Below, one piece after another: positions 1 to 64,000 of a DNA stretch of 64,000 nucleotides (positions are counted from its first letter, which is position 1; each line of letters starts with the position of its first letter). Under the pieces are notes generated by a model, which was not told the origin of the DNA, ran no database searches, and was given only the letters and a program-made list of their open reading frames with translations. The stretch comes from Abditibacterium sp. Its GTDB lineage: Bacteria > Armatimonadota > Abditibacteriia > Abditibacteriales > Abditibacteriaceae. A program made the translations under genes and the position numbers. The stretch spans positions 2,272,001-2,336,000 of the forward strand of contig CBDASK010000003.1 of assembly GCA_965199495.1 (NCBI GenBank). The letters run 5' to 3'.

Positions 1-45
1 GCTGGCGTTGCCAGGCGCCTTTACCTCAATACTGCCAGAACTCTT

Positions 46-753
46 TTGGAAAAATATGCCACGACAGGACTTGCGGCCAGCAAAGAAGCCGCTGTCGCGC
101 TTTTTGGCCCCAATTGGGAAAGCAATCCTCGTTGGCGAATTTTGCACTGTTCCATTGATCTTTCGCCGTTCGAGCGACAGATAGATTCCGTCGCCCTCCG
201 TAAAGAAATAGGAATCCCCGACGACGCATTTGTTATGGGGCATGTGGGGCGTTTTCAAGCGATGAAAAACCACGCTTTCTTGGTTGAGGTGTTGCAAGAA
301 GTGCGCAATCGCAACTCCAATGCGCATTTGTTGCTCGTCGGCGATGGGCCGTTGCGCTCTGAGATAGAAGCCAAGGTCAAACAACTCGATTTATCGAAAT
401 ACGTTCACTTCGTGGGAGTTCAGAAAGATATTCCCCAATTCATGATGGGAGCGATGGATGTTTTCGTTATGCCCTCGATATTTGAAGGACTACCCATGGT
501 CGGGATTGAGATGCAAGCCGCAGGATTACCTTTTGTGCTTTCAGATGCCATATCTGATGAACTCGACATAATACCAGAGTTATCGTGTCGTTTATCTCTC
601 GATCAAACAGTAGAAGAATGGGCTGATTCTATTCTTCAAATAGAAAAGAATCAGCCGACAATCAGTCAGCAGAAAATTTTATCTATCGTTAAAAATAGTT
701 CTTTTAATATACGTGAAAGCATAAAAGATTTGGAGGAAATATATGGCAGTTAG
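46..753 (+). CDS. GT4 (GT-B) glycosyltransferase, EpsF-like; probably 5'-truncated by the window edge
   Basis: GHVGRF..KNH..L, LLLVGDG, PSIFEGLPMVGIEMQAAGLP motifs. Confidence 0.85.
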   Translation: MEKYATTGLAASKEAAVALFGPNWESNPRWRILHCSIDLSPFERQIDSVALRKEIGIPDDAFVMGHVGRFQAMKNHAFLVEVLQEVRNRNSNAHLLLVGDGPLRSEIEAKVKQLDLSKYVHFVGVQKDIPQFMMGAMDVFVMPSIFEGLPMVGIEMQAAGLPFVLSDAISDELDIIPELSCRLSLDQTVEEWADSILQIEKNQPTISQQKILSIVKNSSFNIRESIKDLEEIYGS

Positions 754-2251
754 TTCTCTTCCCAGAGTGAAAAATAGGAGCAGAAGAGCTTTTCCTGTAA
801 TAGCAATACATGCGCTCCTCCTTCTGGTAGGTTTGCCAATAATATATATATTGGTATCTATAGATCAGGATGACCAATTTCAAATTCGTCTTACCTCTCT
901 GGCTGCGGTGAGTCTATTCGCTTGGTCACTATGGTCCTGGCACAAAATCACTGGGAAATCTTTTGATCCCTACACCATATTCTTAATTATCGTAATGTTG
1001 TTTAATGGCGGGCACGCCATTCTTGCATTATTCAATCTCAGCGAACGCGGAGTCCTTGATGGTATATTCCCTTCTTACGTTACGCTTCAGGCCCTATTTT
1101 CAGTGATTATATCAATAGGATTTCTGCATTTAGGCGCTCTGCTCGGCGTAAGAAAGGGGGCCAAAAGAATGAGGCGCGCGAATAATCCTCATTTGACTTC
1201 CCTCACCGCTTCCTCGGCGAAAATCGTTGGGTGGGGTCTCTTTATTATCTCGTTGCCTGCATCCATCGTTGTGCTGGGCAATGCTTTGCAACAAGTTCTT
1301 GCCGGTGGCTATTTTGTTTTATTTCAGGGCGAAGCCAAAACTGGGTTAGACGCGGGGCCGCAGATCATCGCCACTTTTCTGGTGCCTGCCGCCCTAATAT
1401 TACTTGCTACTGGCGCTAATTCGCGACGCCAACGCATCTTTACGTTAGTCGTTATCGTCGTTTACTCTTTGACGCGCTTGTTTTTAGGAAGCCGTTATTA
1501 CGCGATGCTACCACTAATTTCATACGCTTGGTTGTGGCATCGTTGCGTGCGGCCCCTGCCCAAGATCGTGATGATTTCTGCTGTGTTGGTCGTGTTGGTA
1601 GTTTTACCTTTGGTGGGTGCCACACGAAATATCAAAGGAGGAGATCGCTTATCTATTCAATCTTTTGTGGAAGCCTACACCTCAGATTCGAGTCCTGCAA
1701 TTGCTCTACTTCATGAAATGGGCGGAAGTTTGAGTACGGTGGCGTATACCATTACGCTTGTGCCATCTACCCATAGCTTTGAGTTGGGTGAAAGTTACGG
1801 TTATGCTTTTCTCACGGTATTTCCCAATTTGTTTTGGGATATTCATCCCACCATTGCTCATGGTATTCCCTCAATTTGGTTGACATGGCAAGTAGACCCT
1901 TACCTCGCTAATATAGGTGGAGGCGTAGGTTTTTCTCTGATTGCGGAAGCCTACTTGAATTTTGGTTGGTTTGGTATTCCGGTAATCCTTTTTGTTATTG
2001 GGTTACTTTACGGGCGATTAACATCTTGGTATGAGCTATCTATGGATTCCATTAACTTTGCCATTGCCGCTTGTTTTTGTAACGTATTTACATTGTATGC
2101 GAGGTCAGAAATGGCGGTTTTATTTCGTGGTATTATCTGGTATTGTCTTATTCCATGGCTGCTGATCATCTTTGTTAAATCTTATCACACTGGCGGCTCC
2201 AAATCGCGCGCTCTAAAATTACGTCAAAGAGGAAACTTGAGTAATCTATAG
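743..2251 (+). CDS. wzy: Wzy-type polysaccharide polymerase
   Basis: Many TM segments, large periplasmic loop, GFSLIAEAYLNFGWFG motif, lies between glycosyltransferase genes. Confidence 0.8.
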   Translation: MAVSSLPRVKNRSRRAFPVIAIHALLLLVGLPIIYILVSIDQDDQFQIRLTSLAAVSLFAWSLWSWHKITGKSFDPYTIFLIIVMLFNGGHAILALFNLSERGVLDGIFPSYVTLQALFSVIISIGFLHLGALLGVRKGAKRMRRANNPHLTSLTASSAKIVGWGLFIISLPASIVVLGNALQQVLAGGYFVLFQGEAKTGLDAGPQIIATFLVPAALILLATGANSRRQRIFTLVVIVVYSLTRLFLGSRYYAMLPLISYAWLWHRCVRPLPKIVMISAVLVVLVVLPLVGATRNIKGGDRLSIQSFVEAYTSDSSPAIALLHEMGGSLSTVAYTITLVPSTHSFELGESYGYAFLTVFPNLFWDIHPTIAHGIPSIWLTWQVDPYLANIGGGVGFSLIAEAYLNFGWFGIPVILFVIGLLYGRLTSWYELSMDSINFAIAACFCNVFTLYARSEMAVLFRGIIWYCLIPWLLIIFVKSYHTGGSKSRALKLRQRGNLSNL

Positions 2252-2293
2252 AACAAGCGTGTTCTGTAACAGAAGAAGGTTCACTAAATTATT

Positions 2294-3511
2294 ATGAATG
2301 TAATCGTAACTTTAGAATATCGTTTTGATCGAACTCCCGATGGAGCTGTGTGGACGGACAATCAATTTCCATATCCCTTTTGGGCGCGTTATCTCAACGT
2401 ATTCGATCAGGTGAGCGTAGTCGCCAGAGTGCGCGAGTTGAGTGACGTGCCCGACCACTTTGTGCGGGCAGATGGGCAAAACGTTTCTTTCATTGCTTTG
2501 CCCTGTTATCTCGGCCCAAAGCAATATCTCGCCAGCCGCTATGCTATCCAAAAAATATGTCGAGATAATATACCCAAGCATGACGCAATGATTCTACGCG
2601 TGCCCTCTATTTTGGCTAATTCCGTCCTCAAACCTATGCAAAAGGGCCAGCCCTATGGAGTCGAAGTCGTGGCAGATCCCTACGATGTTTTCGCGCCTGG
2701 AGTGATTAAACATCCATTGAGAGCGCTCTTTAGAAAATTATTTTTTCAATCATTGAAACGTCAATGTGCCAAAGCTTGCGCGGCTTTGTACGTTACGAAA
2801 AACGCGTTGCAACGGAGATATCCAACGGATAAAGGCGCACTCTCTGTGTCTTGCTCGGATGTCTATTTGGAACAAGAGAATTGCGTTGAGTCTGCCCGCG
2901 TGGTTACTCCCAAGAGCAAGATGCACTTAGTTACTATAGGCTCTTTGGCCCAGACTTATAAAGCCATCGATATTCTTATACCCGCTCTTAATCGGTGCGT
3001 TCAAGGCGGCCTTGATTTGACGCTGACAATTGTTGGCGATGGTCGTTATCGCAGCGAGTTAGAGATATTAGCTCAAGAATTAGGAATAGTGAACAGGGTT
3101 AAGTTCTTGGGTCAGTTGCCTGCTGGCAAAGCGATCAGTGAGCAACTTGACGCGGCGGATTTGTTCGTTTTACCCTCGCGCACCGAAGGGTTGCCACGCG
3201 TCATCATTGAGGCTATGGCGAGGGCTGTTCCTTGCGTCGGTTCGACGGTCGGCGGCATCCCCGAACTTCTCTCCTCGGAAGATATGGTTCCTCCAGACGA
3301 CATCGAAGCCTTGGCGACGAAAATCCGTGAGGTCTTGACTAATCCTTCTCGCATGATGCAAATGTCCGCTCGCAATTTGGAGAAAGCAAAAGAGTATCGA
3401 GAAGATATTTTAAGTGAACGCAGAACGAATTTTTATAAGTATGTGCGTCAACAAACAGAGGCGTGGGACGAACAGCAGCAGCAAGGGAGCAATCGTAGAA
3501 ATCTACAATAA
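2294..3511 (+). CDS. GT4 glycosyltransferase
   Basis: DLFVLPSRTEGLPRVIIEAMARAVPCVGSTVGGIPELL. Confidence 0.9.
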   Translation: MNVIVTLEYRFDRTPDGAVWTDNQFPYPFWARYLNVFDQVSVVARVRELSDVPDHFVRADGQNVSFIALPCYLGPKQYLASRYAIQKICRDNIPKHDAMILRVPSILANSVLKPMQKGQPYGVEVVADPYDVFAPGVIKHPLRALFRKLFFQSLKRQCAKACAALYVTKNALQRRYPTDKGALSVSCSDVYLEQENCVESARVVTPKSKMHLVTIGSLAQTYKAIDILIPALNRCVQGGLDLTLTIVGDGRYRSELEILAQELGIVNRVKFLGQLPAGKAISEQLDAADLFVLPSRTEGLPRVIIEAMARAVPCVGSTVGGIPELLSSEDMVPPDDIEALATKIREVLTNPSRMMQMSARNLEKAKEYREDILSERRTNFYKYVRQQTEAWDEQQQQGSNRRNLQ

Positions 3512-3660
3512 GCCAAGCCTTCTTAGGAGCCACAGGTTTTGAGACTCGTTCGGATATTCCATCTTCACGCGGACATTAATGAGTTGCTCATCTTTCTCCT
3601 CTTGGGAACTTTGGTGAAGCGGATTATTCTGTTGAAAACATTTTTTTCGGATACTACAAA

Positions 3661-4803
3661 ATGAAAATTAAAAGACATCTTCTAATCATTATTCCTTCAA
3701 TCATAAGCTATAAAGCATTCCTTAGGGATCTTTGTAACTATCTGACACAAAATGATTGGGAAGTAACTGTTGTATGCGATATGAATGGGCAAGCACAGCC
3801 AAAACAGAACACGCAATTCATTCATTGTGACTTCCCTCGTGGATTTTCTATCAAAGGTTATATCCATGCGGCTAAATCGCTTCGTTCTATTGTTAGTGAC
3901 TTAAAACCGTCGTTGATACATGTGCATTTTTCTGTTGCCGCCTTATTTACAGCACTTGCAAAGCAAAAAAATTGGCCTCCAATGATTGCCACTATTCAAG
4001 GGGCAATTTTTACAGCAAGTTCAGGTCTCAAATCAACCTTATATCGCGCTGCCGAGTTATTTTCTTTTAATAAATATAATCAAGTCTGGGTATTAACTCT
4101 TGATGATTTTCGCGCGCTTAAAGATGCTGATATTACGGTTTTTTGCCAAGAGTCGAAGGGATTTGGATGCAGAAGTGACATTTTTGATCCTTCAAACTTC
4201 GATGAAAATTTTAAATCTCGAAAGAAAGAAGAACTTGAAATTGAAAAAGATGATGTCGTCTTGATATTTGTAGGAAGGTTAGTTGACTTCAAGGGTATTC
4301 ATATCGCCTACCGAGCTTTCCAACACAGCAAAGCACATTTGGATAATCTCTCTCTAAAATTTATAGTTGTTGGGGATTTTGATCCATTGCATGATTCAGG
4401 GCTTACGCAACAGGAAAAACAAGATTTAGAAAGTGATACTTCAATCATAAGAACGGGTCACATTGATAATGTTGAGCAATACCTCGCTATTTCTGACATA
4501 AATATTTTTCCGAGCGTTCGAGAAGGTATGCCCGTCAATTTAATGGAATCTTTAAGCATGGGAGTTCCCGTAATTACTTTCGATAGCCGAGGCTGCAGAG
4601 ATGTCGTAGAAAATCAGGTTACGGGTTTCGTCATCCCTGAAAGAACTCCCGAAACCTTTTCCAAAGCGATTGATCAATTGGTGGCAGATGTTACATTGAG
4701 AAATAAATTTAAAAATAATGCTCTTGCGAAAAGAGATGATTTCTCGCGAGAGCATTATATAAAGGAACAAATATCTATTTACGATAATATAATTGATAAT
4801 TGA
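3661..4803 (+). CDS. GT4 glycosyltransferase (very AT-rich)
   Basis: FVGRLVDFKG, FPSVREGMPVNLMESLSMGVPVI. Confidence 0.9.
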   Translation: MKIKRHLLIIIPSIISYKAFLRDLCNYLTQNDWEVTVVCDMNGQAQPKQNTQFIHCDFPRGFSIKGYIHAAKSLRSIVSDLKPSLIHVHFSVAALFTALAKQKNWPPMIATIQGAIFTASSGLKSTLYRAAELFSFNKYNQVWVLTLDDFRALKDADITVFCQESKGFGCRSDIFDPSNFDENFKSRKKEELEIEKDDVVLIFVGRLVDFKGIHIAYRAFQHSKAHLDNLSLKFIVVGDFDPLHDSGLTQQEKQDLESDTSIIRTGHIDNVEQYLAISDINIFPSVREGMPVNLMESLSMGVPVITFDSRGCRDVVENQVTGFVIPERTPETFSKAIDQLVADVTLRNKFKNNALAKRDDFSREHYIKEQISIYDNIIDN

Positions 4804-4842
4804 GTTTTCTGAAACAAAAATCTTTGGAAAAAATAGTTCAAC

Positions 4843-5481
4843 ATGATACCTTCTATTTATAAAAAGAACAGCAAACGTCTGCTCGACCTCGCTTTAACTT
4901 CAACGGCGCTGGTTTGTCTATCGCCGGTATTTGCCGCCGTCGCCGTTCTGGTGCGCCTGAAACTTGGCTCGCCGATTCTATTCCGTCAACAACGTCCCGG
5001 TTTGCGCGCGCGCCCATTTATGATGATGAAATTTCGCACCATGACCGACGCGCGCGATGCAAGCGGAGAATTATTGCCAGATGCTGAGCGTTTGCCGCCG
5101 TTCGGTCAATTTTTGCGCAGCACGAGTTTGGACGAACTGCCGGAACTCCTCAACGTTTTGAAGGGTGAGATGAGTTTGGTCGGGCCGCGCCCGCTTTTAA
5201 TGCGCTATCTGGATCGTTACACGCCGCAGCAAATGCGGCGTCACGAAGTGCCGCCGGGCATCACTGGTTGGGCGCAGGTCAACGGGCGCAACGCGATTTC
5301 TTGGGAAAAGAAGTTTGAATTGGATGTCTGGTATGTCGAAAATTGCTCGTTCTGGCTCGACATCAAAGTTTTGTGGATGACGGTTCTCAAAGTCGTCAGA
5401 CGGGCGGACATCAATCAACAGGGACAGGCCACGCAAAGCGAATTTATGGGCGACCTGTCTGGGTTGGAGAAATCGTCGTGA
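4843..5481 (+). CDS. Priming sugar-phosphate transferase (EpsL/PglC-like)
   Basis: KFRTM, LRSTSLDELPEL, GEMSLVGPRP, PGITGWAQVNGRN. Confidence 0.92.
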   Translation: MIPSIYKKNSKRLLDLALTSTALVCLSPVFAAVAVLVRLKLGSPILFRQQRPGLRARPFMMMKFRTMTDARDASGELLPDAERLPPFGQFLRSTSLDELPELLNVLKGEMSLVGPRPLLMRYLDRYTPQQMRRHEVPPGITGWAQVNGRNAISWEKKFELDVWYVENCSFWLDIKVLWMTVLKVVRRADINQQGQATQSEFMGDLSGLEKSS

Positions 5482-6113
5482 AACGCGTTTTAATTATAGG
5501 CGCGGGCGGCCACGCCAAAGTCGTTGCCGATATTTTGCAGTTGTGTGGCCACCATATTTTGGGTTGTCTGGACGATAACCCTCAATCGTGGGGCACATCG
5601 TGTTTGGGATTGCCAGTTTTGGGCGCTATCGCCGATTACGCGAAATATCAGCCCGATGGTTTGGTCATCGGCATTGGCTCCAATGGGGTGCGACAAACTT
5701 TGGTCAATCGTTTGGGCGAACCCGCGCGCGCGCTGTGGATAAACGCGATTCATCCGCGCGCGACCTTCGCCGCTTCGGCGAAAATCGGACGCGGCGTTGT
5801 CATCGCGGCTCACGCTGTGATTAATCCCAACACAATAATCGGCAATCACGCGATTATTAACACGGGAGCGACGGTTGATCACGATTGCCAAATCGGTGAT
5901 TACGCGCACATCGCGCCCGGTTCACATTTGGCGGGCGGTGTAACCGTTGGGGCGGGCGCGTTTGTCGGTATCGGCACTTCGGTCGTGCCCGGCGTGGCTG
6001 TTGGCGAGTGGGCGACTGTCGGCGCGGGAGCCGTGGTTTTGCGCGCTGTTCCCGCGCGTGCGACCGCTTATGGCGTGCCCGCTAAAGAGGTGCAAACACA
6101 AAAAAGTCCGTAG
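5478..6113 (+). CDS. Sugar N-acetyltransferase (EpsM/PglD/NeuD-like)
   Basis: GTG start overlapping upstream TGA; IIGAGGHAKVV, hexapeptide repeats, VDHDC, GVPAK. Confidence 0.9.
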   Translation: MKRVLIIGAGGHAKVVADILQLCGHHILGCLDDNPQSWGTSCLGLPVLGAIADYAKYQPDGLVIGIGSNGVRQTLVNRLGEPARALWINAIHPRATFAASAKIGRGVVIAAHAVINPNTIIGNHAIINTGATVDHDCQIGDYAHIAPGSHLAGGVTVGAGAFVGIGTSVVPGVAVGEWATVGAGAVVLRAVPARATAYGVPAKEVQTQKSP

Positions 6114-6153
6114 CTTTGAGACGCCAACTGCGCTTGACTTCTAACCCACAAAT

Positions 6154-7308
6154 TTGATGAGCAATATAATCAATGAATCGAAGAGAATTTATCTGTCGTC
6201 TCCTCACATGAGCGGCAGGGAACAAGAACTGGTTTTGGACGCTTTCGCTTCCAATTGGATCGCGCCGTTGGGGCCGCACGTTGACGGCTTCGAGCGCGAA
6301 GTCGCCGCTTACGTCGGCGTTTCCAACGCGGCGGCGCTTTCATCGGGCACGGCGGCGATTCATCTGGCGCTGCGTCTGCTCGACGTTGCGCCCGGCGACG
6401 AAGTCATTTGCTCGTCTTTTACTTTCAGCGCCAGCGCCAATCCGATTATGTATGAAGGCGCGCAACCGGTTTTCATAGATTCCGAATTCAAAACCTGGAA
6501 CATGGACGCGAATTTGTTGCGCGAAGAACTCGACGATTGCGCTCGGCGCGGCAAGTTGCCCAAAGCCGTCGTCGTGGTTGATCTTTACGGCCAATGCGCC
6601 GATTACGACGCCATCGAAGCGGTTTGCGCGCACTACGAAGTGCCAATTATCGAGGACGCGGCAGAGGCATTGGGCGCGTCTTACAAAAATCGCATGGCGG
6701 GCAGTTTCGGCAAGTTCGGCGTGTTCTCGTTCAATGGCAACAAAATTATCACGACATCGGGCGGCGGGATGTTGGTTTCCGACGACGCCGAGATGATTCA
6801 AAAGTGTCGCTTTCTGGCGACGCAGGCGCGCGACGCCGCGCCGCATTTTCAGCATTCGCACGTTGGCTACAACTATCGCATGAGCAATATGCTCGCGGCG
6901 ATTGGGCGCGGCCAGTTGGAAGTTTTGCCCCAGCGTATCGTGGCGCGCAAACGCAATTTCGAGAGTTATCAACAGGGTTTATCGTCGTTGCCGGGCGTTG
7001 AATTTATGCCGATTTCTGACGAGGGTAAACCCAATTATTGGCTGACGTGCATTACGATTGATCCGCGCCTCTTCGGCGCGGCGCGCGAGGACGTGCGTTT
7101 GGCGTTGGAAAAAGAGAATATCGAATCGCGCCCGCTGTGGAAGCCGATGCACCTGCAACCCGTATTCGCCCATTGCCGGATGCGCGATGGCAACGTTTCG
7201 GGGCCATTGTTTGAAAATGGTCTGTGTTTGCCGAGCGGCTCCAATCTCGAAGCCGCCGATGTCGAACGCGTGATTTCGATTATTCGCGATCTGTGTCCGA
7301 ATGCTTAA
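6154..7308 (+). CDS. DegT/DnrJ-family aminotransferase (EpsN/PglE-like)
   Basis: IYLSSPHM, SSGTAAIHLAL, EDAAEALG, SFNGNKIITTSGGG, LCLPSG. Confidence 0.92.
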   Translation: MMSNIINESKRIYLSSPHMSGREQELVLDAFASNWIAPLGPHVDGFEREVAAYVGVSNAAALSSGTAAIHLALRLLDVAPGDEVICSSFTFSASANPIMYEGAQPVFIDSEFKTWNMDANLLREELDDCARRGKLPKAVVVVDLYGQCADYDAIEAVCAHYEVPIIEDAAEALGASYKNRMAGSFGKFGVFSFNGNKIITTSGGGMLVSDDAEMIQKCRFLATQARDAAPHFQHSHVGYNYRMSNMLAAIGRGQLEVLPQRIVARKRNFESYQQGLSSLPGVEFMPISDEGKPNYWLTCITIDPRLFGAAREDVRLALEKENIESRPLWKPMHLQPVFAHCRMRDGNVSGPLFENGLCLPSGSNLEAADVERVISIIRDLCPNA

Positions 7309-7329
7309 ATTTGCGCTAACATAAAGCAA

Positions 7330-8367
7330 ATGCAAACCGCGCCATTCGATTTAAACGCCGATGAAACCCTGGTGCCCGCCGCCGAGCGCGTGCTGGTGGC
7401 TGTATCGAGCGGCGCCGATTCGATGGCGCTGTTGTGTTGGCTCCACGAATTGAAACGAGATTTCGTCGTCGGGCATATCAATCATGCGTTGCACGAGTTG
7501 CGGCCCGGCGAGTGCCGCGCCGACGAGGATTTCGTGCGCGCCCGTTGCGACGAATTGGGCGTGCCATTTCGCGCCGTGACAGTTGATTTGCCGCGTAAAA
7601 ACGGGCACGTCAACGAGAGCGTGGCACGCGAGGCGCGTTATCTGGCGCTCGCGCAAATGGCACGCAATAACGGTTGCTCGCGAGTAGCCACGGCGCACAC
7701 GGCGACCGATGGTTTGGAAACCGCGTTGCTCAATTTGATGCGCGGCGGCGGGCCGCAGGGCTGGCTGGGCGCGCCGCCATCGCGCGTTTTAGAAAGCGAA
7801 ATTATGTTGGTGCGTCCCTTATATAAAGAGACGCGCGCACGCGCGCGCGAATTTTTGCGCGCGCGCAATTGGAGTTGGCGCGAAGACGCGTCCAATCGCG
7901 AACCGGTTTTCGCGCGCAATCGCGTGCGCGCCGAAGTTTTGCCGCTATTATGCGATATTTCGGGCCGCGATTTGGACGCGCTGGCCAACGGCCACGCGCG
8001 CGGCGCGCACATCGCGCGCGACGAATCGAATTTGTTGGAACAGTTGGCGCAACGGGAACTCGCGAAATTGATAATCGAAACCCGCGCGGATTTCGTCGCG
8101 CTTGATGCGCCGTCGTTTTGCGAACTCGATGTCGCGTTGCAGCGCCGCGTTTTGCGCGGTGCGGCGCGCCAAATCGCGCCCGAATTGCGCGATTTGAGCG
8201 CCGATAAGGTCGAAACTGTGCGTTTAAGTGTGATTGGAAATCGAGCGCGTGCGGTGTGGAGTTGGCCGCAAAACGTGCGCGTCGAGTGGACGGGAACAAA
8301 GCGCGGCAATCGCATTCGGTTGTGGCGCGCGGCAAACGCCACGATTTCCGGCACTTGCGCGGATTAG
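7330..8367 (+). CDS. tilS: tRNA(Ile)-lysidine synthase
   Basis: VAVSSGADSMALL PP-loop, ATAHTATD, EDASN..ARNRVR; upstream of ftsH. Confidence 0.88.
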   Translation: MQTAPFDLNADETLVPAAERVLVAVSSGADSMALLCWLHELKRDFVVGHINHALHELRPGECRADEDFVRARCDELGVPFRAVTVDLPRKNGHVNESVAREARYLALAQMARNNGCSRVATAHTATDGLETALLNLMRGGGPQGWLGAPPSRVLESEIMLVRPLYKETRARAREFLRARNWSWREDASNREPVFARNRVRAEVLPLLCDISGRDLDALANGHARGAHIARDESNLLEQLAQRELAKLIIETRADFVALDAPSFCELDVALQRRVLRGAARQIAPELRDLSADKVETVRLSVIGNRARAVWSWPQNVRVEWTGTKRGNRIRLWRAANATISGTCAD

Positions 8368-8591
8368 AGACGTCTAAGTTGAGCTTGCAACCAAAGCATC
8401 GCGTTTGTGGCGCTTCGGTTGGCGAAGTTACGGCACTGCAAAAGTGCCATAGAGAAAAAGCGTGGCCAAAGCGTCAATTTTCCGGTTGGAAATGGCGCTT
8501 GAACAAAGCTGGCACGTCTATACTTGGTGAGTTGCGCAAAGGTTGCCTCAAGTGTGGGGCAAATGCGCGAAACGTTTTCAGGAGGCGTTTT

Positions 8592-10541
8592 TTGGGAGCA
8601 CAAAGATTATTCCGTTCTATGCTGGCGCTGTTCGCGCTGTTGCTCGTCGCCAGCATCGTATTTAACCGTTCACTGGGGCAAAACCCGGTCAAAGAAATGG
8701 TCGCCAGCACTTTGCAGTCGAAGTTGTTAAAAGGCGAAGTCAAATCGGTTTCCATTACCGAAAACACGGCTGACGTCATGCTAAACAATGGCGACACCAA
8801 ATACACGGTTACCCTGCCAGCAGGTTGGACGCAGACAGACGAATTCAACGCGGCCCTCTACAAAAAGGATAACAAGGGCAATGCTTTAGCCGAAGTTAAA
8901 ATCGAGAAATCTCCCTTTAGCGGCCCACTCTTTAGCGTTCTGGGCTTGCTATTGCCGCTGATTTTGTTTGGCGCGTTCTGGATTTTCATCATGCGCCAAT
9001 CGCAGTCGGGCGCGGGTCAAGCGATGTCGTTCGGCAAGAGCAAAGCCAAGCGTTTGACCGATTCGTCGCAGAAAGTCACTTTCGCCGATGTCGCGGGTGT
9101 TGACGAGGCCAAACAGGAATTGCAAGAAGTCATTGACTTTTTGAAAAACCCCGAAAAGTTTCAGGCGTTGGGCGCCAAAATCCCGCGCGGCGTGTTGTTG
9201 TTGGGCAATCCCGGAACCGGCAAAACGCTCCTCGCGCGCGCCGTGGCTGGTGAAGCGGGCGTGCCGTTTTTCCACATTTCGGGTTCGGATTTCGTCGAGA
9301 TGTTCGTTGGCGTTGGCGCCAGCCGCGTGCGCGATTTGTTCGATCAGGCCAAGGCTCATCGTCCAGCCATCGTCTTCATTGACGAAATTGACGCTGTCGG
9401 TCGTCATCGCGGCGCCGGTATGGGTGGCGGTCACGACGAGCGCGAGCAGACGTTGAACCAATTGCTGGTCGAAATGGACGGCTTCGATCCGAATTCCGGC
9501 GTTATCTTGATGGCGGCGACCAACCGTCCCGACGTTTTGGATCCGGCTTTAACGCGTCCCGGTCGTTTCGACCGTCAGATCATCGTGGACAATCCCGACT
9601 CGAAAGGCCGTCTGGCGATTTTGGGCGTTCATGCTAAAGGCAAACCGATTGCTTCGGGCGTGGATTTGGATGTTATTTCGCGTCGCACCGCCGGTTTTTC
9701 GGGCGCGGATTTGGCCAACTTGGTCAACGAAGCGGCTTTGCTGGCGGCGCGGCGCAACAAGCAGCAGATCGGCGAGCCGGAATTTGAGGAAAGCATCGAG
9801 CGCGTGATTTCCGGGCCGGAACGTAAAAGTCGCATCATTCAGGAACGCGAGAAAACCGTCATCGCCTACCACGAAGTCGGACACGCGCTGTTGGGCAAAC
9901 TGTTGCCGAACATCGAGTCGCCGCACAAAATCACGATTTTGCCGCGCGGCATGGCCTTGGGTTATGTGTTGACTTTGCCTTCGGAAGACCAGTTCCTGCA
10001 ATCGAAATCGCAGATGCTCGATCACATGACGAGCGCTCTGGGCGGACGCGCCGCCGAGCAAGTCGTCTTCAATGAGACTTGGACGGGCGCGCAGAACGAT
10101 TTGGAAAAAGTCACCGATATGGCGCGTCGCATGATTTGCGAGTTCGGCATGAGCGAGCGACTGGGACTTGTCCAACTGGGCAAGCGCAGCGGCCCGGTCT
10201 TTTTGGGGCGCGACTACAACGAGGAGCGTAACTATTCCGAGGAAGTCGCCGCTAAAATTGACGCCGAAGTGCGAGCCGTTGTGGATAGTTGTTTCGAGAA
10301 AGCCACCGAAATGTTGACCGAAAATCGCGCCGTCATGGATCGCATCGTCAACGTTTTGTTGGAAAAAGAAACGCTGTCGGCGGAAGAGTTGGACAGAATC
10401 ATGAACGGCGAACCCGAACCGCCCGAACTGACGCCAACCCAGCCACCGGCACCGCCAACTCCGGCCTCAGAAGTGACAATTGAAAAAGCGCCGCCGCGCA
10501 CCAATCCCGGCGGATTGACGCCCGGTTTGGCCGGAGCGTAG
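8592..10541 (+). CDS. ftsH: ATP-dependent zinc metalloprotease FtsH
   Basis: TTG start at 8592 after AGGAGG; two TMs, [28 protein letters not shown]. Confidence 0.95.
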
Positions 10542-10550
10542 AATGGGTTG

Positions 10551-10595
10551 AAACAAAAACGGACGCTTTCCACCGAAAGCGTCCGTTTTTTGTTT
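10551..10595. terminator. Bidirectional intrinsic terminator
   Basis: aaaaacggacgctttc-cacc-gaaagcgtccgttttt between convergent genes. Confidence 0.8.
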
Positions 10596-11568
10596 ATGTG
10601 GGCAACAATTCGTTCAATTGTTTGGGTGCGTTGATTTGCAACCAGTCGCGTAATTGTGAGCGGGCTTCGATTTTTTCGTGTGCAGTTGGCGTTCCAATGA
10701 ATACTTTCTCGAAGGGCAAGTGATAATCGGATTGCGACTCCGTATAAGGCTGAAGGTGCCGCAAATTTGTCGGTTGGAATTGACAGGCCAAAAGCGCGCT
10801 CCACTGCCCAATCCATCGCTGGGCAACAGGAGAAAGCGGAAGGTAATTTGATGCTCGCGGGTCGGCGTTTTCAAACCAGTTGCTCTGCCAATCTTCGTAA
10901 TAACATTGAATCCGCACTTTGTCTGTTTGCTGCCAAATTTCGGTCAGACTCCAGACAATCCACGTCATTATTTCTTCTAACTCACCACGTTTTGCGATTT
11001 CGGTTTCCCATATTTCGTTGCGCTTGTTGAGAGTAGAACGTAACCACTGCCACGCGAAGTTGGCGAAACTGCCCATCGTTTGAATATGCGTCATTATGTC
11101 GTCGAATTCCGATTGATTGCGATCAACGTCCGCTTGAAAATGGATAAGATTTTGGAGATGACTATCGGTCAACGCGTAATCGGTTGGATAAGAATTAAAC
11201 GGATGCAAGCTCCGATTAAGCGCCATAATAGCGTGTCCGTTTTGTGATCCCGGTATTATATGAACCGAAGCGAATTTCCACGAGTTATCGCGGGCAAAAT
11301 GTCCGGCGATGGCGCGTAATTTCTGCGGCGTCGGTTTGCCTTTCCAAATCTGCGGCACGCCGTTTCGCAATACGAGCGCATTGCGTCCGTCCCAACGCGC
11401 GTAAATCACGAATTCGCCCGCGCGCAAACGCACCAGTCGCAGCGTAATCACTTTGCCGCTTTGAACCAATCGCCCGTCAGCGGGCGCGCATAAAGGCGCC
11501 GTGCAAACCGGCGGCAACTCGGACGATTTGAGTTTCAAATCAACTGGCGGCGACGAAGTATAAGGCAT
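10594..11568 (-). CDS. Hypothetical protein
   Basis: Long ORF starting just after the macro gene stop; no recognised motif. Confidence 0.6.
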   Translation of the reverse strand: MPYTSSPPVDLKLKSSELPPVCTAPLCAPADGRLVQSGKVITLRLVRLRAGEFVIYARWDGRNALVLRNGVPQIWKGKPTPQKLRAIAGHFARDNSWKFASVHIIPGSQNGHAIMALNRSLHPFNSYPTDYALTDSHLQNLIHFQADVDRNQSEFDDIMTHIQTMGSFANFAWQWLRSTLNKRNEIWETEIAKRGELEEIMTWIVWSLTEIWQQTDKVRIQCYYEDWQSNWFENADPRASNYLPLSPVAQRWIGQWSALLACQFQPTNLRHLQPYTESQSDYHLPFEKVFIGTPTAHEKIEARSQLRDWLQINAPKQLNELLPT

Positions 11569-11570
11569 TA

Positions 11571-12053
11571 TTATTCCCAGTCGTAAACCCAGACTTCGAC
11601 ATCGCGCTCGCACAATTGCGCCGTAATCAACGACTCGATTCTATCCCACGTGCCGCCCGCCAAACCGCAACCGATGCGCGGCATATGAACGCTCGCGCCC
11701 AGTTCGAGCGCTTTAGCAGCCACGGCGGCCAGGCACTTTTCGATGGCATCGTAACGCACGGGTTGCGGCCCTCTGTCGCCTTTGCGGCGAATACCGTGTT
11801 GGCCGACCATATTGGCGACCCAAATCTCCGGTTCACATTGCACAAATTGAGTGGCGCCCAGACCGAAATCGTTGGTTTCGCGCGCTTTGGCCCACGCGCG
11901 AAATTCGCGTTCTGGCAGTTCCCAACGCCGCGAAAGCGCAATGACAAAGCCTTTGCCCCATCCGCCTTCATCATTGCTGACGTGAGCAATAATTTTGATG
12001 CCTTTGGCTTGCGGCGAAGTCGCGTCGCCCTGAATATAATGAATTGGTGTCAT
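11571..12053 (-). CDS. Macro domain (ADP-ribose processing, Poa1p-like) protein
   Basis: YIQGDAT, AHVSNDEGGWGKGFV, HMPRIGCGLAGG. Confidence 0.88.
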   Translation of the reverse strand: MTPIHYIQGDATSPQAKGIKIIAHVSNDEGGWGKGFVIALSRRWELPEREFRAWAKARETNDFGLGATQFVQCEPEIWVANMVGQHGIRRKGDRGPQPVRYDAIEKCLAAVAAKALELGASVHMPRIGCGLAGGTWDRIESLITAQLCERDVEVWVYDWE

Positions 12054-12083
12054 AGCGCGTCAGTATCGCTCAAACTATCACCA

Positions 12084-12662
12084 ATGCCCATTGACCCTAA
12101 TATTATTCAAAGCCCGACGCGCGCCCGCGATTATTTTGTGCGCCACGAACACGGCGACGACCGCATCGCGCTCGAAGAAGCGCAACGCGCGCCGCGCGTG
12201 CCGATTACCGTGATTCTCGACCAGTTGCGCTCGGCGCACAATGTTGGTTCGGCGTTTCGCACTGGCGATGGCGTCAATATCGCCGAACTGTTTCTGGTCG
12301 GTATCACGCCGCAGCCACCGCACCGGCATCTGGCCAAAACCGCGCTGGGTTCGGTGGATTCCGTTCCGTGGCGCCATTTTAAAACGGTCGAAGAGGCGAT
12401 TGGGGCCGCGCGCGACGCGGGCAATCAAGTTTTGGCTTTGGAAAAAACCGAAAGCAGCACCAGTTTGTGGGACGCCGAATTAAAGTTTCCGCTTTGTCTG
12501 GTCGCGGGCAATGAAGCCGAAGGTTTGAGTGAGGAAACGATGGCGCTGTGCGATGGCACAGTTCATTTGCCGATGTTGGGGCATAAAAACTCCCTCAACG
12601 TCAGCGTCGCGTTTGGCGCGGCGATTTATGAAGTTTTGCGGCGCTATTTATTGACGGTTTGA
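12084..12662 (+). CDS. TrmH/SpoU-family RNA methyltransferase
   Basis: RSAHNVGSAFRT, GNEAEG, LPMLGHKNSLNVSVA. Confidence 0.88.
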   Translation: MPIDPNIIQSPTRARDYFVRHEHGDDRIALEEAQRAPRVPITVILDQLRSAHNVGSAFRTGDGVNIAELFLVGITPQPPHRHLAKTALGSVDSVPWRHFKTVEEAIGAARDAGNQVLALEKTESSTSLWDAELKFPLCLVAGNEAEGLSEETMALCDGTVHLPMLGHKNSLNVSVAFGAAIYEVLRRYLLTV

Positions 12663-12700
12663 GTCGCGCAGAAATTTTGCGCGCGATAAAATTAAATGGT

Positions 12701-13273
12701 ATGAACGCTACTTTACCTGCCACACCCAAACGCATTGAGTTGATGCGCGCGCGCGCCGAATCGTCGCTCCAACAGCAAAATTGGAATGATTGCATCGCAG
12801 ATTGTCGTTTGTTGCTCCAACTCGATCCGCGCCATCATTTCGCGCAGGAAACCTTAGCCACGGCGCTCTTACAAATCGGCGAGACTGCCGCCGCCGTGGC
12901 TGCTGTGCGGCGCTTACTCGAAATTTCGCCGCGCGACCCGATGCACCGCTTGCGCTACGCCACGATGCTCCAAATGCAAGACCACTTCGGCCTCGCCGCG
13001 CGCGAGTTCGAGCGCATCACGCTAATGTATCCCGATTCGCCGTTCACGCCTGATGCACTCGAAGCCATCGAAAATTTAGATCGGATGCAGACCTCGCAAA
13101 TCCTGATGATGGCCGCCGAACACGACGAATTTCGCTGGCGCCTCGAACGCAATTTAACCGATTTACTCGATGAACAAGGTTTTTATCTGTCGGAAAACGC
13201 CGCCGAATCGTTGCGCCAGATGATTCCCAATTCGGAAATGGAAGTCGAAGCGCGGGCGCCGAAAGTGCATTGA
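12701..13273 (+). CDS. TPR-repeat protein
   Basis: Helical repeats with LxLDP/LEISP turns; start uncertain (12659 or 12701). Confidence 0.65.
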   Translation: MNATLPATPKRIELMRARAESSLQQQNWNDCIADCRLLLQLDPRHHFAQETLATALLQIGETAAAVAAVRRLLEISPRDPMHRLRYATMLQMQDHFGLAAREFERITLMYPDSPFTPDALEAIENLDRMQTSQILMMAAEHDEFRWRLERNLTDLLDEQGFYLSENAAESLRQMIPNSEMEVEARAPKVH

Positions 13274-13293
13274 GAATTGGGCGCCAGACGACA

Positions 13294-13333
13294 AAAAGAG
13301 CTTGCGAGAACCAGAATTCTCGCAAGCTCTTTT
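13294..13333. terminator. Bidirectional terminator downstream of tRNA-Pro
   Basis: aaaagagcttgcgagaa ... ttctcgcaagctctttt. Confidence 0.75.
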
Positions 13334-13344
13334 AATTGTGATAG

Positions 13345-13419
13345 TCGGGATGGCCGGATTTGAACCGACGACTTCGTCGTCCCGAACGACGCACTCTGAC
13401 CAAGCTGAGCTACATCCCG
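13345..13419 (-). tRNA. tRNA-Pro(CGG), CCA not encoded
   Basis: CGGGATG acceptor stem, TAGCTCAGCTTGG D arm, CGTCG-TTCGGGA-CGACG anticodon arm, GGTTCAAATCC T loop. Confidence 0.95.
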
Positions 13420-13433
13420 ATTTCTATTTCGCG

Positions 13434-14243
13434 CTATAATTTTGTAATATTACACGCTTTTGCCTTGCTCTTGCGAACTGTCAGCGACTTTTGAATATAC
13501 GTCCTTTCTTTGGTCATGTCAAGTTCTATCGCCAATTTTTTTACCAGTGCCGTGCGCGTCAGCCGTGCATCGTAGCCGACTTGGCGAAATGGATAACCCA
13601 AATGATGAGTCGCGCGCAGAAAGCTTTCCATAATGGCAGCGTTTTTGGCGCAAAACAAACAGCGACTGCACCAACCGCCGTTGCGATATTCGTGATAGAT
13701 ATTGCCATCGGTTTCGATGAGGCCACGCACCCAGAAACGCAAGTAGCTGTCTTGTTCCCAAATCCATGCGGGAATCGGATAATTCTGCGCTTTGGCGCCA
13801 GTGGGTAAATTCAAGATTTCTGGGAGTGCCTTTGAATTGACCCGAACTTCGGCGTAAGTCTCGTGCCAGCGAACTATGGCTTTTCGCCCTAAGAGTTCGA
13901 GAATCAATCCACTGTAAGTCTCAATAAGTTCGGGGTAGCGAATATCGCAAGAAATGGAGAGCTGAACCGTGCGCGGCCCTTGATATAAACAGCCATCGCC
14001 GCAAATCACGCCAATCAGGTAAGCCAACTTGTCCGATGGCGGCAATGGAGTTCCGTCCAACTGTTCTTCGCGCCGATACACCCGTTTGGTTTTCGGCACC
14101 TTCAACGCGATACCTTTGCAATGATGGCGCACCGTCGAAGCCGAAACGCCCAAAGTTTGCGCGATCAAATTCAAGCTCTGGCCCTGCCGCCGCAAGTCGC
14201 GGCATAAATCGGGAAGTTCGGGCGAATCAAGTCGGTGGGCCAT
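13434..14243 (-). CDS. N-terminal HTH plus two-motif LAGLIDADG (DOD-type) endonuclease-like protein
   Basis: SLNLIAQTLGVSASTVRHH (HTH); LAYLIGVICGDG and FWVRGLIETDG. Confidence 0.8.
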   Translation of the reverse strand: MAHRLDSPELPDLCRDLRRQGQSLNLIAQTLGVSASTVRHHCKGIALKVPKTKRVYRREEQLDGTPLPPSDKLAYLIGVICGDGCLYQGPRTVQLSISCDIRYPELIETYSGLILELLGRKAIVRWHETYAEVRVNSKALPEILNLPTGAKAQNYPIPAWIWEQDSYLRFWVRGLIETDGNIYHEYRNGGWCSRCLFCAKNAAIMESFLRATHHLGYPFRQVGYDARLTRTALVKKLAIELDMTKERTYIQKSLTVRKSKAKACNITKL

Positions 14244-14298
14244 TTCTCAACTTTAACACAGACCAAACCTGCGCGCCGAATTGCTAAACTTTGGCTTT

Positions 14299-15579
14299 AT
14301 GTCGAACGCGCCGTTTCCCAAAGTTGATGATTCGCAGGTCATCGAAGATTTTTGCACCTATGTCAATCCCGCGCTCGCGCAGGTTTTGCAATTTATCGGC
14401 TTCACTTCTACCGAAGCCAGTGCCCGTGGCTGCATCGTCACCGACAGTCAGGGCCGCGAATATCTCGATTGCATCGGCGGTTATGGCACGATGAGTCTGG
14501 GCCATTCGCACCCGAAAATTATTCAGGCCGCCAAGGCTCAACTCGATGCGATGGCGTTTTCCAGTCGCGTTTTGTTCAACGCGCCGCAAGCGGCGCTCGC
14601 CAAGAAATTGGCCCAGATTACGCCGGGCGATTTGCAATATAGTTTCATTTGTAATAGCGGAACCGAAGCCGCCGAAGCCGCGATTAAATTCGCGCGCATT
14701 TCGACGGGACGCAAAAATTTGGTTTCGGCTAAAGGCGCTTATCACGGCAAAACGATGGGCGCTTTGAGCGTTTCGGGCCGCGACAAATATAAAACGCCGT
14801 TTGGGCCTTTGGTCACCGATGTTCAAACCGTGCCGTTCAACGACATCGAAGCGATGCGCGAAGCCGTAACCGAGGAAACCGCCGCGTTTTTGATCGAGCC
14901 GATTCAGGGCGAAGGCGGCATTAATGTCGCCTCAACCGAATATCTGCGCGCCGCGCGCGCACGCTGCGATGAAGTCGGCGCGTTGCTCGTCATGGACGAA
15001 GTGCAGACGGGTTTGGGACGAACCGGCAAAATGTGGGGCTGCGATTGGGCCTTTGAAAATACCGACATGGCGCCCGACATGATGCTGCTCGCCAAAGCGT
15101 TGAGCGGTGGCGCGATTCCCGTTGGTGCCGTTGTCGCCACGCCCAAAATTTGGGAATTCTGGAACAGTTCACCCTTAATTCATTCTTCGACGTTCGGCGG
15201 CAATCCGCTCGCGTGCGCGGTTGGACTGCGCACATTGGAAGTTATCGAGGAAGAGAACTTGGTCGAGCGAGCAGCCACGGCGGGCGACAAGATGTTCGCG
15301 GCATTGCGGCAAACGCAGGCGAAATTCCCCGATTTAGTCGTAGATGTTCGCGGGCGCGGCCTGATGATTGGCGTCGAATTTCCCGAAGAAGACATCACCA
15401 GTCTGGTTTTGGCGGGCCTCGCCCAACGCGATGTGTTGGTTGTGCCTTACACTTTCAACAACCCAACCGTGACGCGTTTCGAGCCGCCTTTAAATATCAG
15501 CGACGAACAAATCGAATGGGCGACCAAAGCCTTCGACGAAGCCGTAACTTCAACCGCCGAACTGTTGTCCGAGCTGTAA
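14299..15579 (+). CDS. Class III PLP aminotransferase (putrescine/acetylornithine aminotransferase-like)
   Basis: NSGTEA, YHGKT, EPIQGEGG, DEVQTGLGRTG, AKALSGG, STFGGNPLAC. Confidence 0.9.
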   Translation: MSNAPFPKVDDSQVIEDFCTYVNPALAQVLQFIGFTSTEASARGCIVTDSQGREYLDCIGGYGTMSLGHSHPKIIQAAKAQLDAMAFSSRVLFNAPQAALAKKLAQITPGDLQYSFICNSGTEAAEAAIKFARISTGRKNLVSAKGAYHGKTMGALSVSGRDKYKTPFGPLVTDVQTVPFNDIEAMREAVTEETAAFLIEPIQGEGGINVASTEYLRAARARCDEVGALLVMDEVQTGLGRTGKMWGCDWAFENTDMAPDMMLLAKALSGGAIPVGAVVATPKIWEFWNSSPLIHSSTFGGNPLACAVGLRTLEVIEEENLVERAATAGDKMFAALRQTQAKFPDLVVDVRGRGLMIGVEFPEEDITSLVLAGLAQRDVLVVPYTFNNPTVTRFEPPLNISDEQIEWATKAFDEAVTSTAELLSEL

Positions 15580-15586
15580 ATTTCCC

Positions 15587-15675
15587 GTAGAGACGCCGAT
15601 TTATCGCGTCTAAAACGTTCGATTTGCCGTTGAGTTAAAGCAACTCTGACGTTTTAGACGCGATAAATCGGCGTC
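15587..15675. repeat. GTAG-type REP pair (REPIN-like), perfect 27-bp arms
   Basis: GTAGAGACGCCGATTTATCGCGTCTAAAACGT ... ACGTTTTAGACGCGATAAATCGGCGTC. Confidence 0.8.
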
Positions 15676-15690
15676 ACCCAAATTCCCAAA

Positions 15691-16155
15691 ATGCCTCAAG
15701 TCACCAAAAAAGTTTCCGTCCGCGCGCCGTTTGATTCCGTGTGGGAAATCGCGCAAAATGTCGAAGAGTTTCCCAACATTATGCCCGAACTCGATAAAGT
15801 CGAAGTGTTGGAAAAATCGCAAACTTCGCCCAACACCACGCGCACTGTCACGCAGTGGACAGCGCGCATTCCGCAGTTTGGCCGCACCATCGAATGGACG
15901 GAAGAAGACATCTGGAATCGCGAAGAAGGCAACTGTCATTTCTGGCAGATTAAAGGCGATTTTACCGAATATAAAGGCATCTGGAAATTTCGCAAAGTCG
16001 GCGACGAAACCGAAGTTGACCTTTCGATTGATTACGCGTTCGAGATTCCGCTCGTGGGCGCGTTGATGAAAAAAGTCATGCAAAAACTGATGCAGGGCAA
16101 CGCCGATATGATGGCCGACGCTTTGAAGAAGGAAGCGGAAAAACGGGCGAGTTAA
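15691..16155 (+). CDS. SRPBCC (cyclase/dehydrase-like) protein
   Basis: VWEIAQNVEEFPNIMP, WTEED, QIKGDF..YKGIW. Confidence 0.8.
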   Translation: MPQVTKKVSVRAPFDSVWEIAQNVEEFPNIMPELDKVEVLEKSQTSPNTTRTVTQWTARIPQFGRTIEWTEEDIWNREEGNCHFWQIKGDFTEYKGIWKFRKVGDETEVDLSIDYAFEIPLVGALMKKVMQKLMQGNADMMADALKKEAEKRAS

Positions 16156-16171
16156 ACGTTTATTTTTTGGC

Positions 16172-16301
16172 CCCCAGAAGGCACAGAGAACACACAGAGA
16201 GAACGAAGAAAATCAAACAACGAAGCACAGGTGATATTGAGAAGTTCTTTTGATTTATAATTTTCTTCGTTCTTTCTGTGTGTTCTCTGTGCCTTCTGGG
16301 G
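16172..16301. repeat. CACAGAG-unit long inverted repeat, 42-bp arms, 1 mismatch
   Basis: ccccagaaggcacagagaacacacagagagaacgaagaaaat and its reverse complement at 16260-16301. Confidence 0.85.
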
Positions 16302-16314
16302 CTAAAAACTTATC

Positions 16315-17583
16315 ATGCCCACGCCCCGCTTTTCTTATCTCAAAACGTTTTTGCTGGGCTTTGGCTTTTTCGGCGTCAGCGTTATTTGGGGCATTTACAA
16401 CGCGTTCGTGCCGCTATTTCTGGAAAAGAAATTTGGTCTATCGCCGGGCTGGATCGGCTTTTTCCTCACACTCGATAATATTGCGGCTTTAATTATACAG
16501 CCACCGGTCGGCACTTGGTCGGACAAACTGCGCACGCCTTTGGGCCGTCGGATGCCGTTTATTCTGATCGGTGCGCCCCTGAGCGCGCTCGCGTTTGGTT
16601 TTATTCCGCTCGCCGCCGTGTTGCCGATTTTTGTCGCTTGCACTTCAACCTTGATGCTTTCGATGGCCTTATGGCGCACGCCCGTCGTGGCTTTGATGCC
16701 CGATATTACGCCGTCGAAATATCGCTCGCAGGCCAATAGCATCATCACTTTGATGGGCGGATTGGGCGCGATTTTCGCTTATTTGGGCGGCGCGGCTTTG
16801 TTCAAAATCAACGCGGCTTATCCGTTTTGGTTGGGTTCGGCGCTGGTTTTGGGTGCGTCGGTGATGCTGCTTTTGTTCATCCGCGAGCCGAAAACTATTG
16901 AAGCGCCCGAAGCGCAACCGGGTCTGATCGAAAGTCTGGTTTTGCTATTTCAAGAGCGCGACAAAAGCGCGCTAATGTTTCTGCTGGCGCTTTTGTCATG
17001 GACGATTGGCTATACCGCCATCGAAGCGTTTTGGACGCTTTACGCGACCAATCATCTGCGCATTTCCGCCGCCGATGCCACACGATTACTGGGTCAACAC
17101 GCGGTGATGATCGTGATTTTCGCGTTGCCGTGCGGCTATCTGGCGGGCTTTCTCAAGCGTCGCACGCTCATCATCATCGGCCTGTGGCTGACGGCGGCGT
17201 TGCTAAGCGCGATGCACTTTTTGCCCATCGAAACCCTGAAAATTCCGCTCTTCACCGTGCCAATTTTGGGAGTCGTGCCGGTTGTCGGTGCGCTTTTGAT
17301 GGTCGCGGGCATCTCGTGGGCACTGATTACGATTCACGCCCTCCCAATGATCGTGGACATGACGACGGCGGCGCGGTTGGGCACCTACACCGGATTGTAT
17401 TATCTGTTTTCGACCAGCGCCGCGATTCTCGGCCCCAACCTCAACGGTTGGATCGTGCAGCTCAACGGCAAAGATTACAACACGGTTTTGCTGTTCGCGC
17501 CAATATGGATGCTGGGCGCATCGGCATTATTGTGGTTCGTCAAACGCGGCGAAGTCGAGGAAAGGATAAAGCCTGGAAAATAA
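16315..17583 (+). CDS. MFS transporter (SLC45/maltose permease-like)
   Basis: About 12 TMs; GTWSDKLRTPLGRRMPF. Confidence 0.85.
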   Translation: MPTPRFSYLKTFLLGFGFFGVSVIWGIYNAFVPLFLEKKFGLSPGWIGFFLTLDNIAALIIQPPVGTWSDKLRTPLGRRMPFILIGAPLSALAFGFIPLAAVLPIFVACTSTLMLSMALWRTPVVALMPDITPSKYRSQANSIITLMGGLGAIFAYLGGAALFKINAAYPFWLGSALVLGASVMLLLFIREPKTIEAPEAQPGLIESLVLLFQERDKSALMFLLALLSWTIGYTAIEAFWTLYATNHLRISAADATRLLGQHAVMIVIFALPCGYLAGFLKRRTLIIIGLWLTAALLSAMHFLPIETLKIPLFTVPILGVVPVVGALLMVAGISWALITIHALPMIVDMTTAARLGTYTGLYYLFSTSAAILGPNLNGWIVQLNGKDYNTVLLFAPIWMLGASALLWFVKRGEVEERIKPGK

Positions 17584-17670
17584 AGGATAAAAATGGGGAT
17601 AAGCGTGCGGCAAAGTTAAAGCGAATCGAAACCTCACCTTTATCCTTCATCCTTAATCCTTTATCCTTTC
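17560..17670. repeat. Inverted heptamer arrays (GATAAAG / CTTnATC)
   Basis: ctttatc-cttcatc-cttaatc-ctttatc facing gataaag-type units. Confidence 0.6.
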
Positions 17671-17675
17671 TTTTA

Positions 17676-18863
17676 ATGATTTCCCCCGAAGACGCTTTAA
17701 CTCAACTCGAACGTGGCGCCGATACCATTATTCCGCGCGACGAACTTTTAGAAAAACTCCGCAAATCCGCCAAGTCGGGCGAGCCGTTGCGCATCAAACT
17801 CGGCCTCGACCCAACGGCGCCCGATATTCATTTGGGTTTTGCCGTCGTTTTGCGCAAGTTGCGCCAATTTCAGGATTTGGGCCATCATGCGCATTTGATT
17901 ATCGGCGATTTCACCGCGCAAATCGGCGATCCGTCGGGCAAAAGCAAAACTCGCCCGCAACTCACGCGCGAGCAGGTCGAGGAAAACGCCAAGACCTATC
18001 AAACGCAATTATCCGAAATTTTGGATCCCGATAAAACCACGATTCACTTCAACGGCGATTGGTTGGGCAAAATGGGCTTTGCCGACGTAATTCGTCTGAC
18101 GGCGAAATATACCGTCGCGCAGATGCTCGAACGCGAAGATTTCGCGTCGCGTTTGGCCGACAATAAACCGGTCGGAATGCACGAAATTTTGTATCCGCTC
18201 TGTCAGGGCCAAGATTCAGTTGAAATTCGCGCCGATGTCGAATTGGGCGGGACGGATCAGCGATTCAATAATTTGGTCGGGCGCGATTTGCAACGCGCGA
18301 GCGGGCAGGAAGCGCAAGTCGTGTTGCTAATGCCGATTTTAGTCGGGTTGGACGGCGTGCAAAAAATGTCGAAAAGTTTGGGCAATTATGTCGGAATCAA
18401 CGATGCGCCCACTGAAATGTTCGGCAAACTGATGAGCATTCCCGACAACGTGATGCGCCAATATTACACGCTTTGCACGGCTATTCCACTCGATGAAGTT
18501 GACGCGATTTTGGCCGGACATCCGATGGACGCCAAAAAGCGATTGGGAAGGGAAATCGTCGCGATTTATCACGGCGCCGATGCAGCCACGGCGGCGCAAG
18601 CGGCATTCGAGCAACAGTTCTCGCGCGCCGAAACGCCCGACGAAATGCCCGAAATCGAAATCGCGGTTAAGGAAATCGGCGTCGTAGATTTGCTCGTCGC
18701 GTGCTTCGGCGGCAGCAAAAGCGAGGCGCGCCGCATGGTCGAGCAGGGCGCCGTGGCTGTTGATGGCGACAAAATAGATGACGCGACGGCAAACGTCGAG
18801 GCGCGCGATGGGATGACGGTGAAAATGGGCAAACGCCGTTGGGCGCGGGTGAAAGTCGGTTGA
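17676..18863 (+). CDS. tyrS: Tyrosine--tRNA ligase
   Basis: LGLDPTAPDIHLG, ELGGTDQ, KMSKS, C-terminal S4 domain. Confidence 0.96.
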   Translation: MISPEDALTQLERGADTIIPRDELLEKLRKSAKSGEPLRIKLGLDPTAPDIHLGFAVVLRKLRQFQDLGHHAHLIIGDFTAQIGDPSGKSKTRPQLTREQVEENAKTYQTQLSEILDPDKTTIHFNGDWLGKMGFADVIRLTAKYTVAQMLEREDFASRLADNKPVGMHEILYPLCQGQDSVEIRADVELGGTDQRFNNLVGRDLQRASGQEAQVVLLMPILVGLDGVQKMSKSLGNYVGINDAPTEMFGKLMSIPDNVMRQYYTLCTAIPLDEVDAILAGHPMDAKKRLGREIVAIYHGADAATAAQAAFEQQFSRAETPDEMPEIEIAVKEIGVVDLLVACFGGSKSEARRMVEQGAVAVDGDKIDDATANVEARDGMTVKMGKRRWARVKVG

Positions 18864-18892
18864 TTGCTCGCTCAGGAAGGGAAATTGAAATT

Positions 18893-19531
18893 ATGAATCA
18901 TCCGCATTTCGACGCCATCGCCACGCATATCGAAAAATATCTGGACGCGCCCGCCGCCGTGTGGGACGAGGACGGTCTCGATATTTTCGTCGTCGCGCCG
19001 ACCGACGAGCGCCCGTTTTTGACGCTCATAACGGCGGGCATGAGCGATGAACCGATGGACGCGCCCAAAGACGAATGGAAGTTGGCCGAGCTTTGTTTTT
19101 TGTTGCCCGCCGTGTGGCCGCTCGAACGCGATAAATGGGACGAATCGCACGAATGGACTTTGTTGTGGCTCAAATATCTGGCGAAATACCCGAACGAAAC
19201 AAATAATTGGCTGGGTTACGGCCACACGATTCCCAACGGCGAACCGCCGCAACCACTCGACGTGACGACCGAAGCCGTTAGCGTGATGCTGATTCCGCCG
19301 GTTTCCCTCCCCGAAAAATTCGCGCGCTTGCGCGTCGGCGATTCTGACGCCGAAATCATCAATTTCTGGGCTTTGGTGCCGCTCTTGCCCGACGAACTGC
19401 GCATGAAAATGCAATCTAAAACGCCGATGCTGTTGGAAAAAATGGAGAAAGCCAAACTCTCCGATATTCTCGAACCGGGCCGCCGCAGCGTTTTGGCATC
19501 GCGCGGGTTGAAGAAATTTTTGTTGGGTTAA
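18893..19531 (+). CDS. Suppressor-of-fused (SUFU) domain protein
   Basis: TLITAGMSD.PM, AEL, LAKYP...WLGYGHTIPNG, FWALVPL. Confidence 0.8.
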   Translation: MNHPHFDAIATHIEKYLDAPAAVWDEDGLDIFVVAPTDERPFLTLITAGMSDEPMDAPKDEWKLAELCFLLPAVWPLERDKWDESHEWTLLWLKYLAKYPNETNNWLGYGHTIPNGEPPQPLDVTTEAVSVMLIPPVSLPEKFARLRVGDSDAEIINFWALVPLLPDELRMKMQSKTPMLLEKMEKAKLSDILEPGRRSVLASRGLKKFLLG

Positions 19532-19540
19532 ATTTATAAA

Positions 19541-19631
19541 GTGACAGGTGGCAAGTGACAGGTGTTGAACGCAAATCTTCCAGCGTTCGCTTATTCTTAT
19601 CACTTGCCACCTGATACTTGTCACTTGTCAC
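19541..19631. repeat. Inverted heptamer arrays (GTGACAG / TTGTCAC)
   Basis: gtgacag-gtggcaa-gtgacag ... ttgccac-ctgatac-ttgtcac-ttgtcac. Confidence 0.7.
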
Positions 19632-19633
19632 AT

Positions 19634-20776
19634 ATGTTCCCCGTCTCGACTCAATTTTTTCATTTCGACCAACCCGACGCGCCATTGCGTCTGCACGCGG
19701 GCGCGCAGTTGCCGCAATTCACGCTCGCCTATGAGACTTATGGCACGCTCAACAAGCGGCGCGACAACGCGATTTTGCTGTTCCACGCGATGACCGGTTC
19801 GCATCACGCCGCCGGGTTCAACGACGATGTGGCTGGTGTCGGCGGACGTTGGACGAGCGAAATGCACGACGGTTGGTGGGACGGTTTTATCGGGCCGGGT
19901 AAAGCTCTCGACACTGACCGATTTTTCGTGATTTGCGCTAATTATCTGGGCGGTTGTTATGGCTCGACTGGCCCGACTTCGCCGCGCAACAACGGCGAAA
20001 TCTGGGGCGCGAATTTCCCCGCGATTCGCTTGGCCGACATCGTGGATTCGCAACTCAAATTAGTCGAACATCTGGGTGTCGAAACGTTGCACGCCGCCGT
20101 CGGCGCCTCGATTGGCGGACTTCTGGCACTGAGTCTGGCGACGCGTTATCCGCAACGCGTGAAAAACGTCGTGCCGATTGCGACGGGCGTCGAGACTTCG
20201 ATTACCACGAGATTATTAAATTTCGAGCAGATCAACGCCATCGAAGTTGACCCGAAATTTCAGGGCGGCGCCTACGATTTGGCCGATCCGCCGCGCGAAG
20301 GTCTGGCCTTGGCGCGCCGCATCGCGCACAAAACGTTTCGCTCGCTGGCGAGTCTGCGCGAATCGGCGCGCGACGAAATTATCACCGGCGCGCCGCCGTT
20401 TGGCTGGTATGAAATGAACGCGTCCGTCGAAAGTTATATGCTGCACCAGGGCGCCAAATTCGTCGAGCGTTTCGACGCCAATTCGTATCTGCGCATTTTG
20501 GACGCCTGGCAATGGTTCGACATCGTGCGCGAGGCGCGCGCCGAAAATATTGAAGCGCTGTTTCGGCGTTGTCGCAAACAAAAATTTTTAATTTTTTCGA
20601 TTGACTCGGATTTGTCGTTTCCACCCGAACAACAGGGCCGTTTGGTCGAAATTCTCGAAGATGCGGGCGTCGAAACGCTGTGGATCACGGTTCATTCGGG
20701 CAAAGGCCATGACTCGTTTTTGCTGGAGCCAAAGTTATACGCGCCGCATTTACGTGCGCTGTTGATGGGCGAATAA
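19634..20776 (+). CDS. metX: Homoserine O-acetyltransferase
   Basis: AYETYGTLN, HAMTG, IGPGKALDT, GASIGG, RFDANSY, GHDSFLLE. Confidence 0.9.
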   Translation: MFPVSTQFFHFDQPDAPLRLHAGAQLPQFTLAYETYGTLNKRRDNAILLFHAMTGSHHAAGFNDDVAGVGGRWTSEMHDGWWDGFIGPGKALDTDRFFVICANYLGGCYGSTGPTSPRNNGEIWGANFPAIRLADIVDSQLKLVEHLGVETLHAAVGASIGGLLALSLATRYPQRVKNVVPIATGVETSITTRLLNFEQINAIEVDPKFQGGAYDLADPPREGLALARRIAHKTFRSLASLRESARDEIITGAPPFGWYEMNASVESYMLHQGAKFVERFDANSYLRILDAWQWFDIVREARAENIEALFRRCRKQKFLIFSIDSDLSFPPEQQGRLVEILEDAGVETLWITVHSGKGHDSFLLEPKLYAPHLRALLMGE

Positions 20777-20780
20777 GATA

Positions 20781-20922
20781 AGCCACCAAGGACACCAAGA
20801 ACACACCAAGGGGCACCAAGAAGGGAGACGCAATTAAAATGCTGAAGAACTAACTTTTATAGTTTGCCTTTCCGAACGAATTGCTTCTCCCTTCTTGGTG
20901 CCCCTTGGTGTCCTTGGTGGCT
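20781..20922. repeat. CACCAAG-unit long inverted repeat
   Basis: agccaccaaggacaccaag...caccaagaagggag and ctcccttcttggtg...ttggtgtccttggtggct. Confidence 0.8.
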
Positions 20923-22208
20923 CATTTTATTTTCAAAGTCAGCGCGTTAGAAACCATAACTTCGCGGCGTTGCGTTGGGTCAACCGGATCGAGAGCCGAC
21001 GGATTATTGACCAATTCGCCGTTGATAATCAATTGCGTTGAACTGCCGCCGTCCAAATTCATCGCTTCGACGGCGCCCATTTGCGCGAATAAAACGGCGG
21101 TTTCGGGAATCGTTAATCCGACCGACGTGGCTTGCCGTCCGTCGGCGACCAAGAAAAGCCAATTTTTATCTTTGTCCCAACCAACCGCCGTGCGCGGCCC
21201 GCGCGCGATAACATCGGGCTGAAACTCTTCCTCGACTTCGTTGGTTTGTGCTTGCCCGTTCGCCACTAAACGTGGCCCGGCGCCGACAATTGTCGGATAA
21301 TTATCCCACTGCGTCGGTTCGTAACTGATAACCATGCGCATTGTGTCGGGCGCATGGGCGCCGGACAGCAGCCACGTCGCCATTGTGCCGCGCGCGACCA
21401 GCAAATAATCCTGCGCATCGAGCGGCACTTCATCGCCCGCTTTGTAAAACGCGGTGACTTTGCCGATTCTGCGCTGACGACCAAACAGACGAATCGGCCC
21501 ACCGCCCGCGTAAATGTGATTATCGGCTTTGACTTCGGAAATCGCCGCCGCCGTTTCGCCAGTTTTGAGCGTGTAACTCGGACTGAAATTGCGCGACAAC
21601 AACGAAAAACCATTGACAATCGCCGCGCGCTGGCCGGGCAAATTGAAACCGTTGAGCGCGGCCTCGCTTTTCATTTCGCCCGCGCGTAAAGCTGCGGCAT
21701 CTTCGGCAACCGTTGCCGAATCGCGAGTTAAGCTGATTTCCAAGCGGCCTTGAAGCGGCGCGATTAACGCAGATTTACCGTTCCAGCCCAGCGCGGTGCG
21801 ATTGCGCCACGGCAAACGCTGCCACTCGCCGCCGACTTTAACGGCGCCGACCGCGCCGCCGCCATACGCGAAAAAGCCGCCGTTAATCGCGACGATTGAT
21901 TTCGCTTGATCCGCCAGATTGCGGACGGAACGTTTTTTGACGACGTTGGTTACATCGGCGATTTCCAAACCCAGATCAATCAGTTTCGGGTCGGCTTTGA
22001 CGATCCAAAATCGCAAAGGGCCAGCTGGTGCCAGCGTTTGAACGCTTTGCAAAGTCAGGCCGGGTGCGAGTTGCGTGATAACGTTGCTCGGTTGAAATTC
22101 CGGCGGAATTTCTGGTTGTGCCTGCAAAGGCACAATATTCAGCGTCGCGAGTGCGGCGCTTGTGAAAGCGAGTTGAAATAATCGGCGTTTGGTCAGTCGT
22201 AAATTCAT
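20922..22208 (-). CDS. Secreted phosphodiester glycosidase (NAGPA/EpsL-like) domain protein
   Basis: Signal peptide; AINGGFF, GAGPRLV, PRTAVG, DGRQ..SVG, AMNLDGGSS. Confidence 0.85.
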   Translation of the reverse strand: MNLRLTKRRLFQLAFTSAALATLNIVPLQAQPEIPPEFQPSNVITQLAPGLTLQSVQTLAPAGPLRFWIVKADPKLIDLGLEIADVTNVVKKRSVRNLADQAKSIVAINGGFFAYGGGAVGAVKVGGEWQRLPWRNRTALGWNGKSALIAPLQGRLEISLTRDSATVAEDAAALRAGEMKSEAALNGFNLPGQRAAIVNGFSLLSRNFSPSYTLKTGETAAAISEVKADNHIYAGGGPIRLFGRQRRIGKVTAFYKAGDEVPLDAQDYLLVARGTMATWLLSGAHAPDTMRMVISYEPTQWDNYPTIVGAGPRLVANGQAQTNEVEEEFQPDVIARGPRTAVGWDKDKNWLFLVADGRQATSVGLTIPETAVLFAQMGAVEAMNLDGGSSTQLIINGELVNNPSALDPVDPTQRREVMVSNALTLKIK

Positions 22209-22292
22209 ATAAATTGGCGCAGGGTAAGACACGAAATGTGCGACTGTGAGGCGCAGTCAAACGTCCCTAATTTTTGTCAACGCTCGCAAATT

Positions 22293-23165
22293 ATGGATTC
22301 CCAATCGCCCTTGCCCGCCGTCCAACTGAACAAATCCAATTCCGAAGGCGCGCCGCCGGGTTCTCGGCCAATTCCGCGTTGGCGTTGGTGGGTTGCGCTT
22401 CTCATCGTCGGTTCATTTCCGGTTTTGGCCGCGCTCAGCTCGACGCGCCGCGTCGGTCACGACAGCCACGGCGAAGCGACTTTGCCCAAATCGGTCGAAG
22501 GTTTGCTGTTGCTGGGCGGGTTACAATTTGGATTTATCCTGTTGTTGTTCGGCCTGAGTTGGCTGTTTTCGCGCGCCACTAAAGACGAACTTTGGCTGCG
22601 CTGGCGTGAGGGCAACGCGCCAATTTGGAAAGGCGTGCTTTATTCGATTGGCTTGCGATTTTTGGCGGCGTTGCCGCTCATCGCGATTGGCATCGTGTTA
22701 ATGAATATGGGTTTCAGCGAACACCAACTCAAAGCGTGGATGGAGGGCAACAAGCCGCAAACCGAAGGCATCGGCGATTCGGTTCGCGCGGGCACGTTGC
22801 TCTACAAAGCAACGATGCTGACTTTTTTTAGTTTCGTCGTCGCCGGTTTGGGCGAAGAATTATGGCGTGGCGCGACGATGCGCGCTCTGCTCGAAATCGC
22901 GCCGCGTGCGTTGTCGCCGCTCGCCAAAAACGTCATCGTCGTCATCGTTTCGTCGGTCGTTTTCGGCGTTGGCCATTTGTATCAGGGCGTTATTGGCGTT
23001 TTAGTCACGACCGTTTTGGGCCTCGCGTTGGGCGCGCTCACGCTGCATCATCGTTCGATTTGGCCGTCGGTCATCGCGCACGGTTGCTTCGATGCGACGA
23101 CGTTTTTGATGGTCATGCTGGGCGCTGATAAAATGGCGCAAGAAGCGCATTTTTGGATGTTCTGA
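22293..23165 (+). CDS. CPBP/Abi-family intramembrane metalloprotease
   Basis: EELWRG, FGVGHLYQG, AHGCFD motifs in a TM protein. Confidence 0.85.
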   Translation: MDSQSPLPAVQLNKSNSEGAPPGSRPIPRWRWWVALLIVGSFPVLAALSSTRRVGHDSHGEATLPKSVEGLLLLGGLQFGFILLLFGLSWLFSRATKDELWLRWREGNAPIWKGVLYSIGLRFLAALPLIAIGIVLMNMGFSEHQLKAWMEGNKPQTEGIGDSVRAGTLLYKATMLTFFSFVVAGLGEELWRGATMRALLEIAPRALSPLAKNVIVVIVSSVVFGVGHLYQGVIGVLVTTVLGLALGALTLHHRSIWPSVIAHGCFDATTFLMVMLGADKMAQEAHFWMF

Positions 23166-23186
23166 AAAATTGGAGCGAGCGTGACA

Positions 23187-23275
23187 TTAGAGCGGCGGGG
23201 CTTGCGCCTCCTCCCAATCCTTTGCTTTGAGGAAAGTCCGCCGATTAGAAGGAGGCGCAAGCCCCGCCGCTCTAA
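23187..23275. repeat. REP-like inverted repeat, 33-bp arms, 2 mismatches
   Basis: ttagagcggcggggcttgcgcctcctcccaatc ... gattagaaggaggcgcaagccccgccgctctaa. Confidence 0.8.
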
Positions 23276-23282
23276 CAAAACA

Positions 23283-23310
23283 AAAAGCCCCGGCCTAAAC
23301 CGGGGCTTTT
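23283..23310. terminator. Intrinsic terminator (rplI / CPBP gene)
   Basis: aaaagccccgg-cctaaa-ccggggctttt. Confidence 0.75.
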
Positions 23311-23329
23311 ACTTTATCAACTGGAAATA

Positions 23330-23971
23330 TTACGATTCGACGCCCGGCGTTTCCGCCGCGCTCGATTCTTCGACGGTTTCGACCGGAGGCGCGCCTGCGG
23401 CCAAAGTCGCGGCGGCGTTGGCTTCGGCCAGAGGCGGCGTGGCGACACCGGCGGGACGCGGCGGGATAGTGGCCGACGTGGCTGATGCTTCGACGGGTTC
23501 GGCGGGCTTCTCGACGACGGGCGCCGGATTACCGATTTTTACGGGCAGTTCAACCGTGATGTCGCGGTGAAACTTGAGCGGAACGGTGTAGAATCCTTCG
23601 CTGCGAATCGGGTCGGCGAGCAGAACGTTGCGCTTGTCAATTTCGACATCGAAGCGATCTTTGAGCATCTGTGCGATGTCGGCGCTGCCAATCGAACCGT
23701 AAAGCCGCCCGCCCAAACCGACGTTGGCGTCGGAATAGTCGAGGGTTTTGTCTTTGATTTTGTCGGCTTCGATTTGCGCGCCGCCCTTCAATTTGTCCTG
23801 ACGGCGGTCTTCCTGTTTGCGCAGGTTTTCCAGACTGGCCATCGCGCCTTTGGTCGCGGCCATCGCCAGCGAACGCGGCAACAAGTAGTTGCGCGCAAAG
23901 CCATCGGCGACTGTGACAACGTCCATCGCCTGGCCCAATTTATCTACGTCTTGAGTCAAAATTACTCTCAT
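23330..23971 (-). CDS. rplI: 50S ribosomal protein L9 with Pro/Ala/Glu-rich tail
   Basis: MRVILTQDVDKLG, VADGFARNYLLP, GRLYGSI. Confidence 0.93.
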   Translation of the reverse strand: MRVILTQDVDKLGQAMDVVTVADGFARNYLLPRSLAMAATKGAMASLENLRKQEDRRQDKLKGGAQIEADKIKDKTLDYSDANVGLGGRLYGSIGSADIAQMLKDRFDVEIDKRNVLLADPIRSEGFYTVPLKFHRDITVELPVKIGNPAPVVEKPAEPVEASATSATIPPRPAGVATPPLAEANAAATLAAGAPPVETVEESSAAETPGVES

Positions 23972-24103
23972 GTTAATTGCTTCCTCTTAGTGTTCTCTCG
24001 GAAATGTGCCTTCAAAGGTTATCAGAAATCTAAACCGTTGTCATCTTTTTCAGGCAATAGTGAAAATTTCTTCGCGGAAAGCGATGAGGTTTTCTCCTTA
24101 CAT

Positions 24104-25852
24104 TCAAGGCCGCAAACGCACCGCAATCGAAGCCGAACTTTTGCCGCGAATGTCTTCCGTGCCCGCCATCAAATCCAGATTGCGCGTAATGGACAAGCCG
24201 CCATACAAGTTGTAGCTCGAATTGTTCAGCCCGTAAGCGTTGCCTTCGACGAAGAATTTGCCCTTGCGCGCTTCCAGCCCAACGCCTAACTTCGAGCGAT
24301 ATAAACCGTAGCGCGCCGCCAGATTGGGCGTCAGATATTTGCCGCTTTGCAGCGTGAAATCGTCGCCGCTACCGATGTTATCAATGCCGATGCGAAATGG
24401 GCCACCCAGCAAATTGGCGTCGAAACGCGCGTCGCCGAAGTTGCGTCCGTCTTGGCCCGGCGGCGTTTCGCTCAAATGGCGCAAAATCAGCGAAGCGCCG
24501 GGCGAGCCGAACGCATTAGAAACCGTTTTGTCCGCCGTGCCCTGCGCCGTGGCTGCATCGGTCTGCGCGCGCTTTTTGCCGCCCAACAGCGCGTTGATGC
24601 GCTCGGCGGAAGCGCGCGTCGCGGCCAGCGTATTATTCAAATTATCGGCGCTACCTTTTACGTCCGCTAAAAACGCCGGATCGGCGACAATTTTGTTGAT
24701 GCTGGTCGTCGTGACTTCCAGATTGCTGGAGATTGTGCCCAGGCTTGCCAAAACGCCTTTAAGCTGGCCGGTGCCATCGCCCGCCACGAAACCTTGAAGT
24801 GAAGCGGCGGTGTCGCGCAGCGATTCGGTGGATTCGCGCAGCGCGACCAAAGTGCGTTTCAAGTCGGTCGTCGTCGTCGGATCATCCGAAAGTTTGCGCA
24901 ACCCCGTAGTCGCCACGGCGACATTGTCGGCGGCGGTGCGCAGCGATTTGAGCGCGGCCTGCGAGTTTTCCTTGAAACCGCCTGCGCGCAGGGTGAAATC
25001 GAGCGTTTCGGTCAAACCGGCGATAGAATTCGAGGCGCGCGTGGTGTTGGCCAGTAGCGCCTTGAGTTGCCCGCGATTTTCTTGGGCGATGCCATTGAAA
25101 TTGCCGCTCGTCGTGCGCAACTCGCCGCGCGCATCGCTCACCAAACTGCGCACGTCGTTGGACAAGCCACCGGCGTCGCGCGTGGCTTTATCAATATTGG
25201 CCGAAGCGCGTTCGGCGTTGGCGAGCGTGCGCTGCAAACGGCTGGCGGTCTGCGGATCGAACGCCTGACTGGCGTTTTGCGTCAGTTTGGAAATGCTCTC
25301 CAACGTCTGCGCCAACTTTTTCTGATTGGGATTGTTCAACACGCCATTGTTGATATTATCGAGCGTGAGGTTGACTTTTTTAATCGTGCTTTCCAGACTT
25401 TTCGCGACATCATTGGCACTATTGGTCGCGGCCAAAATGCCGCCAGCGGCTTCAGCGGGAATCACTTCGTCGGGATCATCGGGCGTGTAAGTTTCGGATT
25501 TGGCATTGTATGGCCCGCGAATGTCCACGTAATTTTCGCCGACTAAACCCGAAATTTGGACGGAATACGCGTAGGTTTTGAGCAATTTATATGATGGATC
25601 GGCGCGGCGCACGGCGATTTTGAGAATCGGCTGTTGCGTTTTGGGATCGAAATTGACATCGGCGACCTGACCGATTTTTACGCCCTGCAAACGCACGTCG
25701 TTGCCTTGGGCAATCGAGGCGGCGCCGTTGAGGCGCAACGTATAAAACTCGGCGTTGAGGCCCAGTCCGCGCAGGTAAAAATAGCCGAAAACAATGAGCG
25801 CCAGCCCGCCTAAAAAGACGATGCCGACGCGAATTTCGTTGGAGTAACGCAT
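24104..25852 (-). CDS. mlaD: Long MlaD/MCE protein with helical linker and probable C-terminal beta-barrel
   Basis: EIRVGIVF TM, GNDVRLQGVKIGQV, GLVGENYVDI; heptad-rich middle; alternating beta-strand C-terminus (ARYGLYRSKLGVGLE). Confidence 0.8.
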   Translation of the reverse strand: MRYSNEIRVGIVFLGGLALIVFGYFYLRGLGLNAEFYTLRLNGAASIAQGNDVRLQGVKIGQVADVNFDPKTQQPILKIAVRRADPSYKLLKTYAYSVQISGLVGENYVDIRGPYNAKSETYTPDDPDEVIPAEAAGGILAATNSANDVAKSLESTIKKVNLTLDNINNGVLNNPNQKKLAQTLESISKLTQNASQAFDPQTASRLQRTLANAERASANIDKATRDAGGLSNDVRSLVSDARGELRTTSGNFNGIAQENRGQLKALLANTTRASNSIAGLTETLDFTLRAGGFKENSQAALKSLRTAADNVAVATTGLRKLSDDPTTTTDLKRTLVALRESTESLRDTAASLQGFVAGDGTGQLKGVLASLGTISSNLEVTTTSINKIVADPAFLADVKGSADNLNNTLAATRASAERINALLGGKKRAQTDAATAQGTADKTVSNAFGSPGASLILRHLSETPPGQDGRNFGDARFDANLLGGPFRIGIDNIGSGDDFTLQSGKYLTPNLAARYGLYRSKLGVGLEARKGKFFVEGNAYGLNNSSYNLYGGLSITRNLDLMAGTEDIRGKSSASIAVRLRP

Positions 25853-25859
25853 GGTTTTA

Positions 25860-25960
25860 GAGGGACAAGGGACAAGGAGTAAGGAAAGAAGGAAAGAGAG
25901 CGGAAATCGAAGCGTTTGCTTGGTCTCTCCTTGTCCCTTGTTTCCTGACACTTGTCCCTT
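25860..25960. repeat. Inverted heptamer arrays (GGGACAA / TTGTCCC)
   Basis: gggacaa-gggacaa-ggagtaa ... ttgtccc-ttgtttc-ctgacac-ttgtccc. Confidence 0.6.
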
Positions 25961-25964
25961 TTTA

Positions 25965-26927
25965 TTACCCGAAATCGTCGTATTCTTCGTCGGCGATCAG
26001 TTCCGCTTGCTCGGTCTCTTCGGGCGTCAGTTCAACCGGTGGCTCGACGGGTTCTGGCTCGACCAGTAGCGGCCCATATGAGCGGCCCTGCAAGAACTGT
26101 TGCACCACATCCACCTGCGATTTTTCGACTTCTTTGGTGGTGCCATCAGCGACGATTTTGCCAGCATGAACCATCATCACGCGGTCTGCGATGCGCCAGA
26201 TCGAGCCGACGTTGTGCGTCACTACGATATTGGTCGTGCCGTTTTGGTCGCGCACTTTCATGATCAAATCGTCAATGATGCTGGTCATCACCGGGTCGAG
26301 GCCGGAATCGGGTTCGTCATAATACACGATTTCGGGATCAGTCGCCAGCGCGCGCGCCATCGCCACGCGTTTTTTCATGCCGCCCGAAAGTTCATTGGGC
26401 CGTTTCCCCTCAATACCCGGAAGCCCAACTTCTGCCAACAAGCGCGCCACAGTTTGCCTGATTTCGCGGCTCGATGGCCGCTTAAAGCGTGGTCTCTGAC
26501 TTAACCCAAAACCGACGTTGTGGCCGACATCGAGCGAATCAAACAGCGCGGAATACTGAAACACGAAACCGGTGCGCCGTTGAATGTGACGCGCCTCGCG
26601 CTCTTTCATGCCGACGATGTTCTCGCCAAACACCAAAATTTCGCCGCTTTCGGGCTGAATCAAACCGGCCATTAAGCGCAGCAAGGTCGTCTTGCCCGAA
26701 CCCGACGTGCCCATGATGCAGTTAATCGTGCGCGGCGCAATCGAAAGCGAAACGTCGTCCAGAATGAAGCGGCGCGCGCGCGAACCGTCGGGCGCGGGAA
26801 TCGAGTAGGAGACGTTGCGCAATTCGATCATCGGCGCCGCGTTCTCGTCCGGCGGCGCGACTTCGCGCGCCGCCGGAATGGCGGCGGCGGCGGGCACGGA
26901 TTTTCGAGAGAGCGGAGAACGAAGCAC
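25965..26927 (-). CDS. mlaF: ABC ATPase, MlaF-like
   Basis: GTSGSGKT, FQYSALFDSL, LSGGMKKRVAMARAL, YDEPDSGLDP. Confidence 0.88.
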   Translation of the reverse strand: MLRSPLSRKSVPAAAAIPAAREVAPPDENAAPMIELRNVSYSIPAPDGSRARRFILDDVSLSIAPRTINCIMGTSGSGKTTLLRLMAGLIQPESGEILVFGENIVGMKEREARHIQRRTGFVFQYSALFDSLDVGHNVGFGLSQRPRFKRPSSREIRQTVARLLAEVGLPGIEGKRPNELSGGMKKRVAMARALATDPEIVYYDEPDSGLDPVMTSIIDDLIMKVRDQNGTTNIVVTHNVGSIWRIADRVMMVHAGKIVADGTTKEVEKSQVDVVQQFLQGRSYGPLLVEPEPVEPPVELTPEETEQAELIADEEYDDFG

Positions 26928-26974
26928 AGGGAAAGGATAAAGGCGAGGGAATTTCAGCCTTTTCTTTAAACGCT

Positions 26975-27811
26975 TTATTTGAGAAAAGACCCGGCGTCTT
27001 GAATCATTAAAGAAATTAGAAGATCAACCACATAAACCGCGATTAATCCGAAGACGACCGCCGACGTGGTGGCCAGCCCGACGCCCTGCGCGCCGTTTTT
27101 GGTGGACAAACCCTGACGACAACCGATAAGCGCGATCAGCAGACCAAACGGAATGGATTTGCCCAAACCCTGCGCCATGTCGCTGACCAGAACGTAATCC
27201 TGAAACGAGCGCCAGAACAGCGTATTGGAAACGCCGCCCAGCCCCGAAGTGAGACTGGCGCCGTAAAGCCCGGCCAAATTGGCGATGGCCGTGATGCCGG
27301 GAATCATCAGCAACGTGCCCATCACGCGCGGCACCACCAAATAACGCACCGGCGAGGTGCCCATCGTGCGCAGCGCATCCACTTGTTCGGTCACGGTCAT
27401 CGAACCCAATTCGGCGGCCATCGCCGAACCCGAACGCGCGGCGACGACAATCGCCGTAATCACCGGCGCGATTTCGAGCGCCAACGACTTGCCGACGATG
27501 CCGCCCGTCAAACCGGCCTGACCATAAATCACCAACTGCGCCGCCAGATACAACGCAGCCACGGCGCCCGAAAACCCGACGGTGAGGCACGCCACAATCA
27601 GCGAGCCGACGCCGACTTCGCCCATCTGTTTCACGGTGCCGCGCACCGAAACTTCGCCCCGAAAGATGAACCAGAAGGTTTCGGCGCCCAGCGACGCGAT
27701 TTGGCCCCAGAACAGAAAAAAATCGGTGAGCGCGTCAACGAGCGGCTGATAAAAGGGCCGGTGCGGCTCGGCTTCGAGAGTGGCGGTGGAATTGGCAATT
27801 TGCGACGGCAC
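26975..27811 (-). CDS. mlaE: ABC permease, MlaE-like
   Basis: EIAPVITAIVVAARSGSAMAAELGSM..TEQVDAL, GAQGVGLATT. Confidence 0.92.
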   Translation of the reverse strand: MPSQIANSTATLEAEPHRPFYQPLVDALTDFFLFWGQIASLGAETFWFIFRGEVSVRGTVKQMGEVGVGSLIVACLTVGFSGAVAALYLAAQLVIYGQAGLTGGIVGKSLALEIAPVITAIVVAARSGSAMAAELGSMTVTEQVDALRTMGTSPVRYLVVPRVMGTLLMIPGITAIANLAGLYGASLTSGLGGVSNTLFWRSFQDYVLVSDMAQGLGKSIPFGLLIALIGCRQGLSTKNGAQGVGLATTSAVVFGLIAVYVVDLLISLMIQDAGSFLK

Positions 27812-27931
27812 CCGTTATTTTTAACCGATTTTGGTTAAACGCGCTAAACCGGCGCTGTCAATTATCGTGTGACGGAAAATTCGGGCCGCGTCCTGCTGAT
27901 GGCTGATGCGAATGATATGCTTTGATTTATC

Positions 27932-29182
27932 GTGAAAAAATCTCTACTTTTGGGCGCGTTGTGCGCCTGCACTTTCGGTTTCATCTGCGCGCCAATTCAA
28001 GCGCAAAACGCGCCGATGTTTCCTGCGCGAAATATCGATAAAAACAGTGGTTACGGCTTGCTGATCGAAGCGCAAAAATTGCTCAAGTTGGATGGGCCAA
28101 ACGGCGAGCCAACGGCGGCGGAAAAGCTGGCGCCCGACGAAAATTTGCGGCGCCAACGCTTGGCCGTCGCGCGCAACGCTCCGGCGCTGGCCAAATTGCG
28201 CGAGGCGTTGAATGCGGGCATTGTCACGCCGCCCGACATTGTCAACGACGTTGCGGGCAATTTCGTGGTTTACGCTGCGGCGCGCGAAATGGCGCGCCAG
28301 CTTTATCAGGAAGCCGCCGTGCGCGCCGCCGACGGCGACGCAATGGGCGCGGCGCGATCGGATTTAACGGCGCTGCGGTTGGGCGCCCAAATCAGTCGTG
28401 GTTCGATGATTCAAGAGTTAGTCGGCGTGGCGATTAGCGCCATCGCGCGTAAATCTTTCGCGCAGCACGCGTCGCTTTTGAATGCCGCGCAAAGCCGCGA
28501 AGTCGCGGGGCAATGGCAACAAGTCCTCGATCAAATGCCGACGTATACCGAAGTTTTGCGCGACGAAGAAAAGAGCCAACTCGTTTTCATGCGCCAAAAT
28601 ATCACTGGACTCAGCGAGCCAAAGCAACGCGCGGAGGCGCAGGCCCAACTCGATAAAGGCGAACTCAGCGAAGACGATGCGAAGTTAATGCGACAGATGC
28701 TCGCGCTTTCGCCCGCAGAAATCGAAGCCGACTTTCACACCATTTTCGATAAAGCCGTCGAGCGCGCTGCCACGCCTTATTTCTCGGCCACCAAAGCCGA
28801 GCCGATAAAAGGCGCCAATTCCGTGACCGACATCACCGCCGGTCTGCTCAACAGCCCCGCGCTGCGCTTCTCCATCGAGCGCGACATCATCGCCAATCGC
28901 TTGCTCGTCGCCGCACTGAAACTGCACGCCACCAAACTCGAAAGCGGCCAATATCCCGAAACATTCGACGCGGGCGTTGACCCGTTTTCGCCCGATTTGG
29001 CGCCGCTCATTTATAAACGTGCGGGCGATTCTTACGTTTTGTATAGCGTCGGCCCGGACGGCAAAGACGAAAACGGCGCCGAAATTCAGACGGTTTTGAC
29101 CAACGACGCAACCGGCGCCAAAAGCGTGAGCGACCGTTTAACGCCCGGTTCGACCGGCGATATTGTCGCGCCTGTTTTATAA
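27932..29182 (+). CDS. Secreted helical hypothetical protein (paralog 1)
   Basis: Signal peptide; C-terminal DPFS..PLIYKR..YVLYSVGPDGKDE. Confidence 0.7.
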   Translation: MKKSLLLGALCACTFGFICAPIQAQNAPMFPARNIDKNSGYGLLIEAQKLLKLDGPNGEPTAAEKLAPDENLRRQRLAVARNAPALAKLREALNAGIVTPPDIVNDVAGNFVVYAAAREMARQLYQEAAVRAADGDAMGAARSDLTALRLGAQISRGSMIQELVGVAISAIARKSFAQHASLLNAAQSREVAGQWQQVLDQMPTYTEVLRDEEKSQLVFMRQNITGLSEPKQRAEAQAQLDKGELSEDDAKLMRQMLALSPAEIEADFHTIFDKAVERAATPYFSATKAEPIKGANSVTDITAGLLNSPALRFSIERDIIANRLLVAALKLHATKLESGQYPETFDAGVDPFSPDLAPLIYKRAGDSYVLYSVGPDGKDENGAEIQTVLTNDATGAKSVSDRLTPGSTGDIVAPVL

Positions 29183-29196
29183 AATTTTCGGACTTC

Positions 29197-30444
29197 ATGA
29201 AAAATTCGATTCTCTTCTTCGCCGTGGCTGTAACAACGGCCACGGCTTTGCCTCGCGTGGTTCGCGCGCAAGAAACACCCGCCGTGCCGATAACAACGGA
29301 CGCCCAAAGCGGCTACACATTGTTTTTACAGGCGGGCCGATTGTTTCAACCCACGCCAAAAGATTTGAGCATCACAGGCGGACTCGCGCCCGCAGAAAAA
29401 CTGCGGCGCCAACGATTGGGACTCGCCCGCAACACTCCCGCGCTCGCCAAACTGCGCGAAGCATTGGCGGCAAATATCATGATTCCGCTTCCACAAAAGA
29501 ATGATGGAAAGCTCGTCTCCTACTCTCCCAGTTCTTCTGCGGCGAGCGAATTCGCCAATCAACTCGCGCAAGAAGCCGCCGTGCGCGCCGCCGATGGCGA
29601 CGTAATGGGCGCGGCGCAGTCGAGTTTGGATGCGATGCAACTGGGCGCGCAGGTCGGGCACGGGCTGATTATAAACGACTTATTTGAGTCTCAGATTGCG
29701 CCCGTTGGTCGCAAATCGCTGGAAAAAAACGCGTCCGCTCTTGATGCCGCACAAAGTCGCGTTGTCGCGGCGCGATTAGACGAAGTAAGCGCGCAAATGT
29801 CACAACTGCCCGAAATTCTAAACGCGGAAGAAGCGTATCGCATGGCTTCGTTACGTGATATTCAGGCCGAATTGAACGATCCGGCCAAACGCGCCCAGGC
29901 CGAAGCCGAAGCGGCCACAAGCAAAAAGACCGATAAAATTGTCAGTTTGAAGTTCGCCCTACTCGAATTTTCGTCGGCGCAAATCGAGGACGCCTTGCAC
30001 AAATCGTTCGGTGAAAACAGAGCGCGCGCCGCGTTGCCCTACGCCAAAGCTATGAGTATGGGGCCGGTTCGCAGCGATATTCCCTATGTTGGTTATACCA
30101 GCGCGTTGGTGTTTGCTTTTCCGCTTCGCTTCAATCAGGAGCGCGATGTCGTCGCCGACCGCTTGCTCGTCGCCGCGTTGCGCTTGCACGCGAGCAAACT
30201 CGAAAGCGGCGCTTACCCGCAAACTTTCGAGGCCGGAGTTGACCCATTTTCACCCGATTTGGCGCCGTTAATTTACAAACGCGCGGGCGATTCCTACATT
30301 TTATATAGCGTCGGGCCAGACGGCAAAGACGAGGATGGCGCCGAAATTCAAACGCTGACGACTGATTACAGAACCAAAATTAAAAGTGTGACTGACAATT
30401 TGACGCCATTTTCAACCGGCGATATTGTCGCGCCGGTTTTGTAA
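29197..30444 (+). CDS. Secreted helical hypothetical protein (paralog 2)
   Basis: Shares blocks with the upstream gene, including the STGDIVAPVL terminus. Confidence 0.7.
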   Translation: MKNSILFFAVAVTTATALPRVVRAQETPAVPITTDAQSGYTLFLQAGRLFQPTPKDLSITGGLAPAEKLRRQRLGLARNTPALAKLREALAANIMIPLPQKNDGKLVSYSPSSSAASEFANQLAQEAAVRAADGDVMGAAQSSLDAMQLGAQVGHGLIINDLFESQIAPVGRKSLEKNASALDAAQSRVVAARLDEVSAQMSQLPEILNAEEAYRMASLRDIQAELNDPAKRAQAEAEAATSKKTDKIVSLKFALLEFSSAQIEDALHKSFGENRARAALPYAKAMSMGPVRSDIPYVGYTSALVFAFPLRFNQERDVVADRLLVAALRLHASKLESGAYPQTFEAGVDPFSPDLAPLIYKRAGDSYILYSVGPDGKDEDGAEIQTLTTDYRTKIKSVTDNLTPFSTGDIVAPVL

Positions 30445-30479
30445 AGGTTCTCGCGTCCACATACAGCCACGCCGCCGAT

Positions 30480-30992
30480 GTGCGCTTTAAACTGTTTGCG
30501 ATGAAATCATCGAATTGGGCCGAGCAATCCAAAAAATCCGTGCGCATCTTCTGGCCGCATATCGTGCTGGGCCTCATCGGTCTGGCGCTCTCGTTTTACG
30601 CGGTTCACGCGCATTTGCAAATCGAGGCCGGAAAAGCGACCGGTTGCTCCATCAGCGAAACGATTTCGTGCGATGACGTGATCGGTTCCAAATACGGAAA
30701 GTTCGCCGGAATTCCGCTCGGTTATTTCGGCGCGGTGTTTTGGATTATCGTAATTATCTCCGGCATTTCGAGCGCCGCGTCGAATTTACGCAGCGCGCGT
30801 TTGCAAGCCCTCGGCGTGGCTGCTGTCGGGCTGGTGACTTCGATTGGGTTGGCTTACATCGCCGAATTTGTGTTGCACAAAATCTGTCCGATTTGTAGCG
30901 GCACGCATTTGACTGCCCTCGTTAATTTTATTTATGCGGTTTGGGCTTGGGGTAAAATTCCCAAAACAAACCAAAAGACGGCGCCAATTTAA
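30480..30992 (+). CDS. Vitamin K epoxide reductase (VKOR) family protein
   Basis: C-SISETIS-CDDVIGSKYG..GIPLG and CPIC; start 30480 or 30501. Confidence 0.88.
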   Translation: MRFKLFAMKSSNWAEQSKKSVRIFWPHIVLGLIGLALSFYAVHAHLQIEAGKATGCSISETISCDDVIGSKYGKFAGIPLGYFGAVFWIIVIISGISSAASNLRSARLQALGVAAVGLVTSIGLAYIAEFVLHKICPICSGTHLTALVNFIYAVWAWGKIPKTNQKTAPI

Positions 30993-31015
30993 AAGTTGGC
31001 GCCGTCTTTTGGTTT
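30968..31015. terminator. Bidirectional terminator
   Basis: aaaccaaaagacggcgccaa ... ttggcgccgtcttttggttt. Confidence 0.75.
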
Positions 31016-32070
31016 TAATTTTTTGGTGTAGGCAAAAGCAGCTTTTCTATCGCCGCGATAACTTCGGGCGAATTCGCGTCGGTCGAGGGCAAATTGTGCA
31101 GACTCCAGCGCACGGTGTGTGTCCATGACGTGCCGACATGAAAATCTTTGAGCGGCGCCAGAAATTCGAGTTCTTGATAATACATTTCGGGCTTGCCGTT
31201 GATGTAAGTTTCAAGCGGAAAACCGGCGCCGTCTTTTCCGTCGGGATATTCGCCATCGGGCCGCGCCGATTTTTGCAGCCACGCCACGCCATCGCTCACC
31301 GAAGCCAGAGCGGCAATGGGCGTATCGAAACCGATTTTTGGCGTGCTTCCATCGGCGTTTGGCTCGATTTTCATTAAACCGGGGCGCACCAATTCGGCAT
31401 TCGCTACGGTTTTCCCGTCCCAAATATAGGTTCCGTTGGAATAAGTCGAATCTGTGTTGACCGGCGCGAAAACGGCCTGGCCCGGCACGACTTGCGTGAT
31501 GTTCCAGAGGCCCGCCTTGACCGGCGCGCCGCTTTCTTTGCGCGCGGTTTGCTGAATGACGAATTCGCCGTTATCGTCGAAATACATCGTGCGCACAACG
31601 CGAATGCCGGTCGGCGAAAGTGGCGTCGTCAGTTGCAGTTTGCCGCCGGTCAAAACATCGGCTTTTTGCGGCGAGCCATCCAGAGCCACGTCGGGCGGCC
31701 AGTTATCGGCGCCGTGAAATTGTTTCCAACTGCTTTGCGGCGCAAGCCAAGTTTTGTCGCCACCATAATTCTTCCAACCGTTTTTCGCGATTTGCTCCGG
31801 CAGCGCGTTCCAGATCAGATTCGGCCCGCCGATTTTGCCAAAGCTCATAATGCGCCCGATTTCGGGGACAACAATCGCGTCAACCGCGCCGTTGGTCAAT
31901 TTATAAGCGGGACGATTACGATACGTTGTTTTGACGATGACCGCTTCGCATTCGCCGTTGACACATTGGAGCGCACCTTTGCCAAACGGCGAATCATCGT
32001 AGAACGAGGGCGCCGCCGTGGCTGTATGCGCGAGTAGGGCGAGGGCGAGCGGATAAAACAGGGACTTCAT
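31015..32070 (-). CDS. Secreted DUF4380-like (mutarotase-fold) protein
   Basis: Signal peptide; VVPEIGRIMSF, WKNYGGDKTWLAPQ. Confidence 0.6.
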   Translation of the reverse strand: MKSLFYPLALALLAHTATAAPSFYDDSPFGKGALQCVNGECEAVIVKTTYRNRPAYKLTNGAVDAIVVPEIGRIMSFGKIGGPNLIWNALPEQIAKNGWKNYGGDKTWLAPQSSWKQFHGADNWPPDVALDGSPQKADVLTGGKLQLTTPLSPTGIRVVRTMYFDDNGEFVIQQTARKESGAPVKAGLWNITQVVPGQAVFAPVNTDSTYSNGTYIWDGKTVANAELVRPGLMKIEPNADGSTPKIGFDTPIAALASVSDGVAWLQKSARPDGEYPDGKDGAGFPLETYINGKPEMYYQELEFLAPLKDFHVGTSWTHTVRWSLHNLPSTDANSPEVIAAIEKLLLPTPKN

Positions 32071-32332
32071 TGTTGTTTTGGACGAATGGGGACGCGAGAA
32101 GTCGCGTTTTGGGCGCATTGGGACGGGGATTCCCAAAAGTAGGAACAGTTCAAGCTGTCAGGAATTTCATTGCCTGAAATTCCTCCTCTGCTCTCTGTCA
32201 CTATTCGACCTCACGCTTTCACTGAAGTAACGATTACTAATATCTCAAATAATTCTTCTAAAAACTCCGCTTATTTTCTTGCGTTGCTGATAAGTTTAAA
32301 CCTTAAACTTACATTTTTTGTCGAAAATAGAT

Positions 32333-32361
32333 TTGTCACGTCGCTAAATTTGCGATAGAAT
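32333..32361 (+). promoter_or_regulatory. Sigma70-type promoter of the dcw/mra operon
   Basis: TTGTCA-N17-TAGAAT. Confidence 0.65.
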
Positions 32362-32370
32362 ACCCGCAGA

Positions 32371-32405
32371 GGACGTAAAAGGACGCGAAATGACACAAAA
32401 GGACG
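32371..32405 (+). promoter_or_regulatory. Candidate MraZ operator (10-bp-period GGACG repeats)
   Basis: GGACG at 32371, 32381, 32401 and TGACA at 32391. Confidence 0.55.
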
Positions 32406-32537
32406 GATTTAGGAATCGCCTTGGAAAGCCAGATTTTCTAACCCGCCGATTAACTCGTTTTGCTTGCTTATACCGAACCTCCAAAAATCTGCTGTTAATG
32501 CAAGGCGAGAGTTTACCCGCCATGTTCGAGAACATCC

Positions 32538-33203
32538 ATGCCCCGCGCTTCTGCCCAAAGCGAGGAAACCTTCTCTTCCGCGCCGGAAATCGGTGTGCCC
32601 GTGATGACGGGCACGCATTTTCATGCGCTTGACGACAAGGGGCGTGTCATCGTGCCCGCCAAACTGCGTCCCGGTCTGACCGAACGTTTTTGGATGATGC
32701 TCGATGAGAACGACAACATAGCGATGTATGATCATCAGACTGGACGCGACGTTCTCGAATTTTGCGAACAGCAGATGGCTCAAAACCCCGGCGATGATGT
32801 GATCGCATCCGCGATCAAACGCATTACCGGAGCCGCCGAGTTAATAGTGATGGAAGGCGATTCGTGGAGAGTTCAGGTTCCTGAAATTCTTCGCATTTAC
32901 GCCAGCATCGAGAAAGAAGTCGTAACAATTGGTGTGCTCAACAAAGCCGAAATGTGGAGCCGGGAAATGTGGTTGGAGAATCAGAAAAATTCGGATTCTC
33001 CAGAAGTGCGTAAGGCGCAGGCCAAGATGCTGCGCGCGGCGGCGAGTCAAATCAGAAAGACGAGCCTACCGCAAATCGAAGAAACGACAGAAGTCAAGGA
33101 AGTGGCAGCCAATGGAACAACAGGAACTTCAGGGCAAAATTCACCCGCCAGCGATGGTGGAGGAAGTTCTCGAATTCTTAAATTGTCGCAACTTGGCCGA
33201 TGA
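32538..33203 (+). CDS. mraZ: Divergent MraZ with C-terminal extension
   Basis: MTGTHFHALDDKGRVIVPAKLR, RVQVPEILR..IEKEVVTIGV..EMW; first gene before rsmH. Confidence 0.85.
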   Translation: MPRASAQSEETFSSAPEIGVPVMTGTHFHALDDKGRVIVPAKLRPGLTERFWMMLDENDNIAMYDHQTGRDVLEFCEQQMAQNPGDDVIASAIKRITGAAELIVMEGDSWRVQVPEILRIYASIEKEVVTIGVLNKAEMWSREMWLENQKNSDSPEVRKAQAKMLRAAASQIRKTSLPQIEETTEVKEVAANGTTGTSGQNSPASDGGGSSRILKLSQLGR

Positions 33204-34353
33204 AAGCTCGAACCTTTACAAGCCGGATGCGGTTTTCATTGATGGCACGCTCGGCACTGCCGGGCATACCATCGAAATTCTGAAAGCCCATCCAACGTGC
33301 CGCGTTATCGGTTTCGACCGCGACGCGGACTCGCAAAAAATCGCGCTCATGCGAATTCGGGAAGCCGGATTTGAAGGGCGCGTAACGACGGTGTTGGGCG
33401 ATTTTCGTCACGCGCCGACGTTGTTACAACCGTTCTTTGACAACTTGAAGGTCGGCGCCGATGGGCGTCCGATTTCGCGTATTGATGGCGCACTGGTTGA
33501 TGCGGGCATGAGCCTGTATCAAGTCAGTTGGGCGCAGCGGGGTCTTTCTTTTGGGAAAGATGGCCCGCTCGATATGCGATATGATCGGACACAAGGCCCA
33601 ACGGCAGCCGACCTGGTGAACCGACTTCCCCAGAACGAGTTGGAAGATTTACTTTTCCAGCTCGCCGACGAGAGATGGGCACGCCGCATCGCAGAATTCA
33701 TCGCAGCCCACCGCCAAACTTCACCCATTGAAACCACGTCTCAACTGGCCAAAATTGTCGAAAGCGCGATCCCCGCTGGAGTTCGCCATCAATCGAAAGT
33801 GCATCCTTCAACTAAAACTTTCGCCGCCTTACGGCTTGCCGTAAACGACGAGTTTTGGGCACTCGATGATGGTTCTATTGCTCTTTGCCGTGTTTTGTCG
33901 CCCAACGCAAGGCTGGTCGTTTTGACTTACAGCAGCAACGAAGACCGCACCATTAAACGCACCTTTCGCCGACTGGCGGGGCGCGCGCAGGAAAACGCAA
34001 GTGATTCTGTGCGCTCAGCCCGCCCTCGAAATCGCGACAAGTCTCGGCCCACGAGACCCAAAAACGATTCGAGCGCGGCGCGCTCATCTCTCGCCTCACT
34101 TTTCCCTACTGAGGAAAACTCTACCAAAAATCCGGGAGTTCTGCCATTTAATTGGACGGGAAACTCGGAGAAAAATGGAAGTTCGGTTCACCCGCACGCG
34201 GGAAACGGCGAATCTGCTTCAGATTTCGCAGAAAATTTTCCACAGATGAAGATTATCACGCCCAAACCCGTTGTGCCAACTCCGCAGGAGATCGAACTCA
34301 ATCCGCTCTCGCGTTCGTGCAAGTTACGCGCGCTGGAGAAGCAGGAAAATTGA
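33112..34353 (+). CDS. rsmH: 16S rRNA m4C methyltransferase RsmH (divergent, with insertion)
   Basis: DGTLGTAGHT, GPLDMRYD, HPSTKTFAALRLAVNDE, NPLSRSCKLR. Confidence 0.88.
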   Translation: MEQQELQGKIHPPAMVEEVLEFLNCRNLADESSNLYKPDAVFIDGTLGTAGHTIEILKAHPTCRVIGFDRDADSQKIALMRIREAGFEGRVTTVLGDFRHAPTLLQPFFDNLKVGADGRPISRIDGALVDAGMSLYQVSWAQRGLSFGKDGPLDMRYDRTQGPTAADLVNRLPQNELEDLLFQLADERWARRIAEFIAAHRQTSPIETTSQLAKIVESAIPAGVRHQSKVHPSTKTFAALRLAVNDEFWALDDGSIALCRVLSPNARLVVLTYSSNEDRTIKRTFRRLAGRAQENASDSVRSARPRNRDKSRPTRPKNDSSAARSSLASLFPTEENSTKNPGVLPFNWTGNSEKNGSSVHPHAGNGESASDFAENFPQMKIITPKPVVPTPQEIELNPLSRSCKLRALEKQEN

Positions 34354-34454
34354 GGGAGTTCCCTGCGGAGTTTGTGGCGAATAAAGTTGTCCCTTGCCAA
34401 TCGTCGCACCCCGTCGCCCATGAAGCGACATTCATACCAATAGAGGCCCTACCA

Positions 34455-35015
34455 ATGCCCGCAACCGCCACACGCCACCGCGAGAACACCGCCGAAACTC
34501 GCAATGGCTTCAACCCTCACGGCCCGTCTTACTCCACCCATGAAGTCCCCACTGACTCCGTGGAATTTTCGCGCGTCTCAACAGCGCCCACCGAGACCGT
34601 CGAAGACCATGTCGAGTGGAAAGAGGTCGCGCCCCTCGTTGACCGTTTTACCAACACTGTGCCCGAAGCCGAGCGTCGGCGCCGCCGTGGCTTGCGCAAG
34701 CGCCATCGCATTTTTGTGATGTCGGGCGTGTTCTGGGTCGGCGTCTTGTTTGGCATCGAGTTGGTCGGATTGGTATTTATTTACTCGCTCGATTTGACGG
34801 CGGTGCGCGCGGCGGCGACTTTGGACAAAGATATTCAGAAAACCTCGCTCGACATCGCCCTTGCGCAAAACCAATTGGCAGCCAGCAACAGCCCCGCCAA
34901 ATTAGACGGTTGGGCCGGGCAGTTGGGCTATCATAAGGCGCAACTCAACGACATGGACGACGTGACCAGTTCGGCGCCCCTACCAGCAGCCACGCCCAAA
35001 GATTCCACGCAATAA
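34455..35015 (+). CDS. FtsL-like bitopic membrane protein
   Basis: Position between rsmH and PBP; one TM followed by short coiled coil and 'AGQLGY'. Confidence 0.55.
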   Translation: MPATATRHRENTAETRNGFNPHGPSYSTHEVPTDSVEFSRVSTAPTETVEDHVEWKEVAPLVDRFTNTVPEAERRRRRGLRKRHRIFVMSGVFWVGVLFGIELVGLVFIYSLDLTAVRAAATLDKDIQKTSLDIALAQNQLAASNSPAKLDGWAGQLGYHKAQLNDMDDVTSSAPLPAATPKDSTQ

Positions 35016-35106
35016 AGTTCTGTTTTTCCGACGGGGATTGTGAGGAGGGCCAGCTTTTTGGCTCTCCTCACAGTTCGTTTTAACCCGTTAAAATTTTCTA
35101 AATCTC

Positions 35107-36960
35107 GTGATTCCCCACAAATTTCCTCGTTCCACTTCGCGCAAACGCATTGAGAAAGCGTTTTATGTCGTTGGCGGCGCCTTTGTGCTGCTGGCGGGCA
35201 AAGTGTTGTGGATGCAATCCTTTCCCAACGCCTCGGCGACAGCGCTGACTGACAAAACTTTCACGCGTGCGGAAATTTTGCCTGCGCGACGCGGCCAAAT
35301 TCTGGGCGCTGACGGCACGGCGATGGCCGTCACCATTGACGAATATACCATTTCGGCCAATCCGCGCGCCTATTCCGTTGCCGATAAAGATAAACTTGCG
35401 CGCGTTTTATCCGATACCGTTGGCGGAAATTTGGAAGAATATCGCGCCGAATTAAATAAAACCGAACGCGCTAACGGCGTCGCCAATCATTATGTGCGGT
35501 TGGCGCGTCATGTGGACGAAAACAAAGCGCAAAAACTGCAAAAATTAATGGGGCCGCAACCCAAAGAAACGCGCAAAGATCGCACCGCGCGCAAAGAATT
35601 TTGGGCCAACGTGCAGCTCGAAGCCTCGCCTCGCCGCCACTATCCGATGGGCCAATTCGCGCCGCAGTTGGTCGGTTTCACTACGAACACCGGCATCGGC
35701 GTGGACGGTATGGAAAAGGCGTGGGAAGAAACTTTGGACGGCGCGCCCGGCGCGCGTGAATCGCTGGTGGACGCGCAGGGCCGCGCCGTGCCCGGCACCG
35801 TCACAACGTGGAAAGAACCTGTTGACGGCGAAAGTATCGTCACCACGATTGACCCGAAAATTCAGGCCGCCGCCGATGCGACGATGACGCATATTTTCGA
35901 GAAATATAAGCCGAATTTCTGCGTCGCCGTCGTGATGAAGCCGACAACCGGCGAAATTGTCGCCGTTTCGACGGCGCCCGGTTACGACCCCAATAATCGT
36001 CCGGCGAATATGGTGGATTTGGCGACCAATCGCGCGTTTTCTTATGCTTACGAACCGGGTTCGACGTGGAAAATTATCACGGCTTCGGCGGCGGTCGAAA
36101 ACATTCCCGATTGGCAGCACAAACAGTTTTTCATCAACGGCGTGACGCAGGCGGGCAAATACACGATTCACGATTGGCAGTTTTGGTCGGGCCGCGTCAA
36201 ACCCGAAATGAAGGGTTTGAGCGAAGGCATCCGCGACAGCTCGAACGTAACGATGTATGATTTCGCCAAGCTGATGCCGCGCCACGTTTTGAAAGATTAC
36301 GCGCGCAAATTCGGCATCGGCGACAAAGAAGATTTGCCCGGTTTCAACGTGGCTCCGGGTTATCTGGCGCGCAGCGATCCGAAAACGTGGAGCGCGGCGC
36401 AATACGCCAACTTCTCGTTTGGTCAGGGCATGATGATCACGCCGCTTCAACTGGCGCAAATCGGCAGCGTCGTGGCTAACGATGGCGTGATGATGAAGCC
36501 GATGCTCATCAAAGAAGTCCGCGACGCGCGCGGCAAAACGCTCAAAAATTATCAACCCAAAGAGTTGCGCCGAGTGATTAAACCCGAAACCGCCAACGAA
36601 GTCAAGAAAATGATGCGCCGCGTGGTTTACGAAGGCTCGGCGCGCCGCTCAGTGTTCGTGCCCGGTTACGCGTCGGTCGGCAAAACCGGTTCGGCGCAAA
36701 AGGCTATCGGCAAAAAAGGTTACAGCGCGGGCAAATTCATCTCGTCATTCGTCGGGTTTTTGCCGATGGACAAGCCCAAATACGTCATCGCCGTTATGGC
36801 CGACGAGCCGCACGGTAGCCACTGGGGCAGCGAAGTTTGCGGCCCGGCGTTCACCGACATCGCCAAAGAAGCGATGTTGGCCATGCGCTTGGAAGAAGGC
36901 GCCGACGCGCCCAAACCCGATCCAAATTTGATGGAGCCGCCGACGGGCAAACCAAAATAG
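35107..36960 (+). CDS. ftsI: Class B penicillin-binding protein (FtsI/SpoVD-like)
   Basis: PARRGQI, YEPGSTWK (SxxK), SSN, GKTGSAQ. Confidence 0.88.
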   Translation: MIPHKFPRSTSRKRIEKAFYVVGGAFVLLAGKVLWMQSFPNASATALTDKTFTRAEILPARRGQILGADGTAMAVTIDEYTISANPRAYSVADKDKLARVLSDTVGGNLEEYRAELNKTERANGVANHYVRLARHVDENKAQKLQKLMGPQPKETRKDRTARKEFWANVQLEASPRRHYPMGQFAPQLVGFTTNTGIGVDGMEKAWEETLDGAPGARESLVDAQGRAVPGTVTTWKEPVDGESIVTTIDPKIQAAADATMTHIFEKYKPNFCVAVVMKPTTGEIVAVSTAPGYDPNNRPANMVDLATNRAFSYAYEPGSTWKIITASAAVENIPDWQHKQFFINGVTQAGKYTIHDWQFWSGRVKPEMKGLSEGIRDSSNVTMYDFAKLMPRHVLKDYARKFGIGDKEDLPGFNVAPGYLARSDPKTWSAAQYANFSFGQGMMITPLQLAQIGSVVANDGVMMKPMLIKEVRDARGKTLKNYQPKELRRVIKPETANEVKKMMRRVVYEGSARRSVFVPGYASVGKTGSAQKAIGKKGYSAGKFISSFVGFLPMDKPKYVIAVMADEPHGSHWGSEVCGPAFTDIAKEAMLAMRLEEGADAPKPDPNLMEPPTGKPK

Positions 36961-36998
36961 AAAAAAGGCGCGCGAACTTTGGTTCGCGCGCCTTTTTT
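36961..36998. terminator. Terminator directly after ftsI
   Basis: aaaaaaggcgcgcgaac-tttg-gttcgcgcgcctttttt. Confidence 0.8.
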
Positions 36999-37002
36999 GT
37001 TT

Positions 37003-37278
37003 TTATTCTTGTGGCTTAAATTCTGTCTCCCAGCGAACGCCTTTTGCTCGAATTTCGACGATTGGAATTGATTTGCCCCAAGTTCGTGGCTGTGTTGTCT
37101 CGTCACATTGCCCAATAACATACTTGCGTCCGCAAGTTCGCCATGACACACAAGGCGCTCGATTCGGCGTTTCATTCCACGGAATTTGAGCGCGACGCCG
37201 AATTTCTGCCAAAGCGAGTTCAAACGTTTCGTATTCTCCCGCTATTTCTGCGTGTAAATGATCTTCAATCGTAAACAT
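37003..37278 (-). CDS. Small hypothetical protein
   Basis: 91-aa ORF co-oriented with the RCC1 gene; PW..PN.APC.SW.TCGR pattern. Confidence 0.6.
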   Translation of the reverse strand: MFTIEDHLHAEIAGEYETFELALAEIRRRAQIPWNETPNRAPCVSWRTCGRKYVIGQCDETTQPRTWGKSIPIVEIRAKGVRWETEFKPQE

Positions 37279-37283
37279 AATAT

Positions 37284-38390
37284 TTAATTAACTTCGATTT
37301 CAACTGGCGCTTTCACGACTTCATCCGTTCCGCCGCCCAACTGCAACGTCGAATTGTTGCCCCAACCCCAAATTTTGTCGCCAGCAATCGCCAAACTGTG
37401 CCAGTTGCCCGCGCTGATTTGCGTGGCGCCACTTAAATTTTTCACTACGACCGGCGTTTTGCGCGTCTCGGTTGAATCGTCGCCCAATTGCGCCGTTCCG
37501 TTGTTGCCCCACGCCCAAACCGTTCCATCTGCCAAAAGCGCGAGGCAATGCCAGTTGCCCGCCGCGATTTGCGTCGCGCCGCTCAACTCAACTTTTTGCG
37601 GCGCGCTGACAATTTGCGGCCCTTCGCCGACCGCGCTCGTCATGTTGCCGCCCCAAGCCCAAACGCTGCCATCGGCGCGCAAAGCCACGCTGTGACTCCA
37701 GCCCGCCGCCACGGTTTTGGCATCGCTAAAACCAGCAATCGGCGACGGGATGGAACTGTCTTCGAGCGTGCCTTGGCCCAATTGGCCGTCGCTGTTTTTG
37801 CCCCAACTCCACACTTTTCCATCGCTCGTCACGGCCAGCGCGTGATACGCGCCCGCCGCCAATGTCGTCACGCTTTTTAAGTTCGGGATCGCGCGCGGTT
37901 TCGCGTTATCGTCGGTTGTTCCATCGCCCAGTTGGCCGTAATTGTTTTCGCCCCAACTCCACACGCCGCCATCTTTGCGCCGCGCCAGCGCGAATCCGGC
38001 GCCCGCCGCCATATCGGTAATGTCGGATAAACCGACGATTTTCGCCGGTTTATCGCGATTTTGGCGCGTGCCATCGCCCAATTGGCCGTTAGAATTATCG
38101 CCCCAACTCCATAGAGCGCCACTTTTATCGAGCGCCAGCGAGTAGCCACGGCCACTGGCGACGGCTTTGATATTCGCTAAACCGGCGATAACGGCGGGCG
38201 AATTATGTTTTTCGGTGCGCGGCCCGATGGCGCTTTTGACGCCGTTGCCCCAACCCCAGACGTTGCCATTCGCGTCAACGGCGAGGGATTGCAAATCGCC
38301 GCCAGCCAGCACTCCGGCGGCGTGGCTGCATGGCATCAGATAAAATAGAAAGGTCAAAGAAAACGCGCAAATGCGCAACAGTTGAAGCAT
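37284..38390 (-). CDS. Secreted RCC1/BLIP-II beta-propeller protein
   Basis: Repeated AG..HSLAL..DG.VW.WG.N..GQLGDG units; start uncertain. Confidence 0.88.
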   Translation of the reverse strand: MLQLLRICAFSLTFLFYLMPCSHAAGVLAGGDLQSLAVDANGNVWGWGNGVKSAIGPRTEKHNSPAVIAGLANIKAVASGRGYSLALDKSGALWSWGDNSNGQLGDGTRQNRDKPAKIVGLSDITDMAAGAGFALARRKDGGVWSWGENNYGQLGDGTTDDNAKPRAIPNLKSVTTLAAGAYHALAVTSDGKVWSWGKNSDGQLGQGTLEDSSIPSPIAGFSDAKTVAAGWSHSVALRADGSVWAWGGNMTSAVGEGPQIVSAPQKVELSGATQIAAGNWHCLALLADGTVWAWGNNGTAQLGDDSTETRKTPVVVKNLSGATQISAGNWHSLAIAGDKIWGWGNNSTLQLGGGTDEVVKAPVEIEVN

Positions 38391-38441
38391 GAGTTGGTCG
38401 AATTAGACCGCGCGAACTCAGTGTCGTTGCCCACCAAAATT

Positions 38442-39884
38442 ATGGCTTTCCCCTCGGATTCCAATGCCAAACTCGCCCATCTGTTGCGGCGCGCCGGGTT
38501 TGGCGCGAGTCCGGCGCAGTGGGCGAATTATCAAAAAATGGGTTTGCAAAACTCCACGCAAATTTTGCTGAATCCCGAAAAAACGCCCGACCATTTGGAC
38601 GCGCTTTTAGAGGAAATCGGCGGCGATTACGTGGATGCCAACGACGTGAATAGCGTGCGCCAATGGTGGATTTATCGCATGGTTCACACACAGCGTCCGC
38701 TCGAAGAGAAGATGACGCTGTTCTGGCATAACCACTTCGCGACGGCGATTTATAAGGTGGATAACGCGAACTGGATGTGGGCGCAAAACCAAACCTTTCG
38801 GCGCTATGGCATGAGCAGTTTTCGCACATTGTTACAACAAGTCGCGCGCGATCCGGCGATGTTGGTCTGGCTCGATGGCCGCGATAATCACGTCGGCAAA
38901 CCCAACGAAAATTTCGCGCGCGAGGTCATGGAATTGTTCACGCTCGGCGTGGGCGGCGGCTACACCGAAAAGGACGTGCAAGAAGCCGCGCGCAGTTTTA
39001 CCGGTTGGCAGGGCGGCGATGGGCCGGGCGGTTTCATCTACAATCCCGGCGCGCACGACGATGGCGAAAAAACCGTGTTGGGCCAAACCGGGAACTGGCA
39101 CGCCGATGATGTCTGCGATATTTTGGCGCGTCACCCCTCAACGGCGCGTTTTTTGACGACTAAACTCTTTCGTTTTTTCGTCGGCACCGAACCTTCTCCA
39201 TCCGACATCGCTAAATTATCGAAGGTTTATCTGGATAACCAATCCGATATTCGCGCCGTCTTGGAAGCGATATTGACTTCGGATATTTTTTACTCGGACG
39301 CGGCAAGGTTTGCCAAAATCAAAAGCCCGACCGAGTTTTGCGTGATGACGATTCGCGCCTACGACGCGCCCCTATCCGCCGCGCGCGATTTGAACCGCGC
39401 TCTGGCGAATATGGGCCAAGACTTGTTCAATCCGCCCAACGTCAAAGGCTGGAGCGAGGGCCGCGATTGGATCAATACGCGCACGCTATTAGCGCGCGTC
39501 AATTTCGCTTCGGGTTTGACGGACGAAATGAAAAATCGCGTTTCGCTCGAAAGCCGTCTGCGCGCGATGGCCTCCGATAATAACGCGCCGAAAATTCCAA
39601 CTTTAGGCGGCGAGAACAATTCGATGGCGATGATGGGCGCGCCCGCCATGAACGCCATGAACGCCATGAATGCAGCCACGGCGCCCGCAAGCGGCGCTTT
39701 GACCGCCGAATTCGCCGTTGATACGCTGTGGCAAGGCTTGATGCGCGGCATGCCATTAGCGTCGGCGCGCCGCGCCGAATTGGTGGCGTTTTGCAAAAAA
39801 GACGACGGCAAAGACGACACCGCCAACCGCTTGCCGGGCTTGTTCAATTTAGTCGTCTCGGCGCCGGAGTATCAGTTGTGCTGA
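38442..39884 (+). CDS. DUF1800 family protein
   Basis: HLLRRAGFG, EKMTLFWHNHFAT, NENFAREVMELFTLG, PPNVKGW. Confidence 0.88.
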   Translation: MAFPSDSNAKLAHLLRRAGFGASPAQWANYQKMGLQNSTQILLNPEKTPDHLDALLEEIGGDYVDANDVNSVRQWWIYRMVHTQRPLEEKMTLFWHNHFATAIYKVDNANWMWAQNQTFRRYGMSSFRTLLQQVARDPAMLVWLDGRDNHVGKPNENFAREVMELFTLGVGGGYTEKDVQEAARSFTGWQGGDGPGGFIYNPGAHDDGEKTVLGQTGNWHADDVCDILARHPSTARFLTTKLFRFFVGTEPSPSDIAKLSKVYLDNQSDIRAVLEAILTSDIFYSDAARFAKIKSPTEFCVMTIRAYDAPLSAARDLNRALANMGQDLFNPPNVKGWSEGRDWINTRTLLARVNFASGLTDEMKNRVSLESRLRAMASDNNAPKIPTLGGENNSMAMMGAPAMNAMNAMNAATAPASGALTAEFAVDTLWQGLMRGMPLASARRAELVAFCKKDDGKDDTANRLPGLFNLVVSAPEYQLC

Positions 39885-39913
39885 GCGTTTTTCCTCAAAT
39901 CCATCCGAAAATT

Positions 39914-41188
39914 ATGTCTCACACTCGACGCGAATTCATCTCTAACGGCCTTGGTTTTGTGGCGCTCGGTTTTACCGTGCCCACCATGCTGATGCAAGCC
40001 TCGCAAGCGATTGCCGCCGAAAAAACGGTCGGAGCGCGTGCGGGCCAACGCGGCAAAATTTTGGTAGTCATCGAAATGTCTGGCGGCAACGATGGCCTCA
40101 ATACCGTCGCGCCGATTAACGATCCGCTCTATGCCAAACTGCGCCCGACCATCGGCATGAAAGCCGGTGACGCGGTGAAAATTGATAAAGGTCTGGCGCT
40201 GCATCCGAGCATGGGCGCGCTGGGCAAATTGTATGAAAAAGGCCAACTCGCCGTCGTGACGGGCGTGGGTTATCCCAATCCGAATCGCTCGCATTTTCAG
40301 AGCATGGACATCTGGCAGAGTGGCGACCCAACTTTGGATGCGCGCGAGCGCAGCGGTTGGTTGGCGCGCTACTTCGACGAAGACGGCCATTTTCAGGGCG
40401 ATCCACTCGCCGGAATTTCGCTGGGCGATTCGTTGCCGCTCGCGTTGTGGAGCAAAACCAGCGCGGCTTCGGTCGTCGGTGGTAACGCGAATGAGTTCGG
40501 TTTCGCCGCGCGCGGCAATGCGCGCGAACAACAGTTGGCGACGCTCAAAACTTTATACGATCAAAGCGGCATGGAAAACGGGACGGTCGCGGCGGGCGCG
40601 TCCGATTTCATTCGCAACGTCGGCGCCGGCATTTACGGCAGTAGCGACGCCATTAAAATCGCGCTCAAAAACTACGACGATAAAGCCGCCAAAACCGCTA
40701 ATTATCCGCGCGATAACAGTCTGGCGAATGGCCTGAAAACCGTCGCCAAACTCATTACCGGCGATTTGGGCACGCGGGTTTACTATCTTTCGATGGGCGG
40801 ATTCGACACGCACGCCAACCAGCCGGGTAGCCACGCCTACCTGCTCGGCCAGTTGGCCGACGCCGTGGCTGCATTCAACGCCGACCTCGAATTGCAGGGA
40901 CGCGGCGAAGATGTCGTGGTGATGACATTCTCCGAATTCGGTCGGCGCGCGCAGGAAAATGGCAGCGCGGGCACCGATCACGGCGCCGCCAGCGTGATGT
41001 TTGCGACCGGAGCCTCAGTCAAAGGCGGCGTTTACGGCGATTATCCGAGTCTGGAAGATTTGGACGACGGCGACCTCAAACATCACACCGATTTTCGTAG
41101 CGTTTATTCGACCGTGCTGGGCAATTGGCTCCAAGTTTCGGCGCCGAAAGTTTTGGGCGGCGAGTTTCCGAGCTTGAAATTTGTTTGA
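39914..41188 (+). CDS. DUF1501 family protein, Tat signal
   Basis: TRREFI; GGNDGLNT, NRSHF, GGFDTH, SEFGRR..ENGSAGTDHG. Confidence 0.88.
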   Translation: MSHTRREFISNGLGFVALGFTVPTMLMQASQAIAAEKTVGARAGQRGKILVVIEMSGGNDGLNTVAPINDPLYAKLRPTIGMKAGDAVKIDKGLALHPSMGALGKLYEKGQLAVVTGVGYPNPNRSHFQSMDIWQSGDPTLDARERSGWLARYFDEDGHFQGDPLAGISLGDSLPLALWSKTSAASVVGGNANEFGFAARGNAREQQLATLKTLYDQSGMENGTVAAGASDFIRNVGAGIYGSSDAIKIALKNYDDKAAKTANYPRDNSLANGLKTVAKLITGDLGTRVYYLSMGGFDTHANQPGSHAYLLGQLADAVAAFNADLELQGRGEDVVVMTFSEFGRRAQENGSAGTDHGAASVMFATGASVKGGVYGDYPSLEDLDDGDLKHHTDFRSVYSTVLGNWLQVSAPKVLGGEFPSLKFV

Positions 41189-41195
41189 GCGTATT

Positions 41196-41651
41196 TTAAC
41201 CCATCATCATGCGGTCTGCGACGCGCCAACTGCCACCGTCTTTGGTCATCCGATAAATGTAGCCGTTGCCGCTGTAAACCAGCGGGTGAGATGGGGAAAA
41301 CCACGAGATGCGCCCCAGTTTGATTGTCTCCCCTTTTTCGCCGGTTTGGTTATCTGTGGCAGTGTCAGAATGAGACGAAGCGCGCGAAAAAGGGCGCACT
41401 GAAAAAGGCGCTCCAGCGAACTTTTGCAGAAACTTGGCGGACGGGTCTTTGCCCATAGTTCCGACAAAAAAGACGGTGAACTCCGGCGGATGAAGTGAAT
41501 TATTGGCGCCCGCGACATTGCGCACGACTGCTTCATAGAGCGGCTCGGTCTGCGAAGCGGCGTAAATTCGGAAGCCCAAAAAGCCAATAATTAGCGCGAC
41601 AAAAACGCTCAAACATCCGACTTTGAGCCATTGAGAAAAATTATTCATCAA
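41196..41651 (-). CDS. Hypothetical membrane-anchored protein
   Basis: 151-aa ORF with N-terminal TM filling the gap. Confidence 0.55.
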   Translation of the reverse strand: MMNNFSQWLKVGCLSVFVALIIGFLGFRIYAASQTEPLYEAVVRNVAGANNSLHPPEFTVFFVGTMGKDPSAKFLQKFAGAPFSVRPFSRASSHSDTATDNQTGEKGETIKLGRISWFSPSHPLVYSGNGYIYRMTKDGGSWRVADRMMMG

Positions 41652-41793
41652 GACAAATCACTTTATCCATTGAAGAGCAACAAGGCAAGCGGAAACGAAA
41701 AAGACGCATTAAAAGCCGGGACATGATAAACCTTTTCGGCGCGCTGTAAATAAAGCGGGAAATCGCCGAATTTCCCGCTTTTATCCTTTCCCC

Positions 41794-43305
41794 ATGCCTT
41801 TACTTTCCGAACTTTTGGTTTCGCTGCCGGGCGCTCGCATCGAGGGCGACGCCGATTTAAATATCAAAGCCGTCAACTACGATTCGCGCGAAGTCGAGTC
41901 GGGTTCGGCGTTTGTGTGCATTCGCGGCGTCGCCAACGATGGGCACGATTTCGCCCAATCCGCCGTCGAGCGCGGCGCCGTGGCTGTTGTCGCCGAGTCC
42001 GAATCCGCTGTCGCCGATTTGCCCGATCATATCACACGCGTTTTCGTCGAAGATACGCGTTTGGCGCTGGCTTTGATGGCCGACGAATTTTATGGTCATC
42101 CTTCGCGCGAGATGATGTTGGTCGGCATCACCGGCACCAACGGCAAAACGACCGTCGCGCATTTGGTCGCCGATCTGCTCCGCGAGGCCGGTTATAAATC
42201 GGTCGGTATTATCGGGACTTTGGGCGCGGCGACCGAAAAAACGTATTATGATACCGGCAGAACGACGCCGGAAAGTTTGGATTTGCAACGGTTGCTGGCC
42301 GACTTTTTGGACGGCGGAAGCGAGGCCGTGGTGATGGAAGTTTCGAGTCATGCGCTGGCGCAACAACGCGTGGCGGGTTGTGCTTTCGATGCGGGCATTT
42401 TCACCAATCTGACGCAAGACCATCTCGATTTTCACGGCGATATGGAAGAGTATTTCGCCGCCAAAACGCGCTTGTTTACCGATGTGGCGCGCGCTTCGGA
42501 AGCGCACAAAAGTTTCGGCGCCGTCTTTCCGACCGACGACCGTTATGGCGTGCGCTTGACGCAGTTGGATAGCGATACGCCGTTTATCACTTATGGCATT
42601 GAGGCCGACGCTCACGTCAAGGCGGCGGCGGTGATGCTGCGGCCAACTGGCACGAGTTTCGTGGCGCGCACGTCGAGCGGCGATATTCCGTTTGACGTTC
42701 GGTTGACGGGACGTTTCAACGTGCAGAATATGTTGGCGGCAATTGCGTTTGGCATTTTGAAAGAGATTCCAATCGAGAAAATCCAATCCGCGATGCAGCG
42801 CGCCAATGCGCCCGAAGGCCGCATGGAAGTCATTGACGAAGGCCAAGATTTTTATGTCGCAGTGGATTACGCGCATACACCCGACGGCCTGAAAAATGTG
42901 TTGGCGACGGTGAAAGAGTTCACCAAAGGCCGCGTGATTTGCGTGTTCGGTTGCGGCGGCGACCGCGACCGCACCAAGCGCCCGCAGATGGGAGCCATCG
43001 CGGCCAGTTTGGCCGATTTGGTTATTGTGACCAGCGACAACCCGCGCACCGAAGACCCCAATCGCATTTTAGACGATATTTTGGCGGGCACAAGCGGCGC
43101 CAGTGCGGGCGTCGAAAGCGAAGTGGATCGGCGCAAAGCCATCGAACGCGCTCTGGAATTGGCGCGCGCTGGCGATTTCTTGGTTGTCGCGGGCAAAGGT
43201 CACGAGACGTATCAAATTTTCAAAGATCGCACGATTCACTTCGACGACCGCGAAGTCGTGCGCGAATGGCTCGAAGGCGCGCACGAAAGCGGAGGCAAAG
43301 GTTAA
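41794..43305 (+). CDS. murE: UDP-MurNAc-dipeptide--DAP ligase
   Basis: GITGTNGKTT, MEVSSHAL, DYAHTPDG, DNPR (meso-DAP type). Confidence 0.95.
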   Translation: MPLLSELLVSLPGARIEGDADLNIKAVNYDSREVESGSAFVCIRGVANDGHDFAQSAVERGAVAVVAESESAVADLPDHITRVFVEDTRLALALMADEFYGHPSREMMLVGITGTNGKTTVAHLVADLLREAGYKSVGIIGTLGAATEKTYYDTGRTTPESLDLQRLLADFLDGGSEAVVMEVSSHALAQQRVAGCAFDAGIFTNLTQDHLDFHGDMEEYFAAKTRLFTDVARASEAHKSFGAVFPTDDRYGVRLTQLDSDTPFITYGIEADAHVKAAAVMLRPTGTSFVARTSSGDIPFDVRLTGRFNVQNMLAAIAFGILKEIPIEKIQSAMQRANAPEGRMEVIDEGQDFYVAVDYAHTPDGLKNVLATVKEFTKGRVICVFGCGGDRDRTKRPQMGAIAASLADLVIVTSDNPRTEDPNRILDDILAGTSGASAGVESEVDRRKAIERALELARAGDFLVVAGKGHETYQIFKDRTIHFDDREVVREWLEGAHESGGKG

Positions 43306-44708
43306 TGGCCGATGTCATGGCGCCAAATTTGGCCAAATTTGATTTACGCGAATTATGGTGGGTTTTCACTGGCGAGCGCGTAAGACCAACCTTCGATTGG
43401 ATTATGGAAGGCGTTGTCACGGATTCGCGTCAGGTTGAAAACGGCAATATATTTTTCGCGTTGCAAGGCGAGAAATTCGATGGACACAATTATTTGTCCC
43501 AAGTCGCTCGGATTCCAAAGGTGGCCGCAGTAGTTTCTCGGCCCGAATTATTAGAGGGCATTCATCAAATGCCTTATTTTCCAGTCGAAGATACGTTGAT
43601 CGCTTTGGGCCAACTCGCGCGTTACCATCGCCAGCGTTTCGATATTCCCGTCGTCGCTGTGACTGGAAGTTATGGCAAAACTTCAACGCGCGCTTTGATT
43701 CACGCCGCGCTGTCGGCGGGCGGCGAAACTCTGACCAGTCAAGCCAATTTCAACAACGAAATCGGTTTGCCGATGACATTATTTCAACTCGATAAAGGAC
43801 ATAAATTCGCCGTTTTAGAAATGGGAATGCGCGGTTTGGGACAAATTGATTATTTGACTAAAATCGCCGAACCGACAGTTGGCGTGATTACCAATATTGG
43901 GCCGCAGCACATCGAATTATTGGGCAGTTTGGAAAATATCGCGCGCGCCAAAGCCGAGTTGATCGAGAATTTGCCCGCCGATGGATTGGCAGTTTTGCCC
44001 GCCGATTCGCCGTTTTTGCCGATGCTGCGCGGCAAAGCGCCGTGCCGTTTCGTTACGTTTGGATTGGCGCGCGATGCGGATTATCGCGTGGAAAACGTGC
44101 GCACCGATGATCCGCATTTTCTCTACTTCGATTTGCATTACGACGGCAAAATTCAACGCCGTATCGCGTTGCCAATGATTGGCGCGCACAACGCCGTCAA
44201 CGCGGCGGCGGCTTTGGCAGTCGCTCACCAACTGGGAATTGAAATCGCCGATGCAGAGCGGTATCTCGAAAGCACCGAACTGCCCGGCGCGCGAATGCGC
44301 GTAATTAAAACCGAACAATTCACCATCATTGACGATTGTTACAACGCTGGCCCCGATTCGATGCGCGCGGCCTTGGAAACTCTGTGCGATTTTCCCGGCG
44401 ACGGGCGGCGCGTGGCTGTTTTGGGCGCGATGCGCGAGTTGGGCGAATTCTCGGATGACGAACATCGAAAACTGGGCGAATTGGCGGGCGAAATCTGCGA
44501 TTTCGTCGTCGGCGTCGGCGCGGAAACGCAGCCGATGATGGACGCGATTCGCGAGGGTAGCAAGTGTCAACTGTTCGGCTGGAGTGAGGGCGCCGATGCA
44601 GCCACGGCGAGGGTATCGGCGCAGTTGCAAGCGGGCGATATTGTTTTAGTTAAAGGTTCGCGCAGTATTGGTTTGGAAGTTGTGGTCGAGGAATTGAGGA
44701 AAATTTAA
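43305..44708 (+). CDS. murF: UDP-MurNAc-tripeptide--D-Ala-D-Ala ligase
   Basis: VTGSYGKTST, NFNNEIGLP, LEMGM, DDCYNAGP, LVKGSR. Confidence 0.93.
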   Translation: MADVMAPNLAKFDLRELWWVFTGERVRPTFDWIMEGVVTDSRQVENGNIFFALQGEKFDGHNYLSQVARIPKVAAVVSRPELLEGIHQMPYFPVEDTLIALGQLARYHRQRFDIPVVAVTGSYGKTSTRALIHAALSAGGETLTSQANFNNEIGLPMTLFQLDKGHKFAVLEMGMRGLGQIDYLTKIAEPTVGVITNIGPQHIELLGSLENIARAKAELIENLPADGLAVLPADSPFLPMLRGKAPCRFVTFGLARDADYRVENVRTDDPHFLYFDLHYDGKIQRRIALPMIGAHNAVNAAAALAVAHQLGIEIADAERYLESTELPGARMRVIKTEQFTIIDDCYNAGPDSMRAALETLCDFPGDGRRVAVLGAMRELGEFSDDEHRKLGELAGEICDFVVGVGAETQPMMDAIREGSKCQLFGWSEGADAATARVSAQLQAGDIVLVKGSRSIGLEVVVEELRKI

Positions 44709-44710
44709 CG

Positions 44711-45844
44711 ATGGAATTTTTATCTGCAATCTTTAATGTTATGTCCGCTCAACCCGTTAGTATTTTGATAGTATCGGCCCTTAGTTGTTTATTGATGCTT
44801 GCGATGGGGCGACCTCTCATTGGTTGGCTCAAGCACCGCAAAGGTATGAAATGGGCGCCGCGCGAAGATACACCTGACACACATTTGCAAAAAGCGGGCG
44901 TGCCTTCGATGGGTGGCATTGGTATTATCGCTTCGGCATTGCTTGCCTATGCGGCTGTGCTGCTCTTTACGATAAGCGGACAATCTTTCTTCTCTTCATT
45001 TTTCAATCCAACAACCAAAGTAAGTAGCCCACAGCCTGCAGCTGTAACTTTGATTCAACTGTCCATATTTCCCTGTATTGTTCTGCTTCATGCGGTGTTG
45101 GGTTATGTTGATGACCACTCCAAAGCGACAAACAAAGGCGGAATATCTTCAAAACAGAAGCTCGTCGGGCAAATATTTTTAGCCGCTCTCTTCCTCAGTT
45201 CACTCTATTTTATTCCGATTGGTTTTGGCGCAAAAGCGCTTTCTGTTTCTGTTGCGAGCGCAACTCTTGGTTCGTGGCCCTTGTTGATCGGCGCCTTGTT
45301 GATCATAATTGGCACTTCAAACGCCGTCAACTTGACGGATGGAATTGACGGATTAGCCGCCGGATTAAGCATTCAAGTCGCTTTTGTATTTGCGTGCATG
45401 ATTTTCGATTACCAACTGAGTGGCCCCGCATTCAATTCTGCTATTTTGTTCTGGCCCGCGCTCGGCGGCGCGTGCCTTGGTTTTCTCGCATTTAACAAAT
45501 ATCCCGCCAAAGTTTTCATGGGCGATACAGGAAGTCTCGCTCTGGGCGCCGCTCTGGGCGCGGGCGCGATACTCACGCGCACGGTTTGGCTATTACCGTT
45601 CGTCGGATTTATCTTTTATGTCGAGATGTTTTCGGTGATAGCTCAGGTGCTTTATTTCAAATATACGCGCCGCAAGTTTGGCGAAGGCAAACGATTATTT
45701 AAGCGCGCGCCGCTTCATCATCATTTCGAGTTGAGCGGTTGGAGCGAGTGGCGCGTCGTGGCGACGTTCTGGGGCGTCAATTTGGTGACGACGATCATCG
45801 GTTTGGTTTTGTGGAAGATGGGGATTTTGCCGCGTTTTCCGTGA
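44711..45844 (+). CDS. mraY: Phospho-MurNAc-pentapeptide transferase
   Basis: PSMGG, NAVNLTDGIDGLA, FMGDTGSLALG, APLHHHFE. Confidence 0.93.
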   Translation: MEFLSAIFNVMSAQPVSILIVSALSCLLMLAMGRPLIGWLKHRKGMKWAPREDTPDTHLQKAGVPSMGGIGIIASALLAYAAVLLFTISGQSFFSSFFNPTTKVSSPQPAAVTLIQLSIFPCIVLLHAVLGYVDDHSKATNKGGISSKQKLVGQIFLAALFLSSLYFIPIGFGAKALSVSVASATLGSWPLLIGALLIIIGTSNAVNLTDGIDGLAAGLSIQVAFVFACMIFDYQLSGPAFNSAILFWPALGGACLGFLAFNKYPAKVFMGDTGSLALGAALGAGAILTRTVWLLPFVGFIFYVEMFSVIAQVLYFKYTRRKFGEGKRLFKRAPLHHHFELSGWSEWRVVATFWGVNLVTTIIGLVLWKMGILPRFP

Positions 45845-45866
45845 AGCGCGTTGACAGCTTCGCACT

Positions 45867-46001
45867 TTTCCAGCGAATAAATTCGCGGCTGGAGAGCCTG
45901 CGGCTTCCAAGTCCGCCTACGCGGACTGTAGCTCAGTTGAAGTCCGCGTAGGCGGACTTGGAAGCCGCAGGCTCTCCAGCCGCGAATTTATTCGCTGGAA
46001 A
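45867..46001. repeat. Perfect 61-bp inverted repeat with REP-like sub-hairpins
   Basis: Arms 45867-45927 and 45941-46001; contain gcgaataaattcgc and agtccgcctacgcggact. Confidence 0.9.
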
Positions 46002-46020
46002 TCAAAGACAACTCAAACAA

Positions 46021-46056
46021 AAAAACAGCGCGCGACTTTCGTCGCGCGCTGTTTTT
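46021..46056. terminator. Bidirectional terminator
   Basis: aaaaacagcgcgcgac-tttc-gtcgcgcgctgttttt. Confidence 0.8.
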
Positions 46057-46283
46057 CAATACTCGTCCTCGAAACCGACATCGTCTTGCGGGTCGCGGTC
46101 AACCTTGCGGATGCCGAATTTTTTGTCGAGGCGAAACAGAAAGCCGCCGTTGTCGAAGCCGATGAAAATCGCGAACATGATGAGAACCACGATGCCAGCC
46201 CACGCCAAAAACAGCATCGCGGGCCAGTTCCAGGCGCCGGGTTCGCCAAATAGCCCGCTATAGGGGTCTTGATATCCAGCCAT
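46056..46283 (-). CDS. Small single-TM hypothetical protein
   Basis: 75 aa, one hydrophobic helix, ends at a terminator. Confidence 0.55.
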   Translation of the reverse strand: MAGYQDPYSGLFGEPGAWNWPAMLFLAWAGIVVLIMFAIFIGFDNGGFLFRLDKKFGIRKVDRDPQDDVGFEDEY

Positions 46284-46364
46284 AATTAAAAATCTCGCTC
46301 ATTCTATTTTAAAGCAAATGACGTGCGTTTGTCACCCCCAACTTTGGAAACGAAGCGTTGCCGA

Positions 46365-47516
46365 TTACTTCGTTTTGCTCGAAGTTTTGCTCAGACGATA
46401 CATTTTGCCGCCATCCACCGTAAACAAAAGCGAGCCATCGGCTTCTTCGGCGCAGTCAACGGGGCGCGCCAAAACGTTTTGTCCATCTAACGTCGAAACC
46501 ATCTTCATCGCGCCCATCGGTTTGCCGGTCTCCGAATCGAACATCACGCGATCAATGCAATAGCCCTGTTTGACGCTCGAATTCCACGAGCCATGACACG
46601 CGATAAACGCGTCGCCTTTGGCGCCGATCTTATCGGTCGTGGCGAAGGTGAAGCCGTTGGTCGCCCAGTGCGGCCCGACCGGCCACGCTGGCAGGATCGT
46701 TTTTGCGGCCAGTTCGAGAATATCGGGCCGATCCTTGTATTCCAAACGCGGCGTGCCATCGCTCACGATAAACGGATGCCCGTAAAACCCGCCTTCGACG
46801 TAATGATTGAATTCGTCGTCGGGCTTGCGATTGGTCACCGGCTGCGCCTCATTAGTTTCGCCCAGCGATTTGCCATACCAATCGCTGCCGTGATCGCAGC
46901 CATAAACTTCGGTTGTGCCAGGACGAAAACGCAGCTTTTCGGTATTGCGAATGCCCGAACTCCACAGCGTGCGCGTTTTGCCGTCCAGCGAATACTTCCA
47001 GATTTTCTGGCGGTCGGTCGCGGTCTCATCGCTGGCATTCTGGCTCTCGCCAATCGAGGTGTAAAACCCGTCGTTGCCCACCAAAATCGAGCGCCACCAA
47101 TGGCCGCCGCCCTGGGGCAAATCGTCCGTAACCTTGATTTCTTCGTCGGCCTTGCCATCGCCGTTGGTGTCGCGTCCCTTCCAAATCACGCCCGACTGGG
47201 TAAACCACAGCCAGCCGTCCTTGTAATCCATGCCGTGAACCGTCTTTTTACCCGACGTAAAATCGGCGAGTTTTTTGTAAGTGCCATCGCTCTGCTTTTT
47301 CAGCGTCGCGATGCTGCCCGTATTGGGCTGCGAAAGATAAAGCACGCCCGGCGCACCCGGTTCGATAAACCGCGTCTCGCCCAAATCTTGGCCAACAAGC
47401 GTCACGGAATAACCATCGCGCACGGTGAAATTGGGCACGCCCGGCCCGGTCACTCCGGCGGCGTGGCTGGTCGTTGCATAGAATAAAAGGCCGCTAAGGG
47501 CCACAAGTGATTTCAT
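46365..47516 (-). CDS. Secreted glucose/sorbosone dehydrogenase-like beta-propeller
   Basis: Signal peptide MKSLVALSG; GGHWWRSI, SGIRN, FYGHPF, HGSWNS, RPVD. Confidence 0.82.
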   Translation of the reverse strand: MKSLVALSGLLFYATTSHAAGVTGPGVPNFTVRDGYSVTLVGQDLGETRFIEPGAPGVLYLSQPNTGSIATLKKQSDGTYKKLADFTSGKKTVHGMDYKDGWLWFTQSGVIWKGRDTNGDGKADEEIKVTDDLPQGGGHWWRSILVGNDGFYTSIGESQNASDETATDRQKIWKYSLDGKTRTLWSSGIRNTEKLRFRPGTTEVYGCDHGSDWYGKSLGETNEAQPVTNRKPDDEFNHYVEGGFYGHPFIVSDGTPRLEYKDRPDILELAAKTILPAWPVGPHWATNGFTFATTDKIGAKGDAFIACHGSWNSSVKQGYCIDRVMFDSETGKPMGAMKMVSTLDGQNVLARPVDCAEEADGSLLFTVDGGKMYRLSKTSSKTK

Positions 47517-47708
47517 GGATAAATTAAGAGAGTTGAAGACGCGTTGCGGTTGCCCTTTATACAAATTATTCTGAGAAGTCCGGTTAATATCGCTTGCTTC
47601 TTTGTTCTTAAAAACCGCTTGAGCCAGAGCGTCCCTCTCTTCTTGCAATGGCTCATTTTTCGCGCGAGTAGCTCGTGGCGCTAATCTCCTATTGTAAAAT
47701 AAAACTGC

Positions 47709-49481
47709 ATGGCAACCAAATGGCGCATCGGCGAAAAAATCGAGAATCGTTGGGAAATCTGCGACATCAAGCACGGCGGCATGGATGTCGTTTATATCGT
47801 TTACGATCACGAATCGCGCGAGCCGTTCGCCATCAAAACTTTTGGCGGTAAGGTCTATCCGCGCACTGTCGAGCGATTCACCATTGAGGCGCTTTTGTGG
47901 GTCAATCTCGATGTTCATCCCAACGTGGCGCAAGCGCGATTCGTCAAAAATATCGAGGGCCGACCGTGCCTGTTTCTGGAATACGTCAGTGGCGGACATC
48001 TGGGGCGTTGGATTCGCACGCCGCAGTTGAGACAGAATTTGCGTCAAATGTTTGGTTTTGCCCTTGGCATCTGCGACGGCATGACGCACGCTTTTTCCAA
48101 AGGGCTGCAAGCGCACCGCGACATCAAGCCGGAAAATTGCCTGATTAGCGCCGATAACACGCTCAAAATCACCGATTTCGGCATGGCACGCATCGCGGAT
48201 GTCGCCGAAGAAGAGGGCATTCGGGGCGGCACTGTCGAGTTCATGGCGCCCGAACAGTGGGGCAACTTCGAGTTGGCCGACGAGCGGGCGGACATCTATT
48301 CATTCGGCGCGACGCTTTATGCGATGCTGACGGGCGAGTATCCTTTCGGCGATTCGTCCGAAGTGGATACCCGCGAAATGGAGCGGCGTCACAAAGAAGA
48401 CTCGCCCGCGCCGCTTCCTGCCCAGTTCCGCGACTTGAGTGAATTCGTCTCCAAATGTCTGGCTAAAACTCCCGCCGAACGCTTCGCCACGTTCGCCGAA
48501 GCGCGCACGGAGTTGGCGTGGCTGTGTCAGAGCATGACCGGCGAAACCGCGCCGCAACCCGTGACTGGCGCGGCGTTTGACGCGGGACAATGGAGCGAAA
48601 AAGGCGGCAGTTTGCGCGCGTTGGGACGCTATGAAGCCGCGCTCGAATGCTACGACCGCGCGCTCGAACTCGATGGCGATTTGGCCGATGTCTGGTCGAA
48701 CAAAGGCGAAGCATTGTGGAGTTTGGGGCGCATCGAGCAGGCGCTGCAATGTTTAGATCGCGCGCTCGAACTCAACCCGGAGGGCGGCGAAATTTGGTCG
48801 AATCGCGCCGCGATTGTGACGCAATGCGGACAGGCGCAAGCCGCTCTCGAATGTTGCGCGCGCGCCCTCGAACTCAACCCCAACTTAGCGATGGCCTGGA
48901 ATAATCAAGGCGTCGCGCTCATGGCGCTGGGCCAAGTCGAAGCCTCGCTCCCATGCTATGACCGCGCGCTGGAACTCGATCCGTATCTGGAAAACGCGTG
49001 GTCGAACAAAGGCTCGGCGCTGGGAGCCTTGGAGCGCGCCGAAGAAGAGTTGCAGCACTACAATCGCGCGCTCGAACTTAACTGGCGTTTAGATCAGACG
49101 TGGTGCAACAAGGGCAGCGTGCTGGCGTCGCGTGGCGAGTGGAACGAAGCCATCAAATGTTATGACCGCGCGCTCAAACTCAACCCGCAACACGCCGATG
49201 CGTGGTTCAACAAAGGCGTCGCCCTCCAAAGTTCGGGCCGCGTGCAAAAGTCTGTGGCGTGTTATGCGCGCGCGCTGAATTTAAATCCCGGCGATACCGA
49301 AGCCTGCAATCGCAAAGGTTTGGCGTTGCTTGAGTTGGGACGCACCCGTAAGGCCGTTGAGGCGTTCGAGTGCGCCCTGCAAATTGACCCCGACGATGCG
49401 GAAGCCGCCAATCATCGAGCCAACGCGTTGGAAAAAATGGGACACACCCGAAAAGCGCGCGCCGCACGAGAGCAAGCGTAA
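47709..49481 (+). CDS. Hanks-type Ser/Thr kinase with C-terminal TPR array
   Basis: GGMDVVY, AIK, HRDIKPEN, DFG, APE; repeated W.NKG..L...CYDRALELNP. Confidence 0.92.
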   Translation: MATKWRIGEKIENRWEICDIKHGGMDVVYIVYDHESREPFAIKTFGGKVYPRTVERFTIEALLWVNLDVHPNVAQARFVKNIEGRPCLFLEYVSGGHLGRWIRTPQLRQNLRQMFGFALGICDGMTHAFSKGLQAHRDIKPENCLISADNTLKITDFGMARIADVAEEEGIRGGTVEFMAPEQWGNFELADERADIYSFGATLYAMLTGEYPFGDSSEVDTREMERRHKEDSPAPLPAQFRDLSEFVSKCLAKTPAERFATFAEARTELAWLCQSMTGETAPQPVTGAAFDAGQWSEKGGSLRALGRYEAALECYDRALELDGDLADVWSNKGEALWSLGRIEQALQCLDRALELNPEGGEIWSNRAAIVTQCGQAQAALECCARALELNPNLAMAWNNQGVALMALGQVEASLPCYDRALELDPYLENAWSNKGSALGALERAEEELQHYNRALELNWRLDQTWCNKGSVLASRGEWNEAIKCYDRALKLNPQHADAWFNKGVALQSSGRVQKSVACYARALNLNPGDTEACNRKGLALLELGRTRKAVEAFECALQIDPDDAEAANHRANALEKMGHTRKARAAREQA

Positions 49482-49495
49482 TCGGCGCGCGCGGA

Positions 49496-50779
49496 TTAAA
49501 ACGTGGAAATGGCGGAAAGCTGAAAATACGCGTCGGTGCTGTCGTCGGTCAGTCCGGCGTCGAGCGAAGCCGTGATAGATGTTTGATTATTGGTCTGGTA
49601 ACTCAGCGCTTGTCTGAGATAGGCGGTCGTCGAGCCGGAAGTTCCAATGAAAGGACTATTGGTTTTGCCATAGCTGAGTCCACTGCGAGAACTGAACTGC
49701 GGCCCCAGCGCATAATAAAATCCGACTTCGCCGCCGTAAGAGTTGGGAAGATTCGCTCTGTCGCCGTCCACACGGCGCGCGATGCTGGTGCCGTAATCCG
49801 CGCTGACATAGAATTGCAGCGGAACCATCATTTTGCGAACCGAAAGATGAACGTAGGGTTGGTAGAAGCCACTGCCCGTGCGCAATTGATTATCGTTGAG
49901 ATGGAACGCCTTGCCCGTTGGCAACACGACGCCCGCGCCCGCCGAAAAACGAAGCCCGCCCGCAAGGCTGGGAAAACGATGCGAGATATAAAAATCCATA
50001 TCGCCGATGCCCTGCCCCTTGCGCCGCAACGTGCCCTCGGCGGACGTGGCGCGGGCTGTTTGATAAACGTAGGGCACGCCCAAACTGACATCGGTTCGAT
50101 TGGAAAGAGGATATTCTCCAGTCAGCGTCAGGCGGCTGATAAAACGGTTGTCTATCGTGAGCGGCCCAGTCGGTGTATCAACCAAACTTTGCCGGTCGAA
50201 TCCCACGGAAGTGTCCGCGTAAATCGTGATTTCGCGGCGACTATGACTCGAAGTGGTCTTGGGCGAACCAGAGATAATCGGGCCAGATGCGGGCGATGAC
50301 GAAGGCGCCGATGCCACAGGCGCCGCCGCAGGAGCTTCGGGCGCAGGAGCCACCGCCGAAGCAGCCACCGCCGCAGGAGATGCGACTTGCGCTGACGATG
50401 GCTGGGGAATGGGAACCGCTTGTCCCGCACCAGATTTTCGAATCTTCGGGATGGGAGGAAGCGTGAAGCTCTTCTCAACGCCCGCTTGGGTGTTCGGCAA
50501 TGCGGCGTTCGGAGCAGTATTTGGGGGCGACTGAACCGCAGGTAAATTTTGAATCTTCGGAAATTTCGGAATCGGCACGCGCGAGCGAACCGCGGGAATC
50601 GGCGGCAGATTTCTCCCCGATGTATCGAATGTAAGAGAGCGAACCGCAGCAATGGGCGGCAGATTTTCGGACTTTGGGATGGGCGGAATCGGAGGCAGAG
50701 GCTGAGCGGACGCAATGTCGCAACAAATAAAGGGCACTCCTAAACATAAAGAAGCACGAATCAGAGCGTTGAAAATCAT
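49496..50779 (-). CDS. FapF/COG4313-like outer-membrane beta-barrel with Pro-rich N-terminus
   Basis: Signal peptide; GIGDMDF, VVLPTGK, LRTGSG; amphipathic strands; C-terminal Phe. Confidence 0.7.
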   Translation of the reverse strand: MIFNALIRASLCLGVPFICCDIASAQPLPPIPPIPKSENLPPIAAVRSLTFDTSGRNLPPIPAVRSRVPIPKFPKIQNLPAVQSPPNTAPNAALPNTQAGVEKSFTLPPIPKIRKSGAGQAVPIPQPSSAQVASPAAVAASAVAPAPEAPAAAPVASAPSSSPASGPIISGSPKTTSSHSRREITIYADTSVGFDRQSLVDTPTGPLTIDNRFISRLTLTGEYPLSNRTDVSLGVPYVYQTARATSAEGTLRRKGQGIGDMDFYISHRFPSLAGGLRFSAGAGVVLPTGKAFHLNDNQLRTGSGFYQPYVHLSVRKMMVPLQFYVSADYGTSIARRVDGDRANLPNSYGGEVGFYYALGPQFSSRSGLSYGKTNSPFIGTSGSTTAYLRQALSYQTNNQTSITASLDAGLTDDSTDAYFQLSAISTF

Positions 50780-50791
50780 AATGTGCGAGGC

Positions 50792-51445
50792 TTAGTTGCG
50801 GGGGCTGAAGCGCGACCAACGCAGCGAATCGAGGTTTTCCATTTGACGGTCGAGTTCGCGGATGATTTGCGCCTGATGAGTCGAGTTCGTGTGCAGCGTG
50901 GGCGTGGCAACCATAAAAACGAAGCCTTTGCTTTCTTCGTTCGCGGATTTTTGGATTTCGGCGCTACTTTGTTTTGGCTCGGTTACCAGCCACCGCTTGA
51001 GAAAAACCTTCGCGGGCAACACGAGATTGCCCGACGCTGGATCGGCCAGATAAACAAGATCGTTCTTGACGGCCAACACCAATACGAAATGCGGTTCGGG
51101 CAAAAGAATCCGCACCAGAAGCGGCGCCGGATACGATTCCAACTGTTTTTGAAGAACCGGAAAACTCATCAGAAAACTGTCGGCCAAACAGTTTTTCGCT
51201 TTGGCCGCTTCTTCCAATCCCAACAACGTCGTGCCGGAAGTTTCCTTCAGCCCCGCCAATCGCGAAATTTCGCCCTCGGTCGCGTCAACGTCCAAGTAGA
51301 AACGCAATAAAGTCGCCAGCGTCGCGGGGCCGCAATCGGACGAACCGTTTTGCACCAGCAAAAATCGCGTGTTGGCCTGAGCCTTCACGCCGATTCCGGC
51401 GACGGCGAGAACGGCGATGAAAAATGCGAGAAATAATCGTCTCAT
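50792..51445 (-). CDS. Stand-alone exported C39 cysteine peptidase (FapD-like)
   Basis: Signal peptide; Q..SDCGPATLATLL, PHFVLV, LADPASG (Cys-His-Asp). Confidence 0.85.
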   Translation of the reverse strand: MRRLFLAFFIAVLAVAGIGVKAQANTRFLLVQNGSSDCGPATLATLLRFYLDVDATEGEISRLAGLKETSGTTLLGLEEAAKAKNCLADSFLMSFPVLQKQLESYPAPLLVRILLPEPHFVLVLAVKNDLVYLADPASGNLVLPAKVFLKRWLVTEPKQSSAEIQKSANEESKGFVFMVATPTLHTNSTHQAQIIRELDRQMENLDSLRWSRFSPRN

Positions 51446-51570
51446 CTTCGAGAGTTTGACTCCAATGGGCTTTGTGCGAAAGCCAGTTATTTTGTCAGGC
51501 TTGAGTTCAAGTGGTTCACGATGCAGCAACTTTTGGCCTCAGTGTAAATTTTCGCGATAAAAAGTCACTG

Positions 51571-51617
51571 AAACAACGACACCGGAAGCTCTTAAAGAAC
51601 TTCCGGTGTCGCTGTTT
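51571..51617 (-). terminator. Hairpin/terminator between the peptide gene and the C39 gene
   Basis: aaacaacgacaccggaag ... cttccggtgtcgctgttt. Confidence 0.7.
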
Positions 51618-51656
51618 TCGTGTTTTCACTCAGGAAATATTCCTGTTGAACTGCTC

Positions 51657-51932
51657 TTAGCTACAACGAGGAGGAGTGGGGCGGCAGGGAGGAGGAGCGG
51701 GAGTGCAAGACTTGCTGCTTTTCTTGCTTTTTGTGCTTTTCGCGCATTTATTGCTTTTGGACGACTTTTTGTCTTTGCAACCCAAGCCCTGAACGCCAGC
51801 TTTCTGTTGGCTGGTGAGCGCGTCGGCGCCCGACACGACCGGCAAACCTGCGGCATTGGCAGGAGCCGCACACAAAGCACCGCTCCACGCGACGCCTAAG
51901 ACCAGAAGACCCGACACAGTTGATTTTCTCAT
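51657..51932 (-). CDS. 91-aa secreted Lys/Ser/Cys/Pro-rich precursor peptide
   Basis: ATG 51932 with AGGA upstream; Sec signal ending ANA; LTSQQKAGVQG; cationic core. Confidence 0.75.
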   Translation of the reverse strand: MRKSTVSGLLVLGVAWSGALCAAPANAAGLPVVSGADALTSQQKAGVQGLGCKDKKSSKSNKCAKSTKSKKSSKSCTPAPPPCRPTPPRCS

Positions 51933-52113
51933 GATGACACTTCCTATTGGTGAATTTTCTTTCCCGTTGTCCGCTTTTGAAGCGAACGAAGAAAGAATGT
52001 TAAACGAAGTCCATTTCCAAGACCGATACAAAATTCTAACTCCAAGAAGCGTTGATTTTGTGTTCTTCGGCTTTGAACTGACACAAGAAATTATGCCAGT
52101 AAACGTTCGGAGG

Positions 52114-52137
52114 AAATAGGGAGTAAGCTCCCTATTT
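52114..52137 (-). terminator. Terminator overlapping the regulator stop codon
   Basis: aaatagggag-taag-ctccctattt. Confidence 0.6.
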
Positions 52138-52890
52138 TCGTGCGCGCGGGCGCTTAATATCTGACAAATTTTGGGAGGATAATAGCAGGGAATCGGAAGG
52201 GGAACGCTCAAACAAGCCGTGATAGTGAGCAAAAATAACTAACTCGACCCGTCCCGAAATTTGTAATTTTTCAAATATCGCGGTCAGGCGGTGGCGAACC
52301 GTGGCTTCGCTAATGAACAATTGAGCGGCAATAGCTTGATTTTTCATCGCCTGACAGACCAGAGAAATGACATCGTGTTCCCCTTTGGTGAGCGTGCTAA
52401 TGCGCCAAGTGAGATTATCTTTGTTGGACGATTGCGGGCGTTTGTTCTCGTGCAACAGGCTCGTCACCATCGTGCGTTCGATCCAGATTTCGCCAGCATG
52501 AACACATCGCAGAGCCTTGAAGAACAGCTCGACACTTTGGTTTTGCTGCACAATTCCCATCACGCCATGATCAATGGCTTGCTTGAGCAATTCGTAATTA
52601 CGAGAAGAAGTCAGCAACACAACACGACATTCGGTGTCGGCCTTAAATACCGCGAGCAACAGACTTTGTAAGGTTTCATCAAAGTCGTCCATGTCAAACA
52701 GAACGATGTCGGGGCGAAGTTGAGACACGAGGCGCACCGTCTCGTCGCCGTGGCTGCTGTTGCCTACCACTTCAAAATCTGGTTGGGTATGGAGCAAGCA
52801 GCACAACGCGGCCCGCGAAATTGCATCGCTGGTGTTTCCAGAAACGAAGATGCGCAATGGAATCGTGGAGTTGAGTGCGGATTCAAGCAT
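52132..52890 (-). CDS. NarL/LuxR-family response regulator with atypical receiver
   Basis: PDIVLFD, VVLLTS; LTKGEHDVI..NQAIAAQLFISEATVRHRLTAIFEKL. Confidence 0.88.
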   Translation of the reverse strand: MLESALNSTIPLRIFVSGNTSDAISRAALCCLLHTQPDFEVVGNSSHGDETVRLVSQLRPDIVLFDMDDFDETLQSLLLAVFKADTECRVVLLTSSRNYELLKQAIDHGVMGIVQQNQSVELFFKALRCVHAGEIWIERTMVTSLLHENKRPQSSNKDNLTWRISTLTKGEHDVISLVCQAMKNQAIAAQLFISEATVRHRLTAIFEKLQISGRVELVIFAHYHGLFERSPSDSLLLSSQNLSDIKRPRARK

Positions 52891-53173
52891 GGGAGAGGTC
52901 AAATAATACGCCTTAAATCACACTGATTTTGCAGCAATTATCGTGGTTTCCGGTTTCCCTCTCCCCAGAAATTCGGTTGTTATTGGCTGCATATAGAAAG
53001 TCGTTGGAGTGAAATGGCCTTCGCCAATTTCAAGCGCACGAAATTTATTTGATAGCAGTATATTAGCCTTTTTTTGTAATCTGCGTTGCCCCGACAGGCT
53101 AATCCCTAATAATTCTCTTTTCTTTCCTACTCTGCTTGAGCGTATGGGGGCAGAAAATTCATCGCGCCCTTTT

Positions 53174-53274
53174 CTACATTCCGCGCCCACCCAGCATGCG
53201 ACCCATTTTGCCCATGCCGCGCGGCATTTTCATCTTGCCGCTCTGCATCGCTTGCAGTTGCCGCATCATCTTTT
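53174..53274 (-). pseudogene. ffh: Duplicated 3' end (last 32 codons plus stop) of ffh
   Basis: Encodes KMMRQLQAMQSGKMKMPRGMGKMGRMLGGRGM*, identical to the ffh C-terminus at 56697-56797. Confidence 0.95.
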
Positions 53275-53649
53275 TATATTATTCATGTGTTGAGCAGTTG
53301 TAGGAAAAGATGTCGAGCGCGTCGCACTCAAAGAAGCCCATAGAAAGGCGGGCACGCTAAATAACGCAGGGAAATTAAGTAACACCAGTTCGTGTTGCAT
53401 CAACGAGCAAACGAAAGAAGCCGACGCAATCATAATAAGCAACGAAAACGATAAGAGTGAGCGTGAACTGCGCGCGCGATGAGTGACTAACCAGACTAAT
53501 CCAAATGTTGTGAAAAAGAACGTAAGCGCGGGATAAAGGCGATGTTCAATTCCAATTTGGTAAGATTGGCTGGCCCATATCGCCGGAATAAAAATGCCAA
53601 GCGCACCGAAAATTAGAGGAAGAGCCAAAAGAGGGAGACGAGATTTCAT
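53266..53649 (-). CDS. Small multi-TM hypothetical protein; stop codon lies inside the ffh duplicate
   Basis: About 4 hydrophobic segments. Confidence 0.6.
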   Translation of the reverse strand: MKSRLPLLALPLIFGALGIFIPAIWASQSYQIGIEHRLYPALTFFFTTFGLVWLVTHRARSSRSLLSFSLLIMIASASFVCSLMQHELVLLNFPALFSVPAFLWASLSATRSTSFPTTAQHMNNIKR

Positions 53650-53655
53650 GGCGAA

Positions 53656-54162
53656 TCAAGAGTTTTCGAGGGCGACGATTTTGTTAGCGCGCACATGAAT
53701 GGCATAAGGTAATTCCATATTGCGCGGCGCTAAGGGAACGTAACTGCTACGGTTATAGCTGAAAATTTGATCGAGATTCAAAAGGGTTTTATCTAACACA
53801 AATGGCTTGTCGCGCGATATCACGTTAATCAAAGCCACCGGCTGATGGGAGCGTTGCGCGGCTTTTATCATGTTTCCCACCGCGACATCTTGGCAACCGC
53901 AAGATTCGCGGAAAATTAGCACGCTTTCGTTAGAGCTTGCGGGCGAAAATCCAACCCGTCCGTCCGTTCCAACGATTGATAATTGAGGCAACGTCGAACC
54001 AACTTCCAAACGCCGGTTGCCCAAGGCGTTAATTAGCGCGTTGAATGAGAGTGTACTGGGACGTTCTGGTGCGCCATTGATAGTCAGGACGCAGACTTGA
54101 AGAACCAACGCACCGAGCAGAATTTGACTCAGTGCATCGCTGTTACGGAGAATTTTAAACAC
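53656..54162 (-). CDS. Membrane-anchored, possibly thioredoxin-fold protein
   Basis: LEVGSTLPQLSIVGTDG and VLIFRESCGC resemble the AhpC/TSA N-terminus; CxC rather than CxxC. Confidence 0.5.
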   Translation of the reverse strand: MFKILRNSDALSQILLGALVLQVCVLTINGAPERPSTLSFNALINALGNRRLEVGSTLPQLSIVGTDGRVGFSPASSNESVLIFRESCGCQDVAVGNMIKAAQRSHQPVALINVISRDKPFVLDKTLLNLDQIFSYNRSSYVPLAPRNMELPYAIHVRANKIVALENS

Positions 54163-55120
54163 GTTTTTTCGTCCTCCATGCCAAAAGCAACGCCGCCAGT
54201 GTTAAAGGCCCAAAAGTGAGCGCCAAATTGATATTGCGTTGTCTGTTTTCTGCCGCGTGTTCCTGATCATCCAGAACGCCCAACTTTTTGGCTTCTTTAT
54301 CGGTAATGGCAAAAACATCGGCTTTGGTCATCGGCACAGAAGAAGTTTTCCTGATTATTAAAGGCGCGCCAAAGCGAGTATCGGCTAAAATTGCGGGGCG
54401 AGCGATAAAAAATTGCAACGGCTGCGCAGGTTTCTTGCTGAATGTAGCAGCCGAAAATTCAAAGCGCAAAGGCATTAAACTCGTGCCTACGCTCGGATAC
54501 TTAACGGTTGCTGTTTGCGGCATCAAACCGCCGTTTTGCGCGCCCTGAGTTTCGATTGTGACAAAAGGCTTGCCCTCTTTCTGCAATCGCTCGATGCGGC
54601 GCGCCAGAAACTTTTGTCGTGGATCAAGCAACGCTCGGATCGGCTTGCCGTTGGGTGTTTGGCCTTGCAATTCCACCAAAGGCGAACCAGCCACGGCGCT
54701 GACGTGGGGCGATTTCAGCATCGAAAGTCCGCGTCCTTTAAAAAAACAGGCGCCGGGCAGCAGCAACAGCATTCGATTATTGGGGGTATCGCTGAGCAAA
54801 CTCAAGCGCGAAATCGTCACCGAATTGCCGACGGAAGAGAACTCGTCCTGCCCATCGAAAAGCGTTTCTGTAACTGGGAGTTGCGAACCTTTGTCCTTCA
54901 GTTGCACCGTGCGAAAACGGTATTTATCGCCCGTTGAAGTGGAGCTTATCTGGCGGACGGGTTTGCCATTTTCCAAAACGCGCGCCTGAAAGCTGCTGGT
55001 GGCAAACGCCGCGTCCGCTTCTCGAATAGCTTTTAACGTGGCGCCTTCGTCGAGCGCATAACAAGCGTGACTCGCCAGCAACGCGGTCATCAAACCGCCA
55101 AAAGTCTTGATAAATTGCAT
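54155..55120 (-). CDS. Exported hypothetical protein with C-terminal TM anchor
   Basis: GGAGG RBS, signal peptide, C-terminal hydrophobic helix followed by RTKKR. Confidence 0.65.
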   Translation of the reverse strand: MQFIKTFGGLMTALLASHACYALDEGATLKAIREADAAFATSSFQARVLENGKPVRQISSTSTGDKYRFRTVQLKDKGSQLPVTETLFDGQDEFSSVGNSVTISRLSLLSDTPNNRMLLLLPGACFFKGRGLSMLKSPHVSAVAGSPLVELQGQTPNGKPIRALLDPRQKFLARRIERLQKEGKPFVTIETQGAQNGGLMPQTATVKYPSVGTSLMPLRFEFSAATFSKKPAQPLQFFIARPAILADTRFGAPLIIRKTSSVPMTKADVFAITDKEAKKLGVLDDQEHAAENRQRNINLALTFGPLTLAALLLAWRTKKRV

Positions 55121-55130
55121 TAAGCCTCCG

Positions 55131-55808
55131 TTAATTGCAAAAACTGTAAGCCGCATTGGGATCATAAACCTCAACCGGAAGATTGGGTTGGTCGCAGATG
55201 TCGGAATTGGTGTAGGCGATGAGTTTGACGTGACCATCAACGAACAAATAATTCGCCCGGCCTAAGTGTGTGGTATGAGGCGTGCCCGAATAGCCAAAAC
55301 TGTAAACGGAGGAGTTCGTGCTTTCTAAGTCCGAAGAATCTCTCAACATTACCATATTAGCGGGACGTTTGACCTGAGTTGAGGGTAAGCCGCTCAGATA
55401 AATATTCATCTGGTAATCGGTGTAATGAACGCTCCAAAGCTGCTTCAAACCGTCCGCCGGGGTTACGTCTTCTATCACTCCATCTGTAGGGCCTTTTGAA
55501 GGACAACGGTAGAGTTGCAGATTACCCACATAAGGAAAAATGCGGTAAGCCCAACCGGGGCCATCTGCTGAATATCCGGCGGTTGGCAGTCCAGTCGTCA
55601 ACCAAAAAGGATATCTACCGTTATCATCGGCGTATTGTTGCATCGCCAAACCGATTTGGTGCAAGTTGCTTTTGCACTGAGTAATACGCCCCTGTTCGCG
55701 CGCGCGCGCGAAAACTGGCAACAGAATCGCCGATAGAATAGCGATAATGGCGAGAACCACCAAAATTTCCATCAAAGTAAAGCCTTTGACGCGTCGTGAG
55801 TGGGCCAT
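55131..55808 (-). CDS. Prepilin-type N-terminal cleavage / H-X9-DG (DUF1559-like) protein
   Basis: [55 protein letters not shown]. Confidence 0.9.
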
Positions 55809-56014
55809 CAGAATTCTCCTTTAACTCTATCTCGCGGTCGGATAATTAAATCCGACCGCAAGACGTGAAGTGTATAGTGTGCTGTAACTGAATAGCATAG
55901 TAGGGTTCTGTTTTCCGTCAGAGTCGTGCCTTAAACGCGTATGTCGCGCTTAAAGATGCGTCTCCGACAAGTCCACGCGGCCTTATCGAACTATTCAGTT
56001 GCAACATCGAGTTA

Positions 56015-56398
56015 TCAACAATCGGTGAAGCTCGCATTTGTCGTCGCTTCATTAGTAAACGTTTGGGCAACCCAGTCCCCACTACAGATAGAGCCGTTAA
56101 ATGTCGTGATTACGACACTTACAGTAAAGGGCGACATAGTGCAACGTTGATTTGTGTAGAGAAACTTGGACTCGCGACATTGGCGAATAGCCGAGGGGCT
56201 GTAGTAACTGCGAGTTGATGTGGTTCCTTTGTTGATACAGGAATCGTCACCATAGGTAACGGTATCGTAAGTCTGGTTGCACTCGGCTGAAGCCTGCACG
56301 TAGTTGGCGCACCCGAAGGTGGCCAGAGCAATGGCAGCGACGAGGCGGGCTGCCGATCCGCGTTGGACCAAAAAGGTCGGTTTTTGCATTTTCGTCAC
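56015..56398 (-). CDS. Small secreted protein with 6 Cys in the mature part
   Basis: AGGAG RBS, GTG start, signal ending VQA, terminal Cys. Confidence 0.7.
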   Translation of the reverse strand: MTKMQKPTFLVQRGSAARLVAAIALATFGCANYVQASAECNQTYDTVTYGDDSCINKGTTSTRSYYSPSAIRQCRESKFLYTNQRCTMSPFTVSVVITTFNGSICSGDWVAQTFTNEATTNASFTDC

Positions 56399-56696
56399 AA
56401 TTTTTCTCCTTGTGACACAAGGCGTGCTGACACGTTTTGATTTAGAAGAACGCGTTTAACCAATTTTGAGTCTGGCTTTGAATTGTCAGGAATACCCGCA
56501 TTTAAGCTCAACTCTTGACGATTGTGGCTCTTCCATTTATTATTATACCCATTTCATTGAAGATTTAAACATAAGTAGAGGAAAATTTTCAAAAATTTTG
56601 GCAAATTATTTCAAGGTGAGAAATAGACGTTGACGAAGCAAATGTAAGCCAAAAAGGGGCGCAAAGCTAAAACTTCGTCCCCCTTTCTTATTTCTC

Positions 56697-58058
56697 TCAC
56701 ATTCCGCGTCCGCCCAACATCCGCCCCATTTTGCCCATGCCGCGTGGCATCTTCATTTTGCCGCTTTGCATCGCTTGCAGTTGCCGCATCATCTTTTGCA
56801 TATCGCGGAACTGATTTAATAGCCGATTAATCTCCTGCACGCTCGTGCCCGATCCCGCCGCGATGCGCTTTTTGCGGCTGGCGTTGATTACGTCCGGTTG
56901 GCGGCGTTCGCGCGGCGTCATGGACAGAATAATCGCTTCGACGCGTTTCATCATTTTGTCGTCAATGCCAGCTTGGGCGGCTTTGGGCAGTTTGTTCATG
57001 CCGGGAATCATTTCCAGCATTTTGTCCATCGGCCCCATTTTTTTCATCTCCTTCATCTGGAGCAGAAAATCCTCGAAATCGAAGCTGCCCTTTTTCATGC
57101 GCGCTTCCATCTCTTCCATGCTCGCCATCGTGACCTGCTTTTCGACGTTCTCGATCAAACTCAACACGTCGCCCATGCCCAAGATGCGGCCCGCCATGCG
57201 GTCGGGATGAAACAGTTCGATGGCATCCAATTTCTCACCGGTGCCAATATATTTTACTGGCACGCCCGTCACGCTGCGCACGCTCAAAATCGCGCCGCCG
57301 CGCGCGTCGCCGTCCATTTTGGTCAAAACAACGCCCGTCAAAGGCAACGCCTCGTTGAAGGCGGCAGCAGCAGCCACGGCGTCTTGGCCGGTCATCGCAT
57401 CGAGGGCCAAAAGCGTTTCATCGGGCGTGACGGCTTCGGCGATGGCTTTGGCCTCGCTCATCATATTCTCGTCAACGTGCAGACGGCCCGCCGTGTCGAT
57501 AATTACGACATCATAGGCTTTATCGCGCGCCAATGCCACGCCGCGCTGCGCGATGTGAACCGGATTGATCTCGCCCTCTTCGTAAACCGGCACGCCGACT
57601 TGTTCGCCGACGATTTGCAACTGTTTAATCGCCTGAGGGCGATAAATATCGCACGCCACCAGAAGCGGCCTTTTGCCTTCGCGCTTGAGCAAAGCCGCGA
57701 GTTTGGCGGCGGTCGTGGTTTTGCCCGTTCCCTGCAAACCGGCGAGCATAATCACGGTCGGGCCTTTGGAACTCCACTGCAAACGATGGGTTTGGCCGCC
57801 CAGAAGTTCCTGCATCTCGTCGCGCACGACGGCGATCACCATTTGGTCGGGCGTCAGGCTTTTCAAAACGTCTTCGCCGACGGCTTTCACGCGCACGCGA
57901 GCGATGAACTCTTTAACGATTTTGAAGTTGACATCGGCTTCCAAGAGCGCCAATCGCACTTCGCGGAGAGCGGCGTCAACGTCGGCTTCGGTGAGCTTGC
58001 CTTTGCCGCGCAGTTTGGCGAGCGTGCCAGTGATTTTTTGAGAAAGAGACGAAAGCAT
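56697..58058 (-). CDS. ffh: Signal recognition particle protein
   Basis: GLQGTGKTT, DTAGR, TKMDGDARGG, Met-rich M domain, RIAAGSG. Confidence 0.97.
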   Translation of the reverse strand: MLSSLSQKITGTLAKLRGKGKLTEADVDAALREVRLALLEADVNFKIVKEFIARVRVKAVGEDVLKSLTPDQMVIAVVRDEMQELLGGQTHRLQWSSKGPTVIMLAGLQGTGKTTTAAKLAALLKREGKRPLLVACDIYRPQAIKQLQIVGEQVGVPVYEEGEINPVHIAQRGVALARDKAYDVVIIDTAGRLHVDENMMSEAKAIAEAVTPDETLLALDAMTGQDAVAAAAAFNEALPLTGVVLTKMDGDARGGAILSVRSVTGVPVKYIGTGEKLDAIELFHPDRMAGRILGMGDVLSLIENVEKQVTMASMEEMEARMKKGSFDFEDFLLQMKEMKKMGPMDKMLEMIPGMNKLPKAAQAGIDDKMMKRVEAIILSMTPRERRQPDVINASRKKRIAAGSGTSVQEINRLLNQFRDMQKMMRQLQAMQSGKMKMPRGMGKMGRMLGGRGM

Positions 58059-58109
58059 AATTTGCGATTCAGTTTAACGCGCGCCGCTTCGAGGACGCGT
58101 CAGGAAATT

Positions 58110-58264
58110 AAGCCACAGAGTTCACAGAGAACGCGCAGAGGAACACAAAAAACGGCGAAGAAAATAGAACGCGAAAGAACAGTGGAAAATTAGTGTTCTT
58201 TTGTTTTGATTTTCTTCGCCGTTTTTTGTGTTCCTCTGCGCGTTCTCTGTGAACTCTGTGGCTT
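58110..58264. repeat. CACAGAG-unit perfect 56-bp inverted repeat
   Basis: Arms 58110-58165 and 58209-58264. Confidence 0.9.
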
Positions 58265-58269
58265 TTTGT

Positions 58270-58818
58270 TTACGGCTGTTTTTCGCCGACGATTTCGGTC
58301 AGCAATTCCCACTCGTTGAGATGAACATAATCGTCGCCGCCGATGCGTTGAACGGTGAGCGTAACCTCGGAAACTGCTAAATTACGCGGAAATACAACCT
58401 CCCCCGTCACGCCGTCGCCCGCGTTTGTCCACGGCACGATTTCGTATTTAGTCGGGGATTTGCCGTCTTTGGGCCACACCATTGCCTCGACTTTCCAGCG
58501 CCCAACGTGATGCGAAATCGTGACGCGTGTTCCGGCGACCGAAACCGTGCCGTCGAATTGAATCGTGGTGATTTGCGGATTGACGGCGCTCGAACGCAAC
58601 AGGGTCGAATCGTCGCCATCGAAAATATCTTTGATTTCGCCGTTATCGTGCGGCGAACCCGCGACGGTGATTTTGTCTTCGGCGAGCCAATCTTTGAGCG
58701 GCAGTGGCTGCAAATGCAACGACACGAAATCGGGCGGCGACGGCACCTCGCTCGCCCGCGCCAACGGCGCGCTGGCGGCAAACGTTAGGCAGAAAAAGAG
58801 GACGCGTCGAAACAACAC
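58270..58818 (-). CDS. Secreted beta-sandwich (discoidin/galactose-binding-like) hypothetical protein
   Basis: Signal peptide; IFDGDDST and terminal HLNEWEL resemble F5/8-type motifs. Confidence 0.5.
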   Translation of the reverse strand: MLFRRVLFFCLTFAASAPLARASEVPSPPDFVSLHLQPLPLKDWLAEDKITVAGSPHDNGEIKDIFDGDDSTLLRSSAVNPQITTIQFDGTVSVAGTRVTISHHVGRWKVEAMVWPKDGKSPTKYEIVPWTNAGDGVTGEVVFPRNLAVSEVTLTVQRIGGDDYVHLNEWELLTEIVGEKQP

Positions 58819-58880
58819 GCCCGATAGTTTAATGGCCCACTAACTTTGGTTAGCGGGCCGTTTGTTCTGGTACTTTCTGT

Positions 58881-59351
58881 TTACGGCGTCGGCGTGGCTG
58901 CATCGCGCTTGCCCATCAATCGGGTCAATGCCGCGTCAACCGATAACAAACCGGGGCCGGTCAGGAAAATGACGAGGGCGAACAGAAAATACATTGCCGC
59001 CAATTCGTAAGGGTTTTTCACCGTTGGGCCACTGATAAAACCGGAGTCGCCTTTCATTATCGTAGATAAAACGGCCACGAACATCGTGCACATCACGCCC
59101 AGACAGGCGAGCGGTGTGAGAACGCCGAACATGATGGCCAAACCGCCAAAAAACTCGGAGAAAGCCGCCAATCCCTGCAAAAATCCGGGTGGCCCATCCG
59201 GCCCCATCCAACCGAAAAAGCCACCATCGCTCTGGATTTTTCCCAAACCATGAACGGCCATCGCGTAGCCCACAAACACGCGCAAAATAAATAAACCGAC
59301 GGCGCCTGGCCCGTGAAAATAGTAACGCGGATGAAAGAAGAAATTTTTCAT
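58881..59351 (-). CDS. DoxX family membrane protein
   Basis: LRVFVG..M.VHGLGK, EFFGGL..FGVLT, GPGLLSVD. Confidence 0.88.
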   Translation of the reverse strand: MKNFFFHPRYYFHGPGAVGLFILRVFVGYAMAVHGLGKIQSDGGFFGWMGPDGPPGFLQGLAAFSEFFGGLAIMFGVLTPLACLGVMCTMFVAVLSTIMKGDSGFISGPTVKNPYELAAMYFLFALVIFLTGPGLLSVDAALTRLMGKRDAATPTP

Positions 59352-59433
59352 TGGCGCGCCCTTGCGCAAATCGAACGCCGGGCTTGAAATGCCGGATGAA
59401 GGGCAATCCAATTATCCTTAAATCACTTCGTTT

Positions 59434-60540
59434 ATGAACCCCAATTTGCCCCAATCCGCCGCCGCGACGTTGCGCGCGGCGCGCTCGCTCCAGAATACGC
59501 CCGCCCTCGCCGGGTTCGACGGCTTTATTGATACGATTTGCCACGCCGTTGACAAACGCCATGACGCGCAGAATTACGACCGCATTCGCACGCTACGCGA
59601 GTTTGGCGAGCGCATCGCGGCGGCGGCTGGCAAATCGGCCAACGTCGAAATCGTGCCGACTCTGGTCAAACTCGGCGGCAACGGCCCGATTATGGCCAAC
59701 GCGCTGTGCGCTCTGGGATTGGATGTGACTTATTGCGGCATGACCGGCTATCCCAACACGCATTCGGTTTTTGAAGAGTTCGGCCAGAGCGCCAAACTTT
59801 TGCCGATTTCGGCGCCCGCTTTGACCGATGCCTACGAATTTGACGACGGCAAACTCATCGTCGGCAAACACGCGACGGTCGCCGAAGTCAGTTACGAAAA
59901 CCTGATGAGCCGCGTTGGCGAAGACGCGTGGTTCGAGGCGTGGGATGCCGCCAAATTCGTGGCGATGGTCAACTGGACGATGCTGCCCTACATGACGCCT
60001 TTGTGGAAAAGGATGCTCGAATTTCCCGCGACATCAGAACGCAAAACTCTGTTTTTCGATTTGGCCGATCCGGAAAAACGTTCGCGTGAAGATATTCTCG
60101 ACGCGCTGCAAACTATCGCCAAATTCCAGGAGAATCACGACGTGATTTTGGGTCTCAACGAGGCCGAAGCGATTCAGGTCGGCGAAACGCTCGACGTTTC
60201 GACTCCCGTTGGCAAAGTCACCGATCACGAAAGCGCGCCCGAATTAGCGGCGGCGATTCGCGCCAAATTGGAAATCGGTGTTGTCGTGGTGCATCCGACG
60301 AAATTCGCCGCCGCCGCCGACAGCCACGACGCCGTGGCTGTGGATGGGCCATTCATCGCCCAACCGAAAATCTCGACGGGCGCGGGCGATCATTTCAACG
60401 CCGGTTTCTGTCTGGGCCAACTTTTGGGCGCCGATTTGGAGCAATCGCTGCAAATGGGCGTCGGCACATCGGGCTTTTATGTGCGCAATGCGCAAAGCCC
60501 ATCGCGCGAGGATTTGGCGGATTTTCTGGCGACTTTGTAA
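59434..60540 (+). CDS. PfkB/ribokinase-family kinase-like protein
   Basis: LGGNGPIMANAL; STGAGDHFNAGF. Confidence 0.8.
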   Translation: MNPNLPQSAAATLRAARSLQNTPALAGFDGFIDTICHAVDKRHDAQNYDRIRTLREFGERIAAAAGKSANVEIVPTLVKLGGNGPIMANALCALGLDVTYCGMTGYPNTHSVFEEFGQSAKLLPISAPALTDAYEFDDGKLIVGKHATVAEVSYENLMSRVGEDAWFEAWDAAKFVAMVNWTMLPYMTPLWKRMLEFPATSERKTLFFDLADPEKRSREDILDALQTIAKFQENHDVILGLNEAEAIQVGETLDVSTPVGKVTDHESAPELAAAIRAKLEIGVVVVHPTKFAAAADSHDAVAVDGPFIAQPKISTGAGDHFNAGFCLGQLLGADLEQSLQMGVGTSGFYVRNAQSPSREDLADFLATL

Positions 60541-60990
60541 ATGATCGACCACATCAACATCGTCGTCGCCGATTTGGAACGCGCCGCGCATTTTTACGAA
60601 GCGCTGTTTGGCTTTAAACGCGGCTTCTCCGCCCAACTTCAAGGCGATTGGATCGAAACCGTCACCGGACTTCAAGGCGCCCGCGCTCAATGTCTGTTTC
60701 TCGATCCGCCGCGCGCAGCAGCCACGCGTATCGAGCTAATTCGCTACGACGCGCCCGACGCCGAATTTTCGCCGTTCGCGCCGACGCCCAACGAACCCGG
60801 TTTGCGTCACATCGCGTTTGAAGTCGAAGACATTGATGCGACTTTGAATCAGGTGCGCGCGTTGGGCCTCACGCCGTTTTCCGCGCCAGTCGAAGTGCCG
60901 TTTCGCGTGGCGAATCTGGGTGTAAAGCACTTGGCTTATTTTCACGATTTCGACGGGACAATCGTCGAAGTCGCGGCTTATCGTAAATAG
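60541..60990 (+). CDS. VOC/glyoxalase family protein
   Basis: IDHINIVVADLE, IELI, GLRHIAFEVEDID, FHDFDGTIVE. Confidence 0.88.
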   Translation: MIDHINIVVADLERAAHFYEALFGFKRGFSAQLQGDWIETVTGLQGARAQCLFLDPPRAAATRIELIRYDAPDAEFSPFAPTPNEPGLRHIAFEVEDIDATLNQVRALGLTPFSAPVEVPFRVANLGVKHLAYFHDFDGTIVEVAAYRK

Positions 60991-61381
60991 GCCACAGAGT
61001 TCGCAGAGAACGCACAGAGGGACACAGAGAACAGATATAGCCCTTCACAGTGGAGAGGCTACAACACCGGCGGGGCTGACGCCCTCTTCCAATCAGCGGA
61101 GTTCCTCGAAAGCGCGCTGATTGGAAGAGGGCGTCAGCCCCGCCGGTGTTGTAGCCTCTCCACTGTGAAGGGCTATAGGATGACCGCAGGGGCGCGCCTG
61201 TCATTTCGAGCGCAGCCGAGAAATCTTTCGCCCGCGCGGCAGCGCAGTTCAAGCGATTTTCTCGTTCAGAGTTGCCTGTGACTTCCGCTGGCGCGGGGCC
61301 GCAAGATTTCTCGGCTGCGCTCGAAATGACAGGCGCACACCCCTAATTTGTTCGCTGCGCGTTCTCCATGAACTCTGTGGC
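60991..61381. repeat. Nested palindromic elements: CACAGAG outer pair enclosing a 63-bp and a 34-bp perfect inverted repeat
   Basis: Inner arms 61036-61098/61115-61177 and 61194-61227/61303-61336. Confidence 0.9.
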
Positions 61382-61388
61382 TTATTTT

Positions 61389-64000
61389 TTATTCCGTCGC
61401 GATTTCCCACCAAACCGTTTCATTTTGCGGCTCAATCTCAAACGACAAAACGCCGTTTTTGAGTTGCGAACTTTGAATTTTGCCGAGCGCTCCCGTCGGC
61501 GAAAGTTGAAACACGCGCGCGCGTTTGGCGTTGGTTTTAATCTCTATATTGGCGCGCGGCACCTCGATTTGCGTTGGGCCTTCGCCCCATTTGTCGCCGA
61601 CGCTCGTGCGGTCGGCGTTCCAACCCATATTCTTGTTTTCGGCGCGATTCATCGCCGTCAAGAGCAACGATTTCGATTGTGCAATCGGCGATTTATCGAG
61701 CGCGACCAAAGTGATTGTCGCCCACTGATTCGACGATTTGACATCGGAAACGCGTAGCGCGCCCAGTTGTGTGGGGCCGACCAAAAAGTTGTCTCCGATT
61801 TTTCCGACGACGATTTTCGTTGCGGGCGCGTCCACCGAAATGACGCCGCGTCCGCCGCGAAAATCCCAATTCCACGCGCCGCCGCGTGCGCCGCTTCGTT
61901 CCAGTTTCGGCTCAGTTCCCGACGGAGCCAAACGCAGTTGCACGCGGCTTCCGACTAAATCATCGCGACGCAAACCGCGCGCGCGCCATTCGTCGGTGAT
62001 GATGCTGTTGTAAACGCTCGCGCTGCGGGTTTGTGCCGTCATTTCCAGCAAGCGGTCGCGCGGCACGACTAAAGTCGTCGTGCCCGCGAAGGCAGCCACG
62101 TCGCCGCGAAGGAAAGAACGCGCCATCGAAGGAAAGAACGCCATTTTGTTCGGATCGGAACTCACATCGAAATAATTGCGGATTTTATCGGAATTCCAAT
62201 TGTCGCGGTCGCCGTTGTAATCGAACAAAAAGATGCCGTCCCAATCCTGCGCGGCGGCGTAACTGAAAATTAGCGGAATCGTTTCGCTGGCGTAATCATT
62301 GGGCGCGGCGTGGTTGTATTCGCTGACCGTAAACGGCTTGCCCGCGATGCGATGCGTCGCCAAACTCATCAATGTTCCCGTATCGGCGGCATCAGTCATC
62401 GGCGTGTTGGGAGTATTCCAATTCGACGCGTCCCACGCTTGGCCGGGGAAACTGGGATGCTGCCAATACGCGTGCGAATCCACCCAATCGGTGCGGCTCT
62501 CGCGCGCGATTCCAGCCCACGCGCCATAACTCGCCTGCGAGCAAGTCACCAAACCTTTGTAGCCGAGTTCATTCTTGATGCAATCGGTCATGGTATCCAC
62601 ATAAGATTTTTCGACGGCGGCCAGATAATCCACCCAATCCTGGCCCTGCGTCGGCACGATGTTTTGGCCCGGCAAATCGAAGTTGGCTTTTTCCAGCGAC
62701 CAATCGGGCGCGATGTCGGCGACGATGCCGGGTCGGATTTGCACATCCGACAAATAAACCGCGTCGTTGGCGCCGCCGACGGCGAAAGTGATGCGGTTCA
62801 AATCGGGGTCTAAGCCGCCCGCGCGAAACACGAAATGAAACTCTTGCCATTGCGGCGTAAGTTGGAAAGTCGCCGCGCCATAACGCGTCCACGGATCGCG
62901 ATTGATGCCGACCGAGGCGTTAATTTCGCGCGGCGCATCGGCGCGCGCGCGCAGCGAAACCGTGTAGTTCTGGCCCGCGCGCAACTTCAACTTCGTCTGC
63001 ATCAGTTCCATCTGCCAATCGTTTTCCGGCTTTTTGGTGATGCTAACTTTGAGCGCTTTAACGCCGTTACCGTCCACGGTTCCGACAGCACCTTCCGAAG
63101 CGGCTTGGCGAACCAATTCCCACTGCGCGGTTCCTTCGCTCAAAGCCACGTCGCGCGTGATATTTGCGCCCAACGGTTCGCCTTCCCACGCGCGGCGCAA
63201 CGTGCCATCGTTGGCATAGCGCGCTTTGAGAAATGTGTTCCAACCTTTTTCCAACGTCGCGCGATAAAATGGCGGCAACTTTTGCAGCGATCCGTCGAAG
63301 GCGTGGCCGATTAGGGTGTCTTCATTGTTCAGTTCGACCAGAGCCACGGCGGGGTCGTCGGCCCACTTCTTTCCGGTTTTGGGATTGACATGGCCCAAAA
63401 TCTGGCGCGCGTATTCTTTCTGTTGCGCGATAAATTGCGGCTCGAAATACGCCGTAACCTTACCCATTTCCGGGATTTTGTCGGTGTCGGGAAAACCGTC
63501 GCCGTTCGTCAGCGCGCGCGCGACATGTAAATTGAGGTCAACATAAACACCGTTTTTGCTCAGTTCGCTGACCATATTATCGAGCAAGGCCAGACTGTCG
63601 GCGTCAACGGTTTGGTTTGGCCCTTTTCCTGAATCGTGATCGGCGCCGAAAATTGACGGATTGGCCCAACTCGCATCCATATGATGCAGACGCACGATAT
63701 TAAAGCCATATTTGTGCAAACGCGCCGCGACGGCGGGCGCGTCGGCGGGCCGAGTAAAATTGGCCGTCGCCACGAAGTTGGTGCCGACAAACCGCACGCG
63801 ACGCCCGACTCCATCCACGAAGTGGCCGTCTTGGACGCGGATGCGTTGCGCATCGGTCAAAGGCGCCGGATTCAAATCGCCAACGCTGGTCGAAGTTTTA
63901 GCGTCGTCGTTCCACGGCAACGTGAAAGCGAAATTCTGCGCGTGAACCGGCGCAATCAGCGCGAGGGCGAGCGCGCCCAGGATGGGAATGGGGAACAGTA
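61389..64000 (-). CDS. Secreted clan GH-A glycoside hydrolase with inserted CBM4/9-like domain; 5' end outside the window
   Basis: GFNIVRLHHMD, VELNNED, DSHAYWQHP, PFTVSEYN; frame open to the edge through a signal peptide. Confidence 0.8.
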   Translation of the reverse strand, partial: LFPIPILGALALALIAPVHAQNFAFTLPWNDDAKTSTSVGDLNPAPLTDAQRIRVQDGHFVDGVGRRVRFVGTNFVATANFTRPADAPAVAARLHKYGFNIVRLHHMDASWANPSIFGADHDSGKGPNQTVDADSLALLDNMVSELSKNGVYVDLNLHVARALTNGDGFPDTDKIPEMGKVTAYFEPQFIAQQKEYARQILGHVNPKTGKKWADDPAVALVELNNEDTLIGHAFDGSLQKLPPFYRATLEKGWNTFLKARYANDGTLRRAWEGEPLGANITRDVALSEGTAQWELVRQAASEGAVGTVDGNGVKALKVSITKKPENDWQMELMQTKLKLRAGQNYTVSLRARADAPREINASVGINRDPWTRYGAATFQLTPQWQEFHFVFRAGGLDPDLNRITFAVGGANDAVYLSDVQIRPGIVADIAPDWSLEKANFDLPGQNIVPTQGQDWVDYLAAVEKSYVDTMTDCIKNELGYKGLVTCSQASYGAWAGIARESRTDWVDSHAYWQHPSFPGQAWDASNWNTPNTPMTDAADTGTLMSLATHRIAGKPFTVSEYNHAAPNDYASETIPLIFSYAAAQDWDGIFLFDYNGDRDNWNSDKIRNYFDVSSDPNKMAFFPSMARSFLRGDVAAFAGTTTLVVPRDRLLEMTAQTRSASVYNSIITDEWRARGLRRDDLVGSRVQLRLAPSGTEPKLERSGARGGAWNWDFRGGRGVISVDAPATKIVVGKIGDNFLVGPTQLGALRVSDVKSSNQWATITLVALDKSPIAQSKSLLLTAMNRAENKNMGWNADRTSVGDKWGEGPTQIEVPRANIEIKTNAKRARVFQLSPTGALGKIQSSQLKNGVLSFEIEPQNETVWWEIATE

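Follow-up and report, generated by a model that had tools for sequence, protein, structure and literature searches.

Neisseria and Haemophilus use self-recognition tags for DNA uptake; molecular drive by the uptake of conspecific DNA maintains such words in Neisseriaceae (DUS) and Pasteurellaceae (USS). For the highly iterated palindromes (HIPs) of cyanobacteria, a model of methyltransferase plus repair has been proposed. DUS and USS are described with biased reading frames and inverted repeats; more than 90% of the inverted repeats in genomes carrying them sit in terminators, 65% of the uptake sequences of H. influenzae lie inside ORFs, and in this species the orientation of the signal does not affect uptake (PMC1939737). 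HIPs are reported to co-occur with cognate methyltransferases (PMC4390886); HIP1 is reported to raise transformation only if methylated, and it has since been put forward as an uptake signal.

The window analysed here is a 64-kb stretch of the genome G000, that of a bacterium from soil; its phylum, Abditibacteriota, is little known. The over-representation of the octamer CGTGGCTG in this window was confirmed: 36 exact copies (20 on the + strand and 16 on the − strand) were found versus 2.0 expected, a number reached in none of 100 dinucleotide-preserving shuffles (mean 2.00, sd 1.29, maximum 5). The 35 coordinates given in the original prediction were all correct, and one copy, at 14425(+), had been overlooked (Table 1). 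Genome-wide there are 3,091 copies in 4.81 Mb, ~1 per 1.5 kb, and the lack of strand bias noted in the window holds at this scale as well (1,525 + versus 1,558 −). The extension G(C/G)CGTGGCTG(C/T) proposed from the window was roughly right when compared with the genome-wide logo, which has C 75% at −3, G 82% at −2 and C/G/A 42/36/18% at −1 on the 5′ side, C 58% at +8 and T/A 49/21% at +9 on the 3′ side, and no conserved sequence past ~13 nt around the word. CG occupies −3/−2 in 29 of the 36 window copies. The full word reads CGVCGTGGCTG(C)(W), and its 11-mer is present 2,180 times genome-wide; CGCCGTGGCTGC is the most frequent 12-mer of G000 (690 copies).

Table 1. Copies of the word and the AT-rich block along the window (L001 and L002, compared loci)
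Position	Strand	Feature	5′ flank	Location and remarks
1..4800		AT-rich block		Wzy O-antigen polymerase and GT4 glycosyltransferases (Pfam matches); GC 0.44-0.47
5993..6000	+	word	CGG	CDS
9242..9249	+	word	CGC	FtsH gene
11717..11724	−	word	CGC	CDS
12895..12902	+	word	CGC	CDS
14425..14432	+	core-only copy	GCC	aminotransferase gene; overlooked at first
15272..15279	−	word	CGC	CDS
18583..18590	−	word	CGC	TyrRS gene
18752..18759	+	word	CGC	TyrRS gene
21369..21376	−	word	CGA	CDS
22463..22470	−	word	CGC	CDS
23477..23484	+	word	CGA	CDS
24548..24555	+	word	CGC	MlaD-like gene
27556..27563	−	word	CGC	MlaE gene
29223..29230	+	word	CGC	CDS
30464..30471	−	word	CGG	outside called CDS
30815..30822	+	word	CGG	CDS
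31276..31283	−	core-only copy	TGG	CDS
32017..32024	+	word	CGC	CDS
34987..34994	−	core-only copy	GGG	CDS; common to L001
37085..37092	+	core-only copy	GTT	outside called CDS; absent in L001 and L002
38321..38328	+	word	CGG	RCC1-repeat gene; in L001, not in L002
39673..39680	−	word	CGC	DUF1800 gene; common to L001
40864..40871	+	word	CGC	DUF1501 gene; in L001; one base off in L002 (CGTGGCGG)
41979..41986	+	word		MurE; common to all three word-bearing species
44411..44418	+	core-only copy	GCG	MurF; common to L001 and L002
44599..44606	−	word	CGC	MurF; common to L001 and L002
47462..47469	+	word	CGG	CDS
48517..48524	+	core-only copy	TGG	Ser/Thr kinase-TPR gene
52749..52756	+	word	CGC	CDS
54688..54695	−	word	CGC	CDS
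57371..57378	−	word	CGC	CDS
58893..58900	+	word	CGG	CDS
60321..60328	−	word	CGT (rare)	CDS; left arm of close inverted pair
60333..60340	+	word	CGC	right arm of close inverted pair, partner 12 nt away
60719..60726	−	core-only copy	ACG	CDS
62093..62100	−	word	CGA	CDS

The enrichment was compared with several nulls. Markov models predict 164 (order 1) and 237 (order 3) octamers, so that the excess over orders 3 and 1 is 13-19x for the octamer, and for the 12-mer it is 177-295x. It also survives a null that preserves codons and proteins: by synonymous-codon shuffling, with 20 replicates for each pattern, 277 ± 15 octamers are expected in CDS versus 2,862 observed, and 26 ± 5 versus 1,230 for the 12-mer pattern. 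The word is sharp, since the 2,180 exact 11-mers exceed the 1,941 found in all 30 one-mismatch classes summed; the reversed control word gives 33 perfect versus 720 one-mismatch copies. The 13-mer consensus has 349 copies, and each single change at −3, −2 or 0 to 6 has 0-15.

Called CDS contain 93% of the octamers of G000 (2,862/3,091). Copies do lie in different reading frames, as had been observed in the window, yet the frames are biased, 2,073 of the 2,862 being held by two phases, sense xxC GTG GCT Gxx and the antisense word xCA GCC ACG. The sites align gap-free to orthologues that do not have the word; in MurE the word gives A-V-A, where five word-less relatives have A-(T/S/G)-V.

Among 41 related genomes, only three Abditibacterium sister species carry the word (12-mer pattern counts of 1,350 in G000, 1,047 in G011 and 431 in G004), and in the other 38, ten of them congeneric, the pattern occurs at most 36 times, equal to the reversed control. 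Between orthologues the word is conserved: G011 preserves 74 of the 115 sites compared from G000, and G000 preserves 74 of 92 from G011, whereas 27% of random 11-mers are kept at this nucleotide identity of 85%. G004 has different flanks, mostly (TA)GGACGTGGCTGGTGTC, and few copies with those of G000 (47 per 400 kb). Its variant form is clustered, appears in arrays and inverted pairs, shows no short-range exclusion and is intergenic in 131 of 179 copies, 44 of these 131 adjoining a hairpin with a ~10-bp stem. L002 has the G004-type flanks, and one pair there lies within an insertion relative to the window.

Depletion in islands could be seen at several scales. The absence of the word from the AT-rich positions 1-4800 holds, the first copy being at 5993, and this block is an island-like negative control within the window. 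Density per kb is 0.08 and 0.09 on the two small contigs versus 0.65 on the chromosome, and 10-kb windows hold 1.5 copies at GC <0.48, 3.1 at GC 0.48-0.52 and 5.8-6.9 in the others. The word is rare in defence, prophage and polysaccharide islands; the largest word-free gaps contain serine recombinases, type I R-M, TIR, KAP and DndB-like genes, Cas1/Cas4, prophage capsid and portal genes and glycosyltransferase clusters.

A feature that is new here is the spacing: copies in the same orientation avoid each other up to ~1-1.6 kb; between copies in opposite orientation there is no such avoidance, and below 20 nt they are over-represented. Counting all octamer pairs, direct versus inverted, we obtained 6 versus 98 at 8-60 nt, 6 versus 40 at 60-100, 29 versus 89 at 100-200, 59 versus 183 at 200-400, 215 versus 418 at 400-800, 693 versus 883 at 800-1,600 and 1,699 versus 1,671 at 1,600-3,200 nt. 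The exclusion holds within genes and between genes and is repeated in a sample of G011 (18 direct versus 60 inverted below 800 nt); three control octamers, unlike the word, have at least as many direct as inverted pairs. Same-strand gaps below 500 nt number 69 and 68 versus 228 and 237 under Poisson, and the copies on each strand are spaced more evenly than a Poisson process would give (CV 0.85; medians 2,383 and 2,363 versus 2,143 and 2,098 expected). No strand polarity of the word was detected in any 100- or 200-kb bin of G000. The word is thus unpolarised with respect to replichores, as predicted, but this is weak evidence and the missing polarity is uninformative, because neither GC skew nor gene strand gives a replichore signal in G000.

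The main rival to an uptake signal is a Chi-like one, which we regard as rather unlikely. A nuclease-helicase acting on linear DNA would read one orientation of the word and switch from degradation to recombination; alleles with the word would escape resection, and those without it would be resected and rewritten on a template that has it. By this biased gene conversion the word would spread and set self DNA apart from phage or plasmid DNA that lacks it. The same-orientation exclusion, within and between genes and again in G011, agrees with such a reader, and the absent polarity does not count against it, G000 having no replichore signal. A nuclease swap also tracks the word: an AddB/RexB-like 1,124-aa PDDEXK_1 protein was found in 10/10 word-less Abditibacterium and 0/3 word-bearing genomes, and the candidate reader, a clade-specific Dna2-like protein of 1,421 aa that combines a PD-(D/E)XK nuclease at its N-terminus with an SF1 helicase at its C-terminus, was found in G000, G004 (86% identity) and G011 and in 0/10 word-less congeners. 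Its gene is a long-term resident, to judge from the 4 word copies inside it and its GC of 0.58. This co-distribution points to an intracellular reader and against uptake. In G011 the gene is truncated, without the N-terminal ~720 codons and with a TGA, and the word there looks somewhat decayed compared with G000 (0.36 versus 0.46 perfect words per kb, a one-mismatch/perfect ratio of 1.22 versus 0.88, and 18 versus 41 lineage-specific sites); nevertheless, ~80% of the density remains in G011, with an unchanged spacing pattern. G004, in turn, has an intact gene, yet few copies with G000 flanks, and its variant copies lack the exclusion. Partial matches of 30-35% identity were found in two (G029 and G034) of 13 further genomes, and 200 kb of G034 contain no iterated word. 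Word and protein co-occur on just one branch of the tree, a single event that is no independent test of the link, and the protein may be an unrelated defence gene, its helicase part being nearest to anti-phage helicases such as MkoA, DpdJ and PLuB (PADLOC, NCBIfam). RecC was found in 0/5 genomes and the AddB-like protein in none of the word-bearing ones, which therefore have no known Chi reader. To our knowledge, no described Chi has a length of 11 nt or an enrichment above 100-fold.

Less probable still is a HIP-like origin, in which a sequence-specific methyltransferase and methylation- or mismatch-dependent short-patch repair would turn near-matches into exact copies, whether or not the word then served transformation. 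Words of this type do exist in relatives, RAGTACTY having 2,876-4,371 copies in the five genomes G014, G018, G020, G022 and G024 from two other genera, with flanks that vary by lineage (CGAGTACTCG, TGCAAGTACTTGCA and CAAAGTACTTTG), and being nearly missing from all 13 Abditibacterium genomes (5 in G000 versus 117 for the control). G000 is also rich in DNA methyltransferase genes (4 stretches matching PF00145, 6 PF01555 and 10 PF02384), but the repertoire differs in every genome and none stood out as peculiar to the three word-bearing ones. The word is non-palindromic with 10 specified bases, and restriction-modification methyltransferase sites of that length are not known to us; moreover, exclusion that depends on orientation would not be expected from a repair drive. 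It seems improbable that the word serves architectural or repair proteins (as a nucleoid-protein site, a strand-specific nicking site directing repair or a priming signal) and is kept by selection for regular per-strand coverage. The regular and orientation-specific spacing and the absence of the word from recently acquired DNA would suit it, but without drive, selection on ~2,000 sites altering enzymes such as MurE is hard to sustain, ten congeners do without any such word, and no candidate protein was found. Nothing pointed to either the methyltransferase or the nucleoid-protein site that the original prediction had also offered. Least probable is that the word is a mobile repeat of the REP/MITE type or results from codon usage, peptide motifs or chance. 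The hairpins, arrays and inverted pairs of the mostly intergenic G004 form, the L002 pair in an insertion and the presence of Y1 transposase genes speak for mobility; these genes, however, also occur in word-less genomes, and they flank the boxes no closer than background density predicts. For the G000 form this explanation is refuted by the location in CDS, the gap-free orthologue alignments and the synonymous-shuffle and codon-permutation nulls, and conservation does not go beyond ~13 nt. A codon, peptide or mobile-repeat by-product does not explain the word, and a mobile repeat may apply only to the intergenic form of G004.

The reading we prefer, with a probability of about 0.45, is a self word comparable to DUS and USS that molecular drive maintains and that has a reading direction. 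Most computable genomic hallmarks of an uptake sequence fit: the density, the equal use of strands and the excess of perfect over one-mismatch copies, the depletion in islands and small contigs, the restriction to three species with a flank change in one, the biased frames, the amino-acid replacements and the competence gene kit. The term dialect of the Neisseria and Pasteurellaceae signals does not apply, as the sequence is unrelated and the phylum different. The kit of G000 comprises ComEC, DprA, a ComEA-like HHH_3 protein, secretins and PilB/PilT-type ATPases, but it is equally present in word-less G006 and G012, and no candidate receptor for the word was found. We know of no case of natural transformation in this phylum. 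The classical uptake model predicts neither the same-orientation exclusion nor the few close inverted pairs outside called CDS (16/97, 5 of the 16 with a T-run), the pairs of G000 lying mostly within CDS and not, as in DUS/USS genomes, in terminators.

The uptake reading therefore needs the added assumption of directional reading, given the exclusion seen in G000. Point substitutions would have written the word into core genes, at times altering amino acids, and a process favouring exact copies would hold it at ~1 per 1.5 kb. Most likely this process would be molecular drive, conspecific DNA being taken up and recombined in preference, instead of selection on each site, with a competence machine as the probable reader. 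Each copy would serve the import of DNA on one side of it, with a reach of ~1 kb; a second copy in the same orientation within that reach would gain nothing and would not be maintained, and one in the opposite orientation would be independent. On this reading, a small clade of Abditibacterium would mark its DNA as self with CGVCGTGGCTG(C)(W).

Exact search of the window found 36 copies of the octamer CGTGGCTG, 20 on the + and 16 on the - strand; the 35 coordinates listed in the original prediction were all right, and one copy, at 14425(+), had been overlooked. The mean in 100 dinucleotide-preserving shuffles of the window was 2.0 copies and the maximum 5. The AT-rich block at 1-4800 (GC 0.44-0.47), which had been described as free of the word, encodes a Wzy polymerase and GT4 glycosyltransferases, and the first copy indeed lies beyond it, at 5993. 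Of the 36 copies, 34 fall in coding sequences (CDS) according to a crude gene calling of our own, and the housekeeping genes of the window include FtsH, a TilS-like protein, TyrRS, Mla and the dcw cluster (MraW, a PBP, MurE, MurF, MraY). The closest relatives of this MurE showed 95-97% amino acid identity (Abditibacteriales, Abditibacterium) and the next ones 69-81% (Abditibacterium, Abditibacteriaceae), and on this basis the genome is taken to be that of an Abditibacterium (phylum Abditibacteriota). The sole Rfam match in the window at gathering score was a tRNA gene at 13345-13419 (-).

The whole source genome (G000; 4.81 Mb in three contigs, GC 55.7%) contains 3,091 copies of CGTGGCTG, which ranks 13th among approximately 32,000 strand-collapsed octamers, the 12 commoner ones being CG-only words. 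They include CGCCGCGC, with about 4,950 copies, and two that are self-complementary, GCGCGCGC and CGCGCGCG, with about 3,800 each; such CpG-rich octamers are frequent in related loci too, and here they lead the ranking at a GC content of only 55.7%. Numbering the core from 0 to 7, the genome-wide logo reads C at -3 (75%), G at -2 (82%), C, G or A and rarely T at -1, then CGTGGCTG, C at +8 (58%) and T or A at +9. The 11-mer CGNCGTGGCTG occurs 2,180 times (N = C 1,051, G 641, A 421, T 67), and the commonest 12-mer of the genome is CGCCGTGGCTGC, with 690 copies. The word is sharply specific: perfect 11-mers outnumber the sum of the 30 one-mismatch classes (2,180 against 1,941), as proposed for checking in the original prediction, and the figures for the reversed control word are 33 against 720. 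The 13-mer consensus has 349 copies and each single change at -3, -2 or core positions 0-6 has 0-15.

Markov models gave expectations for the octamer of 164 (order 1), 237 (order 3), 1,428 (order 5) and 2,692 (maximal order), the values at high order being large because such models re-use the sub-words of the word itself. The 12-mer is enriched 177-fold over Markov order 3 and 295-fold over order 1. We also shuffled synonymous codons gene by gene in the 3,927 genes called, keeping the protein and the codon usage of each gene (20 replicates). The octamer was obtained 277 +- 15 times, against 2,862 observed in CDS, and the 12-mer pattern 26 +- 5 times, against 1,230; permutation of codon order (20 replicates) gave 201 and 7.5, respectively. 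The over-representation therefore persists when codons and amino acids are preserved; its disappearance under such a null had been named as an outcome that would refute the original idea.

The density of the octamer is 0.69 per kb in called CDS, where 93% of the copies are located, and 0.32 per kb outside, the gene calls coming from a crude codon-likelihood caller of our own that misses AT-rich atypical genes, so that the counts of non-coding copies are upper bounds. Copies in CDS are sense in 1,611 cases and antisense in 1,251, they are evenly distributed along genes, and two phases, which encode V-A or A-T with alanine-rich neighbours, account for 2,073 of the 2,862. The MurE word common to the three word-bearing species encodes A-V-A and the corresponding residues of five word-less relatives are A-(T/S/G)-V; therefore two amino acids were altered to create the word. 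For the form of the word found in the source genome, we can rule out chance, codon usage, peptide motifs and a mobile repeat.

The spacing of the word depends on orientation. The distances between all pairs of octamers are collected in the table.

Pairs of the octamer in the source genome, by distance and relative orientation
Distance (nt)	Same orientation	Opposite orientation
8-60	6	98
60-100	6	40
100-200	29	89
200-400	59	183
400-800	215	418
800-1,600	693	883
1,600-3,200	1,699	1,671

Opposite-orientation pairs are as frequent as expected at random except at distances below 20 nt, where they are in excess (57 counted, 12 expected). Same-strand gaps shorter than 500 nt numbered 69 and 68 on the two strands, against 228 and 237 under Poisson, and neighbouring copies alternate in orientation in 63% of cases. 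This same-orientation exclusion applies to pairs inside one gene as well as to pairs that span a gene boundary, and full 11-mers show it more strongly, whereas three other frequent octamers used as controls have the opposite trend, with direct pairs at least as frequent as inverted ones. It is repeated in a 385-kb sample of the sister species G011 (18 direct and 60 inverted pairs below 800 nt), and the window itself has 2 same-orientation and 8 opposite-orientation pairs within 1 kb. The exclusion shows that the orientation of the word matters, without revealing the nature of its action. We know of no report of orientation-specific spacing for the DNA uptake sequences of Neisseriaceae (DUS) or Pasteurellaceae (USS), and this property is new here.

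Close inverted pairs (9-60 nt apart; for example, 60321-60340 in the window) numbered 97 genome-wide. Transcription terminators, where DUS and USS commonly form such pairs, are not their main location, since 81 lie inside CDS and 16 outside, 5 of the latter with a T-run. As a guess, intragenic close inverted pairs could stem from quasi-palindrome template switching. The identity between G000 and G011 on the two sides of the word gave no usable directional footprint: it was 85.9% 5' and 85.2% 3' of shared sites, and 85.4% and 85.1% for all sites of the source genome, a difference too small and autocorrelated to be used.

The word has no strand polarity genome-wide, which agrees with the lack of strand bias first noticed in the window. 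The chromosome carries 1,525 copies on the + and 1,558 on the - strand, there is no +/- switch in any 100- or 200-kb bin (42-81 copies of each strand per 200-kb bin), and the strong polarity switching at ori/ter that is typical of KOPS was not found in the 200-kb bins. Considering that the GC skew is within about 0.02 of zero and that the share of + strand genes varies irregularly from 0.27 to 0.62 along the 4.7 Mb of the chromosome contig, replichores cannot be defined, nor the origin and terminus placed, from composition. The genome gives no replichore signal of its own, and absent polarity therefore says little against orientation-dependent functions.

The word is restricted to one clade. 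The pattern CGNCGTGGCTGC has 1,350 copies in the source genome, 1,047 in G011 and 431 in G004, and at most 36 per genome, the level of the reversed control, in the other 38 of the 41 genomes searched, 10 of which are congeneric; related genomes are mutually non-independent. For the finer analysis the two sister species were sampled, with 385 kb of G011 and 400 kb of G004. The logo of the G011 sample is the same as that of the source genome, and G004 has other flanks on the same core: among its 288 cores, 47 have flanks of the G000 type (44 of them coding) and 179 have variant flanks, (T)(A)GGACGTGGCTGGTGTC, a longer form that differs at -3 and +8 and of which the source genome has 42 copies only. 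The variant copies are non-coding in 131 of 179 cases, 44 of these 131 stand behind a hairpin with a stem of about 10 bp that overlaps the box, and they form arrays and inverted pairs. Their density as a REP-like intergenic element is about 0.45 per kb (sample loci L081-L100; another lies at L002:2751-2800); in the element, the arms GTCCTACGGC and GCCGTAGGAC form the 10-bp stem around a loop of about 7 nt, and this hairpin overlaps the GTGGCTGGTGTC(G) box. The orientation of the non-coding elements relative to neighbouring gene ends has no preference (35, 34, 34 and 28 in the four contexts). Thus only the G004 variant resembles REP/BIME-RAYT systems, with a hairpin followed by GTGGCTGGTGTC and an extragenic, clustered location in both orientations, whereas copies of the G000 and G011 form are hairpin-free, sit in CDS and arise by substitution. 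The repeat was not seen to flank any RAYT, and the RAYT link is unsupported for the G004 variant too; Y1 transposases are everywhere, show no pattern related to the word-bearing clade, and their genes are not specially flanked by the box.

Conservation of the sites exceeds background between the two closest species. At 85.2% nucleotide identity, 74 of 115 11-mers of the source genome are intact in G011 and, in reverse, 74 of 92, against 27% for random 11-mers; the sites that are not shared differ by one base or by at least four, two or three differences being rare. Between the source genome and G004 (80.2% identity), 20 of 122 sites are shared, not above the control of 21%, but 20 of the 27 G004 sites of the G000 type are also in the source genome. 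These two proportions suggest that accumulation of the word started in the common ancestor and continued mainly in the G000/G011 line. In the dcw region of the window, 7 of 8 sites are shared with locus L001 and 3 with L002, a locus with flanks of the G004 type; the new sites of the window arose by substitution in ungapped alignments, and L002 carries a variant-flank pair inside an insertion between convergent genes.

When loci L003-L019 were scanned with a Markov-3 model, further candidate words came up in L005, L006 and L015, which turned out to be local tandem repeats (L005:65-131, L015:14033-14096 and L006:21081-21181; periods of 7, 14 and 8 nt) that look like over-represented words when the sample is small. 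The loci L004, L006, L007 and L010, of about 20 kb each, showed no dispersed word with a density of at least 0.3 per kb. Five genomes of two other Abditibacteriaceae genera (G014, G018, G020, G022, G024; loci L014 and L016-L019) have 2,876-4,371 RAGTACTY sites each, with AGTACT palindrome flanks that differ by lineage (CGAGTACTCG, TGCAAGTACTTGCA, CAAAGTACTTTG), and the same palindrome is near-purged from genus g5 and from 13 of 13 Abditibacterium genomes (the source genome has 5, and 117 copies of the control). These palindromes look like HIP-type words (highly iterated palindromes) outside cyanobacteria, and their near-absence elsewhere in the family looks like restriction-type avoidance. Among the literature matches listed, those for the octamer in either orientation were primers or unrelated, and those for Abditibacterium or Abditibacteriota included no title on a genome word.

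The depletion in islands that had been proposed as a check was observed. The density is 0.65 per kb on the chromosome but 0.08 and 0.09 per kb on the small contigs C1 and C2, which have 2 and 6 copies, and 10-kb windows contain 1.5 copies at GC below 0.48, 3.1 at GC 0.48-0.52 and 5.8-6.9 in all others. The largest word-free gaps include three large serine recombinases, a type I R-M system, KAP, TIR, NucS-like and DndB-like proteins, a phage capsid and portal, Cas4/Cas1, a low-GC glycosyltransferase cluster and a metal-efflux cluster. A large island region poor in the word, at about 1.12-1.23 Mb of the chromosome contig C3 (L125-L129), groups the three recombinases and the type I R-M system with KAP NTPase, TIR, NucS-like, AAA_25 and DUF3854 genes; a separate gap at about 1.25 Mb (L130) has the DndB-like gene and a TGT-like one.

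With respect to candidate machinery, the competence genes, whose content the original prediction had proposed to check, are present in the word-bearing genomes but do not distinguish them: ComEC, DprA and a ComEA-like HHH_3 protein, 6-8 secretin-family stretches and 7-10 stretches of PilB/PilT-type (T2SSE) ATPases occur in the three of them and equally in the word-less G006 and G012. DNA methyltransferase genes are many and everywhere, none tied to the word-bearing clade, and none of 5 genomes gave a match to RecC (PF04257). Among PD-(D/E)XK nucleases, however, a search brought out a swap. An AddB/RexB-like protein of 1,124 aa (L122:4196-7570 in G006) was found in every one of the 10 Abditibacterium genomes that lack the word and in none of the 3 that have it, and a nuclease-helicase of 1,421 aa (G000:C3:4111365-4115630, -), with an N-terminal PD-(D/E)XK domain and a C-terminal SF1 helicase, nearest to Dna2, Upf1 and anti-phage helicases, is present in the source genome, G004 (86% identity) and G011 and in 0 of 10 word-less congeners; elsewhere, partial weak matches were found in only 2 of 13 further genomes. 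The G011 gene lacks about 720 N-terminal codons and contains a TGA, and in this species perfect words are scarcer and one-mismatch forms relatively commoner. The loss of the AddB-like protein and the gain of the Dna2-like one fall on exactly the word-bearing branch, which is a lead and no test, because it is a single event on one branch of the tree. The adjoining TopIB was dropped as a partner, being a core gene (12 of 13 genomes) that is unlinked to the nuclease-helicase in G004. A distant genome with an open frame of 1,432 aa partly similar to the nuclease-helicase had no iterated word in 200 kb and was judged uninformative.

The picture left by these results is of a word defined at the DNA level: exact copies are favoured, their orientation matters, and on one and the same strand their benefit reaches saturation within about 1 kb. 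Its hallmarks match DUS (12 nt, with dialects) and USS (9-nt core) best, and for this reason we rank first a transformation-linked uptake signal of that type which, as an added inference, would be read directionally by an uptake-linked process; we give this a probability of roughly 0.45. All are short, non-palindromic, strand-equal and present about once per kb, with exact copies dominating near-misses, a location inside core genes in biased frames at an amino acid cost, scarcity in mobile DNA, limitation to a clade with flank differences between sister species, and a spacing more even than random. The word departs from DUS and USS in its unrelated sequence, its phylum (Abditibacteriota), the 93% share of its copies in CDS, and its close inverted pairs, mainly intragenic. 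Uptake in H. influenzae is described in an excerpt of PMC1939737 as independent of signal orientation, whereas same-orientation copies of the word exclude each other. A Chi-like signal read by the clade-specific nuclease-helicase would explain the spacing and the gene swap more naturally than an uptake signal does, and the word shares with Chi an asymmetric 8-nt core, an orientation that matters, species specificity, under-representation in foreign DNA and, as a lead, a tie to an end-processing nuclease. We nevertheless hold it rather unlikely, since no Chi of such length and abundance is known (here a specificity of 11 nt and an enrichment of more than 100-fold) and the fit to both G011 and G004 is poor. 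Other differences from Chi, which is read by RecBCD or AddAB, are that neither RecC nor AddB was found and that one of the species with the word has a truncated form of the candidate reader; the word lacks replichore polarity too, though the genome has none to show.

More doubtful still is the full version of a new Chi-type system. The word would be its cognate site: a Dna2-like PD-(D/E)XK nuclease/SF1 helicase would have replaced the AddB-type enzyme in one lineage and would read an 11-nt oriented word that biased gene conversion had spread until each strand carried a copy about every 3 kb, and that would serve both as a recombination signal and as a mark telling self from non-self, against phage and plasmid DNA that lacks the word. 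Lineage-specific genome words would then rise and be replaced recurrently across the family, AGTACT palindromes in some genera and the oriented word here. A drive by methylase and repair, as for HIP, seems improbable. It is favoured by the family context, with AGTACT-centred palindromes hyper-abundant in two sister genera and near-purged from Abditibacterium, and HIP1 and the alternate cyanobacterial HIPs resemble the word as hyper-abundant, lineage-specific octamer cores in genes, conserved beyond background and quasi-regularly spaced in genomes with weak GC skew; but CGVCGTGGCTG is not self-complementary and its orientation matters. This drive and the preferred uptake signal may converge, since excerpts of recent work tie HIP1 itself to transformation and propose that it serves it.

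The word is clear-cut in sequence and so young that three species alone carry it, one of them already with different flanks. The zone of about 1 kb from which copies of the same orientation are excluded provides a quantitative footprint of its reader's mode of action, and the exchange of the AddB-like for the Dna2-like protein is a concrete protein lead. In practical terms, the word flags horizontally acquired DNA in these genomes and could boost transformation efficiency for the genetics of Abditibacteriota. Directional uptake or a new Chi-type system, if true, would be new biology in either case. Considering that an excerpt of a 2025 survey gives sequence-specific uptake signals as established in two proteobacterial families only, a comparable uptake word in a barely cultured soil phylum would, if true, make genome self-marking far more widespread.

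What the first reader, a model, noticed from the sequence alone, without database searches (positions are those of the whole stretch)
53174..56797. Integrase-free cassette inserted at the 3' end of ffh, leaving a synonymously diverged second gene end
Seen: 53174-53274 and 56697-56797 encode the same 32 C-terminal Ffh residues. By manual alignment they differ at 9 codons, all synonymous, plus the stop (TAG vs TGA). The junction-proximal 31 bp (53244-53274 = 56767-56797) are identical. Purely synonymous divergence implies both ends evolved under selection in functional ffh genes, so they are two alleles rather than a decaying local duplicate. The last cargo ORF takes its TGA from inside the duplicate. 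No recombinase, transposase or phage gene lies between them. Inference: DNA from a relative (ffh end plus cargo) recombined in at the 31-bp block and displaced the resident end, either through a trans-acting integrase using ffh as attB or through homology-assisted integration after transformation.
Basis: partly seen in the sequence, partly recalled or inferred. Interest (0 to 1): 0.8.

Follow-up and report, generated by a model that had tools for sequence, protein, structure and literature searches.

The report
Gene cassette displaced the ffh end
Five foreign genes sit between the working end of the essential gene ffh and a pushed-aside second version of that end, one of about a dozen such enzyme-free insertions in this bacterium, most likely made by ordinary recombination with DNA from relatives, a route known in outline but rarely traced this clearly.

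Summary
In detail: the last 32 ffh codons occur twice, 3,523 bp apart, differ at 9 synonymous sites plus the stop, and enclose five genes without a recombinase. The host's closest kin are labelled Abditibacterium. It is not a two-strain chimera by depth, and an unrelated sample holds the same cargo-to-ffh-end junction at about 88% identity. New here: (1) the genome has about 13 such displaced 3' ends and 3 displaced 5' starts at different core genes, far from any integrase and with no shared junction motif; (2) the working ffh carries a ~440-bp recombined tract, four times longer than the duplicate; (3) at another gene one cargo-to-end junction recurs in two genomes with swapped flanks. Best reading: homologous recombination of linear DNA from a relative, with the gene as long arm and the spare end as short arm. 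The 31-bp identity does not mark an att site, and the predicted empty site (ffh then NarL) was not found: relatives have ffh then a dehydrogenase gene. It works like 'insertion with long target duplication', known for restriction genes. This scan noted the same pattern before in other genomes, once at ffh.

The parts
56697..58058 (-). ffh (SRP54), intact, 453 aa, single copy
   Evidence: Pfam SRP54, SRP_SPB, SRP54_N over cut-off; 97% and 95% aa to G011 and G004
56697..57135 (-). Recombined tract in the 3' third of ffh (about 440 bp): 4.6% from G011 against 10.0% in the 5' part, distances to G004 unchanged
   Evidence: permutation 1 of 1000; four control genes p 0.13-0.44
56697..56797 (-). Working (proximal) copy of the last 101 bp of ffh, TGA stop; inferred incoming allele
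56651..56686 (-). Hairpin plus T run after the working stop, terminator-like; resembles the hairpin after ffh in G004
   Evidence: fold; alignment score 36 against shuffle 95th percentile 18
56542..56569 (-). Sigma-70-like consensus ahead of the cargo (weak evidence)
   Evidence: 10 of 12 matches; 10 sites found against 4.6 +/- 1.8 in shuffles
56015..56398 (-). Cargo 1: 127-aa ORF with a signal-like N-terminus and several Cys; no family
   Evidence: no paralogue in the genome
55131..55808 (-). Cargo 2: prepilin-type N-terminal / DUF1559 / H-X9-DG protein, 225 aa
   Evidence: PF07963, PF07596; TIGR02532, TIGR04294 over cut-off
54155..55120 (-). Cargo 3: 321-aa exported protein with C-terminal membrane anchor; nearest named look-alikes are TP_0789/LolA-like (lead only)
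   Evidence: Atlas 0.96 to unnamed Planctomycetota clusters, 0.83 to PF17131 clusters
53656..54162 (-). Cargo 4: 168-aa membrane-anchored ORF; no family
   Evidence: 38% to a G009 gene in the same gene order
53266..53649 (-). Cargo 5: 127-aa membrane protein whose stop lies in the duplicate; an 85% identical homologue has the same length and also ends in Arg
53174..53274 (-). Displaced (distal) copy of the last 101 bp of ffh, TAG stop, not translated as ffh; inferred resident allele
   Evidence: junction also on an X1 contig
47690..52973 (.). Second mobile block behind the displaced end: NarL-type regulator, 191-aa ORF, C39 peptidase, beta-barrel-like protein, TPR kinase
   Evidence: Pfam; 79-85% identical block at another gene in G011; not covered in X1
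46365..47521 (-). Glucose/sorbosone dehydrogenase-family gene: the conserved downstream neighbour of ffh in relatives
   Evidence: PF07995 just under cut-off; within about 70-360 bp of ffh in G011 and G007, within about 350-450 bp of the ffh stop by first match in G006, further off in G001, G008, G004

Best explanation
An integrase-free insertion made by the host's own homologous recombination. SHOWN: two allelic ffh ends enclose a five-gene, low-GC3 cargo; the working ffh has a ~440-bp 3' tract of different ancestry; the cargo-to-ffh(-101) junction also exists in a lineage whose cargo is 12-17% diverged, yet this genome's distal copy has no amino-acid change; about 13 other core genes show the same scar. 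INFERRED: a linear DNA piece from a relative, arranged ffh - terminator - cargo - spare ffh end, was taken up (comEC and dprA are present). One crossover fell well inside ffh (near window 57,135) and replaced its 3' third; the second fell at the start of the spare end, which paired with the recipient's own last 101 bp. The gene stays intact with the donor's end, and the recipient's end is left behind the cargo. The spare end thus serves as a portable second homology arm, so the cassette can enter any relative whatever follows ffh there. How the junction first arose is not shown; an illegitimate join inside the homologous anchor, or end-joining of a degraded fragment followed by one crossover, would make it once.
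For: Synonymous-only divergence. Mosaic ffh with a breakpoint 340 bp upstream of the duplicate, which a site-specific crossover inside the duplicate would not produce (1 of 1000 permutations; 0 of 4 control genes significant). Same junction in a diverged lineage: X1 contig of 1,137 bp runs from cargo 46 bp into the duplicate, about 88% identical, with a 3-base deletion in its spare end; homologue P0021 ends at the same residue. Genome scan of 3,391 ORFs: 15 raw same-strand orphan copies of 3' segments downstream, against 0 upstream and 0 for mid-gene segments downstream. No recombinase within 32 kb of any of 16 islets, no shared junction motif in 10. LOG-family gene: the same toxin-antitoxin-like cargo-to-end junction in G000 and G011 with reciprocal flanks; cargo region 80% identical, but the four ends differ at only 4-8 of 85 bases. 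Where a relative gives a flank, the distal copy carries the resident one: LOG 76 vs 11.5, ilvC 51.5 vs 31.5 (G004), typA 52 vs 30 (G011); topA by eye; and a full/empty pair at C3:912.6 kb. comEC and dprA found. Literature: duplication of 109-950 bp of a gene end by RecA-type single crossover without integrase (PMC3240628 passages); integrase-free hotspots recombining at core genes (PMC5635113 passages).
Against: No donor and no exact empty allele for ffh are in hand. The tract could be a separate exchange, and three sequences cannot give its direction (G011 may be the recipient); the test was chosen after seeing a window table. At ffh the hairpin after the working copy, not the distal one, matches G004 (36 vs 17), and for typA G004 favours neither (62 vs 58); ilvD and metH flanks say nothing. 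A ~31-100-bp arm with 9% mismatch is short for RecA (general knowledge). G011 is a fragmented assembly with two dehydrogenase alleles (92.8% alike). A 760-kb sample of G004 (567 ORFs) gave 0 credible orphans where about 2 were expected, and 0 of 70 and 0 of 51 other ffh loci carry a displaced end. Competence genes do not prove competence. DDE and HUH transposases were not searched genome-wide.
Confidence: 0.55

Rival explanations
1. Single-crossover (Campbell-type) entry of a small circle made of the ffh end, terminator and cargo, by RecA, without an integrase; the circle arises by looping out between the two repeats in a donor.
For: Gives the same layout and a fixed junction; seen in E. coli with 109-950-bp duplications (PMC3240628); Furuta et al. 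propose such a cycle for repeat-flanked restriction genes (section 18); the swapped order at LOG can be read as a permuted circle.
Against: Does not explain the tract reaching 340 bp upstream of the duplicate unless that is a separate event; no circle is shown (contigs cannot tell).
Confidence: 0.2
2. Remnant of an integrative element, or a non-autonomous cassette moved by a site-specific recombinase acting in trans, with attB in the ffh end (as e14 in icd, leaving icdC).
For: Same geometry as icd/icdC (PMC13626634 passages); fixed junction across lineages; the genome has 3 tyrosine and 7 serine recombinase matches.
Against: The tyrosine ones are an integron integrase and two Xer-like proteins; all lie 1.1 Mb or more from ffh; 16 islets at 16 genes, 75-145-bp duplicates, no common motif; junctions differ between genomes at ilvD (-75 in G000, about -183 in G006); no integrase trace in any cargo ORF scanned.
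Confidence: 0.12
3. Same recombination, opposite direction: ffh, its terminator and the five-gene cargo were resident, and the distal end came in with the NarL block, crossing over at an older spare end and again in the dehydrogenase gene.
For: Working end is closer to G011 (3 vs 6 of 89) and its hairpin matches G004; the NarL block is mobile; X1's lineage has the cargo without that block.
Against: The tract in the working gene points to it as the recombined part; the distal copy keeps the TAG stop of both relatives and 10 bases of G004's flank; at other loci the distal copy is the resident type.
Confidence: 0.11
4. Assembly chimera of two strains.
For: X2's contigs break at the 31-bp block (ends at 53,273 and 56,796), so they do not bridge it; X2 may be the source sample.
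Against: Main contigs have 0 differences and even depth 44-50 on both flanks and in the cargo; an unrelated study holds the junction; the pattern repeats at many genes with decayed copies.
Confidence: 0.02

Closest known systems
Insertion with long target duplication (Furuta, Abe, Kobayashi 2010, PMC2853133; abstract, passages, sections 15 and 18 read; first report cited there as ref. 37, not seen)
   Same: Insert under 20 kb, direct repeats over 30 bp that are unique in the genome, no other mobile element, repeats often spanning a start or stop so the target gene survives, imperfect left/right identity, mostly competent species.
   Different: Defined for restriction-modification cargo and explained by DNA breakage or a repeat-based cycle; here no R-M gene, about 16 sites in one genome, and allele-level evidence (synonymous-only divergence, upstream tract, reused junction) that the repeats are two genomes' alleles rather than a copy of one target.
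Homology-facilitated illegitimate recombination (as summarised in PMC3240628) and its proposed use in Vibrio T6SS / Rhs C-terminal displacement (PMC5361080); passages read
   Same: One long homologous anchor, no integrase, old 3' parts pushed downstream.
   Different: Classical HFIR deletes about as much as it inserts and joins at 3-10-bp microhomology; here nothing of ffh is lost and 101 bp are doubled. Displacement arrays concern toxin loci, not housekeeping gene ends.
Prophage e14 in E. coli icd with the icdC pseudogene (PMC13626634, passages read)
   Same: Working gene end plus a displaced, mostly synonymous C-terminal copy around foreign DNA.
   Different: e14 is a 15-kb prophage excised on SOS induction; this cassette is 3.4 kb, has no phage or recombinase gene, and has a tract beyond the repeat.
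[quoted passage not shown] 2017, PMC5635113, passages read)
   Same: Variable content between ffh and a conserved neighbour; housekeeping recombination only.
   Different: That model uses two different flanking genes and leaves no duplicate; here the second arm is a copy of the first gene's own end, so insertion adds rather than replaces.

Membership tests
Insertion with long target duplication (Furuta 2010) | Direct repeat longer than 30 bp, unique in the genome | tested here: met
   101 bp, two copies only
Insertion with long target duplication (Furuta 2010) | Insert shorter than 20 kb with no other mobile element | tested here: met
   3.4 kb; no mobility family in five ORFs
Insertion with long target duplication (Furuta 2010) | Insert holds restriction and modification genes | tested here: not met
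   No R-M family hit; works like it, is not a member as defined
Insertion with long target duplication (Furuta 2010) | A genome with the empty site, alike on both sides | tested here: inconclusive
   No relative has ffh then NarL; relatives lack both blocks. Full/empty pairs exist at topA and at C3:912.6 kb
Integrative element / prophage at a gene 3' end (e14-icd type) | Site-specific recombinase inside or beside the element | tested here: not met
   None in cargo; nearest PF00589/PF00239 match 1.1 Mb away
Integrative element / prophage at a gene 3' end (e14-icd type) | Target gene restored, displaced copy at the far end | tested here: met
Integrative element / prophage at a gene 3' end (e14-icd type) | Exchange confined to an att core inside the repeat | tested here: not met
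   Tract starts about 340 bp upstream of the repeat, if it belongs to the same event; 31-bp block not distinctive
Integrative element / prophage at a gene 3' end (e14-icd type) | Precise excision as a circle | not testable with these tools
   Only contigs available; they break at the 31-bp block
Homology-facilitated illegitimate recombination | Homologous anchor on one side | tested here: met
   ~440-bp tract; direction not known
Homology-facilitated illegitimate recombination | Deletion of recipient DNA of similar size, 3-10-bp microhomology at the other join | tested here: not met
   101 bp doubled, no ffh loss; may still describe the first formation of the junction
Homology-facilitated illegitimate recombination | RecA dependence, natural competence | not testable with these tools
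   comEC and dprA present; function untested
Integron cassette | attC-type inverted repeats at cassette ends, near attI/intI | tested here: inconclusive
   An integron integrase lies about 1.9 Mb away; the repeat scan lists no long inverted repeat at the cargo ends; no attC model was run
tRNA/ncRNA-targeted island | tRNA, tmRNA or ffs at the border | tested here: not met
   Only tRNA in the window is at 13.3 kb; no Rfam hit in 45-60 kb

The most novel reading that the evidence does not exclude
Displaced gene ends are working parts, not just scars: once a cargo is joined to a spare copy of a core gene's end, that copy is a portable second homology arm, renewed with the recipient's fresh allele at each transfer. 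This gives a general, enzyme-free cassette system that uses the ends of many housekeeping genes as landing sites, adds instead of replaces, and spreads toxin-antitoxin and surface genes between species about 10% apart.
Probability: 0.35. Interest if true: 0.75.

Novelty: new variant of a known kind. Interest (0 to 1): 0.5.

Why it matters
Many gene-acquisition hotspots lack integrases, and the standard explanation (crossovers in two flanking core genes) needs both neighbours to be conserved. A spare gene end would remove that need and explain how small cassettes pile up behind housekeeping genes in lineages with shuffled gene order. This genome gives about 16 natural cases of different ages, and the model makes a simple bench prediction. 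The layout itself is known from restriction genes and prophages, so the single ffh locus is not a discovery; the added value is the allele-level trace of how it was made.

Tried and rejected
A decayed extension of the duplicate upstream of 53,274 (three codons looked like ffh): shuffle p 0.81-0.95, rejected. The 31-bp block as att core: not distinctive. The idea that distal copies are more decayed in their 5' half was seen by eye at typA, ilvD and atpG but not tested; at ilvC both amino-acid differences are shared with relatives, so they are allelic, not decay. Metagenome scans: cargo 3 found nothing; the ffh tail found only distant bacteria, 51 loci with 1.5 kb or more downstream, 1 raw hit that is a tandem repeat. 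Genome-collection scan with P0021 found nothing; 0 of 70 ffh loci with 1.5 kb or more downstream have a displaced end (80 fetched). The four-gene module in G009 (35-48% aa) and a similar one in G228 have no gene-end duplicate in 16-18 kb, so this cargo type is not tied to ffh. G004 sample: 3 raw hits, all short or on wrong-strand ORFs, none credible. Dropped from the 15 raw hits: an arsenate-reductase-like paralogue (label recalled), the end of a large serine recombinase gene, two 38-bp matches; one 49-bp case kept as weak. X1's lack of cover at 47,920-52,275 is a hole in contigs and proves nothing alone. Literature searches without a matching report; PMC5812530 and PMC3410848 passages gave nothing relevant. 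Same-genome look-up of earlier findings gave one unrelated note.
Full report
OBSERVATION. ffh (56,697-58,058, minus strand, 453 aa; Pfam SRP54 domains) has its last 101 bp repeated at 53,174-53,274. The copies encode the same 32 residues, differ at 9 codons, all synonymously, and end in TGA and TAG; the first 31 bp are identical; no other strong match exists in the 4.81-Mb genome. Only 19-23% of point changes in these codons are silent, so neutral decay of a local copy is excluded (P about 1e-6 for 9 of 9; about 1e-4 for the 6 changes private to the distal copy). Five ORFs lie between; one is a prepilin-type DUF1559 protein (46 such matches in the genome), the rest have no family, and none is a mobility gene. 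Their GC3 lies at the 0.6th-10th percentile of the genome against the 85th for ffh. The best ffh matches among named genomes are labelled Abditibacterium.

IS IT REAL. In run X2 (98% of words; possibly the source sample, so not independent) the main contigs match without a difference at depth 44-50 on both flanks and in the cargo, but they break at the 31-bp block and do not bridge it. In X1, another study, one 1,137-bp contig covers 53,229-53,743 (59 differences) and 53,827-54,366, running from the last cargo gene 46 bp into the duplicate, with three bases missing at 53,262; other X1 contigs cover more cargo. A homologue of that last gene, 85% identical, has the same length and last residue, and lies on a contig of the same length as the 83% identical homologue of cargo 3. 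So the junction is shared with a lineage whose cargo is 12-17% diverged, while this genome's distal copy is still perfect in protein terms. The junction is old and the distal allele was working until recently.

RELATIVES AT ffh. Of 41 genomes searched with the protein, 40 had matches and only G000 showed a separate tail match; 0 of 70 further ffh loci have a displaced end. The conserved neighbour is a glucose/sorbosone dehydrogenase-family gene (G011, G007, G006 close behind ffh; G001, G008, G004 with other DNA between). No relative has NarL after ffh. The NarL-C39-barrel-kinase block lies in G011 at another gene, where G000 has an empty site, and there it is followed by a decayed ~35-bp copy of that gene's end that continues into G000's flank (alignment by eye). 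The ffh-dehydrogenase interval thus holds two stacked cassettes.

WHICH END IS WHICH. Over 89 bases the working end differs from G011 at 3 and G004 at 6, the distal end at 6 and 7. The distal copy keeps the TAG of both relatives and 10 bases of G004's flank, but the hairpin after the working copy is the better match to G004 (36 vs 17). The working gene is a mosaic: G000-G011 divergence is 10.0% over the first 924 bp and 4.6% over the last 438, while both stay 10-12% from G004; permutation of site patterns reached this in 1 of 1000 trials, and four control genes gave p 0.13-0.44 (test chosen after the window table; direction not resolvable). The 31-bp identity sits in a 35-bp run invariant in all three genomes, with five longer runs in ffh.

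GENOME-WIDE. For 3,391 ORFs of 150 aa or more on the main contig, 200-bp segments with at most two other hits were tested for orphan copies 150 bp-20 kb away. Same strand: 3' segment downstream 15, upstream 0; middle segment downstream 0, upstream 3; 5' segment upstream 6, downstream 2. On inspection 10 of the 15 are credible, 1 weak, 4 dropped; three more came (metH, M42 peptidase, and typA, a name recalled from its C-terminus). That gives 13 credible 3' cases (ilvC, ilvD, metH, atpG, topA, typA, LOG-family, M42, FHA kinase, sugar transferase, Uma2, a membrane protein, ffh) with duplicates of about 75-145 bp of coding sequence and 0.5-6.7 kb of cargo, and 3 credible 5' cases (pckG, carB, a heavy-metal ATPase). 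Cargo ORFs scanned include HicA, PIN, GNAT, HNH, a flavin monooxygenase, DyP and DUF1559; none is a recombinase (a chosen subset of ORFs). Decay ranges from none (ffh) to heavy (typA 11 amino-acid changes, atpG frameshifts). The genome has 3 tyrosine recombinase matches (an integron integrase, two Xer-like) and 7 serine ones; none is within 32 kb of the 16 islets, and 10 junctions share no motif by eye. comEC and dprA are present.

RELATIVES AT OTHER GENES. Six 3' loci and carB were compared. G011 lacks the cargo at ilvC and topA; at topA its flank continues like G000's distal copy. G006 has its own ilvD orphan (about 190 bp, another junction) and its own carB 5' orphan (85 bp, 98%). G011 and G000 share a decayed typA orphan behind different cargo. 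At the LOG-family gene both carry the same cargo-to-end junction; G000 reads gene-flank b-cargo-end-flank a, G011 reads gene-flank a-gene X-cargo-end-flank b; the cargo region is 80% identical but the four ends differ at 4-8 of 85 bases (G011 is fragmented). Against generality: 0 credible cases in 760 kb of G004, about 2 expected; G004 and G011 have other cargo without a visible orphan at several of these genes.

MECHANISM. The simplest account is two homologous crossovers with a linear donor arranged gene - cargo - spare end: the long arm replaces part of the gene, the spare end pairs with the recipient's own end, which is left behind the cargo (0.55). A RecA-driven circle gives the same layout but not the tract (0.2). 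A lost or trans-acting integrase would need many specificities and leave no trace (0.12). The reverse direction at ffh is possible (0.11). The first making of the junction is not explained by my data.

KNOWN KINDS. The layout matches 'insertion with long target duplication' except for restriction-modification cargo (PMC2853133: abstract, passages, sections 15 and 18; supplements not opened). PMC3240628 (passages) reports 109-950-bp gene-end duplications by single crossover of re-circularised DNA, and describes HFIR as deleting DNA. PMC5361080 (passages) proposes anchor-led displacement for T6SS and Rhs loci. PMC5635113 (passages) finds most hotspots lack integrases. PMC13626634 (passages) describes icd/icdC. 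Searches found no paper on ffh as such a site or on genome-wide displaced housekeeping ends; the library lacks most subscription papers. Earlier notes of this scan describe the same pattern in other genomes, one at ffh and one with about eighteen genes; they are unchecked and are not counted as support, but one gave me the Furuta paper.

VERDICT. Real; a new variant of a known kind; interest 0.5. The locus alone is ordinary for this class; the tract, the reused junctions and the number of sites make the portable-arm model testable.

Noticed in passing
window 47,690-52,973; L053:62-1,900 and L054:35-4,100 (G011); G000:C3:912,635-912,668: The NarL-C39 peptidase-barrel-kinase block is a second mobile cassette; in G011 it sits behind another gene with a decayed ~35-bp displaced end, and G000 has the empty site there.
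   Followed up: partly
window 51,657-52,232 and 50,792-51,529: A small ORF with a Lys/Ser/Cys-rich tail precedes a stand-alone C39 peptidase gene and a barrel-like gene; looks like an export or processing module for a small protein.
   Followed up: no
window 58,110-58,264: Perfect 56-bp inverted repeat just upstream of ffh; related copies occur at many places in G000 and G004.
   Followed up: no
G000:C3:4,211,969-4,212,883 (L226:5,970-6,884): An integron integrase over the curated cut-off; no cassette array was looked for.
   Followed up: no
L140:2,505-4,352 (G000:C3 about 373.0-374.9 kb): The cargo behind the typA-like gene is a 615-aa protein matching the thiol-activated cytolysin family in an environmental bacterium.
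   Followed up: no
L152:1,853-3,013 (G000:C3 about 4,630 kb): Cargo behind a Uma2 gene is a flavin monooxygenase that looks TetX-like (label recalled; Pfam gives only FAD-binding).
   Followed up: no
G000:C3:1,120,000-1,255,000: Three large serine recombinase genes with interleaved 150-bp to 900-bp repeats, apparently tandem islands of the conventional kind.
   Followed up: no
G000:C3:2,766,400-2,772,200: Long array with ~65-bp period, probably a CRISPR array.
   Followed up: no
L040:1-416 and L055:15,677-16,092 (G011): Two alleles of the dehydrogenase gene, 92.8% alike, at contig ends: strain mixture or a recombined duplicate right behind ffh.
   Followed up: no
L169:1,408-1,484 and 2,142-2,224 (G006): Duplicate of a ribosome-binding site and gene start (83 bp, 78%) behind ilvC, a further 5'-type case.
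   Followed up: no
L186:6,457-9,388 (G009): The DUF1559 four-gene module recurs in the same order at 35-48% identity away from ffh, next to a second DUF1559 start.
   Followed up: partly
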